Of a stretch of DNA of 64,000 bases, positions 1 through 64,000 are shown one piece after another. The stretch is from IMG/VR virus record IMGVR_UViG_3300042731_004843, positions 32,001 to 96,000 of that record. One strand, given 5' to 3'. Source of the stretch: a virus. The position numbers and the translations under genes were made by a program. The notes beneath the pieces are model-generated. The model did not search any database and was not told where the DNA came from. It was given only the letters and a program-made list of their open reading frames with translations. Within the stretch, counting starts at the first letter, position 1. Each line of letters begins with the position of its first letter.

Positions 1-2
1 AT

Positions 3-449
3 GAGCCGGGTAGCGAGGTTTCGTGCTCCCAGATCATCGGCAACACCGTGCGACACAACATGTCCGATACGCAGAACTCTACGCTCATGTTCGGCATCCA
101 GGTGGTGGGCAACTTTACCCACATACACACCACCGTGTCCCACAACGTCATTGACTTCAGGGACACCGGGGCCCCTCCCGGTGGCGGGGGCGGCAAGACT
201 ACAATCGCCATCTATTTCCAGACGGCTAATAGCGTGATCGCGGTGGGCAATATGATCCCCTTCTGGAACCACGCTGCGGCCACCAACTGGGCCATCGACC
301 TTACGTTGGGCACGAACTCGTTCGTGCTGGCCAACATAACTGGAAACCCTGGGTCGCTACTAAGCAACAACCTCAATCCGGTGGTGTTGCCTCCGGCCAT
401 AACGTCCGGAAACCTACGAGCCGATTTCAACGTGGGCGCGCTATTTTAA
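3..449 (+). CDS. C-terminal part of a parallel beta-helix protein (tailspike/tail fibre-like), 5' truncated
   Basis: Frame is open from the window start; recurring I/V-x-G/H-N-x-I/V units (IIGNTV, VVGNF, VSHNVI, AVGNMI). Confidence 0.55.
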   Translation, partial: EPGSEVSCSQIIGNTVRHNMSDTQNSTLMFGIQVVGNFTHIHTTVSHNVIDFRDTGAPPGGGGGKTTIAIYFQTANSVIAVGNMIPFWNHAAATNWAIDLTLGTNSFVLANITGNPGSLLSNNLNPVVLPPAITSGNLRADFNVGALF

Positions 450-459
450 GGAGGTCACT

Positions 460-819
460 GTGGATAAGATCACTGGAGTCATGGCCAGCTGGGAAGCCTT
501 CCTCCTCGCGTTCGCTGCGTTCGCTATCTTGGGCGTCGTGCGGCAGATGGGCACCAAGAAGGATACCAAGGGCAAGGTAGTGGGTGGTTGGGCGCAAAGT
601 CGCCCGTTCCGGATGCTGCTTCCTGTGTACCCCTACGTACTGTGCCTGGGCATGATTTTCATCCCCGGCGTTCCTCTACCGGAAAAGCTCGGGGCTGCTC
701 TGGGCGCCAAGCTACTGTTCGCCCTTTGGGCCGGGTGGCTCTCAGACAAGTCCTTCGAGATCGTCAAGCGCATCCTGGAGAAGGGCTTCAACGTGAAGTT
801 CGATAAGGCAGGGAGCTAG
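460..819 (+). CDS. holin-like membrane protein
   Basis: 119 aa, about 3 hydrophobic segments, basic C-terminus, AAGGAGG RBS, near spanin-like genes. Confidence 0.5.
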   Translation: MDKITGVMASWEAFLLAFAAFAILGVVRQMGTKKDTKGKVVGGWAQSRPFRMLLPVYPYVLCLGMIFIPGVPLPEKLGAALGAKLLFALWAGWLSDKSFEIVKRILEKGFNVKFDKAGS

Positions 820-821
820 CC

Positions 822-1094
822 ATGCATGAGGCTAGTATGCAGGCGCTTCAAAGTGAGCTGGAGAAAATAGCCAAGACGAAGGGGAGCAGGCGCCTTGCGG
901 AAGCTATGTTTGGTAGGCTTCGTGCAGCGAGGGGAGGCGGCGTTAAGGGCAGCGAAGTGGGCGCGTTCAGGAAGTTGCGTAGGGCGAACTACGGACCATC
1001 GGAAGCGGCGGGAGCTATCGATAAGGCTAGATGGCGCGGCGATCAGTACGTGAAGGTGCCTGAAGGTTACGGCCATCGCTACATAGATTTTTAG
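822..1094 (+). CDS. small basic protein with ELEKIA leader (putative head-internal protein)
   Basis: MHEASMQALQSELEKIA leader shared with ORFs at 47783, 56866 and 57950. Confidence 0.6.
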   Translation: MHEASMQALQSELEKIAKTKGSRRLAEAMFGRLRAARGGGVKGSEVGAFRKLRRANYGPSEAAGAIDKARWRGDQYVKVPEGYGHRYIDF

Positions 1095-1103
1095 GAGAGC
1101 ACT

Positions 1104-1427
1104 GTGTCCAAGGTCTGGGCTTGGTTGAAGAAAAACTGGAAGTGGTTGATCCTCCCGCTCTGGTTGGTGTCGCTACTCTTAGTCTGGTTCCTCAGCGGCG
1201 GTAAGAGCACCCTGTTCCCTCCGTCCGGTACCACGGATGAGGCTGCCGATGAGGCCATCGCGGCCAAAGACAAGGCCATCGCGGACTTCAGGGCTCGATT
1301 GGATGATCTGCACAAGAAGGCGGAGGAGAGACTGAAGAATGCCTCCGAAGAGCAGATCAAAGAGTATGAGGAGCTCAAAGACAAGCCCGTGGAGGACGTG
1401 GCCAAGTGGATCGACAGCCTCTCGTAG
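1104..1427 (+). CDS. membrane-anchored coiled-coil protein (i-spanin-like)
   Basis: N-terminal TM helix followed by a charged helical domain; AGGAG RBS. Confidence 0.45.
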   Translation: MSKVWAWLKKNWKWLILPLWLVSLLLVWFLSGGKSTLFPPSGTTDEAADEAIAAKDKAIADFRARLDDLHKKAEERLKNASEEQIKEYEELKDKPVEDVAKWIDSLS

Positions 1428-1436
1428 GACTTCCTG

Positions 1437-4400
1437 ATGCGACTCAAGACCGCATTCGAGTGGGCGGCGACAGGACCCAACAGGGGTGAGCGCGTACACG
1501 ATGCTCCCGTACTGTGGCGGCCCGGCAAACTGAAGCGGTCGGATTTCCAACCTGCCGCAGGGATCAATCCCGATGTAGCCAGGGGTGTTGCTCGAGAGCC
1601 GCAAGAGAAGGTCTCCATATTCGATGGGGACGGTACCAAGCTGATGCCCCACCTACGCGCCATCCACAAGCTGGGCGGCATCTCTGCCAGTGAAGTGGGG
1701 ATTGAAGACCTGGACGGCTTCAAGACCACCGGCAGGCACTACGCCAGACAGGCGCAAAGGGCCTTTAGCGACAAGCCCGTAGATGCTGGTCCTGGCTACG
1801 GGGCAGACCACGAGAGCAATAGCACGGCCGGAGAAGGCAACGAGCCCGATACTTCAGGGGAAATTCCTATCGAGGATCCGCAGGACAGCACACCTCTGCG
1901 CGGACATCTACGTAATATCAGGGGGTTAAAGAAGCAGGGGGCTGGTGTGCTGTCTGGGGAGCTGCTGGCTGGGCTGCCCAGGATAGATGTCATCGCTGCC
2001 GAGCAACAGCGCCAGCTGCTATCCAGGGCCGTCCACGAGGCCCGTAGCCGCGGCGGGGAGCTCAGAGGGGCCCAGGAGCCCTCAGCTCTACCTCTGGCCG
2101 GTGAGGGGGCTCTAGAGGGCGCTCAGTATGTCAGGCTGTCAGAGGCCGATGTAGACGCCATCAATGCCCGCCTAGCCCGCCAGGCTATGGAGAAGAGTTC
2201 GAGTTGGGATCCGCGGCTCAAATCCGTCTCTGTGACTGGCTGCGTCAAACTGGCAGAGCCGGCGCCCCGTTTGCGCACAAAGCTATTGCCCCACCAAGAG
2301 CGGGTAGTTGAGAAGCTAAAGGGGCGGCCGGGACTGGTAGTGGCTCATGGGTTGGGATCGGGCAAGACGCTGAGTTCCATAGCCGCTGCTGTACAGCTGG
2401 AGCCGGACAGGACCAAGGTACTGGTTCCGGCGTCTCTCAGGGCCAACTACCAGAAGGAGCTGGACAAGCACGTAGAAGGTACCCTGCCCATAGAGGTGGG
2501 CTCTCTACAGGGTGCGGCCGCACGCGGGGAGGTGCCGCGTGCAGACCTACTGGTGGTAGATGAGGCGCACAGAGGCAGGAACCCGCAGTCCAAAACGTAC
2601 CAGATGATCCAAGGCGCCGAGGCCAAGAAGCGCCTGATGTTGACTGCGTCACCTACCTACAACCGGCCGTCTGACGTAGCCACTCTGGTAAACATGGCTG
2701 CTGGCGATAGGGTCATGCCCATGGGTAAGGCCTTTGATGAGCGGTACATCGCGCAGCCCAAGAAGGGTATCTGGGGCCTGCTCCCGTTCTCTAGAAAGCA
2801 GGAGGGCTTGAAGCGCAAGGGAGAGCTCGGCAAGGCTTTGTCGGAGTGGGTGGACTACCACAAGTCTGGGGGCAAGGGGTTTCCAGATGTGATGGAGGAG
2901 CGCCACGCGGTCAAGATGACCAAGCGCCAGACGCAGCTTCACGATGCTGCGTGGGGACAGCTCTCTTTGTTGTCCAAGATGCGTCTGCGCCGCGGGCTGC
3001 CTCCCGACAAGCAGGACCTCTCCAAGATCAACAACTTCCAGTCTCAGACCCGGCAGATCTCCAGTACTGAGTCGCCGTACACTAAGAAGGGGCGGGGCGA
3101 GGTATCTCCTAAGATCGTGAAGGCTGTAGGGCTCCTGGACACAGAAGCCAGGGCGAACCCTGATCACAAGGCGCTGGTCTACTCTAACTACTTGGGCACC
3201 TTGAGAGACTACTCTAAGGAGCTGGAGAAGCGGAAGGTGCCCCACGCCATATTCTCCGGCCAGCAAAAGATGCGGGACCGCAAGCAGATGGTGGAGGACT
3301 ACAACGCCGGCAAACTGAAAGCCCTGCTGGTATCGTCTGCTGGAGGGGAGGGGCTGGACCTGAAGGGCACCAGGCAGGTCCAGGTACTCGAGCCGCACTG
3401 GAACGTAGAGAAGCTGAAGCAGGTGGAGGGCCGGGCCATCCGCCGCGGTTCCCACACGCACCTGCCGAAAGACCAGCAGAAGGTACTGCTGCAGAGGTTC
3501 GAGTCCTATCCACGTGGAGGCATCTTCAGAAAGCGCCGCGGTGTAGAGCAGGTGCTGGGCGACATGGCTGCCAATAAGGAGAGGCTGAACCAGGAGATGC
3601 TGGGGCTGATGGAAAAGAGCGCAGAGCCACCACCCCCAGAAGGCGTCTCCGCCAAAGAGTGGGACGAGATACTGGACAACAAGGCCAGTAAGCCGCGTCC
3701 CCTGCCCGAGGTCATAACCAAGGACCGGCTTCGTGATCCTGTTGTCCAGCCACGCGACCTTATCCGGCGGCAGGAAACCCGGATGGAAAAGAGCGCGAAG
3801 CGCAAGTCCTGTTTTGATGAGTCCGTGAGAATAGCCGTAAAGAACCCACAGCTTACGCTAATGAAGGGGGATCCTTTCAAGGGCTCTGGAGACAGGGCCC
3901 ACTTCTGGTTGGAAGACAAGGACGGAAAGATCACCGACCCTACTGCGGGACAGTACCCGAAAAGTACGAGAGTCTATACGGGTGGACGACCAGTCAGCTT
4001 GAGTAGGAATCGTGATGCAGTAGAAAGAGCTCTGCAGAAAAGAGCATTCAAGCTGCAGGGACAGACCGAAGTGCAAGGCATTCCTGTAGCCATCGAGAAC
4101 CGCAAGGGGTCTGTACGGAAGGGCAAAGATCCGGACGGCAACGAGTGGCGTACCAAGATGCAGAACCCGTACGGGTACATCAAGGGCACCAAGGGAGCAG
4201 ATGGGGAAGAGGTAGATGCCTACGTGGGCCCGGACAAGGAAGCCCCCAAAGCGTTCGTCGTACACCAGCGAGACAAAGAGACCGGTGAGTATGACGAGGA
4301 CAAGGTCATGCTGGCCTTCAAGTCCAAGGCCGACGCCAAGAGAGCCTTTCTTGCACACTACGACAGCCCCAAGTTCCTCGGACCCATCAGTGCGGTACCC

Positions 4401-5093
4401 ATGGAGCGTCTGCGGGAGCTAGTAGAGAGCAAGAAGAGGCTGGTCAAGATCTCTTTCGCCGTGCCGGTTGTAGAGGACAAAGGTTACCAGAAGAAGGTAC
4501 GCCGGAGATTCGATAAACTGACCAAAGCGCTGGCACGTCACGGGGACCCAGTGGGCACAGGGCACAAGAGGATCGTCATCCCCAAGCGTGTTATGAAAGA
4601 GGATGACCTTGTTGGGCAGCTGGGGTTCGTTCCAGTCAAGGTGGCCATCCCGGAGGCCGGGCAGTCCCGCTTTGCCAGTTTTAGGCACCCGGACAATCTA
4701 TTCCACCTGCACGAGCACGGTGATGCGTGGGTCATGCACAAAGATGAGCACCCTGCGTCCACCATGCTGGTGAAGAAGTGGCGTATGGCCAGAGAGGCCG
4801 CTAAGAGCGCCACGGGCAAGAGTCAAGCTGAAGTGAAGGCGGCTCTCAAGGCTACGGGCGGGAAGCTCAAGCCGGTCGGGGATTTCATCAGAGGCCTGCC
4901 GCACGTGGTCACGGAGGGTGTTCCTGGAGCGTACTACTACGCCAAGGGGCAGATCTTAAAGACCAAGGGTATGCGGGAGAGGGTAGAAGAAGCTGTACCC
5001 AACGCGTACAAGCGCCAGGTGACGAAGTGGATAGAGCTAAAAAAGGCCGCAAGTGCCGGCTACGCCGATCTCGGTAGCCTAGTTCAGGAGTGA
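1437..5093 (+). CDS. polyvalent protein: SNF2 helicase + Cys-His-Asp domain + InPase-like domain + His-rich domain
   Basis: HGLGSGKT, DEAH, TASP, GGEGLDL, QVEGRAIR (SNF2 motifs); SC..HFW..DPT; IENRKGSVR..YGYI..DGEEVD..YDEDK. Confidence 0.8.
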   Translation: MRLKTAFEWAATGPNRGERVHDAPVLWRPGKLKRSDFQPAAGINPDVARGVAREPQEKVSIFDGDGTKLMPHLRAIHKLGGISASEVGIEDLDGFKTTGRHYARQAQRAFSDKPVDAGPGYGADHESNSTAGEGNEPDTSGEIPIEDPQDSTPLRGHLRNIRGLKKQGAGVLSGELLAGLPRIDVIAAEQQRQLLSRAVHEARSRGGELRGAQEPSALPLAGEGALEGAQYVRLSEADVDAINARLARQAMEKSSSWDPRLKSVSVTGCVKLAEPAPRLRTKLLPHQERVVEKLKGRPGLVVAHGLGSGKTLSSIAAAVQLEPDRTKVLVPASLRANYQKELDKHVEGTLPIEVGSLQGAAARGEVPRADLLVVDEAHRGRNPQSKTYQMIQGAEAKKRLMLTASPTYNRPSDVATLVNMAAGDRVMPMGKAFDERYIAQPKKGIWGLLPFSRKQEGLKRKGELGKALSEWVDYHKSGGKGFPDVMEERHAVKMTKRQTQLHDAAWGQLSLLSKMRLRRGLPPDKQDLSKINNFQSQTRQISSTESPYTKKGRGEVSPKIVKAVGLLDTEARANPDHKALVYSNYLGTLRDYSKELEKRKVPHAIFSGQQKMRDRKQMVEDYNAGKLKALLVSSAGGEGLDLKGTRQVQVLEPHWNVEKLKQVEGRAIRRGSHTHLPKDQQKVLLQRFESYPRGGIFRKRRGVEQVLGDMAANKERLNQEMLGLMEKSAEPPPPEGVSAKEWDEILDNKASKPRPLPEVITKDRLRDPVVQPRDLIRRQETRMEKSAKRKSCFDESVRIAVKNPQLTLMKGDPFKGSGDRAHFWLEDKDGKITDPTAGQYPKSTRVYTGGRPVSLSRNRDAVERALQKRAFKLQGQTEVQGIPVAIENRKGSVRKGKDPDGNEWRTKMQNPYGYIKGTKGADGEEVDAYVGPDKEAPKAFVVHQRDKETGEYDEDKVMLAFKSKADAKRAFLAHYDSPKFLGPISAVPMERLRELVESKKRLVKISFAVPVVEDKGYQKKVRRRFDKLTKALARHGDPVGTGHKRIVIPKRVMKEDDLVGQLGFVPVKVAIPEAGQSRFASFRHPDNLFHLHEHGDAWVMHKDEHPASTMLVKKWRMAREAAKSATGKSQAEVKAALKATGGKLKPVGDFIRGLPHVVTEGVPGAYYYAKGQILKTKGMRERVEEAVPNAYKRQVTKWIELKKAASAGYADLGSLVQE

Positions 5094-5611
5094 TCATGCG
5101 CGCTATCATCGTAGCACTCATTCTTCTGTGGCCTTGTATAGCTATTGCCGCAGATCAGTGCACCAAGCAGATCTACAGCGACCCCAATGTAGAGCCTGAC
5201 TACAGCTGCCCAGGTCCAGGCGAAGATGCCATGGTCCCCAAGATCCAGCTGAGGGCATCTGTAGAGCTCAAGGCTAAGCAGGCATCTCCCTGGTCGGGCA
5301 TCTTGATGGACAAGAACCGGGTGCTGGTTCTCGGTCTGCGTATCAAGGGCTTGCGCCGCATCAGGTGGCAGGAGAACAATACTTGCCGGGAGTCGTTGGC
5401 GGCAGAGAAGAAGTTCATGGAGGACTCGTTCAACGCCACGATCAAACTGCGTACTTCTCAGAGGGACAGCTACAAGGCACAGAATGTAGATCTGCGGAAA
5501 GAGATCGTACGCCTGAATAGATGGTACCGATCTCCCACCTTCTGGTTCGTCACTGGGGTCTTGGTGACGGCCGCTGGGGCCACGGCCCTGGCATACGGGT
5601 TGAGGAAGTAA
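5090..5611 (+). CDS. exported protein with signal peptide and C-terminal TM (possible spanin-like lysis accessory)
   Basis: N-terminal signal peptide, coiled-coil, C-terminal WYRSPTFWFVTGVLV TM segment. Confidence 0.5.
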   Translation: MIMRAIIVALILLWPCIAIAADQCTKQIYSDPNVEPDYSCPGPGEDAMVPKIQLRASVELKAKQASPWSGILMDKNRVLVLGLRIKGLRRIRWQENNTCRESLAAEKKFMEDSFNATIKLRTSQRDSYKAQNVDLRKEIVRLNRWYRSPTFWFVTGVLVTAAGATALAYGLRK

Positions 5612-5638
5612 AGAAGAGAGGGCTTCTACGCCCTCTCT
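5610..5638 (-). terminator. intrinsic terminator between convergent operons
   Basis: AGAGAGGGC-TTCTAC-GCCCTCTCT stem-loop, followed by TCTTT on the minus strand. Confidence 0.65.
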
Positions 5639-5670
5639 CCGATCAGCTTATCCCTTCAACTGGCGGGTTC

Positions 5671-5892
5671 TTACAGGGACGAGGCCAGTATGGCCCGCAG
5701 AAGGGTCATGCGGTCTAGGTCTGGGTCCTCCAGCGGTATGTCGTTTACCGTCTGGGAGGCCAGCTCTCTTAGTTCGTCCATGTTCATTTTGGCGAGTTGT
5801 TCCTCAGTGACCTGTAGCAGGTCCTCGGGGCCTGGGAGCAGTGGATCGCGGAGATCTAGTCCCCGCTGTCGTCGTTTCCCTGGGCGTCCCAC
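5671..5892 (-). CDS. hypothetical protein, Rho-N-like helical motif
   Basis: EQLAKMNMDELRELA; GGAGG RBS. Confidence 0.5.
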   Translation of the reverse strand: MGRPGKRRQRGLDLRDPLLPGPEDLLQVTEEQLAKMNMDELRELASQTVNDIPLEDPDLDRMTLLRAILASSL

Positions 5893-6401
5893 TCCTCTTG
5901 GAGCTCCTCCACACGAGCTTCCAGCGCATCGGGCTCATCGACAGCCTTGTAGACATCGGTGAGCAGCCCGAAGATCATGTAGAGCTGCCGGCGCGCCTCG
6001 GTCAGATCTGCCTCGAGGGTCTCGATGGTCGACTTGAGTTCCTCGGTCGACTCGTCCACGGTCTTACCGACCGCGTCGATGCGCCGCAGGACCTCGTCCA
6101 CCGATGGGTCCCCACCGCCCGCGCTTTCCTGGGGCGGCTCCTCTTTGGCGGCCCTGCCACGTCCAGCAGCCGGGGCACGGCCGGCTGCTGCTCGGCCCCT
6201 TCCCCGACCTTCCTGCTTACCGTTGTCCTTGGACTTGCCCTTTCCGCCTTCCTGGGCCTGCAGGATGCGGGTGATGAGTTCTCCAGACGTGGTGTTGGAG
6301 CACTCCTTGTTGTCGATGCCCAGCACGGCGATGGCAGTCCTGCGCAGGTCGACTCTTGCCATCCCCTTGAGGTCCTCTTGGGTGTATTTCTTGTCAGACA
6401 T
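5856..6401 (-). CDS. hypothetical protein (Rho-N-like N-terminus, basic linker, acidic coiled coil)
   Basis: ORF in tightly packed minus-strand operon. Confidence 0.6.
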   Translation of the reverse strand: MSDKKYTQEDLKGMARVDLRRTAIAVLGIDNKECSNTTSGELITRILQAQEGGKGKSKDNGKQEGRGRGRAAAGRAPAAGRGRAAKEEPPQESAGGGDPSVDEVLRRIDAVGKTVDESTEELKSTIETLEADLTEARRQLYMIFGLLTDVYKAVDEPDALEARVEELQEEWDAQGNDDSGD

Positions 6402-6636
6402 GTCTTCTCCGTCTCCTAGGTTGTATTTTGGCGCGTCCTGAGCTCAGGTTTTGTACCTCGTACCGTAGCGCCCCCGGTCCGAGACCCTCAATGATGGTTC
6501 TTCGGGCGTCCATGTTGGCGATATTTACCGGACGCCAGTCCCCACAACACTCACCGTTCTCGAGCATATACTCGGTGACGGTCTTGCAGTCCCTGAGACG
6601 CCGACAGCACGTACATGCTTTCGGTATACCCGCCAT
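6394..6636 (-). CDS. small Cys-rich hypothetical protein
   Basis: Start MAGIPK with AAGGAG RBS, TGATG coupling to upstream gene. Confidence 0.55.
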   Translation of the reverse strand: MAGIPKACTCCRRLRDCKTVTEYMLENGECCGDWRPVNIANMDARRTIIEGLGPGALRYEVQNLSSGRAKIQPRRRRRHV

Positions 6637-6971
6637 CAGCACTCCTTTCGGACCTTCTCCATTATGTCGTCGTCGCACTCTTCAACAGCGCAGACATACG
6701 CTCTCGCTGCCGGGCAGATCCAACACGGGCAGTGCTCCTCAGTGCAGTCCAGCTGCTCTTTCACGGAGGGCCACTCTTCGATCATCCGCATCATGGCGTT
6801 ACGATCGGCGTCCGCGGGATCTTGCGGCAGGTCGTCAGGATGTACCCGTCCCTCCAGCGCGTCTATGAGCAGGTCTCTTCCCAGCCCCCGATGAGCCCCT
6901 AAGAAACCTCTCTGTGAGCATAGAGCGGCCAGTTCTGACAGGTTTAGTTGGCTGTAGTCCACGTCGTTCAT
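6636..6971 (-). CDS. Cys-rich hypothetical protein
   Basis: AAGGAGG RBS; C-terminal Cys cluster. Confidence 0.55.
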   Translation of the reverse strand: MNDVDYSQLNLSELAALCSQRGFLGAHRGLGRDLLIDALEGRVHPDDLPQDPADADRNAMMRMIEEWPSVKEQLDCTEEHCPCWICPAARAYVCAVEECDDDIMEKVRKEC

Positions 6972-7410
6972 AGGCCTCCTTAGTTAGACCCACCTCCTCT
7001 TCTGGGACCTCACGCAGCTTGACGTAGATCCCTGGATTTTCTGGGTCGCAGTGTTTTTCCAGCAAGAGCCGGAAGTTGTGGCAGTCATCGACCCCCACCG
7101 CCTTGGCGACGGTGTCCTCTATGAGCTTGACCTGGTTGCTCAGATCTATCTTCTTGTAGCGACTACCCGTGCTGGACGACTTGACCTCCACCTGCTCGAA
7201 GAAGATGGCCAGCGTCAGTTCGTACGGCACGTTCTGCTTGAGTTGTAGTAGCGCCACTCTTCCTTGCTTTTGGACGGCGCGCATGGCCTTGATCTTGAAA
7301 GTACGTGCTTTGTCGGACAGAACACGCCCCTTGCCCTGCGGATGCCTCACGTAGATCTGATTGGAAGAGGGAGGCAGGTGCGGTACCCATACCCTCAGCT
7401 CCGGGTTCAT
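6835..7410 (-). CDS. rusA: RusA-like Holliday junction resolvase
   Basis: PPSSN N-terminal motif; D-LSN-xxK-xxED...DD acidic catalytic pattern. Confidence 0.7.
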   Translation of the reverse strand: MNPELRVWVPHLPPSSNQIYVRHPQGKGRVLSDKARTFKIKAMRAVQKQGRVALLQLKQNVPYELTLAIFFEQVEVKSSSTGSRYKKIDLSNQVKLIEDTVAKAVGVDDCHNFRLLLEKHCDPENPGIYVKLREVPEEEVGLTKEAYERRGLQPTKPVRTGRSMLTERFLRGSSGAGKRPAHRRAGGTGTS

Positions 7411-8009
7411 CTTTTGCGCCCTCTCCTGAAGGTGTTCAGTACCGAGGTCTGCTCTCGATTACGCCGGTCCCGTTGCCGCGACTTTCGGTCTAGGCCAACC
7501 CCCTTACCTTCTGCCCCTGTCCTAGATTCCAGAACAGAGGCCGCCCGAGAGATCGTCTCTATGTCCCGTTTCAGGCCTTCAACGATCCCCACCAACAGTC
7601 TGTACTGGGAATCCCGAAACTCGAACCGGGCATCAACCTCTATGTACCGCTTGTCCAGCCTGGTGGCATCGTCCTTGTCGGACACGGTACCAGACTTGGT
7701 TCTGCGTATCCTAGCCCAAGCCACCGTCCGTTGTTTCTCGGCAGCATTACGCATACCTTCGGCCAGCTTCTGTTGCCCGATGGCGTAGTCATACCACTCC
7801 GTGAACTTACCTATCAGCCTCTGCAGTTCCGGAAACGAGGCCGCACTCAGATCATAGGGAAGCGATGGGAACTCCTCGAACTCTCCCCTGGGATCTACCG
7901 GTCGGGTAGCCACAGACAGGCCAGCGCGGATGATCGCGTCCTCAGCTTCCTCGGGTGCTGCCCCGTAGGCGCCCAGGCCCTCTTCAAGCGTCACTTCATA
8001 GTTGGGCAT
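7407..8009 (-). CDS. coiled-coil protein, possible UvsY-like recombination mediator
   Basis: Helical protein in recA cluster; TVSDKD...DKRY...LKRDIETISR resembles UvsY-like proteins. Confidence 0.4.
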   Translation of the reverse strand: MPNYEVTLEEGLGAYGAAPEEAEDAIIRAGLSVATRPVDPRGEFEEFPSLPYDLSAASFPELQRLIGKFTEWYDYAIGQQKLAEGMRNAAEKQRTVAWARIRRTKSGTVSDKDDATRLDKRYIEVDARFEFRDSQYRLLVGIVEGLKRDIETISRAASVLESRTGAEGKGVGLDRKSRQRDRRNREQTSVLNTFRRGRKR

Positions 8010-8896
8010 CAGGCCTCCTTCCTCTTGCGGAATGCGGACGATACGCGTGTGTTGGGTCCCCTAGTCCGCCTGGGAGGCTTGCACACCTTCCGGTACTTGC
8101 AGTTGGTGCAGTGCCACCCATTCTCCCTCTCCGGAGGTTCATCTCGCATGGCGTGCTCTCTGACCCAGTCCAGCTTGCACACGACAGCGTCCCAGCAGTT
8201 CTGGTCGAACACATGCGCGTACTCCACCATGCTCGAATCGTTCTTGTTGTAGTAGACAAACACCATCACCGGCAGATCCAACGCCTTCTGGTAGATGGTG
8301 CCTTGTGTCAGGTGCTCTGGGTGCGGGCTGGAGGTCTTCTCGTAACCCGCAGCGTTGATGGTCTTGAGCTCTATCCCGAACCGCAGGCGCATGTCCGGAG
8401 TGATGACCATATACTTGCCGTCAGTGTGCCCGGACAGGTCCATGGAATCCGCCACCTCATTGGTGTCGGGATCTACCACCGCCTCTGGCTCGAAGCTCTC
8501 CACGCCATCACTACGCCTAGTGATCTCTTCTAGGTACGCTTGTAGCTGGGCGTGGACAGCGGACCCGGTGTCTAGCAGAGCACGCATCCTAGGTTCCCAG
8601 GCGCCCTCAGCCTCCGCTCCCACAAAGTCGTAGTACAGCAGCCGGGCGCACCCCATCTTGTACTTGCCGCACAGGGACGTACCGGATGCACTACCTACCG
8701 AAGATGCATGGAAGACGAGCGTCTTCCGGTTCTGCCCCAGATCAAACTCCACGGGCAGCTTCCGTATGGGATCAACGTTGAGGTCTTCCAGGAATGAGTG
8801 TATGCGTGCGACCACAGTACACTGCGGCAGCAGCCGCTTCAGCCTGGTTTTGTCCAGCCGCGCTAAGTCGGCGATTGTCCAAAGAAGATCAGTCAC
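8009..8896 (-). CDS. Cas4/RecB-like PD-(D/E)XK exonuclease with Fe-S cysteines
   Basis: GCAR..GSAVH..GHTDG..IELKT..QGTIY..CTNCKYRKVC. Confidence 0.8.
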   Translation of the reverse strand: MTDLLWTIADLARLDKTRLKRLLPQCTVVARIHSFLEDLNVDPIRKLPVEFDLGQNRKTLVFHASSVGSASGTSLCGKYKMGCARLLYYDFVGAEAEGAWEPRMRALLDTGSAVHAQLQAYLEEITRRSDGVESFEPEAVVDPDTNEVADSMDLSGHTDGKYMVITPDMRLRFGIELKTINAAGYEKTSSPHPEHLTQGTIYQKALDLPVMVFVYYNKNDSSMVEYAHVFDQNCWDAVVCKLDWVREHAMRDEPPERENGWHCTNCKYRKVCKPPRRTRGPNTRVSSAFRKRKEA

Positions 8897-9410
8897 GTAG
8901 CTTCTCCACTATTGCTATAAACAGTTCGTACGGGATCGTGACGAACTGCCGCTTGAGTCGGCGGAAATTGATGACCAGAGCAGGCCACTCCCCGGCCAGG
9001 TTCGCGTAGTGTACCAGAGTACTCAGTGTAGATATCTCTAGGCGCCAGCCCTTCAGGCTATCGGTGTACTTGTGCTCTATGCGCCATTCGTCGATCTTCC
9101 TGATGTCACCCTTGACGTCCCGGTTACCTGAGCCAGGGGTAGTCCTGCCCCCGACGTCTCTTGCCACCCCCTTCTCCAACTTCCTGGAGACCTTGATACG
9201 TGACTTGCGCTCCTTCTTCGTGGTCACGGAGGGGCGATTGACCTGGAACTTGATGACGTACCCGTTGTCCTGGCAAGCGTCGCAAAGCAGGAACTCCTGT
9301 ACCTGCTTGTCGTCCTGCCGTATCTCGTAACGGGTAGTCTCCCTTACCCTGCCGCAACCGGAGCACCTCTTCCCGAATCCGACGTATCTGATCGCTAGTT
9401 CCAGATTCAT
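8889..9410 (-). CDS. Zn-finger + PD-(D/E)XK resolvase-like nuclease
   Basis: CSGC/CDAC; LEKGVA..PGSG..KGDI..IEHK. Confidence 0.65.
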   Translation of the reverse strand: MNLELAIRYVGFGKRCSGCGRVRETTRYEIRQDDKQVQEFLLCDACQDNGYVIKFQVNRPSVTTKKERKSRIKVSRKLEKGVARDVGGRTTPGSGNRDVKGDIRKIDEWRIEHKYTDSLKGWRLEISTLSTLVHYANLAGEWPALVINFRRLKRQFVTIPYELFIAIVEKLRD

Positions 9411-10690
9411 CGGTATCTGACGTGCTGCAGGTTGGCGTGCTCGAGCATAGCCTGCCAGAGCTGCTTCTTGAATTCCGGATCATCCGCCAGGGCGTCTAGC
9501 ACTTCTGCTTTGCCCTTGAACTTGGTATCACCAAATGTGTACGACGATCCAGCACGATGGATGATGTTGTTGGCGGTGCAGTAGGTGTAGAAGTCAAAAT
9601 CCACGTCGATCGAGGGCGGCTCGAAGAAGTACTTGAAGGTGCCCTTCGGACCCTCATGAGTGCCGGCTTTGCCCTTGACCAACTCCCAGCCTATCTCCTT
9701 CCCGATCTTCACTTCCCCGGCCTTGATGATGTCAGTCTGCCTGACCTGAATGTCGACCAGTTTGCCGTGCTTCAGCGCCCAAGATCCTCCGATCTTCCAC
9801 TCCCTGCCGTACTGTGTTTTCTTCATGTTGGCACGCACCTGGCGGACGCCGATCACGGTAGTCTCGATCTCGTCCAGCTTCGGCAGCTTGCCCTTCCAAT
9901 TGCAGTCACCGCCTCGGCAGTACCAGTTGTAGCTGCCGGAGTTGGTCTTCTTGTGCTCCATGGTCAAGGAGCCGCACTGCGGGCAGTAGTGGCGCGGGGT
10001 TAGTGCCCCGTGCACCTTCCGCATCCAACGAGTCTGCACGCTGCTGGCTGAAGCCATGCGGGCATCTTCAGAGAGGTCAGTCTCATCTTCCCAGGCGGTC
10101 AGCATCGCGTCCCACGAATCGATTGCGCCTAGTTGATAGGCGTTGGACTCGATCATGGCCACCACGGCATCCAGGTTGGCCTCGGCACAACCACGCATGA
10201 CATGGAACCTGCCGCAGCCAGTTTCGTCCTGGAGCTCTTTGATCTCTTCCTTGGTGAGGGGCTCCCTCCCGGCCTCCTTACGTCTGCGCATCTCCACCCC
10301 GATCTCATAGTCTGAGAACGGCACCCGGAACCCGATCTTCCGCGCAAACATCTTGTCGAAAGGGAATTCCATGCAGAGCATGAAGAGGTTGGTGTCATCG
10401 CCGTAGATCTTCTGCGCTTGGGCGAAGTAGTGGTAGATCAGCAGGTTCTTCCCCGCGCCCTCCGGGCCATCCACTTGGGACAGGCCGCCGGCGGGTAGAC
10501 CGCCACCGGTGTGGATGTCCAAGGAAGGGATACCGCAGGGTCGGCGTAGATCGAAACGCCCCTCCAGATCTCTGCCGCGCTGAAGCACGACTCCACGCCC
10601 ACCCAGCTCCGCTTGAAGCCCCTCGAACAGTAGATCAGGGTCTATAGTTTGTGGTCCGCTGGCTGTCGGACTAGCCGTCTTTCTTGCCAC
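9407..10690 (-). CDS. recA: RecA/UvsX-like recombinase with Zn-ribbon insertion
   Basis: SLDIHTGGGLPAG, GPEGAGKN (Walker A), AIDSW (Walker B), RQVR, GGSWALKH. Confidence 0.85.
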   Translation of the reverse strand: MARKTASPTASGPQTIDPDLLFEGLQAELGGRGVVLQRGRDLEGRFDLRRPCGIPSLDIHTGGGLPAGGLSQVDGPEGAGKNLLIYHYFAQAQKIYGDDTNLFMLCMEFPFDKMFARKIGFRVPFSDYEIGVEMRRRKEAGREPLTKEEIKELQDETGCGRFHVMRGCAEANLDAVVAMIESNAYQLGAIDSWDAMLTAWEDETDLSEDARMASASSVQTRWMRKVHGALTPRHYCPQCGSLTMEHKKTNSGSYNWYCRGGDCNWKGKLPKLDEIETTVIGVRQVRANMKKTQYGREWKIGGSWALKHGKLVDIQVRQTDIIKAGEVKIGKEIGWELVKGKAGTHEGPKGTFKYFFEPPSIDVDFDFYTYCTANNIIHRAGSSYTFGDTKFKGKAEVLDALADDPEFKKQLWQAMLEHANLQHVRYR

Positions 10691-10832
10691 CTGGTCTCCT
10701 TTCGTACGGTTCCGTCCCCTTCTTCGGATCGACGGGCACGTTGGTGTTCGGGTGAGGGTCTTTACTCCCTGCTCCTGCCCTCTTCTCTTTGGGCACCTTG
10801 TTTGGGTCGATCTCTACTGCGTACTTTTCCAC
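10671..10832 (-). CDS. small hypothetical protein (53 aa)
   Basis: GTG start after AGGAGAG RBS; fills gap between HU and recA. Confidence 0.45.
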   Translation of the reverse strand: MEKYAVEIDPNKVPKEKRAGAGSKDPHPNTNVPVDPKKGTEPYERRPGGKKDG

Positions 10833-11172
10833 GTGGTCTCTCCTTTCTTGGAAGCCCGAAACGCTTCGATAGGCTCTCCTCCTTGAATAGATCAAAAGAC
10901 CTCTTCACGCCATCCCTTAACGCGTCACAGGGCACAAAACGCACCCTACGCGACGGCGGGATCGGAACACGCTCACCAGTAGTGGCGTTACGTCCCGACC
11001 TCGCCGCCGCGTGTACGTTCTCGAAGCGTCCCAGACCTGGTATCTTCACGTCCAACCCATCTGAGAGGCCTTCCCGCACCACCTTGGCAAAGGCGCGCAA
11101 GATAGTCCTGACCTCCCTTCGGGTGTATCTGGTCTCCTCTGACAGGGCGACCACCAGATCTTGGAACTCCAT
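10762..11172 (-). CDS. hup: HU/IHF-family DNA-binding protein
   Basis: VKIPGLGRF..ARSGRNATTGE..IP..RVRF. Confidence 0.85.
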   Translation of the reverse strand: MEFQDLVVALSEETRYTRREVRTILRAFAKVVREGLSDGLDVKIPGLGRFENVHAAARSGRNATTGERVPIPPSRRVRFVPCDALRDGVKRSFDLFKEESLSKRFGLPRKERPRGKVRSRDRPKQGAQREEGRSRE

Positions 11173-11175
11173 TGT

Positions 11176-13143
11176 TTACGCCTTTGCGCTAGACCACGAG
11201 TACCCCATACCTCCGTCGACATCGAGGGGGACCAGAAGGTCCTCATCAAAGGGGTGCTCCATGATGTTGCAGACGATCCCCATGGCCTCTTTGGCGTGGA
11301 CCTCGGGTACCTCGAACATGAGCTCGTCGTGCACCTGTAGGAGCATCTCTGCTCCAAGGGATCGTAGCTCTGGGCTGAACTCGCACTTGATCATGGCCAT
11401 CTTGGCCACATCAGCCGCAGAGCCCTGGATCACACTGTTGACTGACTGCCGCTCACACTGAGCCAGCAGGGACTTGGCAGAACCCGGCAGACCCCAACGA
11501 CCCGTCTTCTGCATCATGGGGCCGATGGACGCCATGTCGTGGAACCGCCGTGGCCTACCCAGGATGGTCTCCACCATAGCGTGCTCAGCGATGAAGCCGT
11601 GCACTCCGTTGATGAAGTCACGAACCAGTGGATACGGCTGGAAGTACTGCTCCTTCAGCTCCTTGGCCCGGTCCTTTGAGACACCCAGCGTGTTAGCCAG
11701 CTTCTCAATACCCTCTCCGTAGTTCAACCCGAAGCCGATGGTCTTCGACGCCTGGCGGGCGAAGCACATGTCCTTCTCGAGCTGGCTTAGCTGGACACTG
11801 GGGTCTATGGCTGCCGCTTTCTTTCTCTTCCCAGCAGCCTTGATGTCCTCGTACTCATGGCCGAACATCAGCGAGGCCGTACCAGTGTGGATGTCCCAGC
11901 CCTTACGGATAACGTCGATCATGTTGGGGTCTTGGGAGTAGTGGGCCATGAGCCGCATCTCCAGCTGCTCGTAGTCCACGACGATCAGGATGTGGTCCTG
12001 CTTGGGCATGAACGCGGACCTGATGCCGAATTCATCTCCACCAGGACGGGGTACGTTCTGTAGGTTGGGATCCACAGAACTGAGTCGGCCAGTGACGGCC
12101 ACATGCTGGGTGAGGGTTGGGTGTATGCGCAGGTCGTCATCGGCCCACTTACGCAAACCATCTACGTAGGTGCCCTTCATCTTGACCAGGCCACGTATAC
12201 CCAGCACCAACTGTGCTGCCTCCACGCCTTTGGCGGCCAGCTTGGTCAGCACTTCTACGTCAGTGGACGGCTGCCGATTGCCGCTCGTACCACCAGAGGT
12301 GTACTTGGTAGGGGCTAGGCCCAACTTCTTGAACAGCAGTTCCCGCAGCTGCTGCACGCTGTTCGGGTTCATCTCCCGGCCTGCAATTCTGTTCAACTTC
12401 TTGTGCAGGTCGTCGATGCGCTCTTGGATCTTGGGGGACAGCTCGTCCAGGTACCCGACATCCACCATCACTCCACGCCGGCAGCATTCGTACAGCACTC
12501 GGGTAAAGGGCGCCTCCACTTCATCGAAGTAGTCCCAGAGACACATACCGTCCAGGCTATGCTGAGACTCCAGCTCCTCTCGCAGGTACTTGTACACTCG
12601 GAAGGTAGCCCAGGCGTCCAGAGATGCGTAGGAGTGTGCTTTCATTGGTTGTTCGAGCAGAACGCGCATGAACCGCTGCGCTACATCCTCACCTTTCTTG
12701 CGTTCTGGGAAGACGGACTTGAACTCGTTCATGTTGAGACCGAGGTGGTCCCACGCAGTTTCCTTCAAGCCGTGGCGGCCCATCCGGTTCTCGTCATAGA
12801 GCCAATCCATGGCCAGGGTGCAGTACGCATCACCTTTAGGCACCATGACGCCGGAGTTATGCAGCATGCAGAAGTCGAACGTCTGGTTGGTGAAGTACCA
12901 CTTCAGGTCCGAGTCGTTAGCCAGTTCTTTGTCGTAGAGATCTAACATCTCCCTAGACAGGCAGTACCGGGAACCTTCATCAGGACATGCTGACCACAAG
13001 ATCACATGGTCACGTGCCCTGTTTATGCCGGTGGTCTCTGTATCTAGGGCGCACTCTCCTGTGTCCCGTACATGCCTGGCGAACTGCATGAAACCTTCGC
13101 CAGTGTCCACGTAGGTAACTGGGGGGACGTACTGAGTTGCCAT
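11176..13143 (-). CDS. polA: DNA polymerase family A (3'-5' exonuclease + polymerase, no 5'-3' exonuclease)
   Basis: LDTETTG, TGRLSS-PNLQN, DYEQLEMR, KTIGFGLNYG, NSVIQGSAAD, QVHDEL. Confidence 0.95.
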   Translation of the reverse strand: MATQYVPPVTYVDTGEGFMQFARHVRDTGECALDTETTGINRARDHVILWSACPDEGSRYCLSREMLDLYDKELANDSDLKWYFTNQTFDFCMLHNSGVMVPKGDAYCTLAMDWLYDENRMGRHGLKETAWDHLGLNMNEFKSVFPERKKGEDVAQRFMRVLLEQPMKAHSYASLDAWATFRVYKYLREELESQHSLDGMCLWDYFDEVEAPFTRVLYECCRRGVMVDVGYLDELSPKIQERIDDLHKKLNRIAGREMNPNSVQQLRELLFKKLGLAPTKYTSGGTSGNRQPSTDVEVLTKLAAKGVEAAQLVLGIRGLVKMKGTYVDGLRKWADDDLRIHPTLTQHVAVTGRLSSVDPNLQNVPRPGGDEFGIRSAFMPKQDHILIVVDYEQLEMRLMAHYSQDPNMIDVIRKGWDIHTGTASLMFGHEYEDIKAAGKRKKAAAIDPSVQLSQLEKDMCFARQASKTIGFGLNYGEGIEKLANTLGVSKDRAKELKEQYFQPYPLVRDFINGVHGFIAEHAMVETILGRPRRFHDMASIGPMMQKTGRWGLPGSAKSLLAQCERQSVNSVIQGSAADVAKMAMIKCEFSPELRSLGAEMLLQVHDELMFEVPEVHAKEAMGIVCNIMEHPFDEDLLVPLDVDGGMGYSWSSAKA

Positions 13144-13197
13144 ATGCCCTCCGCATGGAGGGCCTCCCCTCGTAGCAGGGGAGGCCTCCCACACTAG

Positions 13198-14274
13198 TTA
13201 GAGTTCCGGCTCTTCCGCGTAGTCGCGCGCTTTGTCTTGTCCCTCGGACCCGTAGGGGTTGCGGATCTTGAGTACCTTGGCCTGCCAGTCGAAGGGGTCC
13301 GGGGAGAACACCTTCTTGAAGGGCCAGGGCTTAGCCATCTCCTTCAGGTCGTCGGATAGTTCCGTGGGAGTCCACCTGGGGACCATGATGGTGGAATCGG
13401 TATTCTCTCCCTCCCGCTTGATCTCCAGGTCACAGTCGAAGATGCTGAGCGGGGTGGGATCTTGGCACCCGTCACACTCACTCTGCTTGATGGGGAAGTC
13501 TTTGGTGCCGCACTTCGGGCACTCCATGTGGCGCGCAGTGACTTTGAGGATGTCCTCGTCCTTCATGTCCGTGTTGGCGAGGTCGATCAGAGGTTCGGCA
13601 CAGTTGGAGCACTCCCAGAGCACCTCCTCGAGCCGACCACCGCAGTTGGCGCAGTCCTTCTCGATCTCGTTCGTGATGCCCGCCAGTTGGCCCAGGTGCC
13701 GGCTACCCAGACTCAGGTGCACTTTCTTACCGAAGACCTTCTCCAGACCATCCTTGCAGTACTTGCAGCGGCGGCCTTCACAGAGCACCTTCCGGTGTAC
13801 CTGCTCGCCTTGTCGGTCACCCTTCTTGTAGACGATGGGCTTGCCGTCATCATCGAACACGGGTTCTAGGTGGTAGTAGGCGAGGTGGATAGCGTTGAAG
13901 GCGTGTAGCAGCTGCCAGCCCACACCATCGTCGCCCTTCTCGATGGCTTCACAGCCCAGGCACTTGCCGCCGACCGCGGTGAGGTCACCGTCCGTGATCT
14001 TGTACTGCTTGCTGCAGATGAAGCTCTTGTTGCTGCGCTTCACGAAGTGGTTCACGTAGGGGTAGTACTCGCTGTCCAGCCCCTCGAGGTCGGTATAGGA
14101 TCCCGGTAGCAGGCGCAGCTTAGTGGTCACACCGACAGGCGGCTTGAAGCGAGCATTCCAGCGGATGCTCAGGGAGTAGCCCTTGCCACCGCCACCGCCG
14201 CTTTCTTGACGGCGAGTGGCGTAGCCCCTTACTCGTTGGCCGAACGACGATCTGTTGCGAGATGAATGTTGCAC
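13198..14274 (-). CDS. gp32-like single-stranded DNA-binding protein with multiple Zn ribbons
   Basis: Between primase and polymerase; LRLLP..H..ICS..CLGC..DLEIKREG..TI pattern, acidic tail; GTG start with GGAGG RBS. Confidence 0.6.
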   Translation of the reverse strand: MQHSSRNRSSFGQRVRGYATRRQESGGGGGKGYSLSIRWNARFKPPVGVTTKLRLLPGSYTDLEGLDSEYYPYVNHFVKRSNKSFICSKQYKITDGDLTAVGGKCLGCEAIEKGDDGVGWQLLHAFNAIHLAYYHLEPVFDDDGKPIVYKKGDRQGEQVHRKVLCEGRRCKYCKDGLEKVFGKKVHLSLGSRHLGQLAGITNEIEKDCANCGGRLEEVLWECSNCAEPLIDLANTDMKDEDILKVTARHMECPKCGTKDFPIKQSECDGCQDPTPLSIFDCDLEIKREGENTDSTIMVPRWTPTELSDDLKEMAKPWPFKKVFSPDPFDWQAKVLKIRNPYGSEGQDKARDYAEEPEL

Positions 14275-15266
14275 GGTCTCTGCCTCCAGTGATGCCAGTC
14301 CTCTGCGTCCTCCAGGACGGCCAGTAGTTCTGGCTGGGATAGGTTGTCTGGCTGTGCCTCGTCCCCGAACTCCTCGGGGTACGTGCACACCAGTACTTCT
14401 AGGCCGCGCTGCCGCAGCCTCCTTCCTGCGTCTAGTGCGCCCTCTCTTCCTGCTTTGTTGGCGTCTAGCAGTAGGACGATGGAAGTCCCCAAGCGGCTCA
14501 GGATGCGCTCTTGCATCCATGTCATCCGACTTCCCTGCAGCGCGACTACGTTCTCGATGTCTTGCTGCAGTACCCAGATACACGCCTTGTACCCCTCCAC
14601 GATGACTAGGGTATCCAATTCACCGTGGAACGCCTGGGGCCAGACGTTGTGCATGTTCCACAGGAACTCATGGTTCTTGATGTCATAACGCTTGTAGCGT
14701 TCTTTGGTGTCGTAGTCGTCCGGCGCGTACTTCAGCAGGTCCGGAGACTTGTAGACCTTGTATCGTGGGTAGTCCCCGACCACAGTGCGCCCGGAGATAC
14801 CGACCAGATTCCCGTACAGGTCCCGGATGGGGAACGTGATACGCTGCTCGTCATGATCGAAGCCGATGTCCAGGCTTTTGAGTAGCTTCTCATCAAATCC
14901 GGCATCGACTAGATCTAACGGGCAGTACTGAAACACGCCTAGCAGCGCCTCGTTTAGGAAGTGCTCGCCGCGACCGACCTCAATAGTAGATGGATCGCGG
15001 CGACGTTTCGGCTGGAGCTTCTCCAGCTCCAGAGCAACATCTATCTGTTCTGGAGAAGAGCCCATCTTGCGCAGGAACTGGACGAACGTTCCTCGGGCGT
15101 GGCAGGAGTGGCAGTAGTACACCCCTGTATCCAGGTGCATGTAGAACGATGGCTTCTTCTCCATCCCTCCTTTGTGGAATGGGCAGGGACCGCCAATGTT
15201 ATTGGGCCCGGACATTTTGACGAAGCGCAGGTGGCGCTCTGCCATCTTTCGTACTGTGTCTCTCAT
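14229..15266 (-). CDS. dnaG: DNA primase (CHC2 zinc finger + TOPRIM)
   Basis: CPFH..PSF..YYCHSC; RITFPI; IVEGY; LLLDANKAG. Confidence 0.9.
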   Translation of the reverse strand: MRDTVRKMAERHLRFVKMSGPNNIGGPCPFHKGGMEKKPSFYMHLDTGVYYCHSCHARGTFVQFLRKMGSSPEQIDVALELEKLQPKRRRDPSTIEVGRGEHFLNEALLGVFQYCPLDLVDAGFDEKLLKSLDIGFDHDEQRITFPIRDLYGNLVGISGRTVVGDYPRYKVYKSPDLLKYAPDDYDTKERYKRYDIKNHEFLWNMHNVWPQAFHGELDTLVIVEGYKACIWVLQQDIENVVALQGSRMTWMQERILSRLGTSIVLLLDANKAGREGALDAGRRLRQRGLEVLVCTYPEEFGDEAQPDNLSQPELLAVLEDAEDWHHWRQRPCNIHLATDRRSANE

Positions 15267-16768
15267 CCGTGCCGTTTACCCTTATTCATGAGCCCCGCCG
15301 CCCAGTCCTTCATGTCTCTGGATGGTTCTGAGCGCATGCGCTCAGAGCCGTTTCTTTTTCTCTCGTTGTCTTGTTCCTTGAAGAAGTTCTTGATGTCCTC
15401 GATCTCGTAGAAGACTACGGGCTCGAGCATCGGGTTGCCGTCACCGTCCACCTGCACCACACCGGTTTCGCTGATCACCTTGCGCATCATTACGCCGAAG
15501 TCCGAAGCAGCATTGCCGTGGATAGCGAAGCCCGTCATGTTGATCTCGCGGGCACCGGTTATGGCCAGCGCCAACTCATTCACTTCTGGGTTTCTGGTAG
15601 ACTTCTTGTTGATCTCCACGGCCAGGTCGCAGTCCATGCCGTAGGAGTCAGCGAAGGCGATATTGGCCATACTCTTGCCCCTAGCCTCTTCAGATGGCCG
15701 GTTGGCCTGAGTGGTCCCAATCACTGGGATCTTGAAGTCCAGTGCTATCTCTTTGACGTCCTGGGTGATAGCAGACTGGTCATCCCACTTCACTGACCGC
15801 GTGTTCTTGCGGTCATTACGCATCAGGTACATGGCGTCCACGCAGACTAGGTCGGGCTTGTGGTCCTCGACCTTCTTACGCAGACCCAGAACACCACCAC
15901 CTCGTGGGTCGGTCCTATCGCTGGTGATGATCAGGGTCTTCCTGAATCCGGTCTCCAGCGCGCAGGTATCCTCATCTTGAGACATGGTTTCCGCAGTGGC
16001 GTAGAACCGCTCCTCCATGGTTCCGCCTTCTGGGACGGGGATCTCAGCTAGCGTGCCTTGCTTGTACGCTCGGTAGGGCGCGCCGATCAACAGGCAGATG
16101 CTACGGTCTATCATCTGCTCCGGAGTCATCTCCCTGGTGTAGACCAGAACGCGGCGGCTACTGAAGTCGTAGGCATGCGTGGCAATCTTCAGCAGCACCC
16201 ATGTCTTTAGTGACTTCGGCCTCCCGTAGAATAGGATGAACTCGCTTGTCTGCATCCCCTGGGTTTCTTTGTTCAACACGTCCCACGGGTACGGTATCCC
16301 TTGGTAGCCGTCTTGATCTCTGTGGCTCTCGTACCTGTCGATGGCCGAGGAGATGCTCTGTGACAAGATCAAATCCTGTGTCACGCGGCGTGTCCTCGCC
16401 AGGTCCCCTACAGTATTTTGGATGTCGACCAGCAGTTGGTCCGGCTTGTTGATGTTGTCCACGATGTGGTCAGACAGCACCTTCAACTCGGCACGTACGT
16501 GGTGGTCTTTGAATTCCGCAAGTACTGCATCCAGGTTGAGCCGATTTTCTCTCGGGAGATCTACAGTCGGGAAACGTTTCTCCACCATCTCTCGAGTGGG
16601 GACGTTGCCCGCGGTTCGTTTGTTTCTCCAGAACTTGAGCAGGTACTTCAGCACCATGCGGCCGTCTTCGGTCTTGAAGTCTTCCAGCCGCACGCCCTCA
16701 TCCAGCACCTTCTGTAGATCTCCGACGTCTATTACTTTGGCTATGAGTTCTAGTTCTTGGCTTGCCAT
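15263..16768 (-). CDS. dnaB: DnaB-like replicative helicase
   Basis: GRPKSLKT, REM, VDAMYLM, TQANR, DCD motifs; adjacent to primase. Confidence 0.85.
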   Translation of the reverse strand: MASQELELIAKVIDVGDLQKVLDEGVRLEDFKTEDGRMVLKYLLKFWRNKRTAGNVPTREMVEKRFPTVDLPRENRLNLDAVLAEFKDHHVRAELKVLSDHIVDNINKPDQLLVDIQNTVGDLARTRRVTQDLILSQSISSAIDRYESHRDQDGYQGIPYPWDVLNKETQGMQTSEFILFYGRPKSLKTWVLLKIATHAYDFSSRRVLVYTREMTPEQMIDRSICLLIGAPYRAYKQGTLAEIPVPEGGTMEERFYATAETMSQDEDTCALETGFRKTLIITSDRTDPRGGGVLGLRKKVEDHKPDLVCVDAMYLMRNDRKNTRSVKWDDQSAITQDVKEIALDFKIPVIGTTQANRPSEEARGKSMANIAFADSYGMDCDLAVEINKKSTRNPEVNELALAITGAREINMTGFAIHGNAASDFGVMMRKVISETGVVQVDGDGNPMLEPVVFYEIEDIKNFFKEQDNERKRNGSERMRSEPSRDMKDWAAGLMNKGKRHG

Positions 16769-16870
16769 GCTGCCTCCTGATAGAAAGCATCAAGAGTCAG
16801 CCCCGGAAACCTAGCAGTCAAGCCGCTAGGTATGGGGCCGCCGTCAGTAGAACACCACAAGATGTAGTGC

Positions 16871-17986
16871 CTATCTGGACAGTCTGCGCAGCACGTTTCC
16901 AGCCATGGCTTCGAACTCGAAACGCCTGTTCATGTCGTCGTAGTCTTGTGCGGCGCGGGTGATGGCCTGGAGAATCCCATAGTTGGTCTTGATGGGTTCC
17001 TTGTCGAACGCCTTGATGGCGGCCTCTCGGAAGTGCTTGGGAGCATCCAGCCGCTTCAGCTCGGACTCGATGAGTGCTTGAGGGTGGTCTACAGAGCTAT
17101 CCTGCATGTTGGTGAGTTGGTTGCGCGTCCGCTCCCAGCGTACTGGAGCTTGGCTGAAGACGCTCTTGAGCTGCTGGTCCAGTGCAGCGTCTTCGATGGG
17201 CCGGTGCTGCCGGTACAGCAGGCGGGAGTCACCGACAGTGATCATCATGCCGTTGAGGCAGACCAGCCGGAAGCTGAACTCATCGATGGTGATGGCAGTG
17301 AATCCTACTTCCGAATTGCGCATGTGGAAGCCCGGGTAGACCAGGTCGTCTTTGGGCAGCGCGCCCTCGGCTTCGGCGATGTCGTAAATGTTCCGCACGG
17401 CGGGGTCAGGGTGGTTGCGGTCGATGGCCCCCATGTTGATGGGGTCTCCGACCAGGGTGAAGTGGTTGCACCGATCGTCACCCCACCTGGTCTTCTTGCT
17501 CAGGTGGTTGCCCATGAACCGGAGCTCGCTGACTTCGGATCCGAACTGCCTCTCCATCCGGTCGAACAGCCGCTCATTGTCGATGGGGTGGTAGCCCGGT
17601 GACAGCACGGCACGCATGTACCCGTCGCATCCTGGTACGCCGGGAGTGCCGGGGCGGAATTTTGTGGTCCGCACCTTCCTCTTGTCTCCCGTCTTGGAGA
17701 AGCGCCGTTGCAGCTCTTCTTGTACCTGCTCATGCGTGACGAGTTTGGGGTCGAACCACTTGGCCCACTGCACCCCGAGCACAGAGCCCAACTGCTTCTG
17801 GGCCCAGTCGGTCATACGGAATGTGCCGACTTGGGGCAGCTCCAGATCTAGCTGCGGTGTGACACGGATCTTGTCCATCTCCACCACAGTGTCAGGGTTC
17901 TGGAGGGCATGCTCCTTCGCCACAACTTCTCGTACGTGGTCAAATTTGGTCAGGTTTTTCGTTTGTTCCAAGTCCAGTCCGCGCAT
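16871..17986 (-). CDS. DUF932-like phage protein
   Basis: RAVLS..Y..IDN; NSEVG..RLVCLNGM..H motif. Confidence 0.6.
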   Translation of the reverse strand: MRGLDLEQTKNLTKFDHVREVVAKEHALQNPDTVVEMDKIRVTPQLDLELPQVGTFRMTDWAQKQLGSVLGVQWAKWFDPKLVTHEQVQEELQRRFSKTGDKRKVRTTKFRPGTPGVPGCDGYMRAVLSPGYHPIDNERLFDRMERQFGSEVSELRFMGNHLSKKTRWGDDRCNHFTLVGDPINMGAIDRNHPDPAVRNIYDIAEAEGALPKDDLVYPGFHMRNSEVGFTAITIDEFSFRLVCLNGMMITVGDSRLLYRQHRPIEDAALDQQLKSVFSQAPVRWERTRNQLTNMQDSSVDHPQALIESELKRLDAPKHFREAAIKAFDKEPIKTNYGILQAITRAAQDYDDMNRRFEFEAMAGNVLRRLSR

Positions 17987-18308
17987 CTTCTTCCTCCGCT
18001 GAGGCTCCCTCACTGAAGTGGTAAGGGAGCAGGTCTTGTTCCATGGAATCGAGCAGCTCGTTCAGCAGGTTTAGGGTGCGCTCCGACCAAGTCTCTACTT
18101 GGGCCGAGCACTTACCGTGGGTGTGTAGGAGAGTTTTCTGCGTCCCTTTTACTGCGTCCTCCGCCGTCCCCTCCACGGTTGCGTAGGTCGCGGTCATTTG
18201 TGGGGACGTCGGAACCCCGGCGCGCACCTGTATGGAACGCATATTATCCACGTCTACGCTGACTACGTGCACGCCGTTGATCTTGCACGCTCCGCTAGAC
18301 ACCCTCAT
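17940..18308 (-). CDS. hypothetical protein
   Basis: ATGA-coupled ORF in operon. Confidence 0.55.
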   Translation of the reverse strand: MRVSSGACKINGVHVVSVDVDNMRSIQVRAGVPTSPQMTATYATVEGTAEDAVKGTQKTLLHTHGKCSAQVETWSERTLNLLNELLDSMEQDLLPYHFSEGASAEEEDARTGLGTNEKPDQI

Positions 18309-18655
18309 CGGTGAGACTCCGAGGCGAAGCTGTCCAGGTGCAGATCCATCTCCTCCGCGCCCTGGATGGCCGTGGTCTCTGCGATCCTACCGGCCTCTTC
18401 GAGGGCCGCTTCGATCTCCTTTCTGCTTTGCCCGCAGGTGATGGTGACGTGGGATTCCGCCTTCACGGTCATGCCGGCTTCCCTGGTCGAGTACCAGTGG
18501 CTGAACCCTCTGGTCTGCCCGGCACGTGCGTTCCCGTCTCCCAGCGGTAGGTCGGTCTTCTGTCTTTTGTTCACGCGTTTCATCCTCTCTATGCGGTCAG
18601 CCGTCTTGTTGAACAAGAAGAATGTGCCGCTTATGGTCGCGACCGCATTAGTCAT
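18305..18655 (-). CDS. hypothetical protein
   Basis: Overlap-coupled ORF in operon. Confidence 0.55.
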   Translation of the reverse strand: MTNAVATISGTFFLFNKTADRIERMKRVNKRQKTDLPLGDGNARAGQTRGFSHWYSTREAGMTVKAESHVTITCGQSRKEIEAALEEAGRIAETTAIQGAEEMDLHLDSFASESHR

Positions 18656-19127
18656 CGATCGGCACGGATGGTATGACGTATGGTTTGGGCGTCCCCGGCA
18701 TGTTGGCGGGGGCCTGCTCGTCCTCGTGGTACGCCTTGGCTACCAGCTCGTTGTCCACCTCACCTTGCCGCACCAACTGGTGCAATAGGTCGGCGTCCAG
18801 TTTGTAGGTGACCGTCTCTGTCAGAACCAGGTCGGCCTGTTCAGCCGGCAGGGTGTTGGCCAGGAAATCTACGTCGTAGTAGCGCTTGTACTTCTTCTGC
18901 GCCCCAACAACTCCTACGACCAGCTTGTCCTGGTCTAAGGTCCGCAGCTGGGTCTTGACAGCCCGGCTCGCAGCATCCAGTTGGCGGTTGTACTCACCAA
19001 CCAGCTGCTCGTACTCGAGCAGTATGTCCTTGATTTCAGGGTCGGCCATGAACGTGAACAGCTCTTCCTTGGCCTCATCGAATCTGGCTACCGCCCGCTC
19101 AGCTACGCTAAGTTCTTTTTCTGGCAC
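18648..19127 (-). CDS. hypothetical coiled-coil protein
   Basis: GAGGTG RBS, coupled ORF. Confidence 0.55.
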   Translation of the reverse strand: MPEKELSVAERAVARFDEAKEELFTFMADPEIKDILLEYEQLVGEYNRQLDAASRAVKTQLRTLDQDKLVVGVVGAQKKYKRYYDVDFLANTLPAEQADLVLTETVTYKLDADLLHQLVRQGEVDNELVAKAYHEDEQAPANMPGTPKPYVIPSVPIDD

Positions 19128-19806
19128 GGGTCACCTCTCTCCTGCTTTCTGGTGGCTCGATCCCGTAATATGTTTCCCGCAGGTGATCGATCACCTGGGC
19201 TGCCCTGACGAAATCCTCGGTAGTCTTGTACCAGGGCCCGCTCTTGGTTCGGTTGTGGGACCTGGCCAGGAACGCAGTGTGGTAAACGGGCATAAGCGCG
19301 TAGCGGATCGGCACATGTCGTCCTTGCATGGTGAACGTACGCATTCTGCCGCGCACCGCCTCCATCTTTGGGGCCTTGCCGGTCAATATTTGTAGCGGCA
19401 CTTTGCCGACTGCGATGATCAGCAGAGGGTCCACGAGGTAGATCTGCTCTAGCAGCCTCTCTTTACACGCTTCCCTTTCAACTTTAGACGGCGGCCGATT
19501 ATCTATGCGTACTCCGCCTGATCGGTCGTCTTCTACTTCCACAGTAGGCCGGCAACAGACGACGTTGGTGATGTAGAGGTCCTCCTGCCGGTCCAAGTCC
19601 ACCGACTCCAGAAACTGGTCCAGTACCTCTCCTGCACGTCCGAAGAAGGGTCGGCCAGAACGGTCCTCGTGCTCCCCCGGCCCTTCCCCAACGATCATGA
19701 TGTCCGCGTTGGGATTGCCCTCACCGAATACGAGACGCGTCCTGGTCTCTGCGAGGCCGCAGCGCTGGCAGTCTCCCCAGCTATCTTGGAGCTGAGCAAG
19801 GCTCAC
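19108..19806 (-). CDS. udg: uracil-DNA glycosylase family 4
   Basis: CQRCGL..VFGEG..VGEGPG..ED..GRPF.GRAG..TNVVCCRP..YH. Confidence 0.9.
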   Translation of the reverse strand: MSLAQLQDSWGDCQRCGLAETRTRLVFGEGNPNADIMIVGEGPGEHEDRSGRPFFGRAGEVLDQFLESVDLDRQEDLYITNVVCCRPTVEVEDDRSGGVRIDNRPPSKVEREACKERLLEQIYLVDPLLIIAVGKVPLQILTGKAPKMEAVRGRMRTFTMQGRHVPIRYALMPVYHTAFLARSHNRTKSGPWYKTTEDFVRAAQVIDHLRETYYGIEPPESRREVTRARKRT

Positions 19807-20204
19807 GACTGGTGCCCGCTCGGTAGCGGGCCTCCCGCGGGTTCTATGCCTGCGTCTTTGGCGCGGGACACCATCTCTGCCCGAGAGCACTTCTCGAGCT
19901 GCTCCAGTAGGGGGCGCAGAGTACCAGGGCTTTCCTCGGGCCAGAAGTAGGACACGGGCTTGACCCTGACAGGCACCGCAGATCTGCAGATACCAGCTGG
20001 GAGCACCTGGTTGGATTGGACTAGAGCGCCATCCTCTCTAGGGAGTAGTAGCGTACGCAGAGTGCGCGCCTCATCCAGCAGGATGAAATCCCCCTTCCTC
20101 GCCGCCTCACAGATCTCGTCGTCTGTGAGTGTGGTCTTGCCGACCCAGAATGACTGGGGCGTGCCGTCACCGACTATGACCCAGTGCGCTTCTTGCTCAC
20201 TCAT
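19803..20204 (-). CDS. hypothetical protein
   Basis: AAGGAGG RBS, coupled ORF. Confidence 0.6.
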   Translation of the reverse strand: MSEQEAHWVIVGDGTPQSFWVGKTTLTDDEICEAARKGDFILLDEARTLRTLLLPREDGALVQSNQVLPAGICRSAVPVRVKPVSYFWPEESPGTLRPLLEQLEKCSRAEMVSRAKDAGIEPAGGPLPSGHQS

Positions 20205-21655
20205 TTGGTTTCCTCCTTACCGTAAGGTCTCAGTATCTTGTAATCTAGGGGCCCGCCCTGCTCCTTGGGCCACCTACGTATCAGCCGTTTCAGTGTCGAG
20301 CACATCTTGTGCATCTTGGGCACAAAGACGTGGTCGAGGATGATGATCACAGGCGTCTTCTTGTTTTCTCGGAACCGTTGTGCCCGGCCCATGCCCTGCT
20401 GGAGGGTGTTGAGTCCGCCGTCTTCCACGGATGAGCTGCCGAAGGGAGTCAGGAAGTAGAGCAGGTCTAGCGTGTCTTCATCCAGAGCCTCCTTCACCAG
20501 CTGCAGAGTCCCGAAGCTGATCTGCTTTGTGCGAAGGGTGCGTAGCCTGGCCTCCGGCTTCTCATTCCCAGTACACAACCCGGAGTCAGCAAACATGTCG
20601 TTGAGCAGGCGCAGCTGCTCAACGCTGTGGCTCAGGACCAAGATCTTCCGCCCCTTCTCCAACGGGGCACGTAGCTTGCGGGCGATGAACTCGTTGCACT
20701 CAGGTAGCCTGCCGAGATATGTCCGCAGCTTCGGTATGTTGATCTTGCCCTGTTTGTCGTAGATGCCCGTCTCTGGATTCTTCGCCTCTTTGGATTTCAC
20801 GTCCACTGTTGCGGGGCATTCCTGGAAGTAGATGCGAGGGATCATGTCCGGCATGAGGTCGGAGTGGTACACGTCCCCGATGTGGTACTGATAGATAGGC
20901 TCGAGCCCGTCCTCACGATTCACTGTGGCGGTCAGACCGTGCCGTTCTCCATAGAACATGGGCGCTGTGCGGACAAATAGTGGGGCCGACAGGTGGTGTA
21001 CCTCGTCATAGATGACCAGCCCGAAGTACCTGTCCATGCCGGCCGGGATGTTGTTAGCGTGCAGAGACAGGGAGTGTATCATCGCCACACAGATGCCCCG
21101 TCCATCCCAGTCCCAGGTGTCCGGGGAGCCCTGCAGTACACCAATCCCCCCGGGCACGCGCCTCATGTGCTCGCGGATCCTGTCCTGCCACTGATCGATC
21201 AGAGTGGTATTGTTCACCACCACCAGCGCGGGCACTTTACGCTCAGCTACGAGCTTCAGTGCCATGATCGTTTTTCCCTTACCGCAAGCTAGGTTGAGCA
21301 GCCCACTCTTCGCCGCCTTCATAGGCACCCATGCATCACGCTGGGTGGTGAGGTCTGGGCGTTTGGCGTCTAGCTCTATCCTGTCCATAAAGGCGACGCG
21401 CGGGAACTCCGTAGGTTGTACGGATAGGATCGGGAATGACAGGGCGGCGTACTCTCCACGGGGAAAGAACTCCCTGGGGACAATGAGGTGGTCCTTTTCC
21501 TCATGCCATAGCTGCAGGTACGTGATCCCCTCATTGTCCATCACCGGGAACTCGAGCCCGCTCTTCACGGAGCGCACATTGATGTGCTTCTTGGGCAGCC
21601 AAAGCTGCCTCCCGAAATACCCCTTGTCGGGGTCCCGACGCACGAAACTCAGCAT
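20201..21655 (-). CDS. SF2 DNA helicase (UvsW-like)
   Basis: ACGKGKT, DEVH, TAT, QGMGRAQR; ATG at 21655 has GGAGG RBS. Confidence 0.85.
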   Translation of the reverse strand: MLSFVRRDPDKGYFGRQLWLPKKHINVRSVKSGLEFPVMDNEGITYLQLWHEEKDHLIVPREFFPRGEYAALSFPILSVQPTEFPRVAFMDRIELDAKRPDLTTQRDAWVPMKAAKSGLLNLACGKGKTIMALKLVAERKVPALVVVNNTTLIDQWQDRIREHMRRVPGGIGVLQGSPDTWDWDGRGICVAMIHSLSLHANNIPAGMDRYFGLVIYDEVHHLSAPLFVRTAPMFYGERHGLTATVNREDGLEPIYQYHIGDVYHSDLMPDMIPRIYFQECPATVDVKSKEAKNPETGIYDKQGKINIPKLRTYLGRLPECNEFIARKLRAPLEKGRKILVLSHSVEQLRLLNDMFADSGLCTGNEKPEARLRTLRTKQISFGTLQLVKEALDEDTLDLLYFLTPFGSSSVEDGGLNTLQQGMGRAQRFRENKKTPVIIILDHVFVPKMHKMCSTLKRLIRRWPKEQGGPLDYKILRPYGKEETK

Positions 21656-21720
21656 GCATCCTCCAGAACGGCTAACTGCTTGTAATCCTTGTGGTGACGT
21701 TGCGGGGGCGGCCATGAACA

Positions 21721-21746
21721 GTACCTTACCAGATCTGGTAAGGTAC
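21721..21746. promoter_or_regulatory. perfect 26-bp palindrome (operator-like)
   Basis: GTACCTTACCAGATCTGGTAAGGTAC. Confidence 0.65.
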
Positions 21747-21747
21747 A

Positions 21748-21775
21748 TTTATACATACATCGTCCGCCCTGTCAA
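21748..21775 (-). promoter_or_regulatory. sigma70-like promoter of replication operon
   Basis: TTGACA-N16-TATAAA on minus strand. Confidence 0.55.
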
Positions 21776-22143
21776 AACCTATAATTGCGGAAGAACTGCC
21801 AGGCTTCGTAGAAGAGTCCGCGGAGGGCACCGCTGGCGCAATCTTTGGCGAAGCGCTCTATGGCGCGTTCTCCTTCGCCAACGATACCGCTTTCGCAGTT
21901 AGATCTCAGTCCGTCATCAGCGTCCTCTCCGTACCGCCGAGAGCGTCTGCCGGCGGTATTGGTGCGGCCGATTACTGTGGGGCGGGGAGAGAATGGACGC
22001 CGACTGTCTACTACCTCCATGCGGCAACTATGTTGGTACCTGCAGCCTTGACATTCGTGGTCATCGAGGCTGAAAGTGTGGGGGTTGCCCCAGCAGCTGG
22101 GGCGGTTGTCGTCGTTAGAGCTGATGTGGTCGTCATACGACAC
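21772..22143 (-). CDS. Cys-containing hypothetical protein
   Basis: GTG start with AGGAG RBS; C..CQGC..C. Confidence 0.55.
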   Translation of the reverse strand: MSYDDHISSNDDNRPSCWGNPHTFSLDDHECQGCRYQHSCRMEVVDSRRPFSPRPTVIGRTNTAGRRSRRYGEDADDGLRSNCESGIVGEGERAIERFAKDCASGALRGLFYEAWQFFRNYRF

Positions 22144-22181
22144 GTTATCTCCTGGGGTTAGTTGGGGTCCAAGACGAAGAT

Positions 22182-22210
22182 CTTATAACAGCGTGTAGGC
22201 GTTTTTTGTC
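22182..22210 (-). promoter_or_regulatory. putative phage-specific promoter (GTTATAAG class)
   Basis: A-run-N-GTTATAAG; related motif at 28756, 40201, 42409. Confidence 0.45.
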
Positions 22211-22221
22211 CTGCCCACTTG

Positions 22222-22250
22222 TTGACCCCACCGGAGCCGAGACGTAGTAT
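22222..22250 (+). promoter_or_regulatory. sigma70-like promoter of virion module
   Basis: TTGACC-N17-TAGTAT upstream of ATG 22277. Confidence 0.6.
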
Positions 22251-22276
22251 CATCGGGAGATCACGGAGAGACTGAC

Positions 22277-23641
22277 ATGCATACTGGATCTATCGTCGAC
22301 TTCTACGATGACCCTCAGGGACTAGTTCTGAAGAATCGTCTGCCGCAAGAAGGCGTACCGGACTTCATCAAGCAGGCAGAGTTTCTAGATGAGCATACCC
22401 GCGGCACCTTACCGGACGATGTATTTGCCCTGGTCATGGTCGACCGTGGCGAGAAGCTGCGCAAGTTCGCCTGTGTAGACAAGGGTAATGTGGCCCTCAA
22501 CGTGATCTACTTCATGGAGAACCGGGACCGCCTACCAGAAGAGGCCCAGAAGACTGCTGCGGCTAACCTGGCTAGGGCCTGTTCTTGGTTCGACCTGGCA
22601 GTACCTATGGGACTGGACAAGGAGGCGGGATTTTCTAGCCTGTTGAAGGCCCCTAGCAAGCTGGTGGGCGGGGGTATGGCTGCCGCAGATATAGGCGGCA
22701 GGGTCTCTGCAGGCAAAGAACGCCACCGACAGATGACGCGCACGGCCGACATGATCGGCTCCAACGTCATGCCCACCTCCGGTAGCAAGGAAAAGGCAGC
22801 AGCTCCTTCTACCCGTTCGGCTCTACGGGAACTGGACAAACAGAGAGCCGCAGATCCGGATCTACAGCGTAAGCTGAAGCGTACTAGAGCAGACATGAGG
22901 GCCAACCCGAGTAAGTACACCCTAAAGTCGGCCGCACTCCAGCCATATGTGGACGTCACGGGGCAGAGGCCGCCGGAGAGGATCAAGCAGGCTAGCGCGG
23001 AACGGCACTGCTTGATTAAAGAAGGTCAGGCACACTTTCCGATCGACAGCTATGGCCAGATCAAGCAAGCGTCGGTTTGGTTTGACGAGTACGGGCACAC
23101 ACTGCACCCAGCAGAGCGCCGGGAGTACTGCACCAAGCTAGCATCCAGGGCGGACGAAGTCGGCATCGAGGTCAGTGATCTCATTCGAAAATACGGGTCA
23201 CCGGGCTATGCCACGGATGGAGAAGTGAACGTCGCGGTCTGTACCAGGATGCAGCATTGGGCAGACGATGCGCCTGAGCGTGACATGCTGAAGGGGTTGA
23301 TGGAGAAAGCTGCTTCAGTCTCCCCGGATGTTTTCTGTGAAGCTCTCCGGCAGTTCGATGAAGCCACGGGCATGGACCATCTGTGGGACGATGAGATCTA
23401 CGACCCCTGGTTTTCCACGTACGGCTTCAAGAAAGAGGCCGCGTGGTCCTGGCAGAGCGGAAACGACAGAGTAACGGAAGCGCAACTAAAGCTGTCGGCT
23501 AAGAAAGACTTCTTGGCTATCCGTGAAGCGTTCGGGTTGGAGGTGGCGGAGGAGTACAGGAAGAACCCCCAGCAGGTATTTGACTCCATGCCATTGGATT
23601 CTAAGCGCATTCTTACGCGCATGGCCAACGACCCCCTGTAG
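22277..23641 (+). CDS. KxA-motif-rich putative virion/head protein
   Basis: KQA, KTA, KEA, KSA, KQAS, KLAS, KAAS, KEAA motifs; first gene of virion operon. Confidence 0.6.
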   Translation: MHTGSIVDFYDDPQGLVLKNRLPQEGVPDFIKQAEFLDEHTRGTLPDDVFALVMVDRGEKLRKFACVDKGNVALNVIYFMENRDRLPEEAQKTAAANLARACSWFDLAVPMGLDKEAGFSSLLKAPSKLVGGGMAAADIGGRVSAGKERHRQMTRTADMIGSNVMPTSGSKEKAAAPSTRSALRELDKQRAADPDLQRKLKRTRADMRANPSKYTLKSAALQPYVDVTGQRPPERIKQASAERHCLIKEGQAHFPIDSYGQIKQASVWFDEYGHTLHPAERREYCTKLASRADEVGIEVSDLIRKYGSPGYATDGEVNVAVCTRMQHWADDAPERDMLKGLMEKAASVSPDVFCEALRQFDEATGMDHLWDDEIYDPWFSTYGFKKEAAWSWQSGNDRVTEAQLKLSAKKDFLAIREAFGLEVAEEYRKNPQQVFDSMPLDSKRILTRMANDPL

Positions 23642-23644
23642 GAT

Positions 23645-24535
23645 ATGGCTACCCACGAAGAGCAGCTGCTGGGCCTCCTGGAGAAGATAGGCCAGCCGGA
23701 AGAGACCACTGCCGAGGTCCCGTCTGTACTGGACGGGACCTCCAATGACGATCACGTCGAGACGTACGGCTCTTCCGAGGACCCCAACACGGAGGCTGAG
23801 CACGAAGAGCTGGCGGCAGCCAATACTGACCGGCAAGGGATGCCGGAAGGTGCGCTGTCCCCAGTCACGAAGCGGAACATGTGGGTGCATCACGACACCC
23901 ACCCGGTAACATATGATGTGGCCCTCCTGGGCACGTACGGCACAGACTGGTTTGAGTGGGAGCCCGGTACCCTCTGGCGTGAGATCAGAGAGGACTTCCG
24001 GGTACCCTCTATCAATGACCACGCCAAGGCCAAGATACAGGCGGCGAAGACGCTGCACATCAATGAATGGTACTGGACGAAGTGGGAAGTGTTCTGCTGG
24101 ATCACGCAGGCCTTGAACAACAATATCCCGGACTTCCATGTACTCCAGAAGCCTTCCATAGCGCAGCTGATGCAGTCTGTAGACGCCGCTACGATGGTAC
24201 GCAATGACGTGGAGTTCACCCCAGAGCTCCAGATGTTCGTGGCGGCTGCGATGGTAGAGTCCGGTGTATTCTATGCCCCGAAGCCCATAGACTTTTGCCA
24301 GGACGAGATCGAGACGCTGCTTGACGAGCTTCAGATAGATAAGAGCTTGATCGGGCAAGTACAGAGCAGGTGGCGAGAGGTGAAGCAGATCTCTCCAGAG
24401 GCGTGGGCGCGTTCTCCAGAACCCGTACTGCGGGAAGACGTGGTAGACATCCAGGTAGCCAAATTGAAAGTAGCGTGCGATTATCTGGATCTACGTCGTC
24501 GCCAACTGCAGGAGCAACTGAGGCTGCTCAAATGA
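23645..24535 (+). CDS. hypothetical virion-module protein
   Basis: 296 aa; LLEKIG leader followed by an acidic linker. Confidence 0.6.
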   Translation: MATHEEQLLGLLEKIGQPEETTAEVPSVLDGTSNDDHVETYGSSEDPNTEAEHEELAAANTDRQGMPEGALSPVTKRNMWVHHDTHPVTYDVALLGTYGTDWFEWEPGTLWREIREDFRVPSINDHAKAKIQAAKTLHINEWYWTKWEVFCWITQALNNNIPDFHVLQKPSIAQLMQSVDAATMVRNDVEFTPELQMFVAAAMVESGVFYAPKPIDFCQDEIETLLDELQIDKSLIGQVQSRWREVKQISPEAWARSPEPVLREDVVDIQVAKLKVACDYLDLRRRQLQEQLRLLK

Positions 24536-25506
24536 AGCACATCACGGCTCCCCACATGCATGGTTTCGTAAATGGGTTGACGAAGGAAGCCATCAACATG
24601 CGCAGCTTTATGGATCTCTACCGCAGAGCCGCCGGAAAGACTATTCCGGGGCACATTGGGAGGGCCACCAGCGCTATCAAGGACACGGCCAAGAAGCATC
24701 TGTCTGGTAGATACGGACGGCAGGTTGCCCTGGGCGCAGGCCTCGGTGCTGCAGGCGGTGCCGCTACTGGTGACGACGAGAACTGGAAAACTAGGGCGCT
24801 ACAGGGCGCGCTGATCGGTGGTACTGCTGCTGGCGGCCGTATTTTGGGCACAAAGGTTGGTAGGCAGGCTGCATCGGAAGCCACCAAGAGGTTCGGTGAG
24901 CGCCAGCTATACACCTTGACCGGCAAGGGATTCAAAGGCCGGGAGGTTGGCCTTGAGGACGCCAAAAGATTGGGGATCCTCAAGGTTCCGGAGTGGGAGA
25001 AGCTAAAGGATACTCCGGGCGCTGTTAGCCGGGCCGTCTCCAAGGTCACCGGGAAGCCGGCAAAGACGCAGCTGGGCCGGGAAGCTGGGCGCTATGCTGC
25101 CGATGTAGAGGCTTTCCAGAAGGGCTTTCAGAACATCCCTGGTGTGGTGCACGGCGCTCTGACCCGACCTGGGGAACTCCTACGTAGTGGTTGGCAGAGG
25201 GCAGGTACAGCTGGGAAAGTCTTCGCTGGAGCCGGCGCTCTCGAGGCAGCACGCGCAGCGACCAAGAAACCGGAGGCCGGGGATCCGGGTAGGGCTCAAG
25301 CTGCTCTTGGCAGCTTGGGGCGCACGGCCGGTTACTTGGTGGCCCCCGGGGCTATGCTGGGGCAGGTAGCGGTGGGTGGCCTGGCTGGTAAGGGCGGAGA
25401 GGCCGTGGGGAAGATAGGTGATGTGGCGTCTAAGGCCAGGAAGGCCGCGATCCAAGTCCCGTACCAGCAGTATGCTGACCTAGCCCCGTACTACGGTGGG
25501 AGGTAG
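24532..25506 (+). CDS. basic Gly/Ala-rich glycine-zipper protein with KEA leader
   Basis: ATGA coupling; MKHITAPHMHGFVNGLTKEA leader; GAGLGAAGGA and GALIGG segments. Confidence 0.6.
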   Translation: MKHITAPHMHGFVNGLTKEAINMRSFMDLYRRAAGKTIPGHIGRATSAIKDTAKKHLSGRYGRQVALGAGLGAAGGAATGDDENWKTRALQGALIGGTAAGGRILGTKVGRQAASEATKRFGERQLYTLTGKGFKGREVGLEDAKRLGILKVPEWEKLKDTPGAVSRAVSKVTGKPAKTQLGREAGRYAADVEAFQKGFQNIPGVVHGALTRPGELLRSGWQRAGTAGKVFAGAGALEAARAATKKPEAGDPGRAQAALGSLGRTAGYLVAPGAMLGQVAVGGLAGKGGEAVGKIGDVASKARKAAIQVPYQQYADLAPYYGGR

Positions 25507-25508
25507 TC

Positions 25509-27530
25509 TTGTCCGGCGCTAGTACGCAATCTGCGTCCAGGTTCTCCAGTCGTGGTCGTTCTGGTGGAGCGCAGGACTACGGACTCCAGTACCCCAGCCC
25601 CTTCTTCGACATCGGGCAGACCTATCTCCCGGCCACCGTCAAGCAGATGTTCAGGTGGTGTAGGTACTATTACTTGGTCAACCCGCTGATCAACGCGGTG
25701 GTGTCCAAGATGGCGGAGTACCCCATCACCGACGTGCTGTTTGACACAGAGCGGACAGAGCTGAAGGACAGGTGGACAGGCTTCCTGCTGGACCATCTGC
25801 GGTACCGGGCGTTCCAGGTAGAGGTGGGGCTGGACTACTACACCTACGGTAACGCGCTTGTCTCGATCTTCTATCCGTTCTTGAAGTTGTTGGAGTGCCG
25901 CTCATGCGGCAACAAGCAGTGGGCTAAGGACGCAGAGTACAGGTTCCAGAACTATCAGTTCTACATGGTGTGCCCCAAGTGTGGGAACCATGGTCCGGCT
26001 CGAGCTTACGACCGGTACATCAAGGCGTCTAAGGGCATCAGGCTGCTTAGATGGAACCCGGAAGACGTAGACATACGCTACAACGACATCACGGGGGAGT
26101 ACGAGTACTACTACTCTATCCCGACCCAGCTCCGCAACGACATCATCATCGGCAAGAAGTCCACGGTAGAGACCGTTCCCCAGCTCTTCATAGACGCTCT
26201 GCGCCTGAAGAAGTCTGTGGTCTTCTCCCGCGACAACATCTACCACTTCAAGCGTCCAACTTTGGCGGGCAAGGACAGGGGGTGGGGTACCCCCATGATC
26301 CTCCCGGTTCTGAAGGACACGTACTACCTTCAGATCATGCGGAAGGCCCAGGAAGCCATCGCCCTCGAGCACATAGTGCCTCTGAGGGTGATCTTCCCAC
26401 AAGCCGGTTCAGCTACATCTGATCCTTTCACGTCCGTGAATCTGCAGGACTGGAGAGATCAGGTAGCCGGTGAGATCAGACGCTGGAGAGCGGACAACAA
26501 CTACATCCCAATTATGCCCCTGCCTCTAGGTCACCAGACCATCGGCGGCGACGGGCGTGCGCTCCTGCTGTCGCAAGAGATACGGGTCTGGTCCGAGCAG
26601 ATCGTGGCCGGTATGGGCATCCCTGTCGAGCTAGTGTTCGGAGGGTTGAGCTACTCTGGTAGCAACGTCTCCCTGCGCATGCTCGAGAACACCTTCCTGG
26701 GCTATCTCCAGGATCACCATTCGATGCTTAAGTGGATCATCAAGAGCACATCTGCGTATCTTGGTTGGTCCCCCGTCCGGTCCAGGTTCAAGCCGTTCAA
26801 GATGGCCGACGACCTGCAAAGAAAGGCGTATCTCTTCCAGCTCAATCAGGCCGGCAAGCTGTCGGACGAGTCCCTTTTGGCGGACGCTGACTACGATTCC
26901 GCCAAGGAGGACTTGATCATGGAGCGCGAGAGCACCCGTAGGGCGAGTGCTCATAAGAAGCGTGTCCTACAGGACGCGGACATGCAGGGCGAGGCACAGA
27001 TGGTCCAGATGAAGTGGCAGTCCAAGATGCAGGCGCAGCAGATGAAGACGGAAGCTGCTATGCAGAATGAGATAGCCAAGGACCAGGCAGCCTTCCAGGG
27101 TGAGCAGCAGAAAGACCTGATGGGCGCGCAGATGGCCATGCAGCAGGGAGGGCAGCCAGCGGAAACGGCACCAGAGATGCGGCCATCGCCAAGACGCCCA
27201 GAACTGATAGAGCCGCCGGAGCAGATCAAGTCGCCACTAACTGCTAGGTCTATGCAACCGATTCCTGCTGGGGCGACAGGAGAGTCCTTGCAGGGCAAGT
27301 CCAACATAGACCTCCTGCTTTTGGGTCGTAGGCTGGCGGACCAGCTGAACACACTGCAGCCAGTACAGAAGCAGCAAGCACTGTCCGAGCTCAGAGTCAT
27401 GCAACCAGAGCTGCATGATGTCGTTTTGGGGCTAATGGTATCAGGGGGAGCTAGAGCCTCTGCCGCAGCGGCCCGACCTCTGCCTGAACAGAAGCCGGCC
27501 CGCCGCGGACCAGAAGCGCAACTAGTCTAG
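25509..27530 (+). CDS. portal protein with Gln-rich C-terminal extension
   Basis: NPLINAVVSKMAEYPI, DYYTYGNA, IYHFK..GWGTP, GMGIP.ELV.G; size and context. Confidence 0.75.
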   Translation: MSGASTQSASRFSSRGRSGGAQDYGLQYPSPFFDIGQTYLPATVKQMFRWCRYYYLVNPLINAVVSKMAEYPITDVLFDTERTELKDRWTGFLLDHLRYRAFQVEVGLDYYTYGNALVSIFYPFLKLLECRSCGNKQWAKDAEYRFQNYQFYMVCPKCGNHGPARAYDRYIKASKGIRLLRWNPEDVDIRYNDITGEYEYYYSIPTQLRNDIIIGKKSTVETVPQLFIDALRLKKSVVFSRDNIYHFKRPTLAGKDRGWGTPMILPVLKDTYYLQIMRKAQEAIALEHIVPLRVIFPQAGSATSDPFTSVNLQDWRDQVAGEIRRWRADNNYIPIMPLPLGHQTIGGDGRALLLSQEIRVWSEQIVAGMGIPVELVFGGLSYSGSNVSLRMLENTFLGYLQDHHSMLKWIIKSTSAYLGWSPVRSRFKPFKMADDLQRKAYLFQLNQAGKLSDESLLADADYDSAKEDLIMERESTRRASAHKKRVLQDADMQGEAQMVQMKWQSKMQAQQMKTEAAMQNEIAKDQAAFQGEQQKDLMGAQMAMQQGGQPAETAPEMRPSPRRPELIEPPEQIKSPLTARSMQPIPAGATGESLQGKSNIDLLLLGRRLADQLNTLQPVQKQQALSELRVMQPELHDVVLGLMVSGGARASAAAARPLPEQKPARRGPEAQLV

Positions 27531-27961
27531 CGCGCCAACCGTAGACGCATTTGGTTGCGGTGTTGTGCCTCTCCTTCCTCCCGCTCTCTTGCCAGAGCTT
27601 TGATTTGTGCGTCTTTGAAACGTCGGTACTGGGTGTTGTGCTGGATGTGCTTCCAGTATTCTGCCTCGGGAGTCCCCGCCTCATGCCCGCCCGCCAAAAG
27701 ACGTAGCCTCAGCTCTTCTACCGCCCTTCGCGGGTACCAGACCTCATGGTCACCCGTTTTTGCTCGGGCTCTGCTTCTGGGACCATCGGGGTTGATGTCC
27801 AGACGCTCGTGGACTGAACCACGCTGAGTTGACTTGAGGAACAGGTACTCATTGATCACGTCGTTGGGTTCATGGTAGCAGAGCCGGTCTAGGTCTTCCC
27901 GGCTAGAGATGCCCAGCTCCCGCATCCTCCGCGTCGGGTACCAACCTGACCCGCTTCTCAT
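27527..27961 (-). CDS. hypothetical protein
   Basis: GAGGA RBS; minus-strand island. Confidence 0.5.
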   Translation of the reverse strand: MRSGSGWYPTRRMRELGISSREDLDRLCYHEPNDVINEYLFLKSTQRGSVHERLDINPDGPRSRARAKTGDHEVWYPRRAVEELRLRLLAGGHEAGTPEAEYWKHIQHNTQYRRFKDAQIKALAREREEGEAQHRNQMRLRLAR

Positions 27962-27970
27962 ACCATCCTC

Positions 27971-28450
27971 CTATCTGGCGATACCTAGCATTTCCCTGCC
28001 CGCGTCGTAGTTGCCGTCACCGAAATGGAACGACACGCAGTCGGCGCAGAGCAGACCCAGGTTCGCCTGATCGTCATATGGATCGAAGATCCACGTCTCG
28101 AAGTCCACCTTCCCTATTTGGAACTGGAAGGCGTAGGGGTGGACATGGAAGTCTTCCGGACATAGTCCGCACTCCCACCGACCCCCATTGGGTTTCCACA
28201 CATCACGTCTGTTCCCCACCTGCGTTAGAAAACAATGCAGGTGGAAGAACTCTATGACAGCTTCTTCACGAGTGATGTGGTTGTCGTTTTTCCAGTCTGG
28301 TAGGAAGTAGCTGTGCCCCGGGTCCTTCTTCATCGGGTACAGCCGGCCGGAGATAGCCGCTACCAGCTCATAGTCGCATCCAAATTCCTCCAGGCAGAAC
28401 CCGCACTTCTGTGCGGGGTTCACCTGGAATTGCGAAGGGATAACGTCCAT
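27971..28450 (-). CDS. Cys/His-rich Zn-finger-like hypothetical protein
   Basis: CGFC..HLHC..CGLC..CADC (duplicated unit). Confidence 0.55.
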   Translation of the reverse strand: MDVIPSQFQVNPAQKCGFCLEEFGCDYELVAAISGRLYPMKKDPGHSYFLPDWKNDNHITREEAVIEFFHLHCFLTQVGNRRDVWKPNGGRWECGLCPEDFHVHPYAFQFQIGKVDFETWIFDPYDDQANLGLLCADCVSFHFGDGNYDAGREMLGIAR

Positions 28451-28451
28451 G

Positions 28452-28568
28452 TTATGTGGCCTGCTTACGATCCTCGTCCCCTAGCGCACGACTTAGGGCA
28501 CGCGCAATATCAGCCAGCTCGGAGAGTAGCGCGGCTCCGAAACTCAGGACGAAAACCGCCCACAGCAT
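28452..28568 (-). CDS. 38-aa hydrophobic peptide (not in ORF track)
   Basis: MLWAVFVLSFGAALLSELADIARALSRALGDEDRKQAT; TAATG coupling, GAGGA RBS. Confidence 0.4.
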   Translation of the reverse strand: MLWAVFVLSFGAALLSELADIARALSRALGDEDRKQAT

Positions 28569-28702
28569 TAGTCCTCATCGGAAGTGTTGTCGTCCTCCGC
28601 TTCATCTATACCGCCGGCGATCTCTTCATCGATCGTCCTCTCGAACTCTTCCAGGCTACTGCCGCTGTCTTCATGGGCGTCGTCGGTATTGTTAGGTCCC
28701 AT
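28568..28702 (-). CDS. 44-aa highly acidic peptide (not in ORF track)
   Basis: MGPNNTDDAHEDSGSSLEEFERTIDEEIAGGIDEAEDDNTSDED; AGGAGG RBS. Confidence 0.5.
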   Translation of the reverse strand: MGPNNTDDAHEDSGSSLEEFERTIDEEIAGGIDEAEDDNTSDED

Positions 28703-28755
28703 AGACTTCCTCCTGTTTGGGGCTGGAACAGCCTCTGCTTTTACTCTTCACCCTC

Positions 28756-28784
28756 CTTATACCCATCTGCCGCAGTATATTTCG
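28756..28784 (-). promoter_or_regulatory. putative phage-specific promoter
   Basis: CGAAA-N16-GGTATAAG, same as at 40201-40229. Confidence 0.55.
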
Positions 28785-28814
28785 TTGCCAGTTCTCCAGT
28801 TGATCTGGTAGGTT
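28785..28814 (+). promoter_or_regulatory. sigma70-like promoter of RNAP gene
   Basis: TTGCCA-N18-TAGGTT with extended -10 TG. Confidence 0.4.
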
Positions 28815-28841
28815 GTACGAACACATATACGGAGCGGCCTC

Positions 28842-31800
28842 ATGGCGCGTCTTTCCCCGGAAGAGAGCTTCGAAATTCTCAAGGACCGGGTCGCAGAGAC
28901 AGTCGGCGGGCTCTTCCCGATCGTAGGGAAGAAGCACACACTGGAACTGGGACAGGTCGACGTCAACGACAGGCTTCATATAGACGACATCCGTTCACAG
29001 AAGGAGGCCAAGCTGGGTAGCCGGACTTGGGCCGTCCCTGTGGAAGCTAAGGTCGTCTTACGAGACAACGACACAGGCAAGAGGGTGGATGAGCAAAAAC
29101 TCCGCCTCATGAGCTTGCCCAAGCACACCAGGCGCTACTCCCACATCGTCGATGGCCAGGAGTACCAGATCGACAACCAGTGGCGGCTGAAGTCCGGGGT
29201 CTACGCTCGAGTGAAGGACAATGGGGAGCTGAAGTCAGAGTTCAACCTGGCCAAGGGCAGGGGCTTCAGCTTGGGGTTCGACCCCAAGAACCGCCAGTTC
29301 CACATGTCGTACGGCACCTCCAACATACCGCTGGCCCCGCTGCTGCAAGAGATGGGTGTGCCACAAGCCAAGATACAGGAGCAATGGGGCTCTGCTATTG
29401 CCCAAGAGAACGATAAAGACGTAGAGCAGGCAGTACTGAAGTTCTACAAAGCCTCTACGGGTAAGAAGGCGGACGACTACGAGCAGGCGCGGCAGTACAT
29501 GAAGGACACGCTGACCGCGACAGAGCTGCGCCCAGACACTACGAAGGTCACGCTGGGCAAAGGGTACAAGTCGGTGACTGGGGACGCTTTGATGGATGCG
29601 TCTACCAAGCTGCTGCGCATATCCCAGGGTAAAGCAGAGCCAGATCCCAGAGACTCCTTGATGTTCAAGGACCTGCACAGCACGGAGGACTTTTTCGCTG
29701 AGCGGATCCAAAAGAGTGGTCGGGACATCACCCGGCGCATACAAAACACTCTAGATCGGAAGAAGCGTGTCAGCGACATCGTCGGCCCGGACGTCTTCAA
29801 TCGCCCCATCAGGACTATGTACCGCACTTCCCTGGCGAATGTCCCAGATCAAACCAACCCCTTGGAGATGATGTCTGGGCAGATGAAGACCACCATCACA
29901 GGCGAGGGAGGCATCAAGAGTTCGCACGCCATCACTGAGGACGCCAAGCTAGTCGACCCATCACACCTCGGGTATTTGGATCCGATACACACGCCGGAGG
30001 GGGCGTCCACAGGCGTGTCCCTGCGCATGCCTATCGGCGTGAAGAAGAAGGGCCACGATGTCGCCGTCAAGATGTTCAACGTCAAGACAGGCAGACTGGA
30101 GGACGTCAATCCAGAGAAGGCCATGAACTCCACTGTCGTCCTGCCTGACCAAGTTAGGTGGCAGGACGGCAAGCCTACGCCGGCCGGCAAAACGATCAAG
30201 ATGAGTGGGCCAGGTAATGAGATCGTCGAAGGGCCCATGAAGCAGGCGGACTACATCATGCGGGACCCCATACAGATGTTCTCCATGGCATCTAATCTGG
30301 TCCCTTTCGTGGCAGCAGACCACCCGAACCGCAGCACCATGGCGGGGAGGCACATGGAGCAGGCAATACCGCTACAACGGCGCAAGGCCCCCTTGGTGCA
30401 GAGTGTAGCGGGCACCAAGACTTTTGAGCGGGTGATGGGTGATTACGCCGGCCACACCACGCGCTTTGCTGGGGAGGTCGTGGGAATCAAGAAAGACGCC
30501 GTCGTCATCAAAGGAGACGATGGCAAGAATCATGAGGTTCAGCTATACGATCACTTCCCACTCAACGACGATAAAGGCTTCCTCCACTCGACTCCTACGG
30601 TGAAGGTTGGGGACAAGGTTAAAAAGGGCCAGCCGATAGCGGACACCAACTTCACAGATGGTGGGGCCCTAGCTCTAGGCACCAACCTCAAAGTCGGATA
30701 CATGCCCTACAAAGGGTACAACTTTGAGGACGGCATCGTGATCAGTGAAGGTGCCGCAAAGGAGTTGTCCAGCGAGCACCTTTACCGCAAGACCCTACAA
30801 CGAGACCGGCAGCACGTGCTGGACAAGAAGAAGTACCAGGCGTACGCGCCAGATGCCGTAACTCGAGAGCAATCAGACAAGCTCGATGATGAAGGGGTCA
30901 TCAAGCCAGGGCAGGTAGTGTCTCCGGGTGATACCCTGATCGCCGCACTACGCGAGAAGAAGGACACCAAGGAAGATCGCGAGCTCGCACGTATCCACAA
31001 GTCTCTAGTCCGGCCGTACACTGATGCCAGCGTGAAGTGGGAGGCTGACCACCCGGGGGTGGTGCAGGAGGTGGTAAAGAAGGGCAAGAAGTTGGCTGTC
31101 CACGTCAAGACTTTGGAGGCCGCTGAAATCGGGGACAAGATCGCCGGCCGTCACGGCAACAAAGGCATCATCACGAGCATTTTGCCGGATGACGAGATGC
31201 CACAGACCAAAGACGGCAAACCACTACAGATTCTGATGAACCCCACTGGCGTGCCCGGCCGTACTAACCTCGGCCAAGTGCTGGAGACGGCTGTCGGCAA
31301 GATAGCTGAGAAGACTGGTAAGCCGTACACGGTCAAGAACTTCCAGCCTAATGAAGATCTACACGCCAAAGTTACCGCAGATCTGAAGGCGCACGGGCTA
31401 CCTACTGACGGAAAAGAAGAAGTCGTGGACCCAAAGACCGGTAGGGTTTTGGGCAGGATCCTGACGGGGCCACAACATGTGGTCAAGTTGAAGCACCAAG
31501 TAGAGAAAAAGATGATCGCCAGGGCTGGTGGACCTGGCTATGCGTATGACAGGAACCTGGTACCCAAGGGAGGGGGCCCGCACGGGGCGCAGGCTTTGGG
31601 CACTCTCGGCCTCTACTCCATGCTGGCGCATGGCGCTAAGGCCAACTTGAGGGAGATGCAGACTCTCAAGAGTGACGCAGGCCAGAGTGATGAATTTTGG
31701 GCCGCCCTACAGGCTGGGGAAGCGCTGCCGGCGCCACGTCCCACGTTCGCGTACAAGAAATTCACCAGCTATCTCAACGCGCTAGGGGTCAACGTTAAGA

Positions 31801-34800
31801 AGGACGGCAACAATCTCTCACTCATCCCGTTCACCGATAAGCAGGTGGAGGAGATGAGTAATGGGCAGATCAAAGACGCAGCCAGGATGGTGCGGGCCAA
31901 GGACCTACGCCCAGAGACTGGAGGGCTGTTCGATCCCAAGACCACTGGCGGTGTTGACGGTACGAAGTGGAGCCACATTCGTCTGGCCGAGGCTATGCCC
32001 AACCCCTTGTTCGAGCGGGCGATACAGAGCCTCACCGGACTAGATCAGAAGAAGTACACGGATCTGGTTACTGGTAGGGCGGCTTTGGATAAGAGCGGCA
32101 ACCTGACCTCCAACTTGGACGCCGGCGTAACCGGTGGTGCTGCAATAGATAGTCTGCTCAAGAAGGTCGACACCAAGACGGCACTGGAACAGGCGCAGAA
32201 GGAGCTGGACAACCCCAACCTGAAGGGCAACCGCCTCGACCAAGCCAACAAGAAGGTCAAGTTCCTGCGGGCGCTAGATTCCGCAGGACTGAATGCCCGG
32301 GACGCGTACATGATGCAGAACGTACCGGTCCTGCCGCCGTCCATGCGCCCCATCTCCCAGCTACCTAATGGCGATCTCAATTTTGACGACGTCAATGGCC
32401 TCTACAAGGGGCTGCACCTAACGTCGTCCCAATTAAAGAAGCAGCAGTCTAGTAAGTTGCTGCCGCCAGAAGAGATGCAAGAGACCAGGGAGGAACTCTA
32501 TGATGGGCTACGTGCATTAACTGGTTTGGGCGGCAATCCAAGGCAGGAGTTCCGCGGCATCCTGGACGTGATCGGAGGCAAAAGACTGGAGACGTCTGGT
32601 GGCCGGGCAACTGGTAGAAAGGTGGGCTCACCAAAGGAGGGCTTCTTTCAGAAGAAGTTGGTGCAGAGAAAGCAGGACCTCTCTATGCGGTCCACCATCA
32701 TCCCCGAGCCGGCACTAGCTTTGGACGAGGTGGGGCTGCCCAGACGTGCGGCGCTTGAGCTCTACAAGCCATTTGTGGTTAGGGAGCTGCGCAACATAAC
32801 TGGCGCTTCCCCATTGGAAGCGCAGAAGAAGATCGGAGAGGGCGGACAGTTGGTAAACAGGGCGCTTGAGCGTGTGGTAGAAAGCCGCCCCGTCTTGTTG
32901 AAGAGAGACCCGGCACTGCACAAGTACAGTGTGCAGGCCTTCAAGCCGCGCATTGTGGGCGGCAAGGCTGTCCAGATCCACCCGCTGGTGACCTCCGGCT
33001 ACAACGCAGACTTTGACGGGGACACGATGGCCGCCTTCGTGCCCGTGAGTAATGAGGCCGTTGAGGAAGCCAAGAAGATGTACCCCTCGAGGAACCTTTT
33101 CAGCCCCTCGACTGGCAGCTTGATGTACTCCCCTACGCTGGAGACCCAGCTTGGTCTGTACGGCATCACGCAGCAAACCGGAAAGAAGACAGGCAAGCAG
33201 TTCAAGGACATCAAAGAGGTCCACTCCGCTTTGAACAAGGGCCAGGTAGGCCTCAATGATACTGTCCGAGTGGGTGGCCTGACGTCCACGACGGGTAAGT
33301 TTCTGGTGGGGGAGGCGCTACCAGAAGATATGCGCAAGGATTTCCTCAAGAGGAAAGACCCCCTGGACAAGGCCGGGCAAAAAGAGCTGCTTACAACACT
33401 GGCCAAGCAGCACCGCAATGACTACGGGGAGGTGGTCAACAAGCTAAAGGACCTGGGCAATCGCTGGTCGACGGATACCGCGTTCTCTATTGGTCTGGAC
33501 GACATCAAGCCGGAGACACGGACGAGAGATAAGATCTTGAAGGCCGCGGAGAAGCGAGTGGCTGCGGCAGGCGGCAAACCAGAAGCGGCCATACGGGAAT
33601 TCGACAAAGCCACGCAGGAGATGGCCAAAGAGTTCGCCAAGATGCCAGAGGGCCGTAGCGCGCTGCTCACTATGAACCGTTCCGGTATCAAGCCCTACAA
33701 CGACACTCTTCGGCAGATCAAGATGGCCCCCATGCTGATCGCTAACGCCAAAGGAGAGGTCATCCCCACTCCGGTACGCAAGTCCTACGCAGAGGGCCTG
33801 GATTTGGCAGACTACTGGACCTCGATGAGTGGGGCACGCAAGGGCATCATCCAGAAGGTACAACAGGTCCAAGAGCCTGGGTACTTGTCCAAGCAGGTTA
33901 TGAATTCTGTGATGAACAACACGATCGCGGACAATGACTGCGGTACGGACAAGGGTATTGCGCTGCCGACAGACGAGAAGGATATCCTAGACAGGTACAC
34001 GGCTGCGCCAGTACGGGCTGGAAAGAAGACCATACCCGCAGGTACGTTGGTCACTCCAGAAGTACGGAACACGTTGCGTAACAACAGGGTAGGGCGGGTG
34101 GTGGTGCGCTCTCCTTTGCGCTGCCAGCACGGCCCAGGTCTCTGTAAGAAGTGTTACGGCCTTACTGAAGACGGAAGAGAGCCGGAAGTAGGCTTGAATG
34201 TGGGCGTGTTGGCCGGACAGGCACTAGGTGAGCGCGCCACCCAGCTGGCTATGAAATCCTTCCACACGGGGGGCACTGTAGCGACCAAGGAGGGCCTGGT
34301 AGATGAGTTTCAGCGGGTAAAGAACTTGCTGCTCTTCCCCAAGACTCTGCCGGGATCTGCTACTCTGTCTACCGTGAACGGCAAGGTAGACAAGATAGAG
34401 AAGGACCCTGCCGGTGGACACAACGTGTTCATCTCTGGGGAGAGGCACTACGTTCCCCAGAAGCGGGGCGTGCCCATGATGGGCGGAAAGACATTGCGCA
34501 GAGGGGCCCAGGTTAAGAAGGGTGCCGCGATCTCCGGGGGGGTGGTGAACCCGCACGATATGCTGCCGCTGACTGGTGTGGAGCCCGTACAGGGCTACCT
34601 ATCCAATGAGCTGCACAACATCTACGGGCCTCATGGTATCCGCCGCAGGAATACCGAAGTGGTGGTCAAGTCGCTAACGAATCTCACCAAGGTGGATGAT
34701 CCCGGAGACCACCGTGAGTTCATCCGTGGCGACTTTGCGCCACAAACACTGGTCGCGAATATGAACAGGCGAGACAAAGGCAAACGGCCTGTACGCCACA

Positions 34801-35000
34801 CACCAATCCTCAAGGGCGTGGACATGCTACCGCTGGACATGCAAGAGGATTGGATTGCTAGAATGAATCACCAACGACTGTCTCAGACAGTCGTGGCGGC
34901 AGCGCAGCAGGGGTGGACCAGCAAGCTGCATGGTAAGCACCCTATTCCTCCGGTTGTTTATGGTGCAGAGCTGGGCAAAGCAAAACCTGGAGAATACTAA
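28842..35000 (+). CDS. rpoBC: single-chain DNA-directed RNA polymerase, beta-beta' fusion
   Basis: Beta motifs: SHLGYLDPIHTPEG, GYNFEDG, GDKIAGRHGNKG; beta' motifs: PVLLKRDPALH, YNADFDGD, GARKG, GQALGERATQLAMKSFHTGG. Confidence 0.95.
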   Translation: MARLSPEESFEILKDRVAETVGGLFPIVGKKHTLELGQVDVNDRLHIDDIRSQKEAKLGSRTWAVPVEAKVVLRDNDTGKRVDEQKLRLMSLPKHTRRYSHIVDGQEYQIDNQWRLKSGVYARVKDNGELKSEFNLAKGRGFSLGFDPKNRQFHMSYGTSNIPLAPLLQEMGVPQAKIQEQWGSAIAQENDKDVEQAVLKFYKASTGKKADDYEQARQYMKDTLTATELRPDTTKVTLGKGYKSVTGDALMDASTKLLRISQGKAEPDPRDSLMFKDLHSTEDFFAERIQKSGRDITRRIQNTLDRKKRVSDIVGPDVFNRPIRTMYRTSLANVPDQTNPLEMMSGQMKTTITGEGGIKSSHAITEDAKLVDPSHLGYLDPIHTPEGASTGVSLRMPIGVKKKGHDVAVKMFNVKTGRLEDVNPEKAMNSTVVLPDQVRWQDGKPTPAGKTIKMSGPGNEIVEGPMKQADYIMRDPIQMFSMASNLVPFVAADHPNRSTMAGRHMEQAIPLQRRKAPLVQSVAGTKTFERVMGDYAGHTTRFAGEVVGIKKDAVVIKGDDGKNHEVQLYDHFPLNDDKGFLHSTPTVKVGDKVKKGQPIADTNFTDGGALALGTNLKVGYMPYKGYNFEDGIVISEGAAKELSSEHLYRKTLQRDRQHVLDKKKYQAYAPDAVTREQSDKLDDEGVIKPGQVVSPGDTLIAALREKKDTKEDRELARIHKSLVRPYTDASVKWEADHPGVVQEVVKKGKKLAVHVKTLEAAEIGDKIAGRHGNKGIITSILPDDEMPQTKDGKPLQILMNPTGVPGRTNLGQVLETAVGKIAEKTGKPYTVKNFQPNEDLHAKVTADLKAHGLPTDGKEEVVDPKTGRVLGRILTGPQHVVKLKHQVEKKMIARAGGPGYAYDRNLVPKGGGPHGAQALGTLGLYSMLAHGAKANLREMQTLKSDAGQSDEFWAALQAGEALPAPRPTFAYKKFTSYLNALGVNVKKDGNNLSLIPFTDKQVEEMSNGQIKDAARMVRAKDLRPETGGLFDPKTTGGVDGTKWSHIRLAEAMPNPLFERAIQSLTGLDQKKYTDLVTGRAALDKSGNLTSNLDAGVTGGAAIDSLLKKVDTKTALEQAQKELDNPNLKGNRLDQANKKVKFLRALDSAGLNARDAYMMQNVPVLPPSMRPISQLPNGDLNFDDVNGLYKGLHLTSSQLKKQQSSKLLPPEEMQETREELYDGLRALTGLGGNPRQEFRGILDVIGGKRLETSGGRATGRKVGSPKEGFFQKKLVQRKQDLSMRSTIIPEPALALDEVGLPRRAALELYKPFVVRELRNITGASPLEAQKKIGEGGQLVNRALERVVESRPVLLKRDPALHKYSVQAFKPRIVGGKAVQIHPLVTSGYNADFDGDTMAAFVPVSNEAVEEAKKMYPSRNLFSPSTGSLMYSPTLETQLGLYGITQQTGKKTGKQFKDIKEVHSALNKGQVGLNDTVRVGGLTSTTGKFLVGEALPEDMRKDFLKRKDPLDKAGQKELLTTLAKQHRNDYGEVVNKLKDLGNRWSTDTAFSIGLDDIKPETRTRDKILKAAEKRVAAAGGKPEAAIREFDKATQEMAKEFAKMPEGRSALLTMNRSGIKPYNDTLRQIKMAPMLIANAKGEVIPTPVRKSYAEGLDLADYWTSMSGARKGIIQKVQQVQEPGYLSKQVMNSVMNNTIADNDCGTDKGIALPTDEKDILDRYTAAPVRAGKKTIPAGTLVTPEVRNTLRNNRVGRVVVRSPLRCQHGPGLCKKCYGLTEDGREPEVGLNVGVLAGQALGERATQLAMKSFHTGGTVATKEGLVDEFQRVKNLLLFPKTLPGSATLSTVNGKVDKIEKDPAGGHNVFISGERHYVPQKRGVPMMGGKTLRRGAQVKKGAAISGGVVNPHDMLPLTGVEPVQGYLSNELHNIYGPHGIRRRNTEVVVKSLTNLTKVDDPGDHREFIRGDFAPQTLVANMNRRDKGKRPVRHTPILKGVDMLPLDMQEDWIARMNHQRLSQTVVAAAQQGWTSKLHGKHPIPPVVYGAELGKAKPGEY

Positions 35001-35314
35001 TGAACGAGATCCAAATGGCCAGCATGTCAGACGAGATAGGTAAGATCAAGCAAGCCGGTATCGGTAGCGTGCTCAAAGGCGTGGGCAAGTTCTTCAAGGG
35101 TGGTCTGGAGGGGGCAGGACAGCTGGCTAGTAAGTCTGGGCGGTCAGGGTTGTGGCAACAGACTAAGAGCCTCCCTGGGCAGATGCGAGAGTCCTTCCGA
35201 CAAGGTGGCCTGGCCGGAGCAGGAAGAACGCTGGCGGGGTCTACTCCCGCTCAGATAGCTGGCGTGGCTGCGGTCCCGTTCGCTGCTGGCAGATTGTCGA
35301 AGCGAGACAACTAG
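35000..35314 (+). CDS. small Gly-rich amphipathic protein with DEIGKIKQA leader
   Basis: TAATG coupling to RNAP gene; leader motif. Confidence 0.6.
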   Translation: MNEIQMASMSDEIGKIKQAGIGSVLKGVGKFFKGGLEGAGQLASKSGRSGLWQQTKSLPGQMRESFRQGGLAGAGRTLAGSTPAQIAGVAAVPFAAGRLSKRDN

Positions 35315-36580
35315 ATGTCCTTCCCCAATTCACCCTCATCCTCCAGGATGAGGCCCGCCTGGATCGAGACCGGGACGGTGGCCAATGTAAACGCCAAAAA
35401 CATGACGTTGGACTGGGTATCCCAGTACACCGGCAAGCAGATCCCTGACGTGCAGTGGATGTCCTCGTACGTACACTACAGCAACGGCGAGGGGTTCACG
35501 TGCGTGCCGGAGGTTGGCGCCCTGTGTGCTCTGTGCTTTCCGTCTGATGACGATCCGCCCTTCGTACTTGGGTTTCTCACAGGGCCCGAGCTGATTGGGG
35601 CAGATGCCGGAGACCTACAGGAGAAGGTAGAGGATCCCGGCGTAGAGAATGAAGAAGACCTGCCGCAGTCGCAGACCACCCAGGCGGGAGGGACTACTAG
35701 CCCCACCGCTAACCCCAGCGATGCTAGCTTCCGTGGTGGCAGGCCAATACTAAACCCAGGGGACATGTATTGGCAGGGACGCAACGAGAACTTCGTGGTG
35801 CTTCGGCGCGGGGGCGTGCTGCAGCTGGGCAGCACTCAGATCTGCCAGCGGGTCTACATCCCAGTCGGTAATATCATCAGGGATTTCTGCGAGAACTATG
35901 AGCTGAACACGGCAGCAGGCACCCTGAGCTGGCAGGTCAAGCGCAACGAGAGCAATCCCAGCGGCAACGCGCCCTCCGAGTTCGAGCTCATCTCCAGGGA
36001 GAACGCCCAGGATAAGTACGCTTCTGTGAAGGTAATGATTGGTACGCCCCGTGACGACAAGGCTAAAAAGAAGCTGTCTAGCGGCAACAACGCGTTCATA
36101 GAACTTGTCCTGGCCCCTCAGAAGATCGACCCGAATACGGGAGAGGTGTCTGGCAAAGGTGTGTTCGTGATCAGAGTAGACAAAGAGGGCAACTCGTTTG
36201 TCTACCAGGCGGGGGATCGAGACGAGGAGGTAGGCAACGACACAGTCACGGTCAGGGGCGCGCAAAATGTAGAAGTCGCGGGGGCGCGCACGATCAAGTC
36301 CCAGAGTGAGAGTAAAGAACTGCAGGGCAATCAGGACGTTAAGGGCGCAGCTAGCACAGAGACTTGGAGTGGAACCAAGACGATAGCAGCAGCACAACTG
36401 CTGCTTGGAGGTACTGGGGCTTCCGAGCCGGGCGTGCTTGGTCTAAAATTGGCGGCATGGTTGTCATCGCACACACATACGGTCACCGTGCCACCAGGGA
36501 CAGCGGTAGTATCGACGCCGCCCATGACTGCACAGGCTTTGCCCGATGCGATTCTCTCGACCAAAGTAAAGCTGTTATGA
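35315..36580 (+). CDS. baseplate central spike (gpV/gp5-like)
   Basis: N-terminal OB-fold-like G.V..V/VPEVG, beta-repeat stretch, C-terminal HTH (His-x-His) apex motif. Confidence 0.7.
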   Translation: MSFPNSPSSSRMRPAWIETGTVANVNAKNMTLDWVSQYTGKQIPDVQWMSSYVHYSNGEGFTCVPEVGALCALCFPSDDDPPFVLGFLTGPELIGADAGDLQEKVEDPGVENEEDLPQSQTTQAGGTTSPTANPSDASFRGGRPILNPGDMYWQGRNENFVVLRRGGVLQLGSTQICQRVYIPVGNIIRDFCENYELNTAAGTLSWQVKRNESNPSGNAPSEFELISRENAQDKYASVKVMIGTPRDDKAKKKLSSGNNAFIELVLAPQKIDPNTGEVSGKGVFVIRVDKEGNSFVYQAGDRDEEVGNDTVTVRGAQNVEVAGARTIKSQSESKELQGNQDVKGAASTETWSGTKTIAAAQLLLGGTGASEPGVLGLKLAAWLSSHTHTVTVPPGTAVVSTPPMTAQALPDAILSTKVKLL

Positions 36581-36592
36581 TAGGAGAGGACC

Positions 36593-38605
36593 ATGGATCT
36601 CTTCCTCGACGATAAAAAACTGACGTTTGAAAAGCTCGGTATGGAAGCCAGGATGTCGGAGGAACCGAACGACTGGCCGGAGCAGATCTTAGACCAGCTC
36701 TTCAAGCAGGTACCTTTTGCCAGTGACTACAACCCCAAGGTAGTACTGGATGAGATCGACCCAGACCGGCGCTACGCGTTGGGGAAGGTGGAGCTCCACA
36801 ACCAGATGGCCATCAATCCTCGGGACGACTCCACCCCGATGGAACTGCAGGGCAAGCAGAAGGTCCTCATACCGATCGTCATCAAAGACGGCAGGCTTGC
36901 TCCGCTAGACCTGCTAATGCACAGCGGTTTTGTGGAGCCGCTTACTGAAGACCGCCTACGTGCGGCCCTCTTCCGTCCGTCACTCTTCGAGGCGATACGT
37001 AAGCGGCCAGGCGACATGAGCCTTATCGAGCAGCTCTACCCACCCAATCGGCAGTACGGCGGCGCCAGGGGCCCCCTAGTGGCTGACGTAGGTGCCGGGG
37101 GTATGGCTCGTACAGCATCGGCCAAGCCGGAGTTTCTTCTCGACGCCATCATGCCTACCGTCAAGAAGGCGCACGTCCAGAAGGTGGCCCAGCAGATCGG
37201 CAACGATCCAGTGCTGAGATCCGCACTCTTCTCCAACGACGCCGTCATCCCCTTCATGTCCAAGCTGGCAGAGGTGGAGGCAGTAGAGAAGGACCCGGAC
37301 GACTACCTGCGTAAGATCGCAGGCAGCATCCCGCCCAACGTCATCCAGGTGCGAAAGATCCCTGGTGGTTTCAGGATCAAGACAGCCCAGAGTGAGGCGC
37401 TGGTACCCAGCTCCGATGATGTGGACAGGCCGACGGCTGTCGGCTCTCTCGGTGGGGACCTGGTGTCTGCCGTGGAGCGTGACGGTACGACCACCATCAG
37501 TACCATGTCCGGGGCCAAAGATACGCTCGAGGACCTGGTCATCACCACAGTCACCGAGTTCGGTCTCTACAAGGTCAAGCGTTTGGGGGACAACAAGGAG
37601 ATGGTGGGTTGGGTATTCCCGAAAGTTATGGCCTTCACTGGAGAGGTCCTGCCGATCGCTGTGTTCTCCAACGGTAGCGCGTCCGCCATGCAAGAGAATA
37701 TAGCTGGCGTGCCGGTAGGCAGGCAGCCGGATGTACTGGACTCGCCTCCCCAGGGCTTGGGAGTCTTCTACTACGCCACCTCGAGCGGAGCCATGGCGTT
37801 GGTGCCTGTGATGGTCAAGGGCGAGGCAGAGACCCCGGAGGGGGTCTCGTACGTCTGTGAGACCATCATGGGGGAGCGCTGTGGAGTGATCAAGGTCCCG
37901 GGCCTGAAGAGCATACAAGTCATAGAGGAGGGCAGGTACGGTATCCCGGAGGACTGTGGGTTCATGCCCATGGACAACCCCACAGATCTAGTCTCCAGCC
38001 CTGACGAGTTTATCAAGCAGGCTGAAGCGCTCATGGTGGCCGGCGATGGGGTACGTATCATCACTGACGGCAGCTGCTACACCTTCGATGGCCCAGCCAT
38101 CGATAAGCTGGCCGGTGTGCTGCCCACCCAGTTTTTGGACAGGGATGACGCGGTATTCCTGGGCGCCGTGCTTGGTCAAGAGCCAGAGAAGCTGGCGCAC
38201 AAACTGGACAGCATCCGCAGCAAGGGCGGGCAAGAGCTGTGGATCCAGGCGGTTCCAGCCACCACCATGCGGGAGAAGTACGCGGAAGCCAGAGCTAGTG
38301 CCAAGGAGAGGTTGGACAATCTCCCCGACATGAGGACTGACCTGCTTAAGGAGGCGGCTCCGATAGAGGACCCAGCTGCTGTGGACAAGATCCTTTCTGT
38401 GGGATTCCTCAATCCAGAGAACGTGTCGATCTTCGCTAGCTACGAGCCGGAGATAGAGGCTACGATCAAGAAGCTGTCGGAGCTGCTCATGGCCTCGAGG
38501 ATGGGGCTGGGGTCTGTGGAGGAGGGGGCTCTCCAGAAAGCAATCGTTCACCTCGATAAGGTAGTGGCTGGACTGAAGACGATCGGTTCTATGCCGCAGG
38601 CATAA
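36593..38605 (+). CDS. large KxA-containing putative virion protein
   Basis: 670 aa; EKLG, RTAS, SKLA, RKIA, IKQA, DKLA, LKEAA. Confidence 0.6.
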   Translation: MDLFLDDKKLTFEKLGMEARMSEEPNDWPEQILDQLFKQVPFASDYNPKVVLDEIDPDRRYALGKVELHNQMAINPRDDSTPMELQGKQKVLIPIVIKDGRLAPLDLLMHSGFVEPLTEDRLRAALFRPSLFEAIRKRPGDMSLIEQLYPPNRQYGGARGPLVADVGAGGMARTASAKPEFLLDAIMPTVKKAHVQKVAQQIGNDPVLRSALFSNDAVIPFMSKLAEVEAVEKDPDDYLRKIAGSIPPNVIQVRKIPGGFRIKTAQSEALVPSSDDVDRPTAVGSLGGDLVSAVERDGTTTISTMSGAKDTLEDLVITTVTEFGLYKVKRLGDNKEMVGWVFPKVMAFTGEVLPIAVFSNGSASAMQENIAGVPVGRQPDVLDSPPQGLGVFYYATSSGAMALVPVMVKGEAETPEGVSYVCETIMGERCGVIKVPGLKSIQVIEEGRYGIPEDCGFMPMDNPTDLVSSPDEFIKQAEALMVAGDGVRIITDGSCYTFDGPAIDKLAGVLPTQFLDRDDAVFLGAVLGQEPEKLAHKLDSIRSKGGQELWIQAVPATTMREKYAEARASAKERLDNLPDMRTDLLKEAAPIEDPAAVDKILSVGFLNPENVSIFASYEPEIEATIKKLSELLMASRMGLGSVEEGALQKAIVHLDKVVAGLKTIGSMPQA

Positions 38606-38606
38606 G

Positions 38607-39503
38607 ATGGCGATCCACCGCAGTCCTTGTGAGTACTTCATCAAGTTTCTGCTGTCCCAGCAGGAGCATGAGCCCAACGCTATCCTACAAATCCTGGAGG
38701 ACTTTAATCTCGGGACAGGGGGACTGGGGATCAGCTACATAAAGCGCCTGCAGCGTGATATGGAGCCGGTGCCTGAGCCTTGGGACCTGACCGACAAGGA
38801 CGGACCAACCAGAGAGTACCTCAAGAAGCACAAGATCCATGACCTGTACTTCCCGCACGCCCATGTACAAGAGGCGTACGGCATCCTCTCCAGCGCGCAG
38901 CTGCGGGAGGACATAGAGCAGCTGCTGCTGTCCCCGCTACGTATCGAAGAAGTGGTGAAGCGGATTAACCGCCACTACAACATGACGATGACGATAGAGG
39001 GGGCGGAAGCGTACCGGCACTACTTCTGGAACAAGAGCCTACTCTCGATGCAGGAGTGGATGGAGGTGCTTGAAGGCACGCCCATGGGATCGGAGAGCAT
39101 CACCATGCTCAGGGTGAGTCCCGATGTGGCGCAGTCTCTGGTGCCTTGGATAGCCGGTATGGCCGGGCCACCGAAGACACTCAATACGGGTACGGTGGCT
39201 CGGCGCATGAGGGACATTGCGTTCCTAAAGGTGTTGGAAATCGAGAGGCAGCCAGCTACACTGGCCCACTCGAAGATGATGAAGAACTACATGGACGTGG
39301 TCCGTGGCGCAGAGGCCGAGATGCGCCAGAGCGAGGTTGCTCTGAAGGACGTACTCAAGGCGTTCGAGAAGTTCCGCTTGCGTAAAGATGACAACTCCGT
39401 GCCCTCAATCGAGGAAGTGGCGGGCCCGAATTTCAGCCATTCCGGGGAGGGGACTGGGGCTGCTAATACTGCGGACGATATAATGGAGGACGACGATGGC
39501 TGA
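38607..39503 (+). CDS. hypothetical helical protein (terminase small subunit candidate)
   Basis: Position upstream of terL only. Confidence 0.4.
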   Translation: MAIHRSPCEYFIKFLLSQQEHEPNAILQILEDFNLGTGGLGISYIKRLQRDMEPVPEPWDLTDKDGPTREYLKKHKIHDLYFPHAHVQEAYGILSSAQLREDIEQLLLSPLRIEEVVKRINRHYNMTMTIEGAEAYRHYFWNKSLLSMQEWMEVLEGTPMGSESITMLRVSPDVAQSLVPWIAGMAGPPKTLNTGTVARRMRDIAFLKVLEIERQPATLAHSKMMKNYMDVVRGAEAEMRQSEVALKDVLKAFEKFRLRKDDNSVPSIEEVAGPNFSHSGEGTGAANTADDIMEDDDG

Positions 39504-40026
39504 GACTAAAGAGGTAGTAGTACGTGGCGGAATCAAGACCGCGCAGACCAAGAGACCTTTCTGGGTTTCTGACGAAGAGAAAAAGGGCCTATCTACTACC
39601 CCGCCGGACAATCTGGATGTGGCGTCCGCTATTCCCGCTCTGACATGTGTAGAGGCCGGCTCTCTTGTGGGGGCCTACACCCGCAAGGACGGGTTGGTGA
39701 TCTACCACGTCTACAAAAAGGATCGGAAAGAGATCTACGACGCTGCTCACGAGGCGCTGGCGAAGACTCGGGATCCGGCCGCTCAACAAGAGATATCCCG
39801 GAGGGCTAACCAAGATCTGGAAGAACATCCTTGGTGGCCGGACACCGTAGTAAAACTCCACGAGGTCTTCTCCGAGCACTTCAAGCACCACCCCAACAAG
39901 ATCACCTACTTCCCAGAGGTAGATAGCTGGTCTGTGATCTTGCCCGAACCCACTATGCCAGCAGCCTTGGCGCCACAATATCTAAAGGCTGCTCTCAGCA
40001 AACTCGCCCTATCGGTTGATGGCTAA
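39496..40026 (+). CDS. hypothetical protein
   Basis: GGAGG RBS, overlap coupling. Confidence 0.6.
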   Translation: MAETKEVVVRGGIKTAQTKRPFWVSDEEKKGLSTTPPDNLDVASAIPALTCVEAGSLVGAYTRKDGLVIYHVYKKDRKEIYDAAHEALAKTRDPAAQQEISRRANQDLEEHPWWPDTVVKLHEVFSEHFKHHPNKITYFPEVDSWSVILPEPTMPAALAPQYLKAALSKLALSVDG

Positions 40027-40195
40027 GTTGTGGCCGGCTTACGCCGGCCGGCAACATATCGTGGAAGATTCGGGCAAATCGATCGAATACAGCACCGATC
40101 GTAGTTGCCCGAACCTTCCAATCGAAGGGTGAGGAGGTTGGGCGCGTACAACATGGTGCGTAGGACCAGAGCAGTGATACATCCGGGTCCTACTA
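40027..40195 (-). ncRNA. putative structured non-coding RNA
   Basis: Three stem-loops, GUAA tetraloop and G-U pair favour the minus strand; promoter-like motif directly upstream. Confidence 0.45.
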
Positions 40196-40200
40196 GTTTA

Positions 40201-40229
40201 CTTATACCTTATCATTGCGGATCGTTTCG
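40201..40229 (-). promoter_or_regulatory. putative phage-specific promoter
   Basis: CGAAA-N16-GGTATAAG. Confidence 0.55.
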
Positions 40230-40242
40230 GTAGAATGGGAAC

Positions 40243-42072
40243 ATGTCCATAGTATCGCTAGACGAAGTGAAGTTGATCAGGTCCGCTAAGACCATGCCAC
40301 TTCTCTACTCGGCGGACGGCGGAATCAAAGAGCCGTGGTTCGACTACGATGAGGAGGGCATACCCACTGATTTTGGTCTGGATCTCGAGCCCCCTGACGT
40401 ATCCCCGGAAGAGTTGGCGGAAATCGATCCCGACACGTTTATCTACGACGTGTCGCCCTCCCAGTTCGCGGAGACGGCCATCAGAGTGCCCGAGGCTGGC
40501 CGGGTCACGGACTTCAAGTTCGAGGGGCGCGAATACCTGCGCAGGGTCTACGACTCTGACTCTAGGAAGATACTACTGAAGTGTGGGCGTCAGGTTGAGA
40601 AGAGCACGACCCTAGGTAACAGGCTGCTCTGCTACTCATCCCTGACCAATAACTTCCGCTGTCTGTTCGTGGCTCCCTCGGCTGAGCAGGCCAAGGTTTT
40701 CTCCAACGACCGCATCAAGGACGTCATCGATGCGTCGCCGCTACTCAAGGCGTACACTTCCAGTAAGATCAACCAGGCCGTCTTCTTCAAGAAGTTCATC
40801 AACTTCTCCCAGATCCGGCTGCGCTATGCGTACCTTACGGCTGACCGTGTCCGTGGTATCCCCGCCGACCTGGTTACCATTGACGAGATCCAGGACATCC
40901 TGATCGACAACATCCCGGTCATTGAGCAGTGTGCCTTCCACTCTCCCTACAAGTTGTTCCTCTACTCAGGCACTCCGAAGTCGATGGACAACACGATCGA
41001 GTTCTACTGGAACGAGTTCTCCACGCAGAACGAATGGGTAGTACCCTGTGAGCGGCACGGCACGCCCAACGACTCCAGCTCCTGGCATTGGAATGTTCTT
41101 ACCGAGCGCAACATAGGTAAGAAGGGCCTAGTGTGCGACCGGTGCAAAGAGCCGATCAACGCACAGCACCCCATGGCGCGTTGGGCTGCCCTCAATCCGG
41201 TACACGAAGAGAACAAGTCCAAAGTCACTTTTGAGGGGTACCGCGTCCCGCAGATCATGGTGCCGTGGGTGGACTGGCCGGAGGTACTCCAGGCGCAAGA
41301 GCAATACCCCAGAGCCCAGTTCATGAACGAGAAGCTGGGCATGTCCTACGACTCTGGGGTGCGCCCCATCACTAGGGCACAACTTAAAGCCTGCTGCCAG
41401 CCCAGCATCCGGATGGGAGATATCGAGCACTTCAAGCAGATCGCACAAGGTACACGGATATGGGCCGGGATCGACTGGGGGCCGGGGGAGAACGCCTCGT
41501 TTACGTGCATAGCATTCGGCGGGTACATGGGTACCGGCGTGTTCAACATCTTCTGGGTCCATCGCTTCACTGGACCGGACCTCGAGCCTGAGAGACAGCT
41601 AGACCTGATCTCTCAGATGCTTTCCCAACTGAATGTTCAGTTGGCCGGCGTGGACTATGGCGGGGGCTTCTACCAGAATGATGCGCTGATCCGTCGCTTT
41701 GGACCGGCCAGGGTACAGAAGTTCCAGTACAACCCCCGACAAAAGAAGAAGGTCTACTGGGAGCAGAACCTGCTGCGGTGGATGTGCCACCGCTCCGAGG
41801 TGATGAGCGACGTCTTCAATGCCATGAAGCAGCAGAAGATAGCGCTACCTAACTGGGATGAGTTCTGTGACCCCTACGGCCAGGACATCCTGAACATCTT
41901 CAGTGAATTCAATGAGCGTCTGAGGATGATCGAATACAAGAAGGCCCCGGGCAAGACGGATGACGCCTTCCACTGCATCCTCTACTGCTTGCTGGCTTCT
42001 ATGATCCAGAACCCGAGGCCGGACATCATCACGCCTATGAAGGAAGAGGGAATCCCGCAGCACCATGGCTAA
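40243..42072 (+). CDS. terL: terminase large subunit
   Basis: KCGRQVEKST (Walker A), TIDEIQD (Walker B), SGTP, GIDWG and DDAFH nuclease motifs. Confidence 0.9.
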   Translation: MSIVSLDEVKLIRSAKTMPLLYSADGGIKEPWFDYDEEGIPTDFGLDLEPPDVSPEELAEIDPDTFIYDVSPSQFAETAIRVPEAGRVTDFKFEGREYLRRVYDSDSRKILLKCGRQVEKSTTLGNRLLCYSSLTNNFRCLFVAPSAEQAKVFSNDRIKDVIDASPLLKAYTSSKINQAVFFKKFINFSQIRLRYAYLTADRVRGIPADLVTIDEIQDILIDNIPVIEQCAFHSPYKLFLYSGTPKSMDNTIEFYWNEFSTQNEWVVPCERHGTPNDSSSWHWNVLTERNIGKKGLVCDRCKEPINAQHPMARWAALNPVHEENKSKVTFEGYRVPQIMVPWVDWPEVLQAQEQYPRAQFMNEKLGMSYDSGVRPITRAQLKACCQPSIRMGDIEHFKQIAQGTRIWAGIDWGPGENASFTCIAFGGYMGTGVFNIFWVHRFTGPDLEPERQLDLISQMLSQLNVQLAGVDYGGGFYQNDALIRRFGPARVQKFQYNPRQKKKVYWEQNLLRWMCHRSEVMSDVFNAMKQQKIALPNWDEFCDPYGQDILNIFSEFNERLRMIEYKKAPGKTDDAFHCILYCLLASMIQNPRPDIITPMKEEGIPQHHG

Positions 42073-42102
42073 AGAAAGACAGGGGCGCGCCCCTGTCTTT
42101 CT
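42073..42102. terminator. bidirectional terminator
   Basis: AGAAAGACAGGGG-CGCG-CCCCTGTCTTTCT between convergent genes. Confidence 0.75.
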
Positions 42103-42107
42103 ACCTG

Positions 42108-42359
42108 CTAGCCGCCGAAGATCTTGCCGACGACCCACTTGCCTCCGCGGTACAGGCCGTAGCCAATGGCGGCACGGCCTGCAATGCCCACCCCGGCCTC
42201 CGCCTTGTTGCCAACACCAGGTTTGGCGAAGTGTTTGAAGGGGTGGAAGATGGCGACATCGAGGATCCCCAACCGCTCACTGGCTTCGAGCCGGCGATTC
42301 AGGTCTTCGATCTGTCGTCCCTGCGCCTCGACAGTTTCGTGAAGGTTCTTGTCGCTCAA
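42108..42359 (-). CDS. small protein, coiled-coil + C-terminal hydrophobic/amphipathic segment
   Basis: TTG start with AAGGAG RBS. Confidence 0.6.
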   Translation of the reverse strand: MSDKNLHETVEAQGRQIEDLNRRLEASERLGILDVAIFHPFKHFAKPGVGNKAEAGVGIAGRAAIGYGLYRGGKWVVGKIFGG

Positions 42360-42408
42360 AACAATTCTCCTTGCAAGGGGTTACTGGACTGCAGTCCTTG
42401 GCCCCTTC

Positions 42409-42436
42409 CTTATCCCACAGTATTGATCAGTTTTTT
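42409..42436 (-). promoter_or_regulatory. putative phage-specific promoter
   Basis: A-run-N-GGGATAAG upstream of 42359. Confidence 0.45.
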
Positions 42437-42935
42437 AGTCGAGCTCTAGCTCGCCGTCCTTGAGCAGGATCTTGGCTTTCTCTGGTAGGTCGTCTGGGTA
42501 TCTCTTGCACATGATCACGGCAACATCACGTACCATACGCCTCCCCTTCTCCAGTGTGGCGTACAGGTGCTGCAGTCCGATGTCACTGCCCAGGTCTTTG
42601 TGTTGTCGTATCGACGTCATCATCTTGATGGCGAGGTGGTAGAACGGTTCCCAGGTGTGGTTGTAGTCCACGATGCCCTGTAGCCTCACCATCTCGTACT
42701 CTGACAGCTGTAGAAACAGCTCGGCCCAGCGTTCTATGGCTTCTGGAGGAAGCTGGGAGGGGGTCAGTCCTAGTAGCTGTACCGCGTCCCGATAGTACTT
42801 GAGCAGCTCTTCATTGGATACAGACCGAAGAGGGGACAGATCTAACCCGTTGATGCGTAGCAGGAACTCTACCTGCTTTTCCAGCTTACCTACACGAGCT
42901 TGCAGCAGTGCTAGTTCCTGGTCCATGCTTCCCAC
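42435..42935 (-). CDS. hypothetical helical protein
   Basis: 166-aa ORF with its own sigma70-like promoter. Confidence 0.6.
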   Translation of the reverse strand: MGSMDQELALLQARVGKLEKQVEFLLRINGLDLSPLRSVSNEELLKYYRDAVQLLGLTPSQLPPEAIERWAELFLQLSEYEMVRLQGIVDYNHTWEPFYHLAIKMMTSIRQHKDLGSDIGLQHLYATLEKGRRMVRDVAVIMCKRYPDDLPEKAKILLKDGELELD

Positions 42936-42956
42936 CTGTGGTGCATCGTGGTACCA

Positions 42957-43025
42957 ATACTATGTCGTCCCCAGGCGTCCTTCAACCTGGGTATGTTGAC
43001 AGTACCGGAAGCACGCACCTATGAT
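42957..43025. promoter_or_regulatory. divergent sigma70-like promoter pair
   Basis: Minus: TTGAAG-N17-TAGTAT (42985-42957); plus: TTGACA-N18-TATGAT (42996-43025). Confidence 0.6.
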
Positions 43026-43042
43026 TGACCAGAGGTGAGCAG

Positions 43043-43960
43043 ATGAGCGATCCCAGTGCTATCCCCCTGGGCCTGCAGCAGCAAGAGGCCGCCAGAAATA
43101 TTGATCCGGAACAGCTAGAGATGATGGGTAAGAGGGCGGCAGCTCTGTACACACAGGGTACGCCACTCAACGAGGCCGTCGTCTCGATAGTGAAGGAGGC
43201 ACGGCTGGCGCCTGAACAGGTCAAGAGGGTGTGCGAATTCGCCAATACCTCGGCTTATCTAGAGGAGTTCGAGAAGGCCGGGGAGGTCAGGAACGTGGAG
43301 TTCCAGGGTGGTCTGGCTGACCCGGGGGTGGTGCTGAAGGAGCTCAATGATGGCTCGGTGCCAGCTGTGCACCAGGTCTCCACGGAAGACTATGCTCCCC
43401 CCTCCGGATCCTACAAGACCGCTAGCGCTGATGTGTCCCTCCTGGCTGAGGCCTTCGGAGCGGTAGCAGGCCTGGAAAAGACCGCTAGCGTGAACCACTC
43501 TTCCCGAGCAAATCCAGTAGAGGCCGTCCATGATCTACGTGTGCGGCTGGAGGGTGCACGGGATCATTTGATGAGCAAGCTCTCCTCCTCAGAGATCGTC
43601 CTCAATGAGGCCAAGATCTTACTGAAGGAGGCGGCCGCCGAGGCAGTGCTGCAGGGCATGCCGATGGGAGATATCGTCCGGGCCTGGTGCAACTACGGTG
43701 ACGCCAATCAGATCAAAGAGGCGACGGTCATGGTCAGGGACCATCTCCGTGCCCGTAGGATACTAGGGGCCGAACAGTTCGCGGAGTCCATGTCCAAGGA
43801 GGCCTCTGCCGGAGTCATCGCCAACCCGGAGCACCCACTGGTGGACAACTTCCTAGTGCTCAATAAGATCGCCTTCGAGCATGCGAAGCTCGAGGAGGGC
43901 GTACGTATCCTTGGCGACCGTCTGGGAGACGTGCAGTCCTCACTTAGAGGGCTACTATGA
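43043..43960 (+). CDS. KxA-rich head-module protein
   Basis: KRAA, KEA, YKTAS, EKTAS, KEAAA, KEAS, NKIA. Confidence 0.6.
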   Translation: MSDPSAIPLGLQQQEAARNIDPEQLEMMGKRAAALYTQGTPLNEAVVSIVKEARLAPEQVKRVCEFANTSAYLEEFEKAGEVRNVEFQGGLADPGVVLKELNDGSVPAVHQVSTEDYAPPSGSYKTASADVSLLAEAFGAVAGLEKTASVNHSSRANPVEAVHDLRVRLEGARDHLMSKLSSSEIVLNEAKILLKEAAAEAVLQGMPMGDIVRAWCNYGDANQIKEATVMVRDHLRARRILGAEQFAESMSKEASAGVIANPEHPLVDNFLVLNKIAFEHAKLEEGVRILGDRLGDVQSSLRGLL

Positions 43961-44268
43961 GCATGGAGAAGGTAGCGCGCGCCTTCCAGATCTTGCAGGG
44001 TATGGAGAAGATGGGCGTGAACATCCTTGGCGGCCTGTCCGAAGCCGCCAAGTCGTTTGACGCGCTCGGTAAAGGCATGGCCGGGGCCCTAAAGGCTCGA
44101 GGGCATGAGACGGCAGCTGGTGTTGCGCGTGTGTTGCCCTACGTGGGAGCAGCCTACGCCGGGAAGAAAGCGTACGAGTCCGGCCCGGCTCAGCGGGTGC
44201 GTGCGTGGCACCAGCGGAGACAGTACGAGAAGGCCATGCGGCAGGCTCAGCAAGGAGGCTACTACTGA
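43957..44268 (+). CDS. small basic Gly/Ala protein with EKMG leader
   Basis: ATGA coupling; MEKVA..MEKMG. Confidence 0.55.
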   Translation: MSMEKVARAFQILQGMEKMGVNILGGLSEAAKSFDALGKGMAGALKARGHETAAGVARVLPYVGAAYAGKKAYESGPAQRVRAWHQRRQYEKAMRQAQQGGYY

Positions 44269-44990
44269 TGTCCAATCCAGTAGACGAATTCCTGCAGATG
44301 AAAGAGAAGCAGGCTGGGTTCCTGTCCAACTTGGGCAAAGCCATGAGAGGGCTAGGACAGGCATTTAAGGGCGGGCTGGCACAGGAGACGTTGAAGGCCG
44401 ACACCACACTGACTATGGGACAGGCACTAGCCCGAGGTGCGGGGCAAGCGCTGCTTCCAGCTGCCGTCACGGCCGCAGCTGCCGGCATAGCCACGGGAGC
44501 AAGCAGGGGGATAGGCGCAGTGATGGATCGGTTTGGTAAGGCTAAGGACTACCAGGCCATGATGCAGGTACACCCCACCTTGCGGGACAAAGATCCTGGA
44601 CAGGCACAACTCTACTTCAACTCTTTGCGCAGCACGGCACCTACACTGGCGAAAGACCCACTAGTTGCGGGGTCTTTCGTGCGGAACATGATGGAGCTGC
44701 AGCCCTCAGAAGGTCCGGCCGTACCGTTGGCTACTACCAAGCTGCTGGCAGATGCGCAGAAGTCTTTGTCGCAGGCTCGTGGTGGCCGCGGCCCGATCGC
44801 AGAGGCGTTCATGACTGGCCGCTCACCTATGTTTGAGATGCCCAGGCAGCAACCTGAGCGCCCACAACTAGTTGGTGAGAGGCGTTTCGGCCCGATTCCT
44901 GGGGAGAAGATCTACGAGGAGGGCAAGATCGTAGGCCAAAAGCCGTCCACATGGGGTCCGGTGGGAGAAACCGTGAAGGACTACGGCTAG
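44268..44990 (+). CDS. protein with KEKQA leader and hydrophobic segment
   Basis: AAGGAGG RBS; MSNPVDEFLQMKEKQA. Confidence 0.6.
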   Translation: MSNPVDEFLQMKEKQAGFLSNLGKAMRGLGQAFKGGLAQETLKADTTLTMGQALARGAGQALLPAAVTAAAAGIATGASRGIGAVMDRFGKAKDYQAMMQVHPTLRDKDPGQAQLYFNSLRSTAPTLAKDPLVAGSFVRNMMELQPSEGPAVPLATTKLLADAQKSLSQARGGRGPIAEAFMTGRSPMFEMPRQQPERPQLVGERRFGPIPGEKIYEEGKIVGQKPSTWGPVGETVKDYG

Positions 44991-44993
44991 CCT

Positions 44994-47039
44994 ATGATCG
45001 TCAAGGTCTGCCAGTTCAAGGCTCGACGAGAACGAGGTGAGCGTCTCGTTGAAGTCTTCCAGCCCGGAGACATGGAGAAGGCGGCCGCCTTCTTTGGTGG
45101 GGAGCAGCAGTCTGCCGTGGGGCACCCGTACAGGGGTGGTATGGCTAAGACCGCGGCGCCCATGTTGCCCGAGGTGCAGGCCTACCTAGAAAAGTTACGC
45201 CCCGATTCCAACAGAATCTACGTCCTCGTCAATGCCCTTGGAGCTGGAGAGTTCTGGGGCTCGAACATCAACGGGGACTACTTCCCTGAAGCCTCCTTGA
45301 TCCACAAAGGCCCAGTCTACGGGTACGAAACCTTCTATGGGGCCTTCCCTTACAAACACCATGTCAACAAGGACCCCAGCAGGTCCTTCGGTAAGGTGGA
45401 GCTAGCCGTCTGGAATGACCGCATGAAGCGTGTAGAGCTCGTGGTCATGATCGACAGGGCTCTGGCCGCAAGGTTCGGTGCGCAGGATGTCTGCGACAAA
45501 CTGGACCATGGGCTGTTCCCAGACGTCAGCATGGGGTGCAAGGTACCCTACGACCTCTGCTCCAAGTGCCTAGACTGGGAGAAGTACCGCCGGGCACAGT
45601 CCACCTTTGATCCTACTCGCCACCGTTCGGTGGGGGCCGCCGTACTGGAGTTCCACAAGAAGAATCCTATCCGTGGGCTCTCTGTCACTCGCGATGACTA
45701 CTGTGAGCACCTCAAGACGATGCTCAACCGCATCCTTGGGGACGGTGTTAAGGTCTACGCGATCAACGACTACCCCCGCTTCTTCGACATCTCGTTCGTG
45801 TTCATAGGCGCGGACAAGACAGCAAAAGTCATGGCAAAGTTGGCTTCGGCACATACTGGGGGGGCCATATATGTTGTCGAGCCATCTTGGCAGGTGGCGG
45901 AGAATCTGGGGTACGAGCAGCCCTCCACGGAGAAGGAGCTCGAGCTGGAGAAGGCGGCCGCCGTGCAGTGGATCGCACGTGGAGGTCCCAAGCTCCGGCA
46001 GGCAGCTAGAACCGTGACGAAGGGGGTTCGGGGTAAAGCTACGACAGTCAAGGAGATCGGGGGAGAAGCAGCCGAACGTGTCCTGGAGCGTAAAATGGAG
46101 CGCACGAAGGGCAAGGAGAAGCTGTCAGGCATCGAGGCGGTGCTGGCCAAGCTGCAAGAAAAAAGGGCTTCCCAGTCCAAGGGCGCGGAGATTATAAAGG
46201 AAGTCGTTCCGACACAATTCGGTAGTAAGGCTGTGCCTTTGGAAGGATCAAAAAGACCAGATCTACCTGATGAGGTCCTAGACGCTCTGGGCGGATGTCC
46301 ATTGAGCGAGGCCCTCTCCACTCCCACCACGATGGGCATGGTACTGAAGCCCCGCGAGTTCCAGCGCATCACCATCATCCATGTTGGCAAGAAGCCCCTG
46401 GCCGACGCACTGGACAAAGACGGGAAGTTGTTTGCTCCTGTAGAAGGATCGGACACCTCTGTACCAATGGGCGGAGAGCACTTCAGCGAGATGCTGAAGA
46501 AGCTCCTGTTGCCGTTTCTCGAAGATCGCAGCTGCCTAGAGCCCATCGCCAAGCGCAGACTCATCCGGGTCACGGTCGGCAAGCAGCCGGAGCACGAAGA
46601 CCCGGATCGGGAATATGTGCAAGATGACCCCTTCCTACAGAAGATCTCCTCAGCCTATAATGGCTACCTAGATCGCTTCGTGGACTGTTGGAGGGACGCG
46701 CCAGTGATCGTAGATCAGCACGCTGATCTTTGGGAGGCGGTGTTCAGGGAGGGCGTGGGAGACGGCTTCTCGAAGGAGGCTGCGGGTACAAGGGTGAATC
46801 CGGCTGTGGTTTTGGCAGGTATCGGGGCCGGATACGGACTGAGCGAGTACGCACGATGGCAGCGAGAAAAAGCCAGGATGGGGAGTCGGGCGCCAGTGGG
46901 TCCTGTCATGGACACGCTAGCGGAGTACCCGAAGCTCTTGGCAGCGCTGGGCGGTCTCGCTGCTTTAAAACAACAAGGTTCCAAAATCCCGGACAGATTG
47001 TTCCACGGCATCAAAGGTGCGATCACGATGGGTAAATAG
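44994..47039 (+). CDS. prohead maturation protease-containing protein
   Basis: NINGDYF..KHH..G.V..VELV..DVSMGC..FDISFV..GAD pattern of HK97/T4-type head proteases; upstream of scaffold and MCP. Confidence 0.7.
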   Translation: MIVKVCQFKARRERGERLVEVFQPGDMEKAAAFFGGEQQSAVGHPYRGGMAKTAAPMLPEVQAYLEKLRPDSNRIYVLVNALGAGEFWGSNINGDYFPEASLIHKGPVYGYETFYGAFPYKHHVNKDPSRSFGKVELAVWNDRMKRVELVVMIDRALAARFGAQDVCDKLDHGLFPDVSMGCKVPYDLCSKCLDWEKYRRAQSTFDPTRHRSVGAAVLEFHKKNPIRGLSVTRDDYCEHLKTMLNRILGDGVKVYAINDYPRFFDISFVFIGADKTAKVMAKLASAHTGGAIYVVEPSWQVAENLGYEQPSTEKELELEKAAAVQWIARGGPKLRQAARTVTKGVRGKATTVKEIGGEAAERVLERKMERTKGKEKLSGIEAVLAKLQEKRASQSKGAEIIKEVVPTQFGSKAVPLEGSKRPDLPDEVLDALGGCPLSEALSTPTTMGMVLKPREFQRITIIHVGKKPLADALDKDGKLFAPVEGSDTSVPMGGEHFSEMLKKLLLPFLEDRSCLEPIAKRRLIRVTVGKQPEHEDPDREYVQDDPFLQKISSAYNGYLDRFVDCWRDAPVIVDQHADLWEAVFREGVGDGFSKEAAGTRVNPAVVLAGIGAGYGLSEYARWQREKARMGSRAPVGPVMDTLAEYPKLLAALGGLAALKQQGSKIPDRLFHGIKGAITMGK

Positions 47040-47124
47040 TCTCGGTGATCGTCAGAGGCGTTGACACCTCGAGGACACGGCTCACCGGCTGAGAGAGAAC
47101 GAAACCGAGATCAAGGAGAAGACA

Positions 47125-47763
47125 ATGGACGAGCAACTCGCACAGATCTACGGCACCGGACAGCCCGTGGCCCACGATGAGGAAGACCTTCAGAAGACCG
47201 CGGCCGCTGAGCTGCTGGTCAAGCTGGCTGAATCAAATGGCGTCTCTCTGGATCAGTTCTCTGATGAGGACATCCAGGGGATGATCACCGAGCTGTACCA
47301 GGACAAGGAAGCCGCGTCCAAGTGCAGTGAGGGTATGCCGCCCTTCCCGCCCAAGAAGGACGAGAAGGAAGACAAGAAGGACAAGGGTGAGGACGAGGGC
47401 GACGAGAAGAAGGAGAAGGAAGCTCAGGCCAAGTTCGCAGAGGCCGACTTCCTGGGCCGCGTCATGGCGCACGCCATGGTGCAGGAGCTCAACAACATCG
47501 ACAAGACGGCATCGCCCCAGCAGCAAGAGAAGCAGGCGGCAGCTCCCGAGCAAGGAGCTGCCCTGGAGCAGCTCGCTCAGCAGCGTGCGTGGGAGATGGC
47601 CAAAGAGGCCGGCTACGTGGATGAGCAGGGCAACCTAATCACCCCGCAGCAGCCACCGAAAGAGAAGACTTCCGCCCTGAAGCAGGCCGTGGATTTCCGC
47701 GCTCTCCAGCTCTTGGAGGAGGCGGGTCTGCCTGTCGAGTGGAAGGATCAAGGCAAGGAGTAG
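47125..47763 (+). CDS. acidic KxA-rich scaffold-like protein
   Basis: KTAA, VKLA, KEAA, KEA, KTAS, KQAA, KTSA; EADFLGRVMA. Confidence 0.6.
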   Translation: MDEQLAQIYGTGQPVAHDEEDLQKTAAAELLVKLAESNGVSLDQFSDEDIQGMITELYQDKEAASKCSEGMPPFPPKKDEKEDKKDKGEDEGDEKKEKEAQAKFAEADFLGRVMAHAMVQELNNIDKTASPQQQEKQAAAPEQGAALEQLAQQRAWEMAKEAGYVDEQGNLITPQQPPKEKTSALKQAVDFRALQLLEEAGLPVEWKDQGKE

Positions 47764-47782
47764 TAGGATAGGGGCGTAGGCC

Positions 47783-48091
47783 GTGCAAGGTATTAACATG
47801 TCGGCGTTTTATCAGGAGATCGAGAAGATCGCGGCTCAGGCCAGGTCTTCTACTAGCGTGTGGTCGTCCAAGACAGTTGGGGCGGCCCGCTCTAAGTCTA
47901 CCGGGCAGCAGACTGCCAAGGCGCCGACCACTCCTAGCAGCCTAAACGTCAAGATCCCCTCGCCCGGTAAATACGGGCCGAGACAAAACTACTCTCAACC
48001 GAACGTCGTGACCGCACCTCCGGCCAACCCCATGCAGGGAGCGGGAGCACGCAATACCCCGCCACCTAATGTGGTTTTCGGTGTGCGGTAA
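47783..48091 (+). CDS. small protein with EIEKIA leader
   Basis: MQGINMSAFYQEIEKIA followed by Ser/Thr/Pro-rich basic region. Confidence 0.6.
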   Translation: MQGINMSAFYQEIEKIAAQARSSTSVWSSKTVGAARSKSTGQQTAKAPTTPSSLNVKIPSPGKYGPRQNYSQPNVVTAPPANPMQGAGARNTPPPNVVFGVR

Positions 48092-48104
48092 CAAGGAGGC
48101 CCAA

Positions 48105-49454
48105 ATGGAGTTCACGCTTCAAGAGCTCGTTCAGCAGACGCTGGCCGAAGCCGAAAATCGGGTAAAGACGGCCGCGGCCGCCAAGCCCGAGGATGAGAAG
48201 CAGGGGTCTCCGGCTAAGACGGATCCTTCGAACACTCCGAGCACTGCTCCGGAGCGTAACGAGGAAGGTATCAGCGAGAAGACCGCCACGGCGTTCGTGG
48301 AGAAACTAGCGAGCGCGGTGCAGTACCTCAACGAGAACTACCTCGAGAAGGATGCCGTCGGCAAGCCGGAGCCACCAACAGCCCACACCCCGCCACAGGC
48401 GGACTCGGGCGTCGGGGCGGGCAAAGGCACCGGCGCCATGCCTACCAACGTGGACAAGCCCACTTCTGGTATGCAATCTGAGGAGACTGGCCAGGCCACT
48501 CCTCAGCAGCAGCCGCCAACCAACCCCGGACAAGACGTCAAGTCCCCCGGGCAGGTGAATCCAGCCACCGCCATGCAGACGGACATGAATGACCGTCCCG
48601 GCGGCTCGGAAGACTGGACCAACACGGACAAGATGAAGCAGGCAGGTCTGGCTGCATTGCGTGAGGCAGCAGCCAGTCAGACGAAAGAGGCCAAGGTCTA
48701 CGACGTCGCTGCCAAAAAGGGCCTGGGCAGGGTCGGTCAGCTGTTGTCCGGCTCTCGCGCAAAGGGCCTGAAGCTGATGGAGCAGATGGGTGGGGCAGCC
48801 AAGGGCGCAGCCAAGTCTGAGGCCCGCAAGGTAATGGCCACCAGGGCCGGTGCCGGTGGCCTAGCTGCTGTAGGTGCCGGAGCGGCCGCTGCGAAGAAGC
48901 TCAAGGGCAAGAAAGACGAGTCCACCAAGGAAGCCCAAGTAGCTCGCATCCTCGACATCATGAGCAAGATGGCGGCGGACGCGGAGAACCCGGCAAAGAT
49001 CGGTGCTAAGGCGACCAACCCGCACCAGTCCAGCCCGGAAGGGGCATCTGAGTCCGAGAAGGACGTGCCCTCCCAGCCGGGAGAAGTGTCCAAGCAGGAA
49101 TCGATGGTCGGCTCCAACCAGTCGGCTATCGACTACACCAAGGGTCAAGCGAAGGCCGTGGCCAAAGCACGGATGCGTGAGGTTCTAGACGAACCAGCTC
49201 AGAAGAAGTCGACGGACCCGGTCCTTCATAACAACCTCACTGCTACTGGCAAGGCCGGTGTGAAGATCGCATCGCCCGAAGCCGGAGCGGCAGCGAGGGC
49301 CCTCCTCGAGAAGATCGCGGAGGAAGGGGCAAGCCCAGATGCAGGCCCCGAGCAGAAGGAGAGAGCTTCTAAGCTGCAGGAGCTCTTGCAGAATCGTCAG
49401 GAGTCCCAGCAGGGGGCCCTGGAACCCAACATGCCCGTTAGCGGCGGGTACTAG
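48105..49454 (+). CDS. low-complexity KxA-rich scaffold/core protein
   Basis: AAGGAGG RBS; KTAA, KTA, KLAS, KDA, KQA, KEA x2, KMAA, KIAS, EKIA. Confidence 0.6.
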   Translation: MEFTLQELVQQTLAEAENRVKTAAAAKPEDEKQGSPAKTDPSNTPSTAPERNEEGISEKTATAFVEKLASAVQYLNENYLEKDAVGKPEPPTAHTPPQADSGVGAGKGTGAMPTNVDKPTSGMQSEETGQATPQQQPPTNPGQDVKSPGQVNPATAMQTDMNDRPGGSEDWTNTDKMKQAGLAALREAAASQTKEAKVYDVAAKKGLGRVGQLLSGSRAKGLKLMEQMGGAAKGAAKSEARKVMATRAGAGGLAAVGAGAAAAKKLKGKKDESTKEAQVARILDIMSKMAADAENPAKIGAKATNPHQSSPEGASESEKDVPSQPGEVSKQESMVGSNQSAIDYTKGQAKAVAKARMREVLDEPAQKKSTDPVLHNNLTATGKAGVKIASPEAGAAARALLEKIAEEGASPDAGPEQKERASKLQELLQNRQESQQGALEPNMPVSGGY

Positions 49455-49463
49455 GAGGACGCC

Positions 49464-49847
49464 ATGAGCAAAGAGAAGATCAGTGCAGCCCAGGCGGCTC
49501 AGGTCTACTCGGAGGTCCCGGGCGTACTTCGTGCCCTAGCTTCCGAGCGTGATGAGCTGCTCACCAAAGTAGCCGGCCTTCAAGAGAAGGTAACGGAGTA
49601 CGAGGAGCGCGACCGCATCGAGAAGATCGCTCGAGCCATGGAGGACAAGGGCATCGACCCGAGCACTTCCCTGGTGGAGAAGAGCGAGAGGATCAAAGAG
49701 GCCGCGCAGAAGGGCAGATCACTCGACGCTATCGAAGAGGCTGTCGAGATGACCGCTCCTAATGGCGAGCTGGCAAAGCTCGCTGAGGAGAGGCCGGGTA
49801 ACGGTGTGTCTCAGCTTGAGGCTTACCTGACGGACGCCCAGTCCTAG
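49464..49847 (+). CDS. coiled-coil scaffold-like protein
   Basis: AGGAGG RBS; EKISA, EKIA, KEAA, KLA. Confidence 0.6.
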   Translation: MSKEKISAAQAAQVYSEVPGVLRALASERDELLTKVAGLQEKVTEYEERDRIEKIARAMEDKGIDPSTSLVEKSERIKEAAQKGRSLDAIEEAVEMTAPNGELAKLAEERPGNGVSQLEAYLTDAQS

Positions 49848-49875
49848 CAGCGACACGAACTGAGGGAGAAATCCG

Positions 49876-50325
49876 ATGGCAAACATTCACTTCGAGCTGG
49901 TCACCGAACTTCAGGGACTGATTCGCCGGGACTTTACCCTGGCGGACAAGGCCCTGGCGAACCCGAACAACACGAACCCGCTGATCGATGGCGAGTTCCT
50001 GAGCCTCGATGCCGCGTACCATCTGGTACGTGCTGCCGATGGCGTGCTGGCATTCGCGCACTTCATGGAGCGGGGACGCTTCGACGTGCAGGCCTTGGGC
50101 AAGACCATGGTTCTGTTCGGCGGGACCTACGAGGCGGACACTCGCGTGTTCACCGCAACCGGCCTCACCCTGGGCGGCAAGCTCCAGGTCAGTGCGTCCG
50201 TAACTGTCGACGGCAAAACCAAGTCTGGAGTCGCCAACTACGCCGCAGGCGAGGTTGTTGGCTACGTGACGCGGCTGCCGGCAAACAACGGCGGGAAGCT
50301 CCGCTTCCTGCAGACCATGGTCTAG
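49876..50325 (+). CDS. capsid decoration/cement protein
   Basis: 149-aa beta-rich protein directly before MCP. Confidence 0.5.
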   Translation: MANIHFELVTELQGLIRRDFTLADKALANPNNTNPLIDGEFLSLDAAYHLVRAADGVLAFAHFMERGRFDVQALGKTMVLFGGTYEADTRVFTATGLTLGGKLQVSASVTVDGKTKSGVANYAAGEVVGYVTRLPANNGGKLRFLQTMV

Positions 50326-50376
50326 TCCACGGCTAGGCACAGCGAGGACCAAACCAAGGTACCAAGGAGAAAAACC

Positions 50377-51498
50377 ATGAGCGTTCCCGCAAGAGTACTG
50401 AATGACCTCTTTTCCCAGAAGCTGGGCACCAGCGAGGGGAAGGAAAAGATCGCGGAATACGCAGGCACCTACATTCGTGACCGGCTGCGTGAAGTCAGCT
50501 TTGCGCGCAAGATTCTGCCCCCGCAGATGGTCACCCGTGCGGACTGCCAGCGTTCCGTCAACCACGACACCCTGGTGAAGATCATCGACGTCGAGCCCAA
50601 GAGCCGCGCGATGGCCATCACCTTCCGCGGTCAGCCGACCGCACGGTTCATCCGCGCTCCCAGGGCGGAGGTTCCGTTCTTCACCGTCTCGAGCGAGAAG
50701 TTCGAGAAGACCGAGCAGGAGCTCCTGGCCTACGAGATGCCGATCACCAAGGTGATCGAGGACAACTCGGTCAAGGACATCCAGGAGATCGAGGACCGTG
50801 AGTTCACGATCCACATCGAGGCGGCTGTCCAGGCCCTCCAGGCGGAGGCCAATGGCGGCGTCACGACCACCCTGAATGCCACGTCGGTTCAGGCCGGTAC
50901 CGTGGTGGAGTTCTCGGTGCGCAAGGGTGAGCTGGCCCGCAACGCCACCACCGATGACGGCACCGTCTATCCGGTACAGAGGCCGGACTTCGTCAACCTC
51001 TTCAAGCTGTTGGACGGCAACAGGCTGCGCGCGGAGATGGTTCTCATCACCGAGGTGGACTGGGACGACATCCTACAGTGGACCGTTGAGGATTTCGGTG
51101 ACCGCGTCCAGTCCGAGACGACGGTGGACGGCTACAAGTACAACCTGCTTTTGGGCCGGGCGTACTGCCGCACCATCAAGACGGACATCCTTCGTCCAGG
51201 CAACATCTACTGCTTCACCAAGCCGGACTTCTTTGGCCGGTTCTTCATCCTGAACAACACCAAGTTCTACATCGACAAGATCGCGAACCTGATCACGTGG
51301 CAGTCCTGGGAGGACATCGCCATGTCGGTCATCAACATCGCGTCGGTGCGGAAGGTGGAGCTGTACTCGGGTGACGCGACATCCAACGACGCCGATGGTA
51401 TCCTCTCTTCGGTCATCCCCGTGGACGAGGAAGATCTAGGCGCTGAGAACAACCGAGTCGATTCCGGCCTGGTGTTCCCGGGTGTCGAGGTCTTCTAG
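50377..51498 (+). CDS. major capsid protein (HK97 fold)
   Basis: 373 aa, strongly biased codons, RE.SFARKIL..DIQEIED..F, strong RBS, followed by terminator. Confidence 0.8.
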   Translation: MSVPARVLNDLFSQKLGTSEGKEKIAEYAGTYIRDRLREVSFARKILPPQMVTRADCQRSVNHDTLVKIIDVEPKSRAMAITFRGQPTARFIRAPRAEVPFFTVSSEKFEKTEQELLAYEMPITKVIEDNSVKDIQEIEDREFTIHIEAAVQALQAEANGGVTTTLNATSVQAGTVVEFSVRKGELARNATTDDGTVYPVQRPDFVNLFKLLDGNRLRAEMVLITEVDWDDILQWTVEDFGDRVQSETTVDGYKYNLLLGRAYCRTIKTDILRPGNIYCFTKPDFFGRFFILNNTKFYIDKIANLITWQSWEDIAMSVINIASVRKVELYSGDATSNDADGILSSVIPVDEEDLGAENNRVDSGLVFPGVEVF

Positions 51499-51543
51499 TC
51501 CTCTGGCTTAGTCCTAACGGACTGCCGTGGGCAAGACCACATG

Positions 51544-51578
51544 GGCGCCGGCGTCGCTATGGCGCCGGCGCCTTTTTT
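51544..51578 (+). terminator. intrinsic terminator after MCP
   Basis: GGCGCCGGCG stem followed by T6. Confidence 0.85.
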
Positions 51579-51591
51579 CTAGGAGGAGACA

Positions 51592-52239
51592 ATGGCCGAA
51601 GTAGCCAAGAAAGACACCAAGCCAGCCTTCCAGGTAGTGAATACTGTCCGCCGGGTAGGTACTAGGTTGCACCGCGCTCTGTCCCCACGGCGCCAGCGGT
51701 GGCAGCTCTGGGTTGCCGGCCAACGGCTTCTCCGGAACAAGAGGCTGCCGTTGACGGAAGAGCAGTTCCTCAAAGAGAGGGACCATCTCCATAAGCTGGT
51801 ACTGAGCGGCAAGGCGGCCGTGATCACCCCGGACAACGTCAAGGTCACTACCACGCCGGATGGGCGCTACGTGCTGACCAAGATGGGGACAGGGGCTACC
51901 AAGCTACTGGAGCAAGGGGAAGTCCCTGCATGCTTTGGCGAGAAGAAGGTAGCGAAGCCTCAGCCAAAGCCGGCACCCGCTCCAGAGACCCCAGCGGAGG
52001 AATGGCCCAAAGAAGAGCTGCCCAAAGCAGAGCCGGAGGAAGCCTCTGACCCCAAGAGCCAGGACCTGACGGCGTTGCCAGGTATTGGTGGTGGTCGGGC
52101 AAAGAAGCTGGAAGGCGTCGGGGTCACCGCCTACTCTCATGTAGTAGAATGTGGTGTCGCCGGCATGATGGAGATCCTCGGCATCACGAAGGACGTGGCT
52201 GAAGAGATCGTGGCGGCGGCCACCAAGCTGGACAGCTAG
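51592..52239 (+). CDS. protein with C-terminal helix-hairpin-helix domain
   Basis: DLTALPGIGGGRAKKL. Confidence 0.65.
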   Translation: MAEVAKKDTKPAFQVVNTVRRVGTRLHRALSPRRQRWQLWVAGQRLLRNKRLPLTEEQFLKERDHLHKLVLSGKAAVITPDNVKVTTTPDGRYVLTKMGTGATKLLEQGEVPACFGEKKVAKPQPKPAPAPETPAEEWPKEELPKAEPEEASDPKSQDLTALPGIGGGRAKKLEGVGVTAYSHVVECGVAGMMEILGITKDVAEEIVAAATKLDS

Positions 52240-52248
52240 GAGACGACC

Positions 52249-52551
52249 ATGGCCAAAGTCAAGTACACCGAAAAGGGCGGTTCCGGAGTCAGCGTGATGC
52301 GCTGGCGCGTGCTGCCAAACGGTAAGATCTTGGACCCACGCGGCAACGTGCGGGCGCAGCTGCCTGACGATGTGGCGTACAGCCGCGCAGCCAAGCGGCT
52401 GGCCGATAGGGGCGCCCTGTCCATCGAGGGGTACACGCCAGCCAAAAAGACTAGCCCGGTACCAGCTCCGAAGAAGGACCCAACCAACAAACAGGTGGGC
52501 CCAGAACCGGAAAGTCCGGAGAAGAAGGACAAAAAGAAGTCGGGCAAGTAG
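52249..52551 (+). CDS. basic hypothetical protein
   Basis: AGGAG RBS. Confidence 0.55.
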   Translation: MAKVKYTEKGGSGVSVMRWRVLPNGKILDPRGNVRAQLPDDVAYSRAAKRLADRGALSIEGYTPAKKTSPVPAPKKDPTNKQVGPEPESPEKKDKKKSGK

Positions 52552-52566
52552 TCCGCTGAGGCGCTC

Positions 52567-53082
52567 ATGGCACCCGAGCTACAAGGCCTGGAGGGTATCC
52601 CCGGGGTGAGCGACGTCTTCAGCTCGTTCATCCAGACCGTCCGGTTATTCACTAGGGACCATCCCCAGTTGAACCGGCTGGTAAAGGGGGAGGAATCGTC
52701 CGACCGTATGGTCGCGTGGGCGATTCAGGACTTTCTGAGTGACTTCGCCGGTACCCCTCCCCCGCTGGGCTACATGACTCTGGAGCAGCTGTTCGATCAG
52801 CACCTTCAGGCCTTCGCCCTTCGAGGGACCACGGTAGCCTTGCTACAGTCCGTCGGCATTCTACAGACCCGCAACCACCTGCAATTCTCTGATGGCGGCA
52901 TCAGTGTGGGGGTATCCGATAAAGCGCCCATGCTGATGCAGTGGATCCGCGACTTCCAGAATAAATACGAGCAGCAGAAACTGCAGATCAAAGTGTCCAT
53001 GAACATCCAGCAGCTTCTGGGAGGACACAGCGGAAGTCACAGCGAATATTTTTTTACCAACGGGTGGTATGGGGTTTATTGA
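52567..53082 (+). CDS. head-tail adaptor/neck-like protein
   Basis: Position after MCP; R..D..SD..A..FSDGGISV pattern. Confidence 0.5.
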   Translation: MAPELQGLEGIPGVSDVFSSFIQTVRLFTRDHPQLNRLVKGEESSDRMVAWAIQDFLSDFAGTPPPLGYMTLEQLFDQHLQAFALRGTTVALLQSVGILQTRNHLQFSDGGISVGVSDKAPMLMQWIRDFQNKYEQQKLQIKVSMNIQQLLGGHSGSHSEYFFTNGWYGVY

Positions 53083-53151
53083 ACAATGGTAAGTACGATA
53101 ATGGTTGCTATCCTTGCTGTGCAGTCGTACGCTACTTCTATGGAGGTAGCT

Positions 53152-53919
53152 ATGGCAAAAGTACGCTTGGATCATGGGCTGATCGTACGTCTTTACCAAG
53201 AGGGTAAGTCTGCTGCTGAAGTGGCAGTGGCGGCAGGTTGCTCGAAACCTGGGGTGCTTCATGTGTTACGTCTACACGAAGTGCCACTTCGTGTAGGGGC
53301 TAAAAGATCAGATACGGAGAGGCGTCTAGGGTTTCAGCCGACGAAGACGTGGGTACTCTCTCTGCTACAAGAAGCGGATAGCGCAAAGCAGGCAGCAGAA
53401 AAAGCCAACGTCCCGTACTCTACATTTATCGACTGGATGGACAAATTGGACGTCTCTCGGGCCCCCTGGCGCGGTGGGCCCAGAAGCGGCAATGCGCGCA
53501 GACAAGAGATCCCCATCGAGGAGGCGATTGCACTTTCCAATGAAGGCACGCCGTATGCGGAGCTCGCTGCTCGCTACGGCGTTTCCTACGGAGTTGTCTG
53601 CCGCCGGATGAAGGATGCCGGCCACGTGTCACCCAAAAACAAGCAGACCAAGCACTCCCAGTTCCGCCACGTACAGGTGCAGAAGCGTCGGGTTCTGAAC
53701 GAGTTAGGCATTACTACCTGTCAGATTTGTGGCGAGAGCAGGTCCCTGGACTATTCTCACATCGTGGCTGATAGGGACGGCGGGCCTATCGCCGCCGACA
53801 ATTGTCTTGTTTTGTGTCCTTCGCACCATCGATTTTTCGATAGCGATTCCCTGACGTCGGCCGAATGGCGTAAGATTTCTCGCAAGGTATTGGCGGCAAG
53901 GAAGAAGTACGCCGTTTAG
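53152..53919 (+). CDS. HNH endonuclease with N-terminal HTH repeats (free-standing homing endonuclease)
   Basis: CQICG..YSHI..GG..DNCLVLCPSHH; three HTH-like repeats; less GC3-biased than neighbours. Confidence 0.8.
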   Translation: MAKVRLDHGLIVRLYQEGKSAAEVAVAAGCSKPGVLHVLRLHEVPLRVGAKRSDTERRLGFQPTKTWVLSLLQEADSAKQAAEKANVPYSTFIDWMDKLDVSRAPWRGGPRSGNARRQEIPIEEAIALSNEGTPYAELAARYGVSYGVVCRRMKDAGHVSPKNKQTKHSQFRHVQVQKRRVLNELGITTCQICGESRSLDYSHIVADRDGGPIAADNCLVLCPSHHRFFDSDSLTSAEWRKISRKVLAARKKYAV

Positions 53920-53928
53920 GAGGACGAG

Positions 53929-54393
53929 ATGGCCTATACAGGCAGAACGTTCGACAACATCGAAGAGCTGACGGACTACCTAAACGGCATCGTCCTCGGC
54001 AAATCTTTTTTGGCCAGCTCCAAGGTGTATGGCCTAAATGCGCTAACCCTGATCATCAATGATGGTGGGGTAGATCGCACAGTCACGTTTTCCGATCCCA
54101 GTGAGCAGGGGCTGTCCCCAAAAGAGATCTTGGATCAGATCTACGCTACGCACGCCAACCTCGGGTCCCCGAATGTGGGCTTTCGTAGCTACGGCCATGC
54201 ATCGCCTCCCAAAGTGTCTCTGGCTGTCTTCACCGCTAGCTATACTGTGGACAAAGACGGTACGGCCAACACTATTCTGGGATTCTCCACCACGGTCGAC
54301 ACAGTGGTAGGAGCAAGTGCCGTGGTACAAGCTGATATCGTTTCCATCACCAGGTCTGATGAGGGGAACAAGTTCTATCTGGTGCACGCGTAG
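53929..54393 (+). CDS. virion structural protein sharing a domain with the sheath insertion
   Basis: GLNALTLII..TFSDP..GLS..DQI..DGTANTILGF closely matches sheath GLDTLTLKV..TFSDP..GLS..DQI..DGTANSILGF. Confidence 0.6.
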   Translation: MAYTGRTFDNIEELTDYLNGIVLGKSFLASSKVYGLNALTLIINDGGVDRTVTFSDPSEQGLSPKEILDQIYATHANLGSPNVGFRSYGHASPPKVSLAVFTASYTVDKDGTANTILGFSTTVDTVVGASAVVQADIVSITRSDEGNKFYLVHA

Positions 54394-54403
54394 GAGGGTC
54401 ACG

Positions 54404-55732
54404 ATGAGTGATAGAGCGCTGTATGACGTCCTCACGGAAGGCACTCCCACGGAGATACCATGGGACAGGGCGGCCGCGCACTTCGTCAAGCTGAAGATCG
54501 CCTCTGGCGGACTCCTACCGGAAGACATCGATGAGCTGGAGGAGATCACCAAGAAGGCCAAGGCGGAGGAGAAAGCCGCACCCCCATCCCCGACCGTGTC
54601 CGTCTCCAAAGATGACCTGGATAAGGCTGTCCAAAAGGGCATTCTGTCCGGCACCCGCAGTGCTGTGAGCGGAGATATCTCCCGTGCAGCACTAGTAGGC
54701 CGTAAGCGTGGGGAACGTGTGGGTAAGAATGTCGGTACCGCAGCAGGTATCGTGGGCGGCGGCCTTCTTGGGAGACGGCTTTTTAGGGGCGGCCCAACTG
54801 GTACCCTCGGTGGAGCAGCCCTAGGGGCTCTGCTAGGGCACGGCACAGGTAAGGCTGTCGGGGAAGAAGTAGACCGAGCCAAGATCAGGGCTCGAGCTAA
54901 AGGCGCAGCCATCGAGAAGACCTCGGACTTCGACTCCGAAAAAACGGGGCAGGACAAGGTCATTGAACTCTTGATGGCGAAGAAGGCCGAGATCTCCAAG
55001 CAGGCCCAGGATGAACCGCAATCCGGCCCACAGGACAACGAGGGCATCCCGGTAGAGGCACCGGTGGAACCGACCACAGAACCCATGCAGTCCCCCGATG
55101 TCCTCGAGGCATTTCTAGTGGCGCAGCAAAAGGCCAATGAAACTGAGTTCTTCAAGCAAAAGGCCGAGGAAGCTCAGATGGTGGCAGAGCAAGCCACCGA
55201 AGCAGCCGAACAGGCCCAAGCTACCGCCGAGCAGGCTCAACAAGCCGCTGACATGCAGGCTCAAGAAGGTGCCATGCGTGAAGAGGCCAACGCCCAGCAG
55301 ATGGCCACGACACAACAGCAGGCCCAAATGGCCTCCCAAGATGCCGTAACGGCCCGTAATGAGTCGCTTATGGCCCAGCAGCAGAACATCCAGATGAGGC
55401 AGGCTGTAACGGACTTCCGCCAAGCCCTGATGAACCTCATCTCGCAAGATCCCACGCAGATGGTCCCGCCCCCGATAGCTCCGACCGGGCCAATACCTGG
55501 GGCAGAGCAAGCCGCAGCAGGACCACCCGCAGAAGCAGGCCCACCAGGTACTCCGGCAGAAGGCGGACAGCCGGGAGAGATGCCTCCAGGGCCACCAGAA
55601 GCCGCAGGACCGGCCGCACCACCTGACCTGGGCGGACAACCGCCGGCAGGACCACAAGGCCCTCCAGGGCCACCTCCGGGCCCTCCAGGAGCACCACCAG
55701 CTGGACCACCGGCAGGACTACCCCAGGGATAG
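54404..55732 (+). CDS. KxA protein: glycine zipper, Gln/Ala coiled coil, Pro/Gly tail
   Basis: AGGAGG RBS; KIAS, KKA, EKTS, KQA. Confidence 0.65.
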   Translation: MSDRALYDVLTEGTPTEIPWDRAAAHFVKLKIASGGLLPEDIDELEEITKKAKAEEKAAPPSPTVSVSKDDLDKAVQKGILSGTRSAVSGDISRAALVGRKRGERVGKNVGTAAGIVGGGLLGRRLFRGGPTGTLGGAALGALLGHGTGKAVGEEVDRAKIRARAKGAAIEKTSDFDSEKTGQDKVIELLMAKKAEISKQAQDEPQSGPQDNEGIPVEAPVEPTTEPMQSPDVLEAFLVAQQKANETEFFKQKAEEAQMVAEQATEAAEQAQATAEQAQQAADMQAQEGAMREEANAQQMATTQQQAQMASQDAVTARNESLMAQQQNIQMRQAVTDFRQALMNLISQDPTQMVPPPIAPTGPIPGAEQAAAGPPAEAGPPGTPAEGGQPGEMPPGPPEAAGPAAPPDLGGQPPAGPQGPPGPPPGPPGAPPAGPPAGLPQG

Positions 55733-55741
55733 GAGAAGACG

Positions 55742-56860
55742 ATGGACACCTTCTTGACCGAACTGTACGAGGAAGCACAAGAGAAGAGGGCCTCTGCTGA
55801 GCTCCAAGACTTCATGAAGTCTATGGATCGTGATGACTTGGAGGCTTTCTTGGGGCTGGACAAGCAGGCCGTGGCCGGACCTGCCGAGGGCGAGATGCCC
55901 GCCAACTGGCAGGGCAAAGAGCTGGACGCCTCCCAAAAGGCCAAGGACGACTACCTGGCTCAGGAGCACCAGGGCACGCCCAAGTCGGTAGAGAAGACCG
56001 ACAAGTGGGCCCAGACCTGCAACAGCCAGGAAGGCACATCCAAGGTCAAGTCGGACAAAGAGGATGAGCCGAAGACCAAGGCCGCGGAAGCCAAGTTCCA
56101 GGCAGCCGATGCCATCGGCAGGATGTTCGCCAAGCAGGCGTCTTTGGGCTCTTACTTGGGGGCCAAACGTTCCGACAAGAAGCGTGAAAAAGAGAAGAAG
56201 TCCCAGGGTCTGGGCTCTGACATGGCAGCCATGGACTCCGGGCTGGAGAACACGGCCGAGGCCAAGATCGCCAGGATCTTTGGCGCGGGCGAGCCCTCAG
56301 AGACTATGTACAGCGACAGGGTTCCTTACGACGTGCGTGAGCGCGCGTTCAAGGGCTACCTGCAGCAGAAAAGCCAAGAGGCACCGACCGGCCTAGCCAG
56401 AGCCTTAGGTGGCGGGGCCGCGGTAGGCGGGGGTCTGGGAGCCCTCTTGGGTGCCGGTACTGGTGGGGGCAAGGGCGCGCTGATCGGTAGTGGAATCGGG
56501 GCTGGGCTAGGCGCTCTAGGTGGCGCCGGCATGCGCGCCGCCGACAAGTCAGAGATCGCCCGCACCAAACAGGAACTGGCTAGCGGGGACCTTCCACTGG
56601 CTATGGCCCATAGGATCGGGGACTACGAAAGCAGTAGAAATTTTGCCGAGGAGATGAGGCGCCAGCAGGCGGACTCCAAGACAGATCGCCGGCACAGAGA
56701 GCACATGGACGTCCTTAGAGGGCGGGGCAGCACCAAGAAAGCGGAAGCCAAAGCCAAGATCGCCCAGATGGCCATGAAAGTCTCCGAGGGCGCTCCTGAA
56801 CACGTCAAGGCTGCTGCTGTCTTCATGGCCGGTCGTAAGATGGCTGAGCTCTCCAAGTAG
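55742..56860 (+). CDS. KxA-rich protein with glycine-zipper cassette
   Basis: EKRAS, KQA, KQAS, AKIA x2; GGGLGALLGAG..GAGLGALGG. Confidence 0.65.
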   Translation: MDTFLTELYEEAQEKRASAELQDFMKSMDRDDLEAFLGLDKQAVAGPAEGEMPANWQGKELDASQKAKDDYLAQEHQGTPKSVEKTDKWAQTCNSQEGTSKVKSDKEDEPKTKAAEAKFQAADAIGRMFAKQASLGSYLGAKRSDKKREKEKKSQGLGSDMAAMDSGLENTAEAKIARIFGAGEPSETMYSDRVPYDVRERAFKGYLQQKSQEAPTGLARALGGGAAVGGGLGALLGAGTGGGKGALIGSGIGAGLGALGGAGMRAADKSEIARTKQELASGDLPLAMAHRIGDYESSRNFAEEMRRQQADSKTDRRHREHMDVLRGRGSTKKAEAKAKIAQMAMKVSEGAPEHVKAAAVFMAGRKMAELSK

Positions 56861-56865
56861 CAGCC

Positions 56866-57045
56866 ATGAACCCGCAGACCCTACAAGGGATGGCCGATGA
56901 GCTCGAGAAGATCGCCACCGGGGGTCAGTTCAAGTTCATGGGCATGGCCGACGATGAGAAGAGGCGCACCTTGGCCATGAGCAAAAACCTCAACCAGAGC
57001 CTCGGCAAGGTACTCACCCACGAGTACAAGGACGACAAGAGGTAG
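56866..57045 (+). CDS. 59-aa protein with DELEKIA leader (not in ORF track)
   Basis: MNPQTLQGMADELEKIATGG...; exactly fills the intergenic gap. Confidence 0.65.
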   Translation: MNPQTLQGMADELEKIATGGQFKFMGMADDEKRRTLAMSKNLNQSLGKVLTHEYKDDKR

Positions 57046-57957
57046 ATGGCCAACCTCGTAGTCACTAAGCCCCTGGTCCGGGGGTTCTCCCTGGACTTCC
57101 TGGAAGTCACCTGGGAGATAGAGGACACCTCTCTTGATCCCCACGACTTCCAGTTCCAGCTCTTCCGGAGTGAGTCTCCGATGGGGCCATGGGATCAGAT
57201 CGCCGGGCCCTTTGAGGATAGATACCGCTTCGTGGACAATCAGGTGAATCTGCTCCACAGGTGGCGGCAGATTTACTACAAAGTCCGGAGCACGGAGAAG
57301 GCCAATGCGGACAACTACGTGGATAGTGAGGCCTTCACCTTCCACGCAGAACCAGACCTGATCGCGGAGGAGATCCAAAGGCTCGAGCGCATAGTGTGGG
57401 AGGAATACGCCGGCAGGCGGTGCTTCATCTTCCCGGCACGCACCTTTGGTCAGCGGTGCGGCAACTGCTACGACGGCCCGGAGAAGGGCAAGGGGTTCAC
57501 TTCCCAGCGCCGTAGGTCTAACTGCCTGACATGCTACGACACCGGGTATGCGCGCGGATACCTAGATCCCATTGAGATCTTCGTCCAGATAGACCCCTCT
57601 TCCAAATCTGTCCAGACCGTACCTGTGGCAGAGCGGCAGCAAGTGGACACGACAGCACGTTTGCCTAACTTCCCACTGCTAAAACCCAGGGATATAATCG
57701 TCGAGACTGAAAACAGGAGGTGGCGGGTAGTCAAGGTGACTTCTACGGAACGGCTCAGGAGCGTCGTCCACCAGGAACTCCAATTGCACGAGCTGGTGGC
57801 GGGCGACATCGAGTTCCAGCTTCCCATCAGACTAGAAGATTTGAGAGACTTTGAGCCGAGCCCTGGTAGGAACTTTACGAACCCCCATAACCTGGAGGGC
57901 TTCGAAGCAGAGGCGATCAAACATGCTTTCGCAGTCTACGGGTACGGGAATGATTGA
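57046..57957 (+). CDS. neck/head-closure protein with FN3-like N-terminus and Zn-binding CxxC pairs
   Basis: VTW..LFRS..GPW..YYKV; CGNC..CLTCYDTG; RDIIVE..RWRV. Confidence 0.55.
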   Translation: MANLVVTKPLVRGFSLDFLEVTWEIEDTSLDPHDFQFQLFRSESPMGPWDQIAGPFEDRYRFVDNQVNLLHRWRQIYYKVRSTEKANADNYVDSEAFTFHAEPDLIAEEIQRLERIVWEEYAGRRCFIFPARTFGQRCGNCYDGPEKGKGFTSQRRRSNCLTCYDTGYARGYLDPIEIFVQIDPSSKSVQTVPVAERQQVDTTARLPNFPLLKPRDIIVETENRRWRVVKVTSTERLRSVVHQELQLHELVAGDIEFQLPIRLEDLRDFEPSPGRNFTNPHNLEGFEAEAIKHAFAVYGYGND

Positions 57958-58315
57958 TTACTCCGCCTTCCACGGTGAGATCGAGAAGATCGCCGCGGAC
58001 AACGACAAAGGCAGAATCACGAAGGAAAAGCTCAAGAGATTTGCAATCGCAGCTCCGGTAGCAGCCGGTGGTGCAGCCCTGGGACACGGCGTTGGCCAGC
58101 TAGTAAGGCGTAATGTCCTATCTCCGCGCACCTTGCAGGCCCTGGACGCTGCCGCAAAGCGGAAGCCCTTGGTGGCCAAAGCAGTAGGCGCTCTCCCGGC
58201 TGTGGCCGGTGGGTTGGCTGCTGGTGCCGGGATGATGCAGGCGATGAAGGCGCGGCAGATGCGGGACTTCATCGAGGGAAAGAAGGAAGATGGCGGACGT
58301 ACCGACACCCAGTAG
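57950..58315 (+). CDS. small protein with EIEKIA leader and two Gly/Ala hydrophobic segments
   Basis: MIDYSAFHGEIEKIA. Confidence 0.65.
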   Translation: MIDYSAFHGEIEKIAADNDKGRITKEKLKRFAIAAPVAAGGAALGHGVGQLVRRNVLSPRTLQALDAAAKRKPLVAKAVGALPAVAGGLAAGAGMMQAMKARQMRDFIEGKKEDGGRTDTQ

Positions 58316-59129
58316 CACGGTTCACACCGCTGGTCCCCTAGAAGAGGGCTGGCTGAATGACCCGTTGAACTACATGGTCAAGGCGTTCATTGCCTTCCTT
58401 CAGACCATCTTCGAGACGGCTCCGGCAGGACACTTCCACTGGCGTCCGGAGCTCGAGGAGACGGAGATCGTGATCACTGAGGAGAATCCAGTGAAGACCG
58501 ACTCCATCGAACAGAAGCCGGTGATCTCTGTGATCCTGGGGCCAACGCGGTTCAACGGCTCTTCGTTGGACGACTTGGTACACGTCAGCATCACAGACGC
58601 CAAAGAGATCCACACGGACCTTATCCCCGGAACCATGTCCCTCAACTGTGTGTCCCGGGTACCCCAGGAGTGCCGGTTCATCGCATGGATCTGCGCCCGA
58701 ACCATCTGGAATCTGAGGAAATTGTTCATTCGCGAGCCCTTCATCCACGACGTAGGCCGCAACATCAGTGTGGGCCCAGTGACGCCGGCCGGTGCATTGG
58801 TGGCGGGCGACACCGAGGGGGAGTGGCACTCAGTTTCCGTGTCTTGCCCGTTCTTCTTGCAGTGGACGGATAGAGTCACGCCCCTGCAGCACGATTGGAG
58901 CGGTCGGCCCATCCACCTGTTAAAGCAGGTGGCAATGAAGTTCACAACGCGTCTGAATGAGGCGCAGCCAAACCTTACGCACACCCAAAACACTGGGCTG
59001 CAGCAGTGGGGAGATCAAGTAACTCAACCCAAGAGTCTGCGGCCGCCCAGTATGCGTGGAAGACGTATCCAAACAGAGCCTCACCCGAGTTCTCAGTCGA
59101 GCTCGCTTGAGGTAAAGACCAAGGTCTAG
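58290..59129 (+). CDS. tail completion/terminator-like protein
   Basis: Position immediately before sheath. Confidence 0.5.
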   Translation: MADVPTPSSTVHTAGPLEEGWLNDPLNYMVKAFIAFLQTIFETAPAGHFHWRPELEETEIVITEENPVKTDSIEQKPVISVILGPTRFNGSSLDDLVHVSITDAKEIHTDLIPGTMSLNCVSRVPQECRFIAWICARTIWNLRKLFIREPFIHDVGRNISVGPVTPAGALVAGDTEGEWHSVSVSCPFFLQWTDRVTPLQHDWSGRPIHLLKQVAMKFTTRLNEAQPNLTHTQNTGLQQWGDQVTQPKSLRPPSMRGRRIQTEPHPSSQSSSLEVKTKV

Positions 59130-59144
59130 TGAAGGAGGCCCGCA

Positions 59145-62100
59145 ATGGCTGATGAGCTGATCCAACCTGGCGTATCCGTAATCCAGGAGTTTAGGACGAT
59201 CAGTCCGACCATCATCACCCCGACGCTGGTTCCGTGCGCCATTGCGCCGGCCTTCCAGGTTATCGAGGCGCTGGAGACGGACGCTACCGGTAATCAGGTG
59301 GTGAACACGGATGCCGTGGCATCCGTGCCGGCATTGGTGGAGTCGGAAAATCCCGGTGACTACACCGGCCTAGACACGTTGACTCTAAAGGTGAGCGTGA
59401 ACAACGGCCCGGCACAGGAGTTCACCTTCAGTGACCCGACAGCATCGGGCCTGAGTGCCACGGCGGTCAAAGATCAGATCGCAGCTGGAGCTCCCGATGG
59501 ATTTGGGGCATACGTGGTCACCAGGAGTGGGTCGGACTACGTACAGCTCCGCACCATCAACAGCGGCGACGGTCAGATCCTTCAGATCTTGGACGGTACC
59601 GCCAACTCCATCCTTGGCTTCAACCAGGGGTGGCAGGCTGAAGGCGTCTCGACCTACCAGCAGGTAGACGTCCGGGTACAGCAGGACAACTTCCCGGACC
59701 CACGGGGACTGCTGCCGGATGAGGCTGATGTAGATGAGGACAGCATCCGTGTCTTCGTCAACACCGGCACCACGCTGAAAGAGTTCCAGCGGGACGAGAC
59801 CTTCTTGCGCAAGCTCAAGAAGGCCATCTACACCTCGGGCGACATCACCTTCCCGACTACTACGCTGACCGGCAAGAAGTTCTCCTTCCAAGATGGGCAG
59901 GGAGCGGCCGTGCAGGAGTACACGTTCGCGGGTGAGGCTGCTACCGCCATTGCACTAGCAGCCGCAATGAACGCCCTGATCGGCTCCACCAAGGTGGTCG
60001 ATAACGGACTCACCAAGATCGATTTCGTCACCGAGACCGGCTACTTCAAGGTGGTCACGCCTTCCAGCGACTCCGCCCACGCCATCATCAAGTGGACTGA
60101 CCTGGATGAGGCGTACACCGTGGAGCCGGTGGATGATGGAGACGGGGACTCGAGAACTCCGATCATCGTTATCGATGAGGAGGACTTCACTGCCCCCGCC
60201 ACCGAGGCCAATCTGGTAGGTACTGCCACATTAGGCGCCACGGAGCAGGTGATCAACAACCTCAGCTTCGAGGTCGCCGTAGATGGCGAGTACATGCAAG
60301 AGATCAACTTCGTCGGCAAGCCGCTGGTCGGTAGCGCTGTGTACAACGCGGCCAACACCTTGACCGGTGAGACGCTGACCTTCGAGGTGAACGGCACACA
60401 GAAGGCTGCCGTGTTCTCTGGCGGCGATCCCGTCAGCATCGCCTCGGCCATCGCACAGATCAACGCGGCTGCAGGTATCACTGTGGCTTACGAGTCGGAT
60501 TCTTTGGGAAATCCGACGGCTTCTGGTGGCTACCTGGCCCTCCGCGTGGGCGGAGCAACCCTGGTTGAGGGCGGCGACGTCAAGTTGCTCTATCAGGGCG
60601 TTGGCGATGACCCGACCTGGACAGACTTGGGCTACGCAGCCGCCATCGGTGCGGATGTCGAGCAGACCTTGAAGCTGGATGCTCCGGCCGAGTACAGCGA
60701 CATCGTTCGGCAGATCAACCAGACGATGGGGGCCGGCTTCGCTGATGATGACGGTACCGGCAAGCTCGAGTTGCTGTCTTCCATCCAGGGAGCCGAGTCC
60801 AAGATCCAAATCGGCAAGGGCACGGCCAATACGTTGCTGGGCTTCACTGATGACCAGACGACGTACGGTGACGCCTTTGCCCCCAAGATCGGAGATGCAG
60901 TTTGGGTAGACGGCGTCTTCATCGGCAACATCGCCGTGGTCATGCCCGGAGGGTACAACAATCGCCTGAAGCTGGACCGAGAAGTGGCCCTGACCTGGGG
61001 TGGAGTGGCGTACTACATTCAGGCCCAGAACATCCCTGACACACTACCATCTGACAGGCCCACACCGGACCTGGTGGTGGACACTACCGGGGCCATCCTC
61101 GTGAAGCATGACGTGCTGCGCGACACTGAGGGCAACCCCATCGTAGCGGTAGGCCAGCTCATCATCGCCTACAACGCTCTGCGTCTGGACGTCACTCCCG
61201 CGGCGAATGATCCAGGACTGCTGACCCTGGACGACACCACGGACCTCGAGGACGCGCTGGCTCCGCTCAACACGGACAACCCGCTCGGGCTCATGTTGTA
61301 CTTCATGCTCATCAATGCCCCCGGCATCACGGTCACGGGACTAGGTGTGGATGCGGTGAGCGCGGAGAACCCTGACGGAACTCCGGAAGCCTATGCCAGG
61401 GCGCTTGCCTACCTGGAGAGCAAAGAGGTCTACGCACTGGCTGGCGCTTCCCAAGATCCCACGGTGCACCAGCTCTTCCAAACTCACGTCAACGCGCAGT
61501 CCGACCCGGATGCCAAGGGAGAGCGCATTGCTCTCATCAACCCGGAGATGCCGGGGAGAGGCCGTACCCGACCTGGTCATCAGCGGCACGGATGGTGACT
61601 CGACGGCCATCACCAACGAATTCGACACCAAGCTGGCGGGGCTGGCCTCGGCTGTCTTGGCAGCAGGTATCAACCCCGTGGGCACCATCGGCGTGGATGA
61701 AGGCCTGTACCTCGACATCGCTTCTGACACCAAGAAGTACAGCATCAGCGCGATCAGCGGTACGAAGGTCACTATCCGCGTGGCCTTTGCTCCGGGAGAG
61801 AACGACGACGGCTTCTACGCCACCACCAATTTGCCGAGCACTTTGATCTCGGAGACTTTCTCTGTCAACGTGCGCGGCGAGAGCCTAGTGGACTCCAACG
61901 GGGATCCAGACTACGAGGCCATCGCACAGGCATACCAGGACACCGGTAAGGCCTACGCAGACAGGCGCATGGTCATGGTAGCCCCGGAAGAGGTGGGCGC
62001 TGTAGTAGACAACCTGGAACAGCGCATCAAGGGCTACTACCTGTGCTCGGCCATCGCCGGCATGGTTGGCCAGCAGGCCCCTCAGCAGGGCTTCACCAAC

Positions 62101-62550
62101 TTCCCCGTCACCGGGTTCACCAGGGTGTTCGGCTCGAGTGACGTGTTCAACCGCACCCAGATGAACGTGGGTGCGGCAGGAGGTACCTACTGGGTCATCC
62201 AGACTCTGGCGGGCACGCCTCTTCTGGCACGCCACCAGCTCACCACGGACCTCACCAGCATCGAGACCCGTGAGCTGAGCATCACCAAGGTGGTGGACTT
62301 CACCGCGAAGTTCATGAGGTCCGGCCTTCGGAACTTCATCGGCAAGTTCAACATCACCCAGCCGTTCCTGGACACGCTGAGCACGGTGGTACAGGGTCAG
62401 CTCTCGTTCCTCACGGAGTCGGGAGTCATCGTGGGCGGTGACCTGAACAACATCATCCAGGACGAGTCAGCCCCGGATACGGTGTTGATCGACGTCACTT
62501 TGGACGTTCCTTACCCATGCAACTACATCCGATTGACACTTGTCATCTAG
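59145..62550 (+). CDS. contractile tail sheath (about 1134 aa), split by a +1 frameshift near 61555
   Basis: N-terminal QPGVSVIQE; C-terminal RELSI.KVVDF..YPCNYIRLTLVI; ORFs 59145-61598 and 61393-62550 join if 1 nt is removed. Confidence 0.8.
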
Positions 62551-62572
62551 CGTGACAATTCGCAGAACGTAG

Positions 62573-63664
62573 ATGGCTGGTACTGCACCAAATACTGCGG
62601 GCATGTCCCTCCCCAAGATCCCCGACAAGAAGGGCACGGGCGGATTTCGTGCAGCTATGGTCGCCCACGAAATGGGCCACGCTACAGACTTCGAGGGGCG
62701 CAGGGCCCAGAAGCTGCGCAGTGCCCTAGAAAGGGGTCTGTGGTTGGGCGGACAGGGCGCCACCCTACTAGCTCAGTCTCGGGGCCGACCCATGATGGCG
62801 GCTCTCGGTGAGCTCGCCTCCTCGGCCCCAGACCTGTATGACGAGGCCGTGGCCACCAAACGCGGTCTCAGGGCTCTGAAAGATTCCGGCAAATACACTC
62901 CGGCGGAGATCAAGAAGGCGAGAAATACGCTAATTTGGGGCGGAGGTACGTACGGCGCCCATGCCCTAGCAGACGCTGCTATCTCCGCAGGCACTAGCAG
63001 CTTTAACCAATTAGCCAAGCAGACAGACTCTCCAGAAGTGGCTGTGGGGGCTACACTCGCGCCTATGTTGGCCAAGCGGCTAGTAAAGCCCATGATCACT
63101 GGTGCTGTGAGCGCGGCTTTCACTCGTTCGGCTAAAAAGTCCCCAGTGATTACTCCCGCAGAAGCCGAGGGTCTACGCAGGCAAATGGGTGTTCGCGCCC
63201 AGATCTACGAAGCAGATCCCGAGATCTTGGAGGACAATGCTGCTTATGTACGGGGGGGCGGCCATAGAGGCCCTCTTCGCGGTTTTCGACAAGCGTCTGT
63301 AGAGACCCTGTTGGCGGAAAAGGATAGGAAAAAGAGGACGGGGCAGGCCTCAGAAGTGCTGAGAAGAGGGGGTGTCCTTTTGCCCAAGACCGCCTCTGTT
63401 GCTGCTGATGAATGGGAGAAGGACCCGCCCAGTCTCGGTAAGAGGATCGCCAAAGGTGTCGGTCTTGGCGCCCTTACCGTCGGTACTGCCGGGGGCCTTA
63501 TTGCGGCGTCAGATCCTAAGACCACCAAGAGACTCATCCAGCACGTACGTCAGCATGGGATCAAGGGACTGAAGAAATTCAAGCTGGCTAGCATCGGGCC
63601 GCCAGCTCGTGAGACACTTTCAAGAACGCACTGGCCGGCGTTGGCCAAGGCGCTAGCCAAGTAG
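62573..63664 (+). CDS. HExxH zinc-metallopeptidase-like membrane-associated protein with KxA cassettes
   Basis: AHEMGHA..DEAVAT..AL..TY; LPKTAS, FKLAS. Confidence 0.55.
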   Translation: MAGTAPNTAGMSLPKIPDKKGTGGFRAAMVAHEMGHATDFEGRRAQKLRSALERGLWLGGQGATLLAQSRGRPMMAALGELASSAPDLYDEAVATKRGLRALKDSGKYTPAEIKKARNTLIWGGGTYGAHALADAAISAGTSSFNQLAKQTDSPEVAVGATLAPMLAKRLVKPMITGAVSAAFTRSAKKSPVITPAEAEGLRRQMGVRAQIYEADPEILEDNAAYVRGGGHRGPLRGFRQASVETLLAEKDRKKRTGQASEVLRRGGVLLPKTASVAADEWEKDPPSLGKRIAKGVGLGALTVGTAGGLIAASDPKTTKRLIQHVRQHGIKGLKKFKLASIGPPARETLSRTHWPALAKALAK

Positions 63665-63674
63665 GAGGCACGAG

Positions 63675-64000
63675 ATGGCTACCTTCAGTGAGTGGTCGCC
63701 CTATGAGAAGTTCGTACAGGCCGGTATGGTTGACGGCCAGTTCCTCAATGCCGGGTTCACCGTTTTGGCGGCAGGGCCTCCACGGCTAGCCAACATTGGT
63801 GGGTCTACAGCTTTGGCCGGCGCTTTGGCCGGTGCCGGAGCAGACCAGATGGTGATGCCAGTAGGCGTGGTCCAGAACGTCAATCTGAGCCACAACAGGA
63901 CGTTCAACAGGATCTTCGAGGTTGGTTCTGAGCGCTCCTACTTCATCTCCGGCCGCACCATCGGGCAGCTGTCGATCGCCAGGATCTTGTACCATGGTCC
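63675..64000 (+). CDS. tail tube protein, 3' truncated
   Basis: AGGAGG RBS; VGVVQNVNLSHNR..IFEVGS; follows sheath. Confidence 0.65.
   Translation, partial: MATFSEWSPYEKFVQAGMVDGQFLNAGFTVLAAGPPRLANIGGSTALAGALAGAGADQMVMPVGVVQNVNLSHNRTFNRIFEVGSERSYFISGRTIGQLSIARILYHG

Follow-up and report, generated by a model that had tools for sequence, protein, structure and literature searches.

A portable N-terminal peptide on unrelated late proteins of an uncultured phage clade is a candidate capsid-targeting and cleavage signal

Late proteins of the phage analyzed here that are otherwise unrelated begin with one and the same short peptide, and comparison with relatives supports the view that this tag is a genuine portable signal at the level of the peptide. 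We propose that the tag is a bipartite leader, combining docking with cleavage, which would load cargo into the prohead and would be removed by the predicted protease encoded at 44994. From sequence comparison, we put the probability of this reading at roughly one half.

The window, a stretch of 64,000 nucleotides, corresponds to bases 32001-96000 of a 108,145-base IMG/VR record whose completeness is estimated at 58%. The ten N-termini quoted in an earlier note on this DNA (n = 10) were checked by translation, and all ten match as written (the leaders and other features discussed are listed in Table 1). Six-frame translation of the window yielded four matches to the strict pattern E[ILVM]EKIA, all of them on the plus strand and each at the start of an open reading frame (ORF), 12-46 aa downstream of a stop codon (E codons at 855, 47816, 56899 and 57977). 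At 35033 of the window there is a variant, D-E-I-G-K-I-K-Q-A; the protein carrying it has no orthologue in the set of relatives compared. The record outside the window adds four N-terminal copies and one C-terminal copy of the tag, and nine canonical tags were counted in the whole 108-kb record, where 0.05 are expected. A PSSM scan of the record returned seven N-terminal matches and one C-terminal match (0.05 expected), and the six-residue core occurs in the called proteins of the record seven times at the N-terminus and never internally, compared with 0.5 in residue shuffles. A loose bipartite regular expression gained little beyond the strict tag. The tag is therefore genuine, with a frequency well beyond what chance would give. 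When 4-mers were counted blindly over the first 28 aa of proteins from three genomes, EKIA, FFDE and ELEK ranked at the top. The position of the tag is not strictly N-terminal, as a few copies are internal and one is C-terminal. Between families, similarity does stop right after the motif, as claimed; the members of one family, such as that of 47783, are conserved in the body as well. One further tagged ORF had been overlooked by the gene caller.

Table 1 Features of the window discussed in the text, with leaders, tags and candidate sites.
Feature	Coordinates	Strand	Remarks
Small basic tagged protein	822..1094	+	Tag 10-mer A-L-Q-S-E-L-E-K-I-A at 843-872; start at 822 or 837
1218-aa polyprotein-like ORF	1437..5093	+	N-domain, SNF2 helicase, spacer, InPase domain
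296-aa protein	23645..24535	+	Conserved L-L-E-K-I-G site, aa 11-16
324-aa Gly/Ala-rich protein	24532..25506	+	Degenerate tag; canonical tag in orthologues of two complete relatives
Small Gly-rich basic protein, directly after RNAP gene	35000..35314	+	Variant leader ending K-Q-A, 35000-35056
670-aa protein	36593..38605	+	Weak F-E-K-L-G site, retained in 1/2 orthologues
103-aa protein	43957..44268	+	Leader ending M-E-K-M-G; orthologue leaders end K-x-[AG]-G
240-aa protein	44268..44990	+	Second leader class
Predicted prohead protease, 681 aa	44994..47039	+	Fold aa 68-285; invariant H122, H123, S179
Tagged 102-aa protein within head module	47783..48091	+	GTG start; tag 47804-47833
449-aa protein, scaffold-like by gene position	48105..49454	+	Four E-K-x-A sites; aa 66 site conserved above flanks
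Major capsid protein (PHROG major head protein)	50377..51498	+	E-K-I-A aa 23-26, 50443-50454
372-aa protein	55742..56860	+	Conserved leader ending E-K-R-A-S; site identity 0.93 vs flank 0.44
Tagged 59-aa protein	56866..57045	+	Tag 56887-56916
Tagged 121-aa protein, Gly/Ala-rich hydrophobic stretches	57950..58315	+	Tag 57965-57994; same start Met in orthologues

Relatives were collected from IMG/VR via similarity of the major capsid protein (MCP) (n = 328, 75-97% identity), among them five complete genomes with sizes of 178-196 kb. Per genome, about ten unrelated, small basic proteins of this clade carry the tag. Its consensus is [SAG]-F-F-D-E-L-E-K-I-[AG]; E and K never vary among the 57 distinct instances from the relatives, and the more divergent members G002 and G003 retain D-E-L-x-K-[IL]-[AG]. 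The tag starts 3-7 residues past the start methionine, and in most carriers the invariant Glu is residue 12. An AF2 run for the 47783 family, performed on an alignment of 16 sequences, placed the sole helix at residues 6-18, i.e., on the tag, at a modest helix pLDDT of 70-75, and left the remainder as coil. Judged by reading the sequence, such a helix would place F, [IL] and I on a single face.

The leaders that resemble the tag less closely were graded by comparison with their orthologues. Those of 44268, 55742 and 23645, which the earlier note had listed beside the clear cases, proved to be conserved and to end in K-x-[AG]; in the families of 55742, 23645 and 43957, the conserved leader closes with E-K-x-[AG]. 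Since the orthologues of 24532 carry the canonical tag, the degenerate copy in the window is a decayed one. The 36593 leader, from the same list, held up poorly, as its weak site is shared with only one of two orthologues. A second leader class consists of M-N-P-V-[DE]-E-F-L, a spacer of variable length and then K-x-A-[GA]. It is found in the 44268 family, where it ends in K-x-A-G, and on a sigma-70-like protein encoded outside the window in the same genome (Sigma70_r3 above cut-off).

The ORF at 44994 had been proposed as the prohead protease, and structural comparison agrees with this assignment. In the AF2 model of its product, pLDDT is 66 overall and 80-95 in residues 100-270. Model residues 68-272 align with T4 gp21 (5jbl_C) at Z 8.8 and an rmsd of 2.8 A over 131 residues, and the model matches herpesvirus assemblins at Z 5.4-7.1. 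Beyond the fold, a disordered linker (aa 286-419) is followed by a helical C-terminal domain. H122, H123 and S179 are invariant among 29 orthologues, S179 being the Ser of V-S-M-G. Inteins interrupt some orthologues at 122/123 and immediately behind S179-M-G, and inteins favour active-site motifs. Foldseek rows for the model are individually weak. The nearest named clusters in the ESM Atlas are prohead proteases, at scores near 0.8, so this serves as a lead only. The Pfam model of gp21, Peptidase_S77 (PF03420), found nothing in five genomes at a threshold of E<=1, and the 44994 product had no protease match in Pfam or PHROG. The modeled structure thus relates the protein to gp21 by fold only, below Pfam detection, and indicates that 44994..47039 encodes a prohead protease of the gp21/assemblin fold. 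A different assignment, in which the 212-aa protein at 47125 was the protease and 44994 encoded the portal, was overturned by the fold result for 44994; a phmmer search with the 47125 protein against the PDB returned nothing meaningful. The portal is placed at 25509-27530 from homology to ORF 128120-129859 of Salmonella phage Arash, which we equate by gene order with the published portal Gp204.

The second half of the tag recurs within late proteins. Beyond aa 25, late-strand proteins contain [ILMFV]EK.A 12 times in G000, 10 in G001, 17 in G005, 17 in G002, 14 in G003 and 19 in Arash (1.6 expected for Arash). Expected counts are 1.6-3.9 from composition and 2.1-4.3 from shuffles of 15-residue blocks, and permutations of the same letters gave 0-6. 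This corresponds to a 3- to 12-fold enrichment in the late-strand proteins of the five clade genomes and Arash; on the opposite strand of the same six genomes there is no excess. The form with Arg for Lys is not enriched, and neither Gly nor Ser in place of Ala is enriched internally. Some E-K-x-A sites are not conserved.

Several of the sites lie in the head proteins themselves. In the protease family, K52-x-A54 just before the fold is invariant or nearly so, A-K-L-A-S stands at the fold end, and a conserved island of the motif is embedded in the variable linker (site identity 0.91, flank 0.18). The family also has E-K-R-A-S, the very sequence with which the 55742 leader ends. Candidate self-cleavage sites in the 44994 product are aa 28-31, 52-54, 278-283, 319-322 and 389-392, and at the candidate sites flanking the protease domain Ala is followed by Ala or Ser. 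The E-K-I-A near the MCP N-terminus, pointed out at the outset, is indeed present and is retained in 95% of 40 relatives. The idea that the N-terminal arm of the MCP resembles the full tag was dropped, as E-K-I-A alone is in common. The protein at 48105, judged by its gene position only, may be scaffold-like. The earlier note had assigned the protease a K-x-A specificity. A motif of this type, more precisely hydrophobic-[ED]-K-x-A, is specifically enriched in late proteins, brackets the protease domain, recurs in its linker and adjoins gene or homology boundaries.

The boundaries in question are best seen in the polyprotein-like ORF at 1437, whose candidate sites are V-K-L-A (2247-2255) and two copies of M-E-K-S-A (3609-3623 and 3783-3797). 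Both M-E-K-S-A sites adjoin gene or homology ends of relatives. The helicase is a separate gene in G005 (470 aa) and in Arash (472 aa), and the homology of these proteins to the ORF ends at residue 725-727, inside the first M-E-K-S-A (725-729). V-K-L-A lies about 10 residues before the conserved helicase core, at the place where the G005 leader ends. In G005 this stand-alone SNF2 helicase begins with a tag-like L-W-E-E-L-E-K-C-A, and in G002 and G003 the InPase-domain protein begins with the tag.

Arash (OQ632216) is the closest and the only cultured relative. Its MCP (28% identity), protease (35-44%), portal, RNAP, sigma factor and helicase are homologous to those of the present phage, and its helicase and RNAP are split differently. 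The hydrophobic-E-K-x-A sites of Arash cluster in six head genes beside the MCP, with three sites in the protease homologue. From a reading of the two N-termini, the Arash MCP has K-E-A near the place matching E-K-I-A. A search of the Arash genome for the F-F-D-E-L tag found none. Mass spectrometry of Arash virions listed the RNAP subunits, sigma factor, helicase and protease homologue among 116 particle proteins, a list that may include contaminants (PMC10585845). These particle contents are compatible with a packaged transcription kit.

Taken by comparison, the tag-plus-cleavage reading is well supported, because the motif is enriched in late proteins, brackets the protease domain and adjoins the gene or homology boundaries of relatives; capsid loading, the cut and the position of the cut are what we infer from it. 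In the proposed mechanism, the first part of the tag, [SAG]-F-F-D-E-L, would form one face of a short amphipathic helix and dock the protein onto the core of the assembling prohead. Its likeliest docking partner would be either the protease-scaffold protein or the scaffold-like proteins that the 43000-50300 module encodes. The second part, hydrophobic-E-K-x-[AG], would be the recognition site for the gp21-like protease (44994-47039), which would strip the leader after shell closure. The same site may serve to free the protease domain from its own flanks, to trim the MCP and scaffold-like proteins and to split the helicase/pyrophosphatase polyprotein. The predicted cargo comprises small, very basic, disordered or Gly-zipper proteins, i.e., internal or ejection proteins, and in some genomes probably also enzymes and a sigma factor accompanying a packaged RNA polymerase. 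With regard to the scissile bond, we lean toward a cut after the small residue, because K and [AG] of the tag are more constant than its second Glu, which can be Q, V, D or G. Alternatively, by analogy with gp21, the protease may cut after the invariant first Glu of the tag (F-D-E). A more far-reaching version can be put forward only tentatively: the tag would be a two-part address, the gp21-fold protease would have given up cleavage after Glu for cleavage after a small residue, in the manner of herpes assemblins, and the code would predict the whole packaged and injected proteome from sequence alone.

The recurrence of the E-K-x-A half inside proteins that have no F-F-D-E-L, together with the presence of the site motif and absence of the tag in Arash, would also be in line with a leader that takes part in processing only. 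It would then act as an extended substrate, or as a mask keeping the basic proteins inert until maturation, a role for which an acidic tag on a basic body is well suited, and capsid entry would be decided by the body. We consider this unlikely, as F-F-D-E-L shows the same degree of conservation as the site half and is fixed near the N-terminus, which exceeds what the internal sites appear to need. The bodies, moreover, are disordered and unrelated and would therefore be poor carriers of a common sorting signal.

It is likewise improbable that the tag is a docking motif that is never cleaved. The sites border the protease fold, lie within disordered linkers and adjoin the gene boundaries of relatives, which is the pattern of cleavage sites, and several leaders retain K-x-A despite a spacer of varying length. 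An uncleaved tag, together with the E-K-x-A islands, would tether proteins to the inside of the shell, to the portal or tail, or to a chaperone, and would remain on the mature protein, in analogy to encapsulin cargo-loading or virion plug peptides. The one C-terminal copy and the few internal ones are consistent with such binding, and E-K-x-A on the MCP, the scaffold-like proteins and the protease is what a common docking site would lead one to expect.

The composition of the tagged proteins raises the question of common descent. After the tag, their bodies extend over 48-282 aa and are rich in Gly, Ala, Ser and Pro; the median pI of tagged proteins is ~10, compared to 6.3 for all other proteins. 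Gly-zipper-like stretches occur in some of them, and a subfamily shares a second motif, G-R-R-P-I-R-V. Many tagged genes also stand in tandem, as do 56866 and 57950 in the window and three consecutive genes in G002 and in G003. Given the tandem genes and the common composition, part of the spread of the tag may be due to paralogy. Tandem arrangement, the shared Gly/Ala-rich basic composition and the G-R-R-P-I-R-V subfamily could go further and reflect one fast-evolving paralogous family, of which only an N-terminal helix for oligomerization, membrane or DNA contact is still recognizable and which has no sorting role. This seems quite improbable in view of the tag on InPase-domain proteins, and the tag-like leader on the SNF2 helicase, which are untagged or fused elsewhere. 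The tagged families differ in their conserved bodies, and the second half of the tag matches the sites in the protease, the MCP and the scaffold-like proteins.

At each position of the tag, every synonymous codon is in use among the 57 distinct instances, which points to selection on the peptide and not on DNA or RNA. A translated DNA- or RNA-level element is ruled out by this codon variation. In 80 related loci, 64 copies of the core lie on the gene strand and a single one on the opposite strand. The explanation by chance, composition or a nucleic acid element, for which nothing but the shortness of the motif speaks, is thus negligible, since 7-11 copies were observed and composition-matched shuffles, the background against which the motif was to be judged, gave 0.05-1. 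The portability of the leader is also supported, as one peptide is common to unrelated late proteins and is conserved at the peptide level.

Among known systems, the capsid-targeting sequence (CTS) of T4, carried by IPI-III and Alt and removed by gp21, comes closest. It begins with targeting residues and closes with a protease site (PMC9026906), the layout that we propose for the tag. Both signals are short N-terminal peptides of similar leader length (~17 aa) on unrelated, mostly small basic proteins, and the present phage encodes a gp21-fold protease in its head module. However, the CTS has no sequence relation to the tag. The T4 site is (L/I)-x-E, cut after Glu, whereas the motif enriched here is hydrophobic-E-K-x-[AG], and the protease here continues into a long linker and a helical domain. 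T4 has a handful of carriers, compared with about 10-15 predicted carriers per genome in this clade.

The phiKZ-like giant phages (phiKZ gp175, SPN3US gp245) resemble what is proposed for this clade in having many head and ejection proteins with propeptides, a packaged RNA polymerase, redundant sites and a self-cleaving protease. Their propeptides are mostly long (111-254 aa) and have only the three-residue site S/A/G-x-E in common, which is cut after Glu; in contrast, the clade described here shares a defined 10-residue tag. The herpesvirus assemblin is a protease-scaffold fusion that cuts (V/L/I)-x-A-S between Ala and Ser at its release and maturation sites. It belongs to the same fold class as the 44994 product and is similarly joined to a scaffold-like C-terminal part. 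The Glu-Lys ahead of x-Ala is specific to this phage group, where the cut after Ala is presumed. Encapsulin cargo-loading peptides are also short and portable and send unrelated cargo inside an HK97-fold shell, but they are usually C-terminal, uncleaved and of another consensus.

A blastn search of 50,697 phage records with the head module as query gave no match, and Pfam and PHROGs left nearly all head-module and tagged proteins without a name. A scan of 2.9 million viral contigs for the exact back-translated pattern gave no more than 28 stretches, most of them in contigs of 40-200 kb. The literature searched (full text) contains no description of the tag sequence, of the site motif or of the protease subfamily. 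The principle of capsid targeting is already known from T4.

If the proposed reading is true, the capsid contents of this large and widespread clade of ~180-195-kb phages, none of them cultured, could be read from sequence, down to the small basic proteins, enzymes and transcription factors that accompany the DNA. Under the more far-reaching version, the packaged and injected proteome would become predictable for hundreds of uncultured jumbo phages, including a transcription kit of sigma factor, SNF2 helicase, pyrophosphatase and single-chain RNAP. The site half of the tag is common to the cultured phage Arash, and the cleavage claim is therefore directly testable now. The tag would stand beside the T4 CTS as a second experimentally tractable capsid-targeting tag and as a new portable means of capsid loading, and its protease would represent a new specificity class among proteases of the gp21/assemblin fold.

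In the genome to which the window belongs, a sigma-70-like protein is encoded outside the window, and its region 3 scores above the Pfam cut-off. Compared with the Arash sigma factor Gp10, this protein carries about 20 additional N-terminal residues, which form a leader of the class M-N-P-V-x-E-F-L ... K-x-A.

Also outside the window in this genome, F-F-D-E-L-Q-Q-I-Q forms the C-terminus of one gene product; the ORF that follows is in a different frame and opens with a tag. The counterpart in the related phage genome G001 is a single ORF, in which the tag is internal and preceded by Q-K-T-A. The two-ORF arrangement may reflect an error of assembly, a frameshift or gene fission. Some of the tagged proteins have a second motif in common, the basic G-R-R-[PS]-[IL]-[RS]-V, about 15 residues past the tag. 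Two Arash proteins open with M-E-K-x-A-S; in these, residue 1 already belongs to the site motif.

Inteins (Hint plus LAGLIDADG), one or two per protein, interrupt orthologues of the prohead protease; the insertion points are H122/H123, the position immediately following S179-M-G, and a place near residue 237. A 673-aa protein has 32% identity to Arash ORF 128120-129859. By gene order we equate this ORF with the portal Gp204, and the 673-aa product, rather than that of the protease gene, is, judged by this homology, likely the portal. Weak Phage_base_V and Gp5_C repeat matches suggest a tail spike gene directly 3' of the RNA polymerase gene and a small tagged gene.

The RNA polymerase gene is a single ORF of 2052 aa, with beta and then beta' domains in order, and its product shares 33% identity over aa 5-1478 with Arash ORF 130093-134670. 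By gene order we take the latter to be Gp206, which gave more spectra than any other protein in Arash particles (PMC10585845).

Coordinates of the features described
Feature	Locus	Position	Strand
Sigma-70-like protein	L102	3453-4223	
Gene ending in F-F-D-E-L-Q-Q-I-Q and the tagged ORF after it	L102	11764-12788	
G-R-R motif carrier	L102	2690-2923	
G-R-R motif carrier	G001	45552	
G-R-R motif carrier	G005	60764	
G-R-R motif carrier	G002	75855	
G-R-R motif carrier	G003	159989	
M-E-K-x-A-S protein	Arash (L106-L115)	58195-58971	minus
M-E-K-x-A-S protein	Arash (L106-L115)	172528-172992	minus
Intein-bearing protease	L028	435-3560	
Intein-bearing protease	L020	2827-6846	
Protease counterpart	window	44994-47039	
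Likely portal	window	25509-27530	
RNA polymerase	window	28842-35000	
Candidate tail spike	window	35348-36580

Follow-up and report, generated by a model that had tools for sequence, protein, structure and literature searches.

Module borders of a multi-enzyme phage protein coincide with Lys-x-Ala/Ser sites and may be cut by a gp21-fold head protease

The window analysed here, 64,000 nucleotides long (positions 32,001 to 96,000 of IMG/VR virus record IMGVR_UViG_3300042731_004843), comes from an uncultured phage with a genome of about 190 kb. Near its start lies an open reading frame (ORF) that had been predicted to encode a polyprotein whose domains are bounded by K-x-A/S sites. The ORF is real and its translation, P0001, is as originally given. 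The features around and within it are:

822..1094, + strand: 90-residue ORF adjoining P0001 upstream, with an N-terminal leader ending in LQSELEKIA; its counterpart is a leader-bearing ORF of the relative G005
1437..5093, + strand: P0001, a multi-module "polyvalent" protein of 1218 residues, closing a + strand block of baseplate, fibre and tailspike genes
1437..2255, + strand: N-terminal region, residues 1-273, without known family
2256..3623, + strand: predicted SNF2-family helicase module, residues 274-729, with MEKSA (3609-3623) as its C-terminal end
3624..3797, + strand: 58-residue spacer, residues 730-787, ending in a second MEKSA (3783-3797)
3798..4046, + strand: small mobile domain with the C..HFW..DPT pattern, residues 788-870, closed by QKRA (4035-4046)
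4047..4454, + strand: predicted InPase (PF18823) module, residues 871-1006, with VKIS (4443-4454) at its C-terminal end
4455..5054, + strand: His-rich C-terminal domain, residues 1007-1206, ending in KKAAS (5040-5054) and followed by a 12-residue tail (5055-5090)

Pfam cut-offs and motifs mark the helicase module as a SNF2-family helicase: matches to SNF2 and Helicase_C span residues 285-672 (SNF2-rel_dom 48.7 bits against a cut-off of 24.9, Helicase_C 56.4 bits against 23.5), and helicase motifs I (GSGKT), II (DEAH) and VI are readable in the translation. The PF18823 module is a predicted InPase, combining a Pfam match at residues 871-995 (E = 1.4e-43, 148.5 bits against a cut-off of 26.8) with an inorganic-pyrophosphatase OB fold in an AlphaFold2 model of residues 700-1218 (519 residues), where residues 870-999 reach a pLDDT of about 90 and inorganic pyrophosphatases match model residues 179-303 at Z 6-6.7. 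This is the sole fold that a structure search with the model identified; the His-rich C-terminal domain, confidently folded and conserved among homologues, resembled generic helical hairpins only, and an ESM Atlas search returned no usable match for it. The N-terminal region carries a conserved GD-x-TKLMPHLR-x-IHK motif at about residues 62-78, an MEKSS site at residues 251-255 (2187-2201) and the VKLA site at its end (2244-2255). At its N-terminal start, the spacer bears a conserved cassette, EPPPP-x-GVS-x-KEWD-x-x-L, of which the genome holds no further copy.

Judged by its sequence, P0001 belongs with the polyvalent proteins, having at least two unrelated enzymatic or effector domains and variable architectures among its homologues. 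Such proteins are described as combining several unrelated enzymatic domains, including SNF2 and a hairpin-less InPase clade, as undergoing rampant domain shuffling and as being delivered, by prediction, with the DNA (Iyer et al. 2017, PMC5512222). P0001 differs from them in missing the typical hub domains: zincin metallopeptidase (MPTase), MuF and portal fusion domains are absent from it by Pfam at E <= 1.

The C..HFW..DPT stretch, originally proposed as a domain, proved to be a genuine mobile domain of about 70 residues, with 39 library matches at E <= 1e-3 in which the H and the D are invariant and the C, W, P and T nearly so. One explanation for how P0001 might be processed is that this embedded Cys/His/Asp module, acting as a small cysteine peptidase, cleaves its own polypeptide. 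The residue pattern recalls the catalytic triads of transglutaminase-like and papain-like enzymes, and autoproteolysis, via zincin domains, has been proposed for polyvalent proteins (PMC5512222). However, the module matched neither Pfam peptidases nor PDB sequences in profile searches, and its AlphaFold2 model is of low confidence (low pLDDT). The ESM Atlas gave it weak, sub-threshold YunG-like leads. P0003, the full-length homologue nearest to P0001 (77% identity across the 60% of the query that aligns best), does without the module and yet retains the joints, and the motif also occurs on stand-alone genes and head proteins that have no such module. We therefore regard self-processing as very improbable.

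How closely do the sites follow the modules? The motifs stand where the original prediction had put them (VKLA at residues 270-273, MEKSA at 725-729 and 783-787, QKRA at 867-870, VKIS at 1003-1006 and KKAAS at 1202-1206), save that the nucleotide span first given for VKLA, 2247-2255, covers KLA only. Taken alone, neither the number of sites nor the repeat is significant: P0001 contains 20 K-x-[AS] tripeptides against 17.0 +/- 3.6 in shuffled sequences, and a repeated 5-mer such as MEKSA arises in 58% of shuffles. What is unusual is their placement. All six module borders, derived without reference to the motif, have a K-x-A/S site no more than five residues away (P about 1e-5 for random placement), and the helicase interior contains none where 5.8 would be expected (P = 0.002). 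In the AlphaFold2 model of residues 700-1218, the sites fall at helix ends or at dips in confidence that separate confident domains, and no predicted domain spans a border motif; such spanning would have spoken against the prediction. These observations support the view that the motifs are true module borders in P0001. Note that the folded InPase and C-terminal domains do contain several internal K-x-[AS] tripeptides, so that the bare tripeptide is insufficient as a signal. The border motif as first described holds, with two amendments: hydrophobic-x-K-x-A/S is its better form, and it is not peculiar to P0001.

Homologues shuffle, split and fuse these modules exactly at K-x-A/S sites, as the original prediction would have it. 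Architectures vary widely, with ligase, GNAT, NUDIX, C39 peptidase and kinase modules swapped in. Across 212 distinct 20-residue flanks of helicase and InPase domains, taken from 117 homologues, K.A ranks first of 400 two-residue patterns, being present in 62% of the flanks and 11% of background windows, with L.K and K.S the next most enriched. In the complete relative G005 the syntenic locus is split into individual genes, all of them starting with a leader that ends in E-L-E-K-x-A. Such a leader is present in 90 of 110 stand-alone helicases; in the 95 stand-alone helicases of 440-505 residues, the end of the leader aligns with P0001 residues 273-277 and the C-terminus with residues 727-733. 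The hydrophobic-x-K-x-A/S motif is the end of this leader, which resembles the T4 CTS and reads F-F-x-E-L-E-K-I-A in stand-alone genes. Of this leader, the internal joints of P0001 retain the core K-x-A/S only; the aromatic/acidic residues upstream of it are gone.

If fused and split forms are so clearly homologous, the joints might simply be fossils, relics of the N-terminal leaders once carried by now-fused genes, without function in P0001, which may itself be a cytoplasmic protein and not one acting from the capsid. The decay of the upstream leader part would fit this, and the same 15-nt string, GATGGAAAAGAGCGC, in both MEKSA sites hints at recombination or duplication. However, the Lys and Ala/Ser of the joints are still conserved among diverged fused homologues even though the nearby linkers vary in length and content, the depletion of K-x-A/S in the helicase suggests selection against internal sites, and the gene for P0001 closes a late structural block. 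Fossil junctions are in our view quite unlikely.

The motif extends well beyond P0001. Across the phage proteome there are 21 occurrences of hydrophobic-E-K-x-A/S where 4.8 +/- 2.0 would be expected, and EK.A ranks third of 8000 patterns. Sites concentrate in ORFs of the head module and are nearly missing from tail proteins. Many are conserved at 0.9-1.0 across 34 relatives where local identity is merely 0.3-0.5, that is, they form conserved islands. By sequence, several otherwise unrelated head proteins appear to have the short leader or motif in common; the N-terminus of the major capsid protein has neither leader nor conserved site. The head-module features that concern us are:

44994..47039, + strand: P0125, putative head-maturation protease of 681 residues, with a predicted gp21/assemblin-fold core at about residues 55-285 (45156-45848)
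47125..49847, + strand: block of four scaffold-like ORFs (47125-47763, 47783-48091, 48069-49454 and 49464-49847), dense in conserved hydrophobic-x-K-x-A/S

P0125 had at first been assumed, from its position, to be the portal, an assignment that the fold search overturned. Its predicted core matches T4 gp21 (5jbl) at Z 8.8, with an rmsd of 2.7 A over 131 residues, and more than 25 herpesvirus assemblin structures at Z 5-7.8; His122/His123 and Ser179 are invariant, and a homologue, phage G gp19, carries a head maturation protease annotation. Pfam Peptidase_S78, S77 and CLP_protease found no match anywhere in the contig, P0125 included, nor did S77 and S78 in five complete relatives, and a profile search with P0125 against PDB sequences gave no match. 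Two other ORFs, at 44205-44990 and 49876-50325, were weighed as protease candidates and dropped. Upstream of the core is a disordered stretch with MEKAA and MAKTA, downstream GADKTAKVMAKLAS and then a C-terminal extension of about 400 residues; the K-x-A/S-type sites that flank the core are conserved. Going by its modelled fold, then, the phage appears to encode a gp21/HK97/assemblin-type protease that is itself flanked by the motif.

That prohead proteases process head cargo is already established for T4 and phiKZ. In T4, the CTS of IPI-III and Alt, removed by gp21, is likewise a short amphipathic aromatic/acidic leader on unrelated head-internal proteins that ends in a protease site; the protease fold is the same, the scaffold proteins have many sites, and the cargo includes enzymes coejected with the DNA. 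However, the T4 site is (L/I)-x-Glu rather than hydrophobic-x-Lys-x-Ala/Ser, and T4 leaders are N-terminal only, whereas in P0001 the signal, known here from sequence, also joins enzyme modules within one polypeptide. Like this phage, phiKZ (gp175) and SPN3US (gp245) are large myophages that have a virion-type multisubunit-like RNA polymerase and numerous internal head proteins; as is proposed here, their protease processes itself and reads a simple three-residue motif. They differ in that cleavage follows A/S/G-x-Glu and nearly always removes N-terminal propeptides, and a polyprotein of recognisable enzymes is not described in them. The Glu-type site (L/I/A/S/G)-x-E is not the conserved motif here, and since the known gp21-type proteases of giant phages cut after Glu, a specificity for Ala/Ser at P1 would be new. 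The herpesvirus assemblins, which share the predicted fold of P0125, come closer in this respect: Ala occupies P1 of their sites, frequently followed by Ser at P1', in the form (V/L/I)-x-Ala|Ser, near the proposed K-x-Ala|Ala/Ser. Unlike P0125, they are enzymes of eukaryotic viruses, their motif does not include Lys at the proposed P3, and they cut no substrates other than themselves and the scaffold.

Might the motif target proteins to the capsid without any cutting between modules? The K-x-A/S helices could serve for docking or capsid targeting, or act as flexible linkers, with P0001 packaged and ejected at full length and losing at most an N-terminal piece. That almost all identified SPN3US cleavages remove N-terminal propeptides is consistent with such a role, as is the loss of the aromatic/acidic leader part at the internal joints, and unprocessed packaging is described for polyvalent proteins, the N4 virion RNA polymerase being an example (PMC5512222). 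Yet the core motif is repeated within the scaffold-like proteins and around the protease core, which fits degradation and self-processing better than docking, and the model places the sites at exposed helix ends separating predicted domains. On balance, we think targeting without inter-module cuts unlikely.

Among cultured phages the nearest relative is Salmonella phage Arash (28% identity to the source phage in the major capsid protein, 38% in the helicase and 34% in the protease domain), which offers a view of the virion. Its gp217/gp222 system includes a related helicase, detected in virions, and its head-module proteins are, as here, dense in the hydrophobic-x-K-x-A/S motif. The helicase, gp217, is represented in the virion proteome by 38 unique peptides and 1148 spectra (PMC10585845); the 116 proteins listed for that preparation include ribonucleotide reductases and primase (PMC10585845), so that lysate carry-over is possible. 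In contrast to the fused modules of P0001, gp217 is a stand-alone protein of 472 residues with neither leader nor fused modules, and its gene adjoins that of an RNA polymerase subunit.

Taking the borders, the enrichment across the family, the split genes, the protease fold, the conserved sites and the detection of the Arash helicase together, the best reading is that P0001 is packaged cargo cut into separate enzymes during head maturation, to which we assign a probability of roughly 0.6. Against cleavage count the leaderless Arash gp217, which is nonetheless in the virion preparation, the capsid protein without a site, and joints that keep the core only. Under the cleavage reading, P0001 would be cargo in the capsid of an Arash-related myophage (about 190 kb), and would have arisen by fusion of modules that related phages encode separately as head-internal proteins: the N-terminal region, the SNF2 helicase, the 58-residue peptide, the Cys/His/Asp domain, the InPase domain and the His-rich domain. 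Every joint would retain the end of the lineage's leader, the hydrophobic-x-Lys-x-Ala/Ser core. Once the precursor is incorporated into the prohead, P0125 would cut at or beside the joint sites, as it would cut itself and the scaffold-like proteins, and the separate enzymes would be freed and then ejected with the DNA. After ejection, the helicase would probably aid the large RNA polymerase (2052 residues) that the phage itself encodes; a second product would be a pyrophosphatase-like enzyme. Packaging, cleavage, the exact cut position and the functions after ejection are what we infer from the evidence above.

The trans-acting head protease working at a linker code that we propose for a polyvalent protein was not proposed by Iyer et al. 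(PMC5512222). What is new here is the Lys-x-Ala/Ser code itself, together with a polyprotein composed of enzymes. In its wider form, the proposal is that a gp21-fold protease reads a novel hydrophobic-x-Lys-x-Ala/Ser code with an assemblin-like small P1, that the F-F-x-E-L-E-K-I-A tag both loads cargo and marks the cut, and that P0001 is a true polyprotein of ejected enzymes; we give this proposal an even chance. The family concerned has genomes of 180-200 kb and comprises more than 300 relatives in IMG/VR as well as Arash and Vibrio phages. Under such a code, fused and split forms would yield the same mature products, so that cargo genes could fuse and split freely.

If the joints are cut, this would be the first T4-type head-protease code in which Ala/Ser takes the place of Glu at the scissile position, and "polyvalent" phage proteins could be genuine polyproteins that depend for their processing on the capsid protease, not on peptidase domains of their own. 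The free fusing and splitting of cargo modules in this lineage would then be explained. Given such cuts, a short portable tag would also be at hand for loading foreign proteins into capsids of the cultured phage Arash, and for hundreds of large phages not yet in culture the internal proteome in its mature form would become predictable from sequence alone.

The contig carrying P0001, the 1218-residue protein examined here, is 108 kb long (IMG/VR viral; CheckV completeness 58%) and derives from a tailed phage. Positions given here are those of the window, which spans bases 32001-96000 of that contig. It codes for a large terminase, a major capsid protein (MCP) and a tail sheath, and on the minus strand for DNA polymerase I, a primase, a DnaB-like helicase, a RecA-like recombinase, a Cas4-type nuclease and RusA. 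IMG/VR holds 328 relatives of the MCP (75-97% identity, genomes of 178-196 kb); among cultured phages, Salmonella phage Arash (181 kb) and three Vibrio phages are closest, with Bacillus phage G more distant. The genes discussed below are:

460-819 and 1104-1427, plus strand: two small predicted membrane protein genes preceding P0001
1437-5093, plus strand: P0001
28842-35000, plus strand: single ORF of 2052 aa matched along its length by several PHROGs for RNA polymerase beta/beta'-type subunits
44994-47039, plus strand: P0125, 681 aa
53086-53919, plus strand: 277-aa ORF with HNH endonuclease matches, in the structural block downstream of the capsid gene

Same-strand genes for a baseplate-J fusion protein, a PKD-bearing fibre-like protein and a beta-helix tailspike precede P0001, which is the final large gene ahead of a strand switch. 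The membrane-protein pair may represent lysis or membrane-associated genes within the structural block, and the ORF at 28842-35000 may, from its profile matches, encode a fused multisubunit-type phage RNA polymerase. The HNH ORF has a counterpart in only two of 34 related loci and is likely a mobile homing endonuclease.

The ORF and the quoted K-x-A/S motifs all lie where the original prediction had placed them (VKLA, residues 270-273; MEKSA, 725-729 and 783-787; QKRA, 867-870; VKIS, 1003-1006; KKAAS, 1202-1206). Pfam locates a SNF2 helicase at residues 285-672 and an InPase domain (PF18823, E 1.4e-43) at 871-995, both of which are indeed catalogued in polyvalent proteins by Iyer et al. (PMC5512222). 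In an AlphaFold2 model of residues 700-1218 (27 homologues, mean pLDDT 72.6) the last helicase helix reaches residue 726, slightly into the first MEKSA, the second MEKSA is located in a weak helix, QKRA ends a helix (856-869), the InPase is confident over 870-999 with a drop in confidence around VKIS exactly at 1000-1011, and the C-terminal domain is confident until about residue 1197, confidence being gone past KKAAS. Structural matches of the InPase are inorganic pyrophosphatases (Z 6-6.7), confirming the fold. No domain predicted in this model crosses a motif, so that the refutation test proposed for the motifs as domain bounds does not refute them.

Confidence is low at 755-771 and 791-854, and the C..HFW..DPT region (residues 788-870) has no confident fold. 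It is nonetheless a genuine domain, as had been claimed: a full-library phmmer search gives 39 proteins at E ≤ 1e-3 that match over about 70 residues, some of them small and free-standing, the others large and multidomain. His and Asp are invariant among the 39, Cys, Trp, Pro and Thr nearly so, and the only family link, to YunG, is weak. Separately, G-D-x-T-K-L-M-P-H-L-R-x-I-H-K (residues 62-78, window ~1620-1670) lies close to the start of some homologues, and others, such as P0006 and P0011, carry it at their very C-terminal end; by sequence, it is a second portable linear motif.

Motif abundance in P0001 is weak evidence taken alone, with 20 K-x-[AS] observed and 17.0 ± 3.6 in shuffled sequences, 58% of which also contain a repeated pentapeptide like MEKSA; K-x-[AS] is also found within folded domains. 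Placement, however, is not due to chance. The helicase interior (residues 280-722) has no site against 5.8 expected (P 0.002), and six borders defined independently of the motif (the point where homology with leaderless helicases sets in, the median C-terminal end of stand-alone helicases, the onset of Cys/His/Asp module homology, the InPase start, the confidence dip behind the InPase and the last confident helix) each fall within five residues of a site, an outcome that random placement of 20 sites reproduces in about 1 of 100,000 trials. Note that both MEKSA sites (3609-3623 and 3783-3797) are coded by one identical 15-nt string, GATGGAAAAGAGCGC, which is compatible with an origin of the 58-aa spacer by duplication or recombination. 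Directly behind the first lies a cassette, E-P-P-P-P-x-G-V-S-x-K-E-W-D-x-x-L (residues 730-748, window 3624-3680), whose KEWDEIL is modelled as a short helix; single-copy in this genome, it occurs at varied positions in at least nine homologues, always directly preceded by K-x-A.

The same motif marks where homologues exchange domains. P0001 has 160 matches among proteins of similar length, in which helicase and/or InPase are combined with DNA ligase, GNAT, NUDIX, C39-type peptidase, kinase-like and intein domains, and across these varied architectures most helicase and InPase ends hold K-x-A/S, bearing out the proposed shuffling at such sites. Among the closest homologues the helicase invariably ends in L-[LM]-E-K-x-A and the InPase invariably has K-x-A-[FY]-K-L-Q-G before it and L-V-K-I-S after it; homologues without an inserted module have one K-x-A that serves both as helicase end and as InPase start. 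When all 400 'a.b' patterns were ranked over 212 distinct 20-residue flanks of the helicase and InPase domains from 117 homologues, K.A came top, present in 62% of flanks and 11% of background windows, with L.K and K.S next; K-x-[AS] was present in 67-87% of each of four flank classes versus 17% of background windows; relatedness of the sequences inflates the formal P, although the flanks are very diverse all the same. The flank logo reads hydrophobic (-2), E/V (-1), K (0), T/I/K (+1), A/S (+2), A/E/K/S (+3). Spacing from motif to InPase core ranges from 0 to 17 residues, placing the motif outside that fold, and among the homologues proteins that start directly with the helicase lack it. In P0006, P0007 and P0009 the spacer is replaced by a module, Y-H-G-[ST]-P-R/K-K-L...K-P-R, whose start may resemble ADP-ribosyltransferases such as T4 Alt.

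What, then, do the joints correspond to? In a relative with a complete 178-kb genome (G005), the syntenic locus, behind the same pair of small membrane-protein genes, has separate genes in place of the fusion: a 159-aa ORF, a 470-aa helicase (68% identical to P0001 residues 272-728), an 81-aa ORF (itself carrying the Y-H-G-[ST] module; 2870-3115 of locus L086), a 291-aa InPase protein and a further ORF. At the start of each is a leader, about 15-20 residues long, whose end reads E-L-E-K-x-A/G. The stand-alone helicase is the commonest form (758 matches at E ≤ 1e-30), typically with a leader ...F-F-D-E-L-E-K-I-A, and 90 of 110 with a Met start have K-x-[ASG] at most 16 residues ahead of the helicase. 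Projected on P0001, leader Ala/Ser fall at 273-277 and C-termini at 727-733, coinciding with VKLA and the first MEKSA, from which it follows that the joints of the fusion and the ends of N-terminal leaders are homologous. Internal joints retain only the leader core. That they are remnants of former gene junctions with no present function is, in our estimate, quite unlikely.

The code recurs in head-module proteins. The 109 ORFs of the contig contain 21 copies of hydrophobic-E-K-x-A/S, where shuffling within each protein gives 4.8 ± 2.0. When 8000 'ab.c' patterns were ranked without bias, only two CxxC patterns stood above EK.A in third place, and Q.K.A, L.K.A and M.K.A are among the top six 'a.b.c' patterns. 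Sites are dense in ORFs 43025-43960, 44994-47039, 47125-47763, 47783-48091, 48069-49454, 49464-49847 and a few others, while large tail proteins are nearly free of them. Several unrelated small ORFs have a leader ending in E-K-I-A, orthologues of ORF 44205-44990 share D-E-F-L-x-x-x-K-x-A with invariant Lys and Ala, and the MCP has no leader. Many sites reach a conservation of 0.9-1.0 over 34 related loci where local identity is only 0.3-0.5, the signature of short functional motifs.

A candidate enzyme lies among these genes. A portal identity was considered for P0125 and dropped, as structure search gives a capsid protease fold: in a model of its first 300 residues the core (~55-285, pLDDT 80-97) finds its best match in gp21, the capsid assembly protease of T4 (Z 8.8, rmsd 2.7 Å, 131/164 residues), and more than 25 herpesvirus assemblin structures come next (Z 5-7.8). 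His122, His123 and Ser179 are invariant, with a His-to-Ser spacing (~55 residues) that we take to be T4-like, and Arash gp222 and gp19 of phage G are homologues, the latter carrying a head maturation protease annotation. The 53 disordered residues ahead of the core contain MEKAA and MAKTA (97% conserved) and the core terminates in GADKTAKVMAKLAS, matching the known self-processing layout of gp21-type enzymes. Behind the S-M-G serine motif lies a Cys/His-rich insertion (~186-240, C-S-K-C ... Y-C-E-H), its Cys, Ser and His columns invariant or nearly so, which could, on sequence grounds, be a zinc-binding insert unusual among gp21-type proteases; about 400 residues extend beyond the core.

Module anatomy and its conservation are what the sequences show. 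We infer, with a probability of roughly 60%, that P0001 is a chain of modules encoded separately in relatives, packaged as head cargo and cut at its joints by this gp21-fold protease, probably behind the Ala/Ser. Targeting without internal cutting is unlikely; cutting accounts better than docking alone for the multiple conserved sites in scaffold-like proteins and for those around the protease core. Processing by the Cys/His/Asp module itself would recall the zincin domains that Iyer et al. (PMC5512222) propose as self-processors of polyvalent proteins, but is highly improbable, since the closest homologue, P0003, lacks that module and keeps the joints. In the proposed code Lys occupies -2 and Ala/Ser the putative P1. 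It is nearer to herpes assemblin sites than to those of T4-type enzymes, which contain Glu; every gp21-type protease characterised from a giant phage cleaves after Glu.

Virion data exist for Arash, whose helicase gp217 (38% identical, the top phage match of the P0001 helicase, and leaderless) is listed in the virion proteome (PMC10585845) with 38 unique peptides and 1148 spectra, comparable to the adjoining RNA polymerase beta' subunit, in a preparation that also contains obvious non-structural enzymes. The Arash RNA polymerase subunits that correspond to the 2052-aa ORF have the highest spectral counts of all its virion proteins (PMC10585845). Arash head-module proteins gp218-gp225 are motif-dense (6-8 hydrophobic-x-K-x-A sites each in gp220, gp222, gp223 and gp225), making the proposed code testable in a cultured phage.

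Loading and trimming of head cargo via a short leader is known from T4, as are extensive head proteolysis in phiKZ and SPN3US and polyvalent proteins with SNF2 and InPase domains. What appears to be new is the Lys/Ala-Ser motif, its use as a joint between recognisable enzyme modules, and the apparent interchangeability of fused and split forms. On the proposed reading, head maturation would release separate products: a helicase of about 456 residues (472 in Arash), a 58-residue peptide, the Cys/His/Asp domain, and the InPase and His-rich domains, with about 136 and about 200 residues respectively. Once ejected, the helicase would assist the phage RNA polymerase, a role we propose because the Arash helicase gene adjoins a polymerase gene, and the InPase would clear pyrophosphate or a nucleotide signal, as discussed by Iyer et al. 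(PMC5512222).

Follow-up and report, generated by a model that had tools for sequence, protein, structure and literature searches.

Head-to-tail fusion of beta and beta' in a bacterial-type RNA polymerase (RNAP) occurs naturally in Helicobacteraceae and Wolbachia, as rpoB-rpoC fusions (Zakharova et al. 1999; Lane & Darst 2010, both cited in PMC7483510). The products are cellular enzymes of full size that function together with alpha2, omega and the sigma factors of the host. Phages carry several other kinds. The phiKZ- and AR9-like jumbo phages (PMC7598289, PMC7824862) encode relatives of cellular RNAP without alpha, omega or a sigma-70-family factor, as four or five polypeptides in two paralogous sets per genome, of which one travels in the virion and serves early transcription. 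Two unfused genes of ~900-1100 aa for bacterial-like beta and beta' are found in Cobetia phage Carin-5, where a sigma gene lies next to them, in Yersinia phages GN1 and YerA41, and in the 'mReC' contigs (PMC7481178), some of which have genes of up to ~1390 aa. In gp66 of the crAss-like phage phi14:2 and in the tape-measure-fused RNAP of P23-45 (PMC10770324), both double-psi beta-barrels lie in one virion-borne polypeptide, the sequence of which hardly resembles that of cellular beta and beta'.

The closest systems are those of Salmonella phage Arash (gp206 + gp216, sigma gp10; PMC10585845) and Vibrio phages D69, D148 and D181. In these phages beta is joined to beta', the beta' zinc ribbon is lost, the RNAP gene lies just after the portal gene, and there is a phage sigma and an SNF2 helicase as a possible partner. 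Their beta' is cut at the equivalent of our residue ~1480, and the remainder forms a separate gene of ~606 aa beyond 0.6-4.8 kb of other genes, which include a homing endonuclease in D148 and D181. In the literature searched, this RNAP family is undescribed beyond its annotation in the Arash genome paper.

The window analysed here, i.e. a stretch of 64,000 nucleotides, is part of a 108-kb IMG/VR phage record (~58% complete) from an uncultured large tailed phage that is distantly related to Arash and D69. It shares the join, the loss of the zinc ribbon, the position after the portal gene, the phage sigma and the SNF2 helicase, but its RNAP is a single chain, only 31-33% identical to those of Arash and the D phages. 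Its active-site motif reads NADFDGD where Arash has AADYDGD, and Arash has two sigma genes. Members of the lineage occur widely in metagenomes from sediment and freshwater.

The fused and trimmed beta-beta' gene

The open reading frame at 28842-35000 (+) is a single frame of 2052 aa with an ATG start and a GGAG ribosome-binding site. Judged by its sequence it is the catalytic core of a phage-borne bacterial-type RNAP, with beta and beta' arranged head to tail and no linker between them. The Pfam domains follow in the order Rpb2_3, Rpb2_6 (aa 580-898, E 3e-65), Rpb1_1, Rpb1_2, Rpb1_3 and Rpb1_5 (the Rpb1 series at aa 1135-1957), and the motifs HTPEG (aa 383), GRHGNKG (aa 769), NADFDGD (aa 1388) and the trigger-loop SFHTGG (aa 1806) are found along the same chain.

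The beta-like half (aa 1-991, 28842..31814, +) was recognised by the two Rpb2 domains, by alignment blocks and by a clade HMM that covers residues 53-228, 423-933, 1050-1127 and 1193-1339 of Salmonella beta. Besides the catalytic-lysine motif GDKIAGRHGNKG (aa 765-776, nt ~31134-31169, +) it has a flap whose tip helix (aa ~705-725) is diverged. The beta'-like half (aa 992-2052, 31815..35000, +) was recognised by the four Rpb1 domains and by PDB beta' chains, which match with E values down to 5e-107; in one chain alignment aa 1065-2030 pair with residues 142-1130 of C. difficile beta'. This half carries the clamp helices (aa ~1174-1250), NADFDGD (aa 1388-1394, nt 33003-33023) and a four-Cys zinc site (aa 1700-1771, nt 33939-34154). 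In alignments to Salmonella, Acinetobacter and Staphylococcus subunits, both double-psi beta-barrel active-site motifs are kept, i.e. the lysines of GRHGNKG and the aspartates of NADFDGD. The junction string quoted in the original prediction occupies aa 977-997 (nt 31770-31832). Here LGVNVKKDG, the C-terminus of the beta half, aligns to the extreme end of bacterial beta and is followed directly by the equivalent of beta' residue ~19. The original prediction had placed the beta and then the beta' catalytic motifs in one 2052-aa ORF and had described a bacterial-like, size-reduced single-chain enzyme; the domain order, the intact motifs and the direct Pfam and PDB matches bear out both statements.

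The shortness of the protein is explained by the loss of insertions, of the beta' N-terminal zinc ribbon and of the beta' C-terminal tail. The proteobacterial insertions SI1, SI2 and i11 of beta and SI3 of beta' are missing in the alignment to bacterial subunits. The four-Cys zinc ribbon at the N terminus of beta' is missing as well, there being no Cys before aa 1700; the alignment has a short Gly-rich loop in its place in the window protein, in three other clade members and in Arash. At the other end, mapping of the clade HMM indicates that ~60 C-terminal residues of beta' are missing, which we take to be the omega contact region. The second beta' zinc site (C814, C888, C895 and C898 in E. 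coli) is retained and accounts for all four cysteines of the protein (1700, 1761, 1768 and 1771, in NDCGT and CQHGPGLCKKC). In the rifampicin pocket, H526 and S531 of E. coli are replaced by Gly and Thr, so the phage enzyme is expected to transcribe in the presence of rifampicin.

It follows from these features how the enzyme stands to the described ones. Like the Helicobacteraceae and Wolbachia proteins it is a head-to-tail fusion, but E. coli beta and beta' together are ~700 aa longer, and it has neither the zinc ribbon nor the lineage insertions. Its setting among phage genes and its trimmed architecture speak for a fusion that arose independently of the rpoBC fusions of Helicobacter and Wolbachia. 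The phiKZ and AR9 enzymes are far more diverged and come without a sigma factor, whereas the window phage has one fused RNAP gene per genome and a recognisable sigma. Identity with the 'mReC' phages was considered and rejected, as the mReC contigs compared, part of those tabulated in PMC7481178, carry separate genes of ~1000-1390 aa and 890-1010 aa and have a GC content of 35-51%. In contrast to the crAss-like and P23-45 polymerases, the window protein matches beta and beta' directly in Pfam (E 3e-65) and beta' in PDB (E 1e-107); what it has in common with them is a single polypeptide that holds both double-psi beta-barrels.

Relatives, phylogeny and genomic context

The joined beta-beta' gene was found at 33 IMG/VR loci, with an uninterrupted frame of ~2031-2141 aa in at least 15 of them, and the junction region is covered in full by more than 120 protein clusters from independent sources. 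Some relatives have in-frame inteins within the RNAP gene, giving stop-free frames of 2476-3588 aa, from which we conclude that the gene of these relatives is translated as one polypeptide. An assembly artefact had been named beforehand as the finding that would undo the fusion. With more than 120 independent clusters crossing the junction and inteins in frame, the fusion is real.

Both trees, which sample six bacteria from three phyla and do not include Helicobacter and Wolbachia themselves, place the lineage outside these bacteria with supports of 99-100. The proposed phylogeny against cellular and phage RNAPs groups the window protein with the Arash/D69-type enzymes as one lineage (supported at 99/99 for beta' and at 100/99 for beta). 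Phages with separate genes, of the Carin-5, GN1 and YerA41 type, form a very long separate branch in both trees.

The location between portal and spike/terL, also part of the original prediction, stands, the spike being the weakest element. The portal homologue (25509..27530, +) is 32% identical to Arash gp204, the annotated portal protein (E 2e-84), and terL, the terminase large subunit (40243..42072, +; phrog_675, E 2e-58), is a homologue of Arash gp1. The possible central spike (35315..36580, +) has weak Pfam matches only (Phage_base_V, E 0.003; Gp5_C, E 0.03); it belongs to the transcription unit of the RNAP gene and is found downstream of that gene in 28 related loci. Further along, the major capsid protein (50377..51498, +; phrog_2522, homologue of Arash gp226) is followed by a strong terminator-like hairpin (51543-51573). 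An SNF2-family helicase fused to an InPase domain (1437..5093, +; Pfam SNF2-rel_dom, Helicase_C and InPase, the last at 1e-43) is 38% identical to Arash gp217 (E 4e-79) and is possibly a RapA-like partner of the RNAP. Portal, RNAP, terL, major capsid protein and helicase are syntenic with Arash. PHROGs gave no assignment for most of the genes neighbouring the RNAP gene.

These data bear on the possibility that the gene is an assembly artefact, a pseudogene or bacterial contamination of a phage bin. Three related copies do occur in metagenome bins labelled Desulfatibacillum, Deltaproteobacteria and Myxococcales. However, the same three bins hold ordinary separate rpoC genes (open frames of 1447-1467 aa) on other contigs, and the fused gene itself is flanked by portal and terL, on phage contigs that reach 199 kb. 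Together with the junction common to the independent clusters and the position outside the sampled bacteria in both trees, this effectively refutes such a reading, and we regard it as exceedingly improbable.

Sigma factor and promoter-like elements

The original prediction had found no alpha, omega or sigma gene in the window. Profile and Pfam searches confirm this for the window, but the implied absence of sigma does not hold, as a sigma-70-family gene of 256 aa is located elsewhere in the genome (G000:C1:3453-4223), 28.5 kb upstream of the window start. It matches Pfam Sigma70_r3 with 34 bits, over the cut-off, and Sigma70_r4 as well; a profile of five orthologues retrieved only sigma factors from PDB (best E 1e-9), and its AlphaFold model matches sigma chains with a Foldseek probability of 1.00. 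The gene is kept in four of five larger related contigs, and the orthologue in one of them (G004) is 54% identical to it and 36% identical to the virion-detected Arash gp10. The docking elements for sigma on the core, i.e. the beta' clamp helices and the beta flap tip, are present in the alignments though diverged. In the record and in its relatives, each genome has a single RNAP gene and a single gene recognisable as sigma; a second sigma, like Arash gp196, was not found in the record by tblastn and Pfam.

Searches for alpha (TIGR02027, rpoA) and omega (PF01192), which picked up the control genomes, found neither in the record nor in four relatives (75%, 64%, 95% and 89% complete). As the record is ~58% complete, early genes and further factors may be missing from it. 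Two other candidates were rejected. The ORF at 53086-53919 of the window came up as the only Sigma70_r4 signal of the record, but it combines a helix-turn-helix with an HNH homing-endonuclease-like part and is unlike the Arash sigmas. The 104-aa ORF at 35000-35314, which overlaps the RNAP stop codon, was considered as an omega-like subunit; it is of low complexity and conserved in one relative only.

Upstream of the RNAP gene there is a sigma-70-type promoter-like element, TTGCCA-N18-TAGGTT, with a TGn before the second hexamer (extended -10). It lies at 28785..28814 (+), ends 28 nt before the ATG and is the single match of the strict pattern in the genome; TTGCCn ... TGnTAnnTT is kept in most of 13 aligned relatives. 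Of six promoter-like pairs in the genome, four are placed 0-32 nt before an ORF start (0.2 expected), and the window shows no enrichment of lenient host-type sigma-70 sites (8 seen against ~16.6 expected). A further conserved motif, CTTATACC, is found 86 nt before the RNAP ATG (28756..28763, +) and is nearly invariant there in 10 of 11 relatives. Additional copies in the window are at 22182-22189 and 40201-40208. All four copies in the genome lie between genes on the + strand, 42-95 nt ahead of an ORF, and of the 55 copies in related loci 54 share the strand of the RNAP gene. These conserved promoter-like elements upstream of RNAP and virion genes are newly described here. For the conserved leader of the RNAP gene RNAalifold gave zero consensus pairs. 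The 79-aa ORF at 28456-28695 (+) is Arg/Ser-rich, has no homologue and is probably spurious; a 44-aa acidic ORF at 28568-28702 (-) has its start and ribosome-binding site kept in several relatives.

Probable packaging and possible dependence on the host

In Arash (PMC10585845), mass spectrometry of virions gave gp206 the highest spectrum count (3516), with 1210 for gp216 and 467 for the sigma gp10. By analogy with this homologue, the window RNAP is probably carried in virions. The production late in infection that had been predicted is suggested by the position of the gene and by promoter-like elements shared with terL and virion genes.

We hold it rather probable that a fused core with its own sigma is packaged, ejected and starts phage transcription independently of host RNAP. 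In assembly, the covalent beta-beta' join would stand in for the alpha dimer and omega, the genes of which are absent from the phage, and the 256-aa sigma, docked on the beta' clamp helices and the beta flap tip, would recognise promoters, most likely those of the TTGACC-N17/18-TAGnAT type before the RNAP gene and virion genes. The RNAP gene would head a transcription unit with baseplate/spike-type genes, so that the enzyme would be made with virion proteins and packed into the capsid together with sigma. Both would then be ejected with the DNA and transcribe the phage without host polymerase. The pairing of sigma and core, the choice of promoters, packaging, ejection and independence from host alpha are steps that we infer. 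As these genomes have no other RNAP gene, one and the same enzyme would be in use all through infection.

The promoter-like element 28 nt upstream of the RNAP ATG can also be read differently. It is conserved, has an extended -10 and is near the general bacterial sigma-70 consensus, so the gene could be transcribed by host RNAP with sigma-70 after infection, in which case there would be no need for packaging; the fusion and the phage sigma would then take over middle and late transcription, and the enzyme would be absent from the virion. The Arash preparation was very inclusive (116 of 252 proteins virion-associated, among them ribonucleotide reductases and RNA ligases; PMC10585845), hence contamination by abundant non-structural proteins is possible and the RNAP signal could be carry-over. 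However, gp206 had the highest count of all proteins and sigma was detected too, promoters of this type also stand before virion structural genes, as a rule a late class, and the gene lies inside the virion module throughout the lineage. A non-virion polymerase therefore seems to us unlikely, though it deserves some weight.

Whether packaged or not, the enzyme might be a core replacement that depends on host alpha, and perhaps on omega, to assemble or to be active. The beta and beta' modules around the bacterial alpha-binding surfaces are retained, and the sequence is compatible with alpha binding. Against this, once the subunits are covalently joined the chief reason for an assembly platform falls away, and the beta' C-terminal residues presumed to contact omega are gone. 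Moreover, the characterised multisubunit RNAPs of phages such as phiKZ and AR9 function without alpha and omega, as reviewed. We consider such a dependence quite unlikely. The fullest form of the preferred reading, in which a two-gene holoenzyme (a 228-kDa beta-beta' chain and a small sigma, with no alpha or omega) is capsid-borne, tail-ejected and alone transcribes the whole genome, is put forward tentatively.

If the fusion and its sigma are active alone, they would define a minimal working set of a bacterial-type RNA polymerase, and a covalent join could be said to substitute for the alpha dimer and omega. The ~30% identity to cellular enzymes permits direct structural comparison. If the proposal is true, these phages would have the smallest natural bacterial-type RNAP system, a compact two-component transcription system with its own promoters and probably insensitive to rifampicin. 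It would also be a fourth kind of virion-borne polymerase, i.e. an independent solution to host-independent transcription alongside those of N4, phiKZ and the crAss-like phages.

A single reading frame for beta and beta'

The fused RNAP gene (window 28842-35000, + strand) is an uninterrupted reading frame of 2,052 codons. The original prediction that the main catalytic motifs of beta and beta' occur in order in this one frame is confirmed. Pfam places the beta families Rpb2_3 and Rpb2_6 first (aa 335-898, E down to 3e-65) and then, at aa 1135-1957, Rpb1_1, Rpb1_2, Rpb1_3 and Rpb1_5 of beta'; the best matches to beta' chains in the PDB reach E values of 5e-107. The catalytic signatures are all intact, including GDKIAGRHGNKG (aa 765-776), NADFDGD (aa 1388-1394) and the trigger-loop SFHTGG (aa 1806). 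The protein has four cysteines in total, and all four are at the second beta' zinc site. At the junction, the beta end LGVNVKKDG aligns to the final residues of bacterial beta, and the sequence resumes without a linker at the equivalent of beta' residue ~19 (aa ~991/992, nt ~31815).

The possibility that the fusion is an assembly artefact was not borne out. A scan of IMG/VR yielded 33 related loci with 44-79% identity, at least 15 of which have an unbroken frame of roughly 2031-2141 aa. When the search was confined to aa 800-1300, more than 120 protein clusters fully covered the junction; their sources are JGI, ENA, Logan and NCBI, most have 2040-2075 aa, and the contigs that carry them reach 188 kb. 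In the longer relatives the RNAP gene is interrupted in frame by insertions of 340-520 aa without stop codons. These are inteins, since many start with Cys and terminate in an Asn that precedes Cys or Thr, and since LAGLIDADG, Hom_end and intein-splicing domains were found by Pfam in the longer homologues of the junction search. There are 1-4 inteins per gene, exactly at catalytic motifs (loci L015, L021, L022, L027, L028, L030, L036 and L038), the sites being HTPEG, within and after GRHGNKG, NADFDGD, the zinc site and the trigger loop; the frame of L030, with four inteins, is 3,588 aa long. The window's own gene has no intein. An intein-bearing gene must be translated as a single chain, so the gene is read as one polypeptide. 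The beta-beta' fusion is thus real.

The reduction in size was mapped by aligning an HMM of the fused-RNAP clade to Salmonella beta and beta'. In Salmonella numbering, the absent segments are beta 5-29, 229-345 (SI1), 934-1049 (SI2) and 1125-1178, beta' 945-1139 (SI3) and about 60 residues at the beta' C-terminus. The beta' zinc ribbon is also missing: residues 1-142 are compressed to ~67 aa, in which a Gly-rich loop takes the place of the four Cys. The rudder is shorter, and GAQALGTLG stands where the switch-3 motif is GGQRFGEME; the clamp helices of beta' and the flap tip of beta are kept, though diverged. In the Rif pocket, the equivalents of H526 and S531, which we take to be rifampicin resistance positions, are Gly and Thr and differ from bacteria, from which insensitivity to rifampicin is predicted.

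Genome, partners and virion

The window spans bases 32001-96000 of an IMG/VR virus record that is 108,145 bp long and ~58% complete by CheckV. The nearest isolates, at 31-33% identity, are Vibrio phages D69, D148 and D181 (187 kb) and Salmonella phage Arash (181 kb). The window and Arash have in common the portal (25509-27530), the RNAP, terL (40243-42072), the major capsid protein (50377-51498), an SNF2 helicase and several structural proteins. The helicase of the window (1437-5093, + strand; 1,218 aa) is fused to an InPase domain and is a homologue of Arash gp217; it is possibly a RapA-like partner of the phage RNAP. The gp217 gene sits directly 3' of the gene for the beta' C-terminus.

Several smaller features accompany these genes. 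A strong terminator-like hairpin (51543-51573, + strand; 14 pairs, 11 of them GC, then a T-run) lies directly 3' of the major capsid gene, and a gene of the homing-endonuclease type, with multiple HTH and an HNH endonuclease-like domain (53086-53919, + strand), is inserted in the structural gene block. The gene for a Cys-rich 159-aa protein (27971-28450, - strand) is a conserved neighbour of the RNAP gene in 16 related loci, where it lies on the other strand, and beside it there is a highly acidic 44-aa ORF (28568-28702, - strand) with a conserved start and ribosome-binding site.

Hints of the host are weak. The GC content is 58%, and three related phage contigs (L046, L047 and L048, up to 174 kb) are inside GTDB MAGs labelled Desulfatibacillum, Deltaproteobacteria and Myxococcales that also hold normal rpoC genes, i.e. 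the binning is either contamination or a weak host hint.

Alpha and omega, for which the first look at the window had recognised no gene, were not matched by TIGR02027 and PF01192 in the record or in four relatives, including those 95% and 89% complete, while the same search detected its control genomes. The enzyme may plausibly be independent of alpha. The claimed lack of a sigma gene does not extend from the window to the genome: a 256-aa sigma is encoded 28.5 kb upstream of where the window begins (C1:3453-4223 of the whole record, G000). Pfam places its Sigma70_r3 region above the cut-off (34 bits) and r4 below it. Orthologues occur in four of the five larger related contigs, and the only PDB matches of a profile built from five of the sequences are sigma factors (best E 1e-9). 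The AlphaFold model (pLDDT 76) gave a Foldseek probability of 1.00 to sigma chains. The orthologue of one related contig (G004) is 54% identical to this sigma and 36% identical to Arash gp10. Per genome there is a single RNAP gene and a single recognisable sigma.

In the mass spectrometry of Arash virions the RNAP piece gp206 had the highest spectrum count (3516), the other piece, gp216, had 1210 and sigma gp10 467; helicase gp217 was likewise detected (PMC10585845). This proteome includes 116 of 252 proteins, therefore carry-over of non-structural proteins is possible. By homology to Arash and by gene position, packaging of the window's RNAP is plausible.

Promoter-like elements

Two conserved elements lie in the 139 bp (28703-28841) that separate the RNAP gene from a small divergent ORF. 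The first, CTTATACC (28756-28763, + strand), is almost unchanged in 10 of 11 relatives. Copies of CTTATA[CA]C are found at window positions 22182-22189, 28756-28763 and 40201-40208 and at C1:105697. Each of the four copies of CTTATA[CA] in the genome lies in intergenic DNA on the + strand, with an ORF starting 42-95 nt downstream of it (ORF 22277, the RNAP gene, terL and, outside the window, one further ORF). The related loci (676 kb) hold 55 copies, 54 of them on the strand of the RNAP gene, in three syntenic locations. The motif may represent a promoter or a regulator site. The subclade of 44-49% identity is without CTTATAmC upstream of the RNAP gene, and two of its members (L033 and L037) have GGTTCTTGTTCCGCA in common there.

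The second element (28785-28814) is TTGCCA-N18-TAGGTT, whose -10 is extended by TGn; it ends 28 nt before the RNAP ATG, and its conservation covers most of the 13 aligned relatives. Similar pairs (TTGACC-N17/18-TAGnAT) are found before terL, ORF 22277, ORF 43025 and a gp14-like structural gene. This class of sigma-70-type promoter-like pairs occupies window positions 22222-22250, 28785-28814, 40209-40236 and 42996-43025 and C1:22515-22544, at a constant distance of ~27-32 nt from the start codons of the RNAP gene and of genes in the virion module. Four of the six TTGACC-N17/18-TAGnAT-type matches in the genome lie 0-32 nt upstream of ORF starts, versus 0.2 expected. Lenient host-type sigma-70 sites were not enriched in the window (8 versus ~16.6 expected), and no consensus RNA fold was found in the RNAP leader. 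For the ORF annotated from 43025, the ATG at 43043 is the probable start. Only 6 nt separate the terL -10 element from the terL ATG, so that the mRNA may be leaderless or terL may start later.

Relation to known polymerases

Unrooted maximum-likelihood trees were calculated from one block of each subunit, with 377 columns for beta' and 502 for beta. The fused clade groups with Arash and D69 (support 99/99 for beta', 100/99 for beta), and the bacteria, thinly sampled with six members of three phyla including MAGs that hold related phage contigs, form a separate group (100/99 in both trees). Other phage RNAPs (Carin-5, GN1, TM30, Va2, RP13 and EP_H11) are placed elsewhere. Judged by these trees, which are silent on depth, the gene was not captured recently from the three sampled phyla.

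In Arash and D69, unlike in the fused lineage, beta and N-terminal beta' make up one ~1525-aa protein and the remaining beta' is a separate ~606-aa gene. The beta tree does not fix where Arash and D69 branch with respect to the fused clade, so that this split of beta' may be secondary. The phiKZ-type phages have two polymerase sets, whereas the present lineage has one RNAP gene per genome. Fusions of rpoBC in Helicobacteraceae and Wolbachia are cited in PMC7483510, and the genes are separate in those mReC contigs of PMC7481178 that were examined. The fused family is unmentioned in 2020 and 2021 papers on jumbo-phage RNAPs and in a 2026 review.

The conserved elements upstream of the RNAP and virion genes are new here. 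The fused RNAP is a variant of two known kinds, phage multisubunit RNAPs and natural rpoBC fusions: it is a real, well-conserved, single-chain phage RNAP of the bacterial type with its own sigma.
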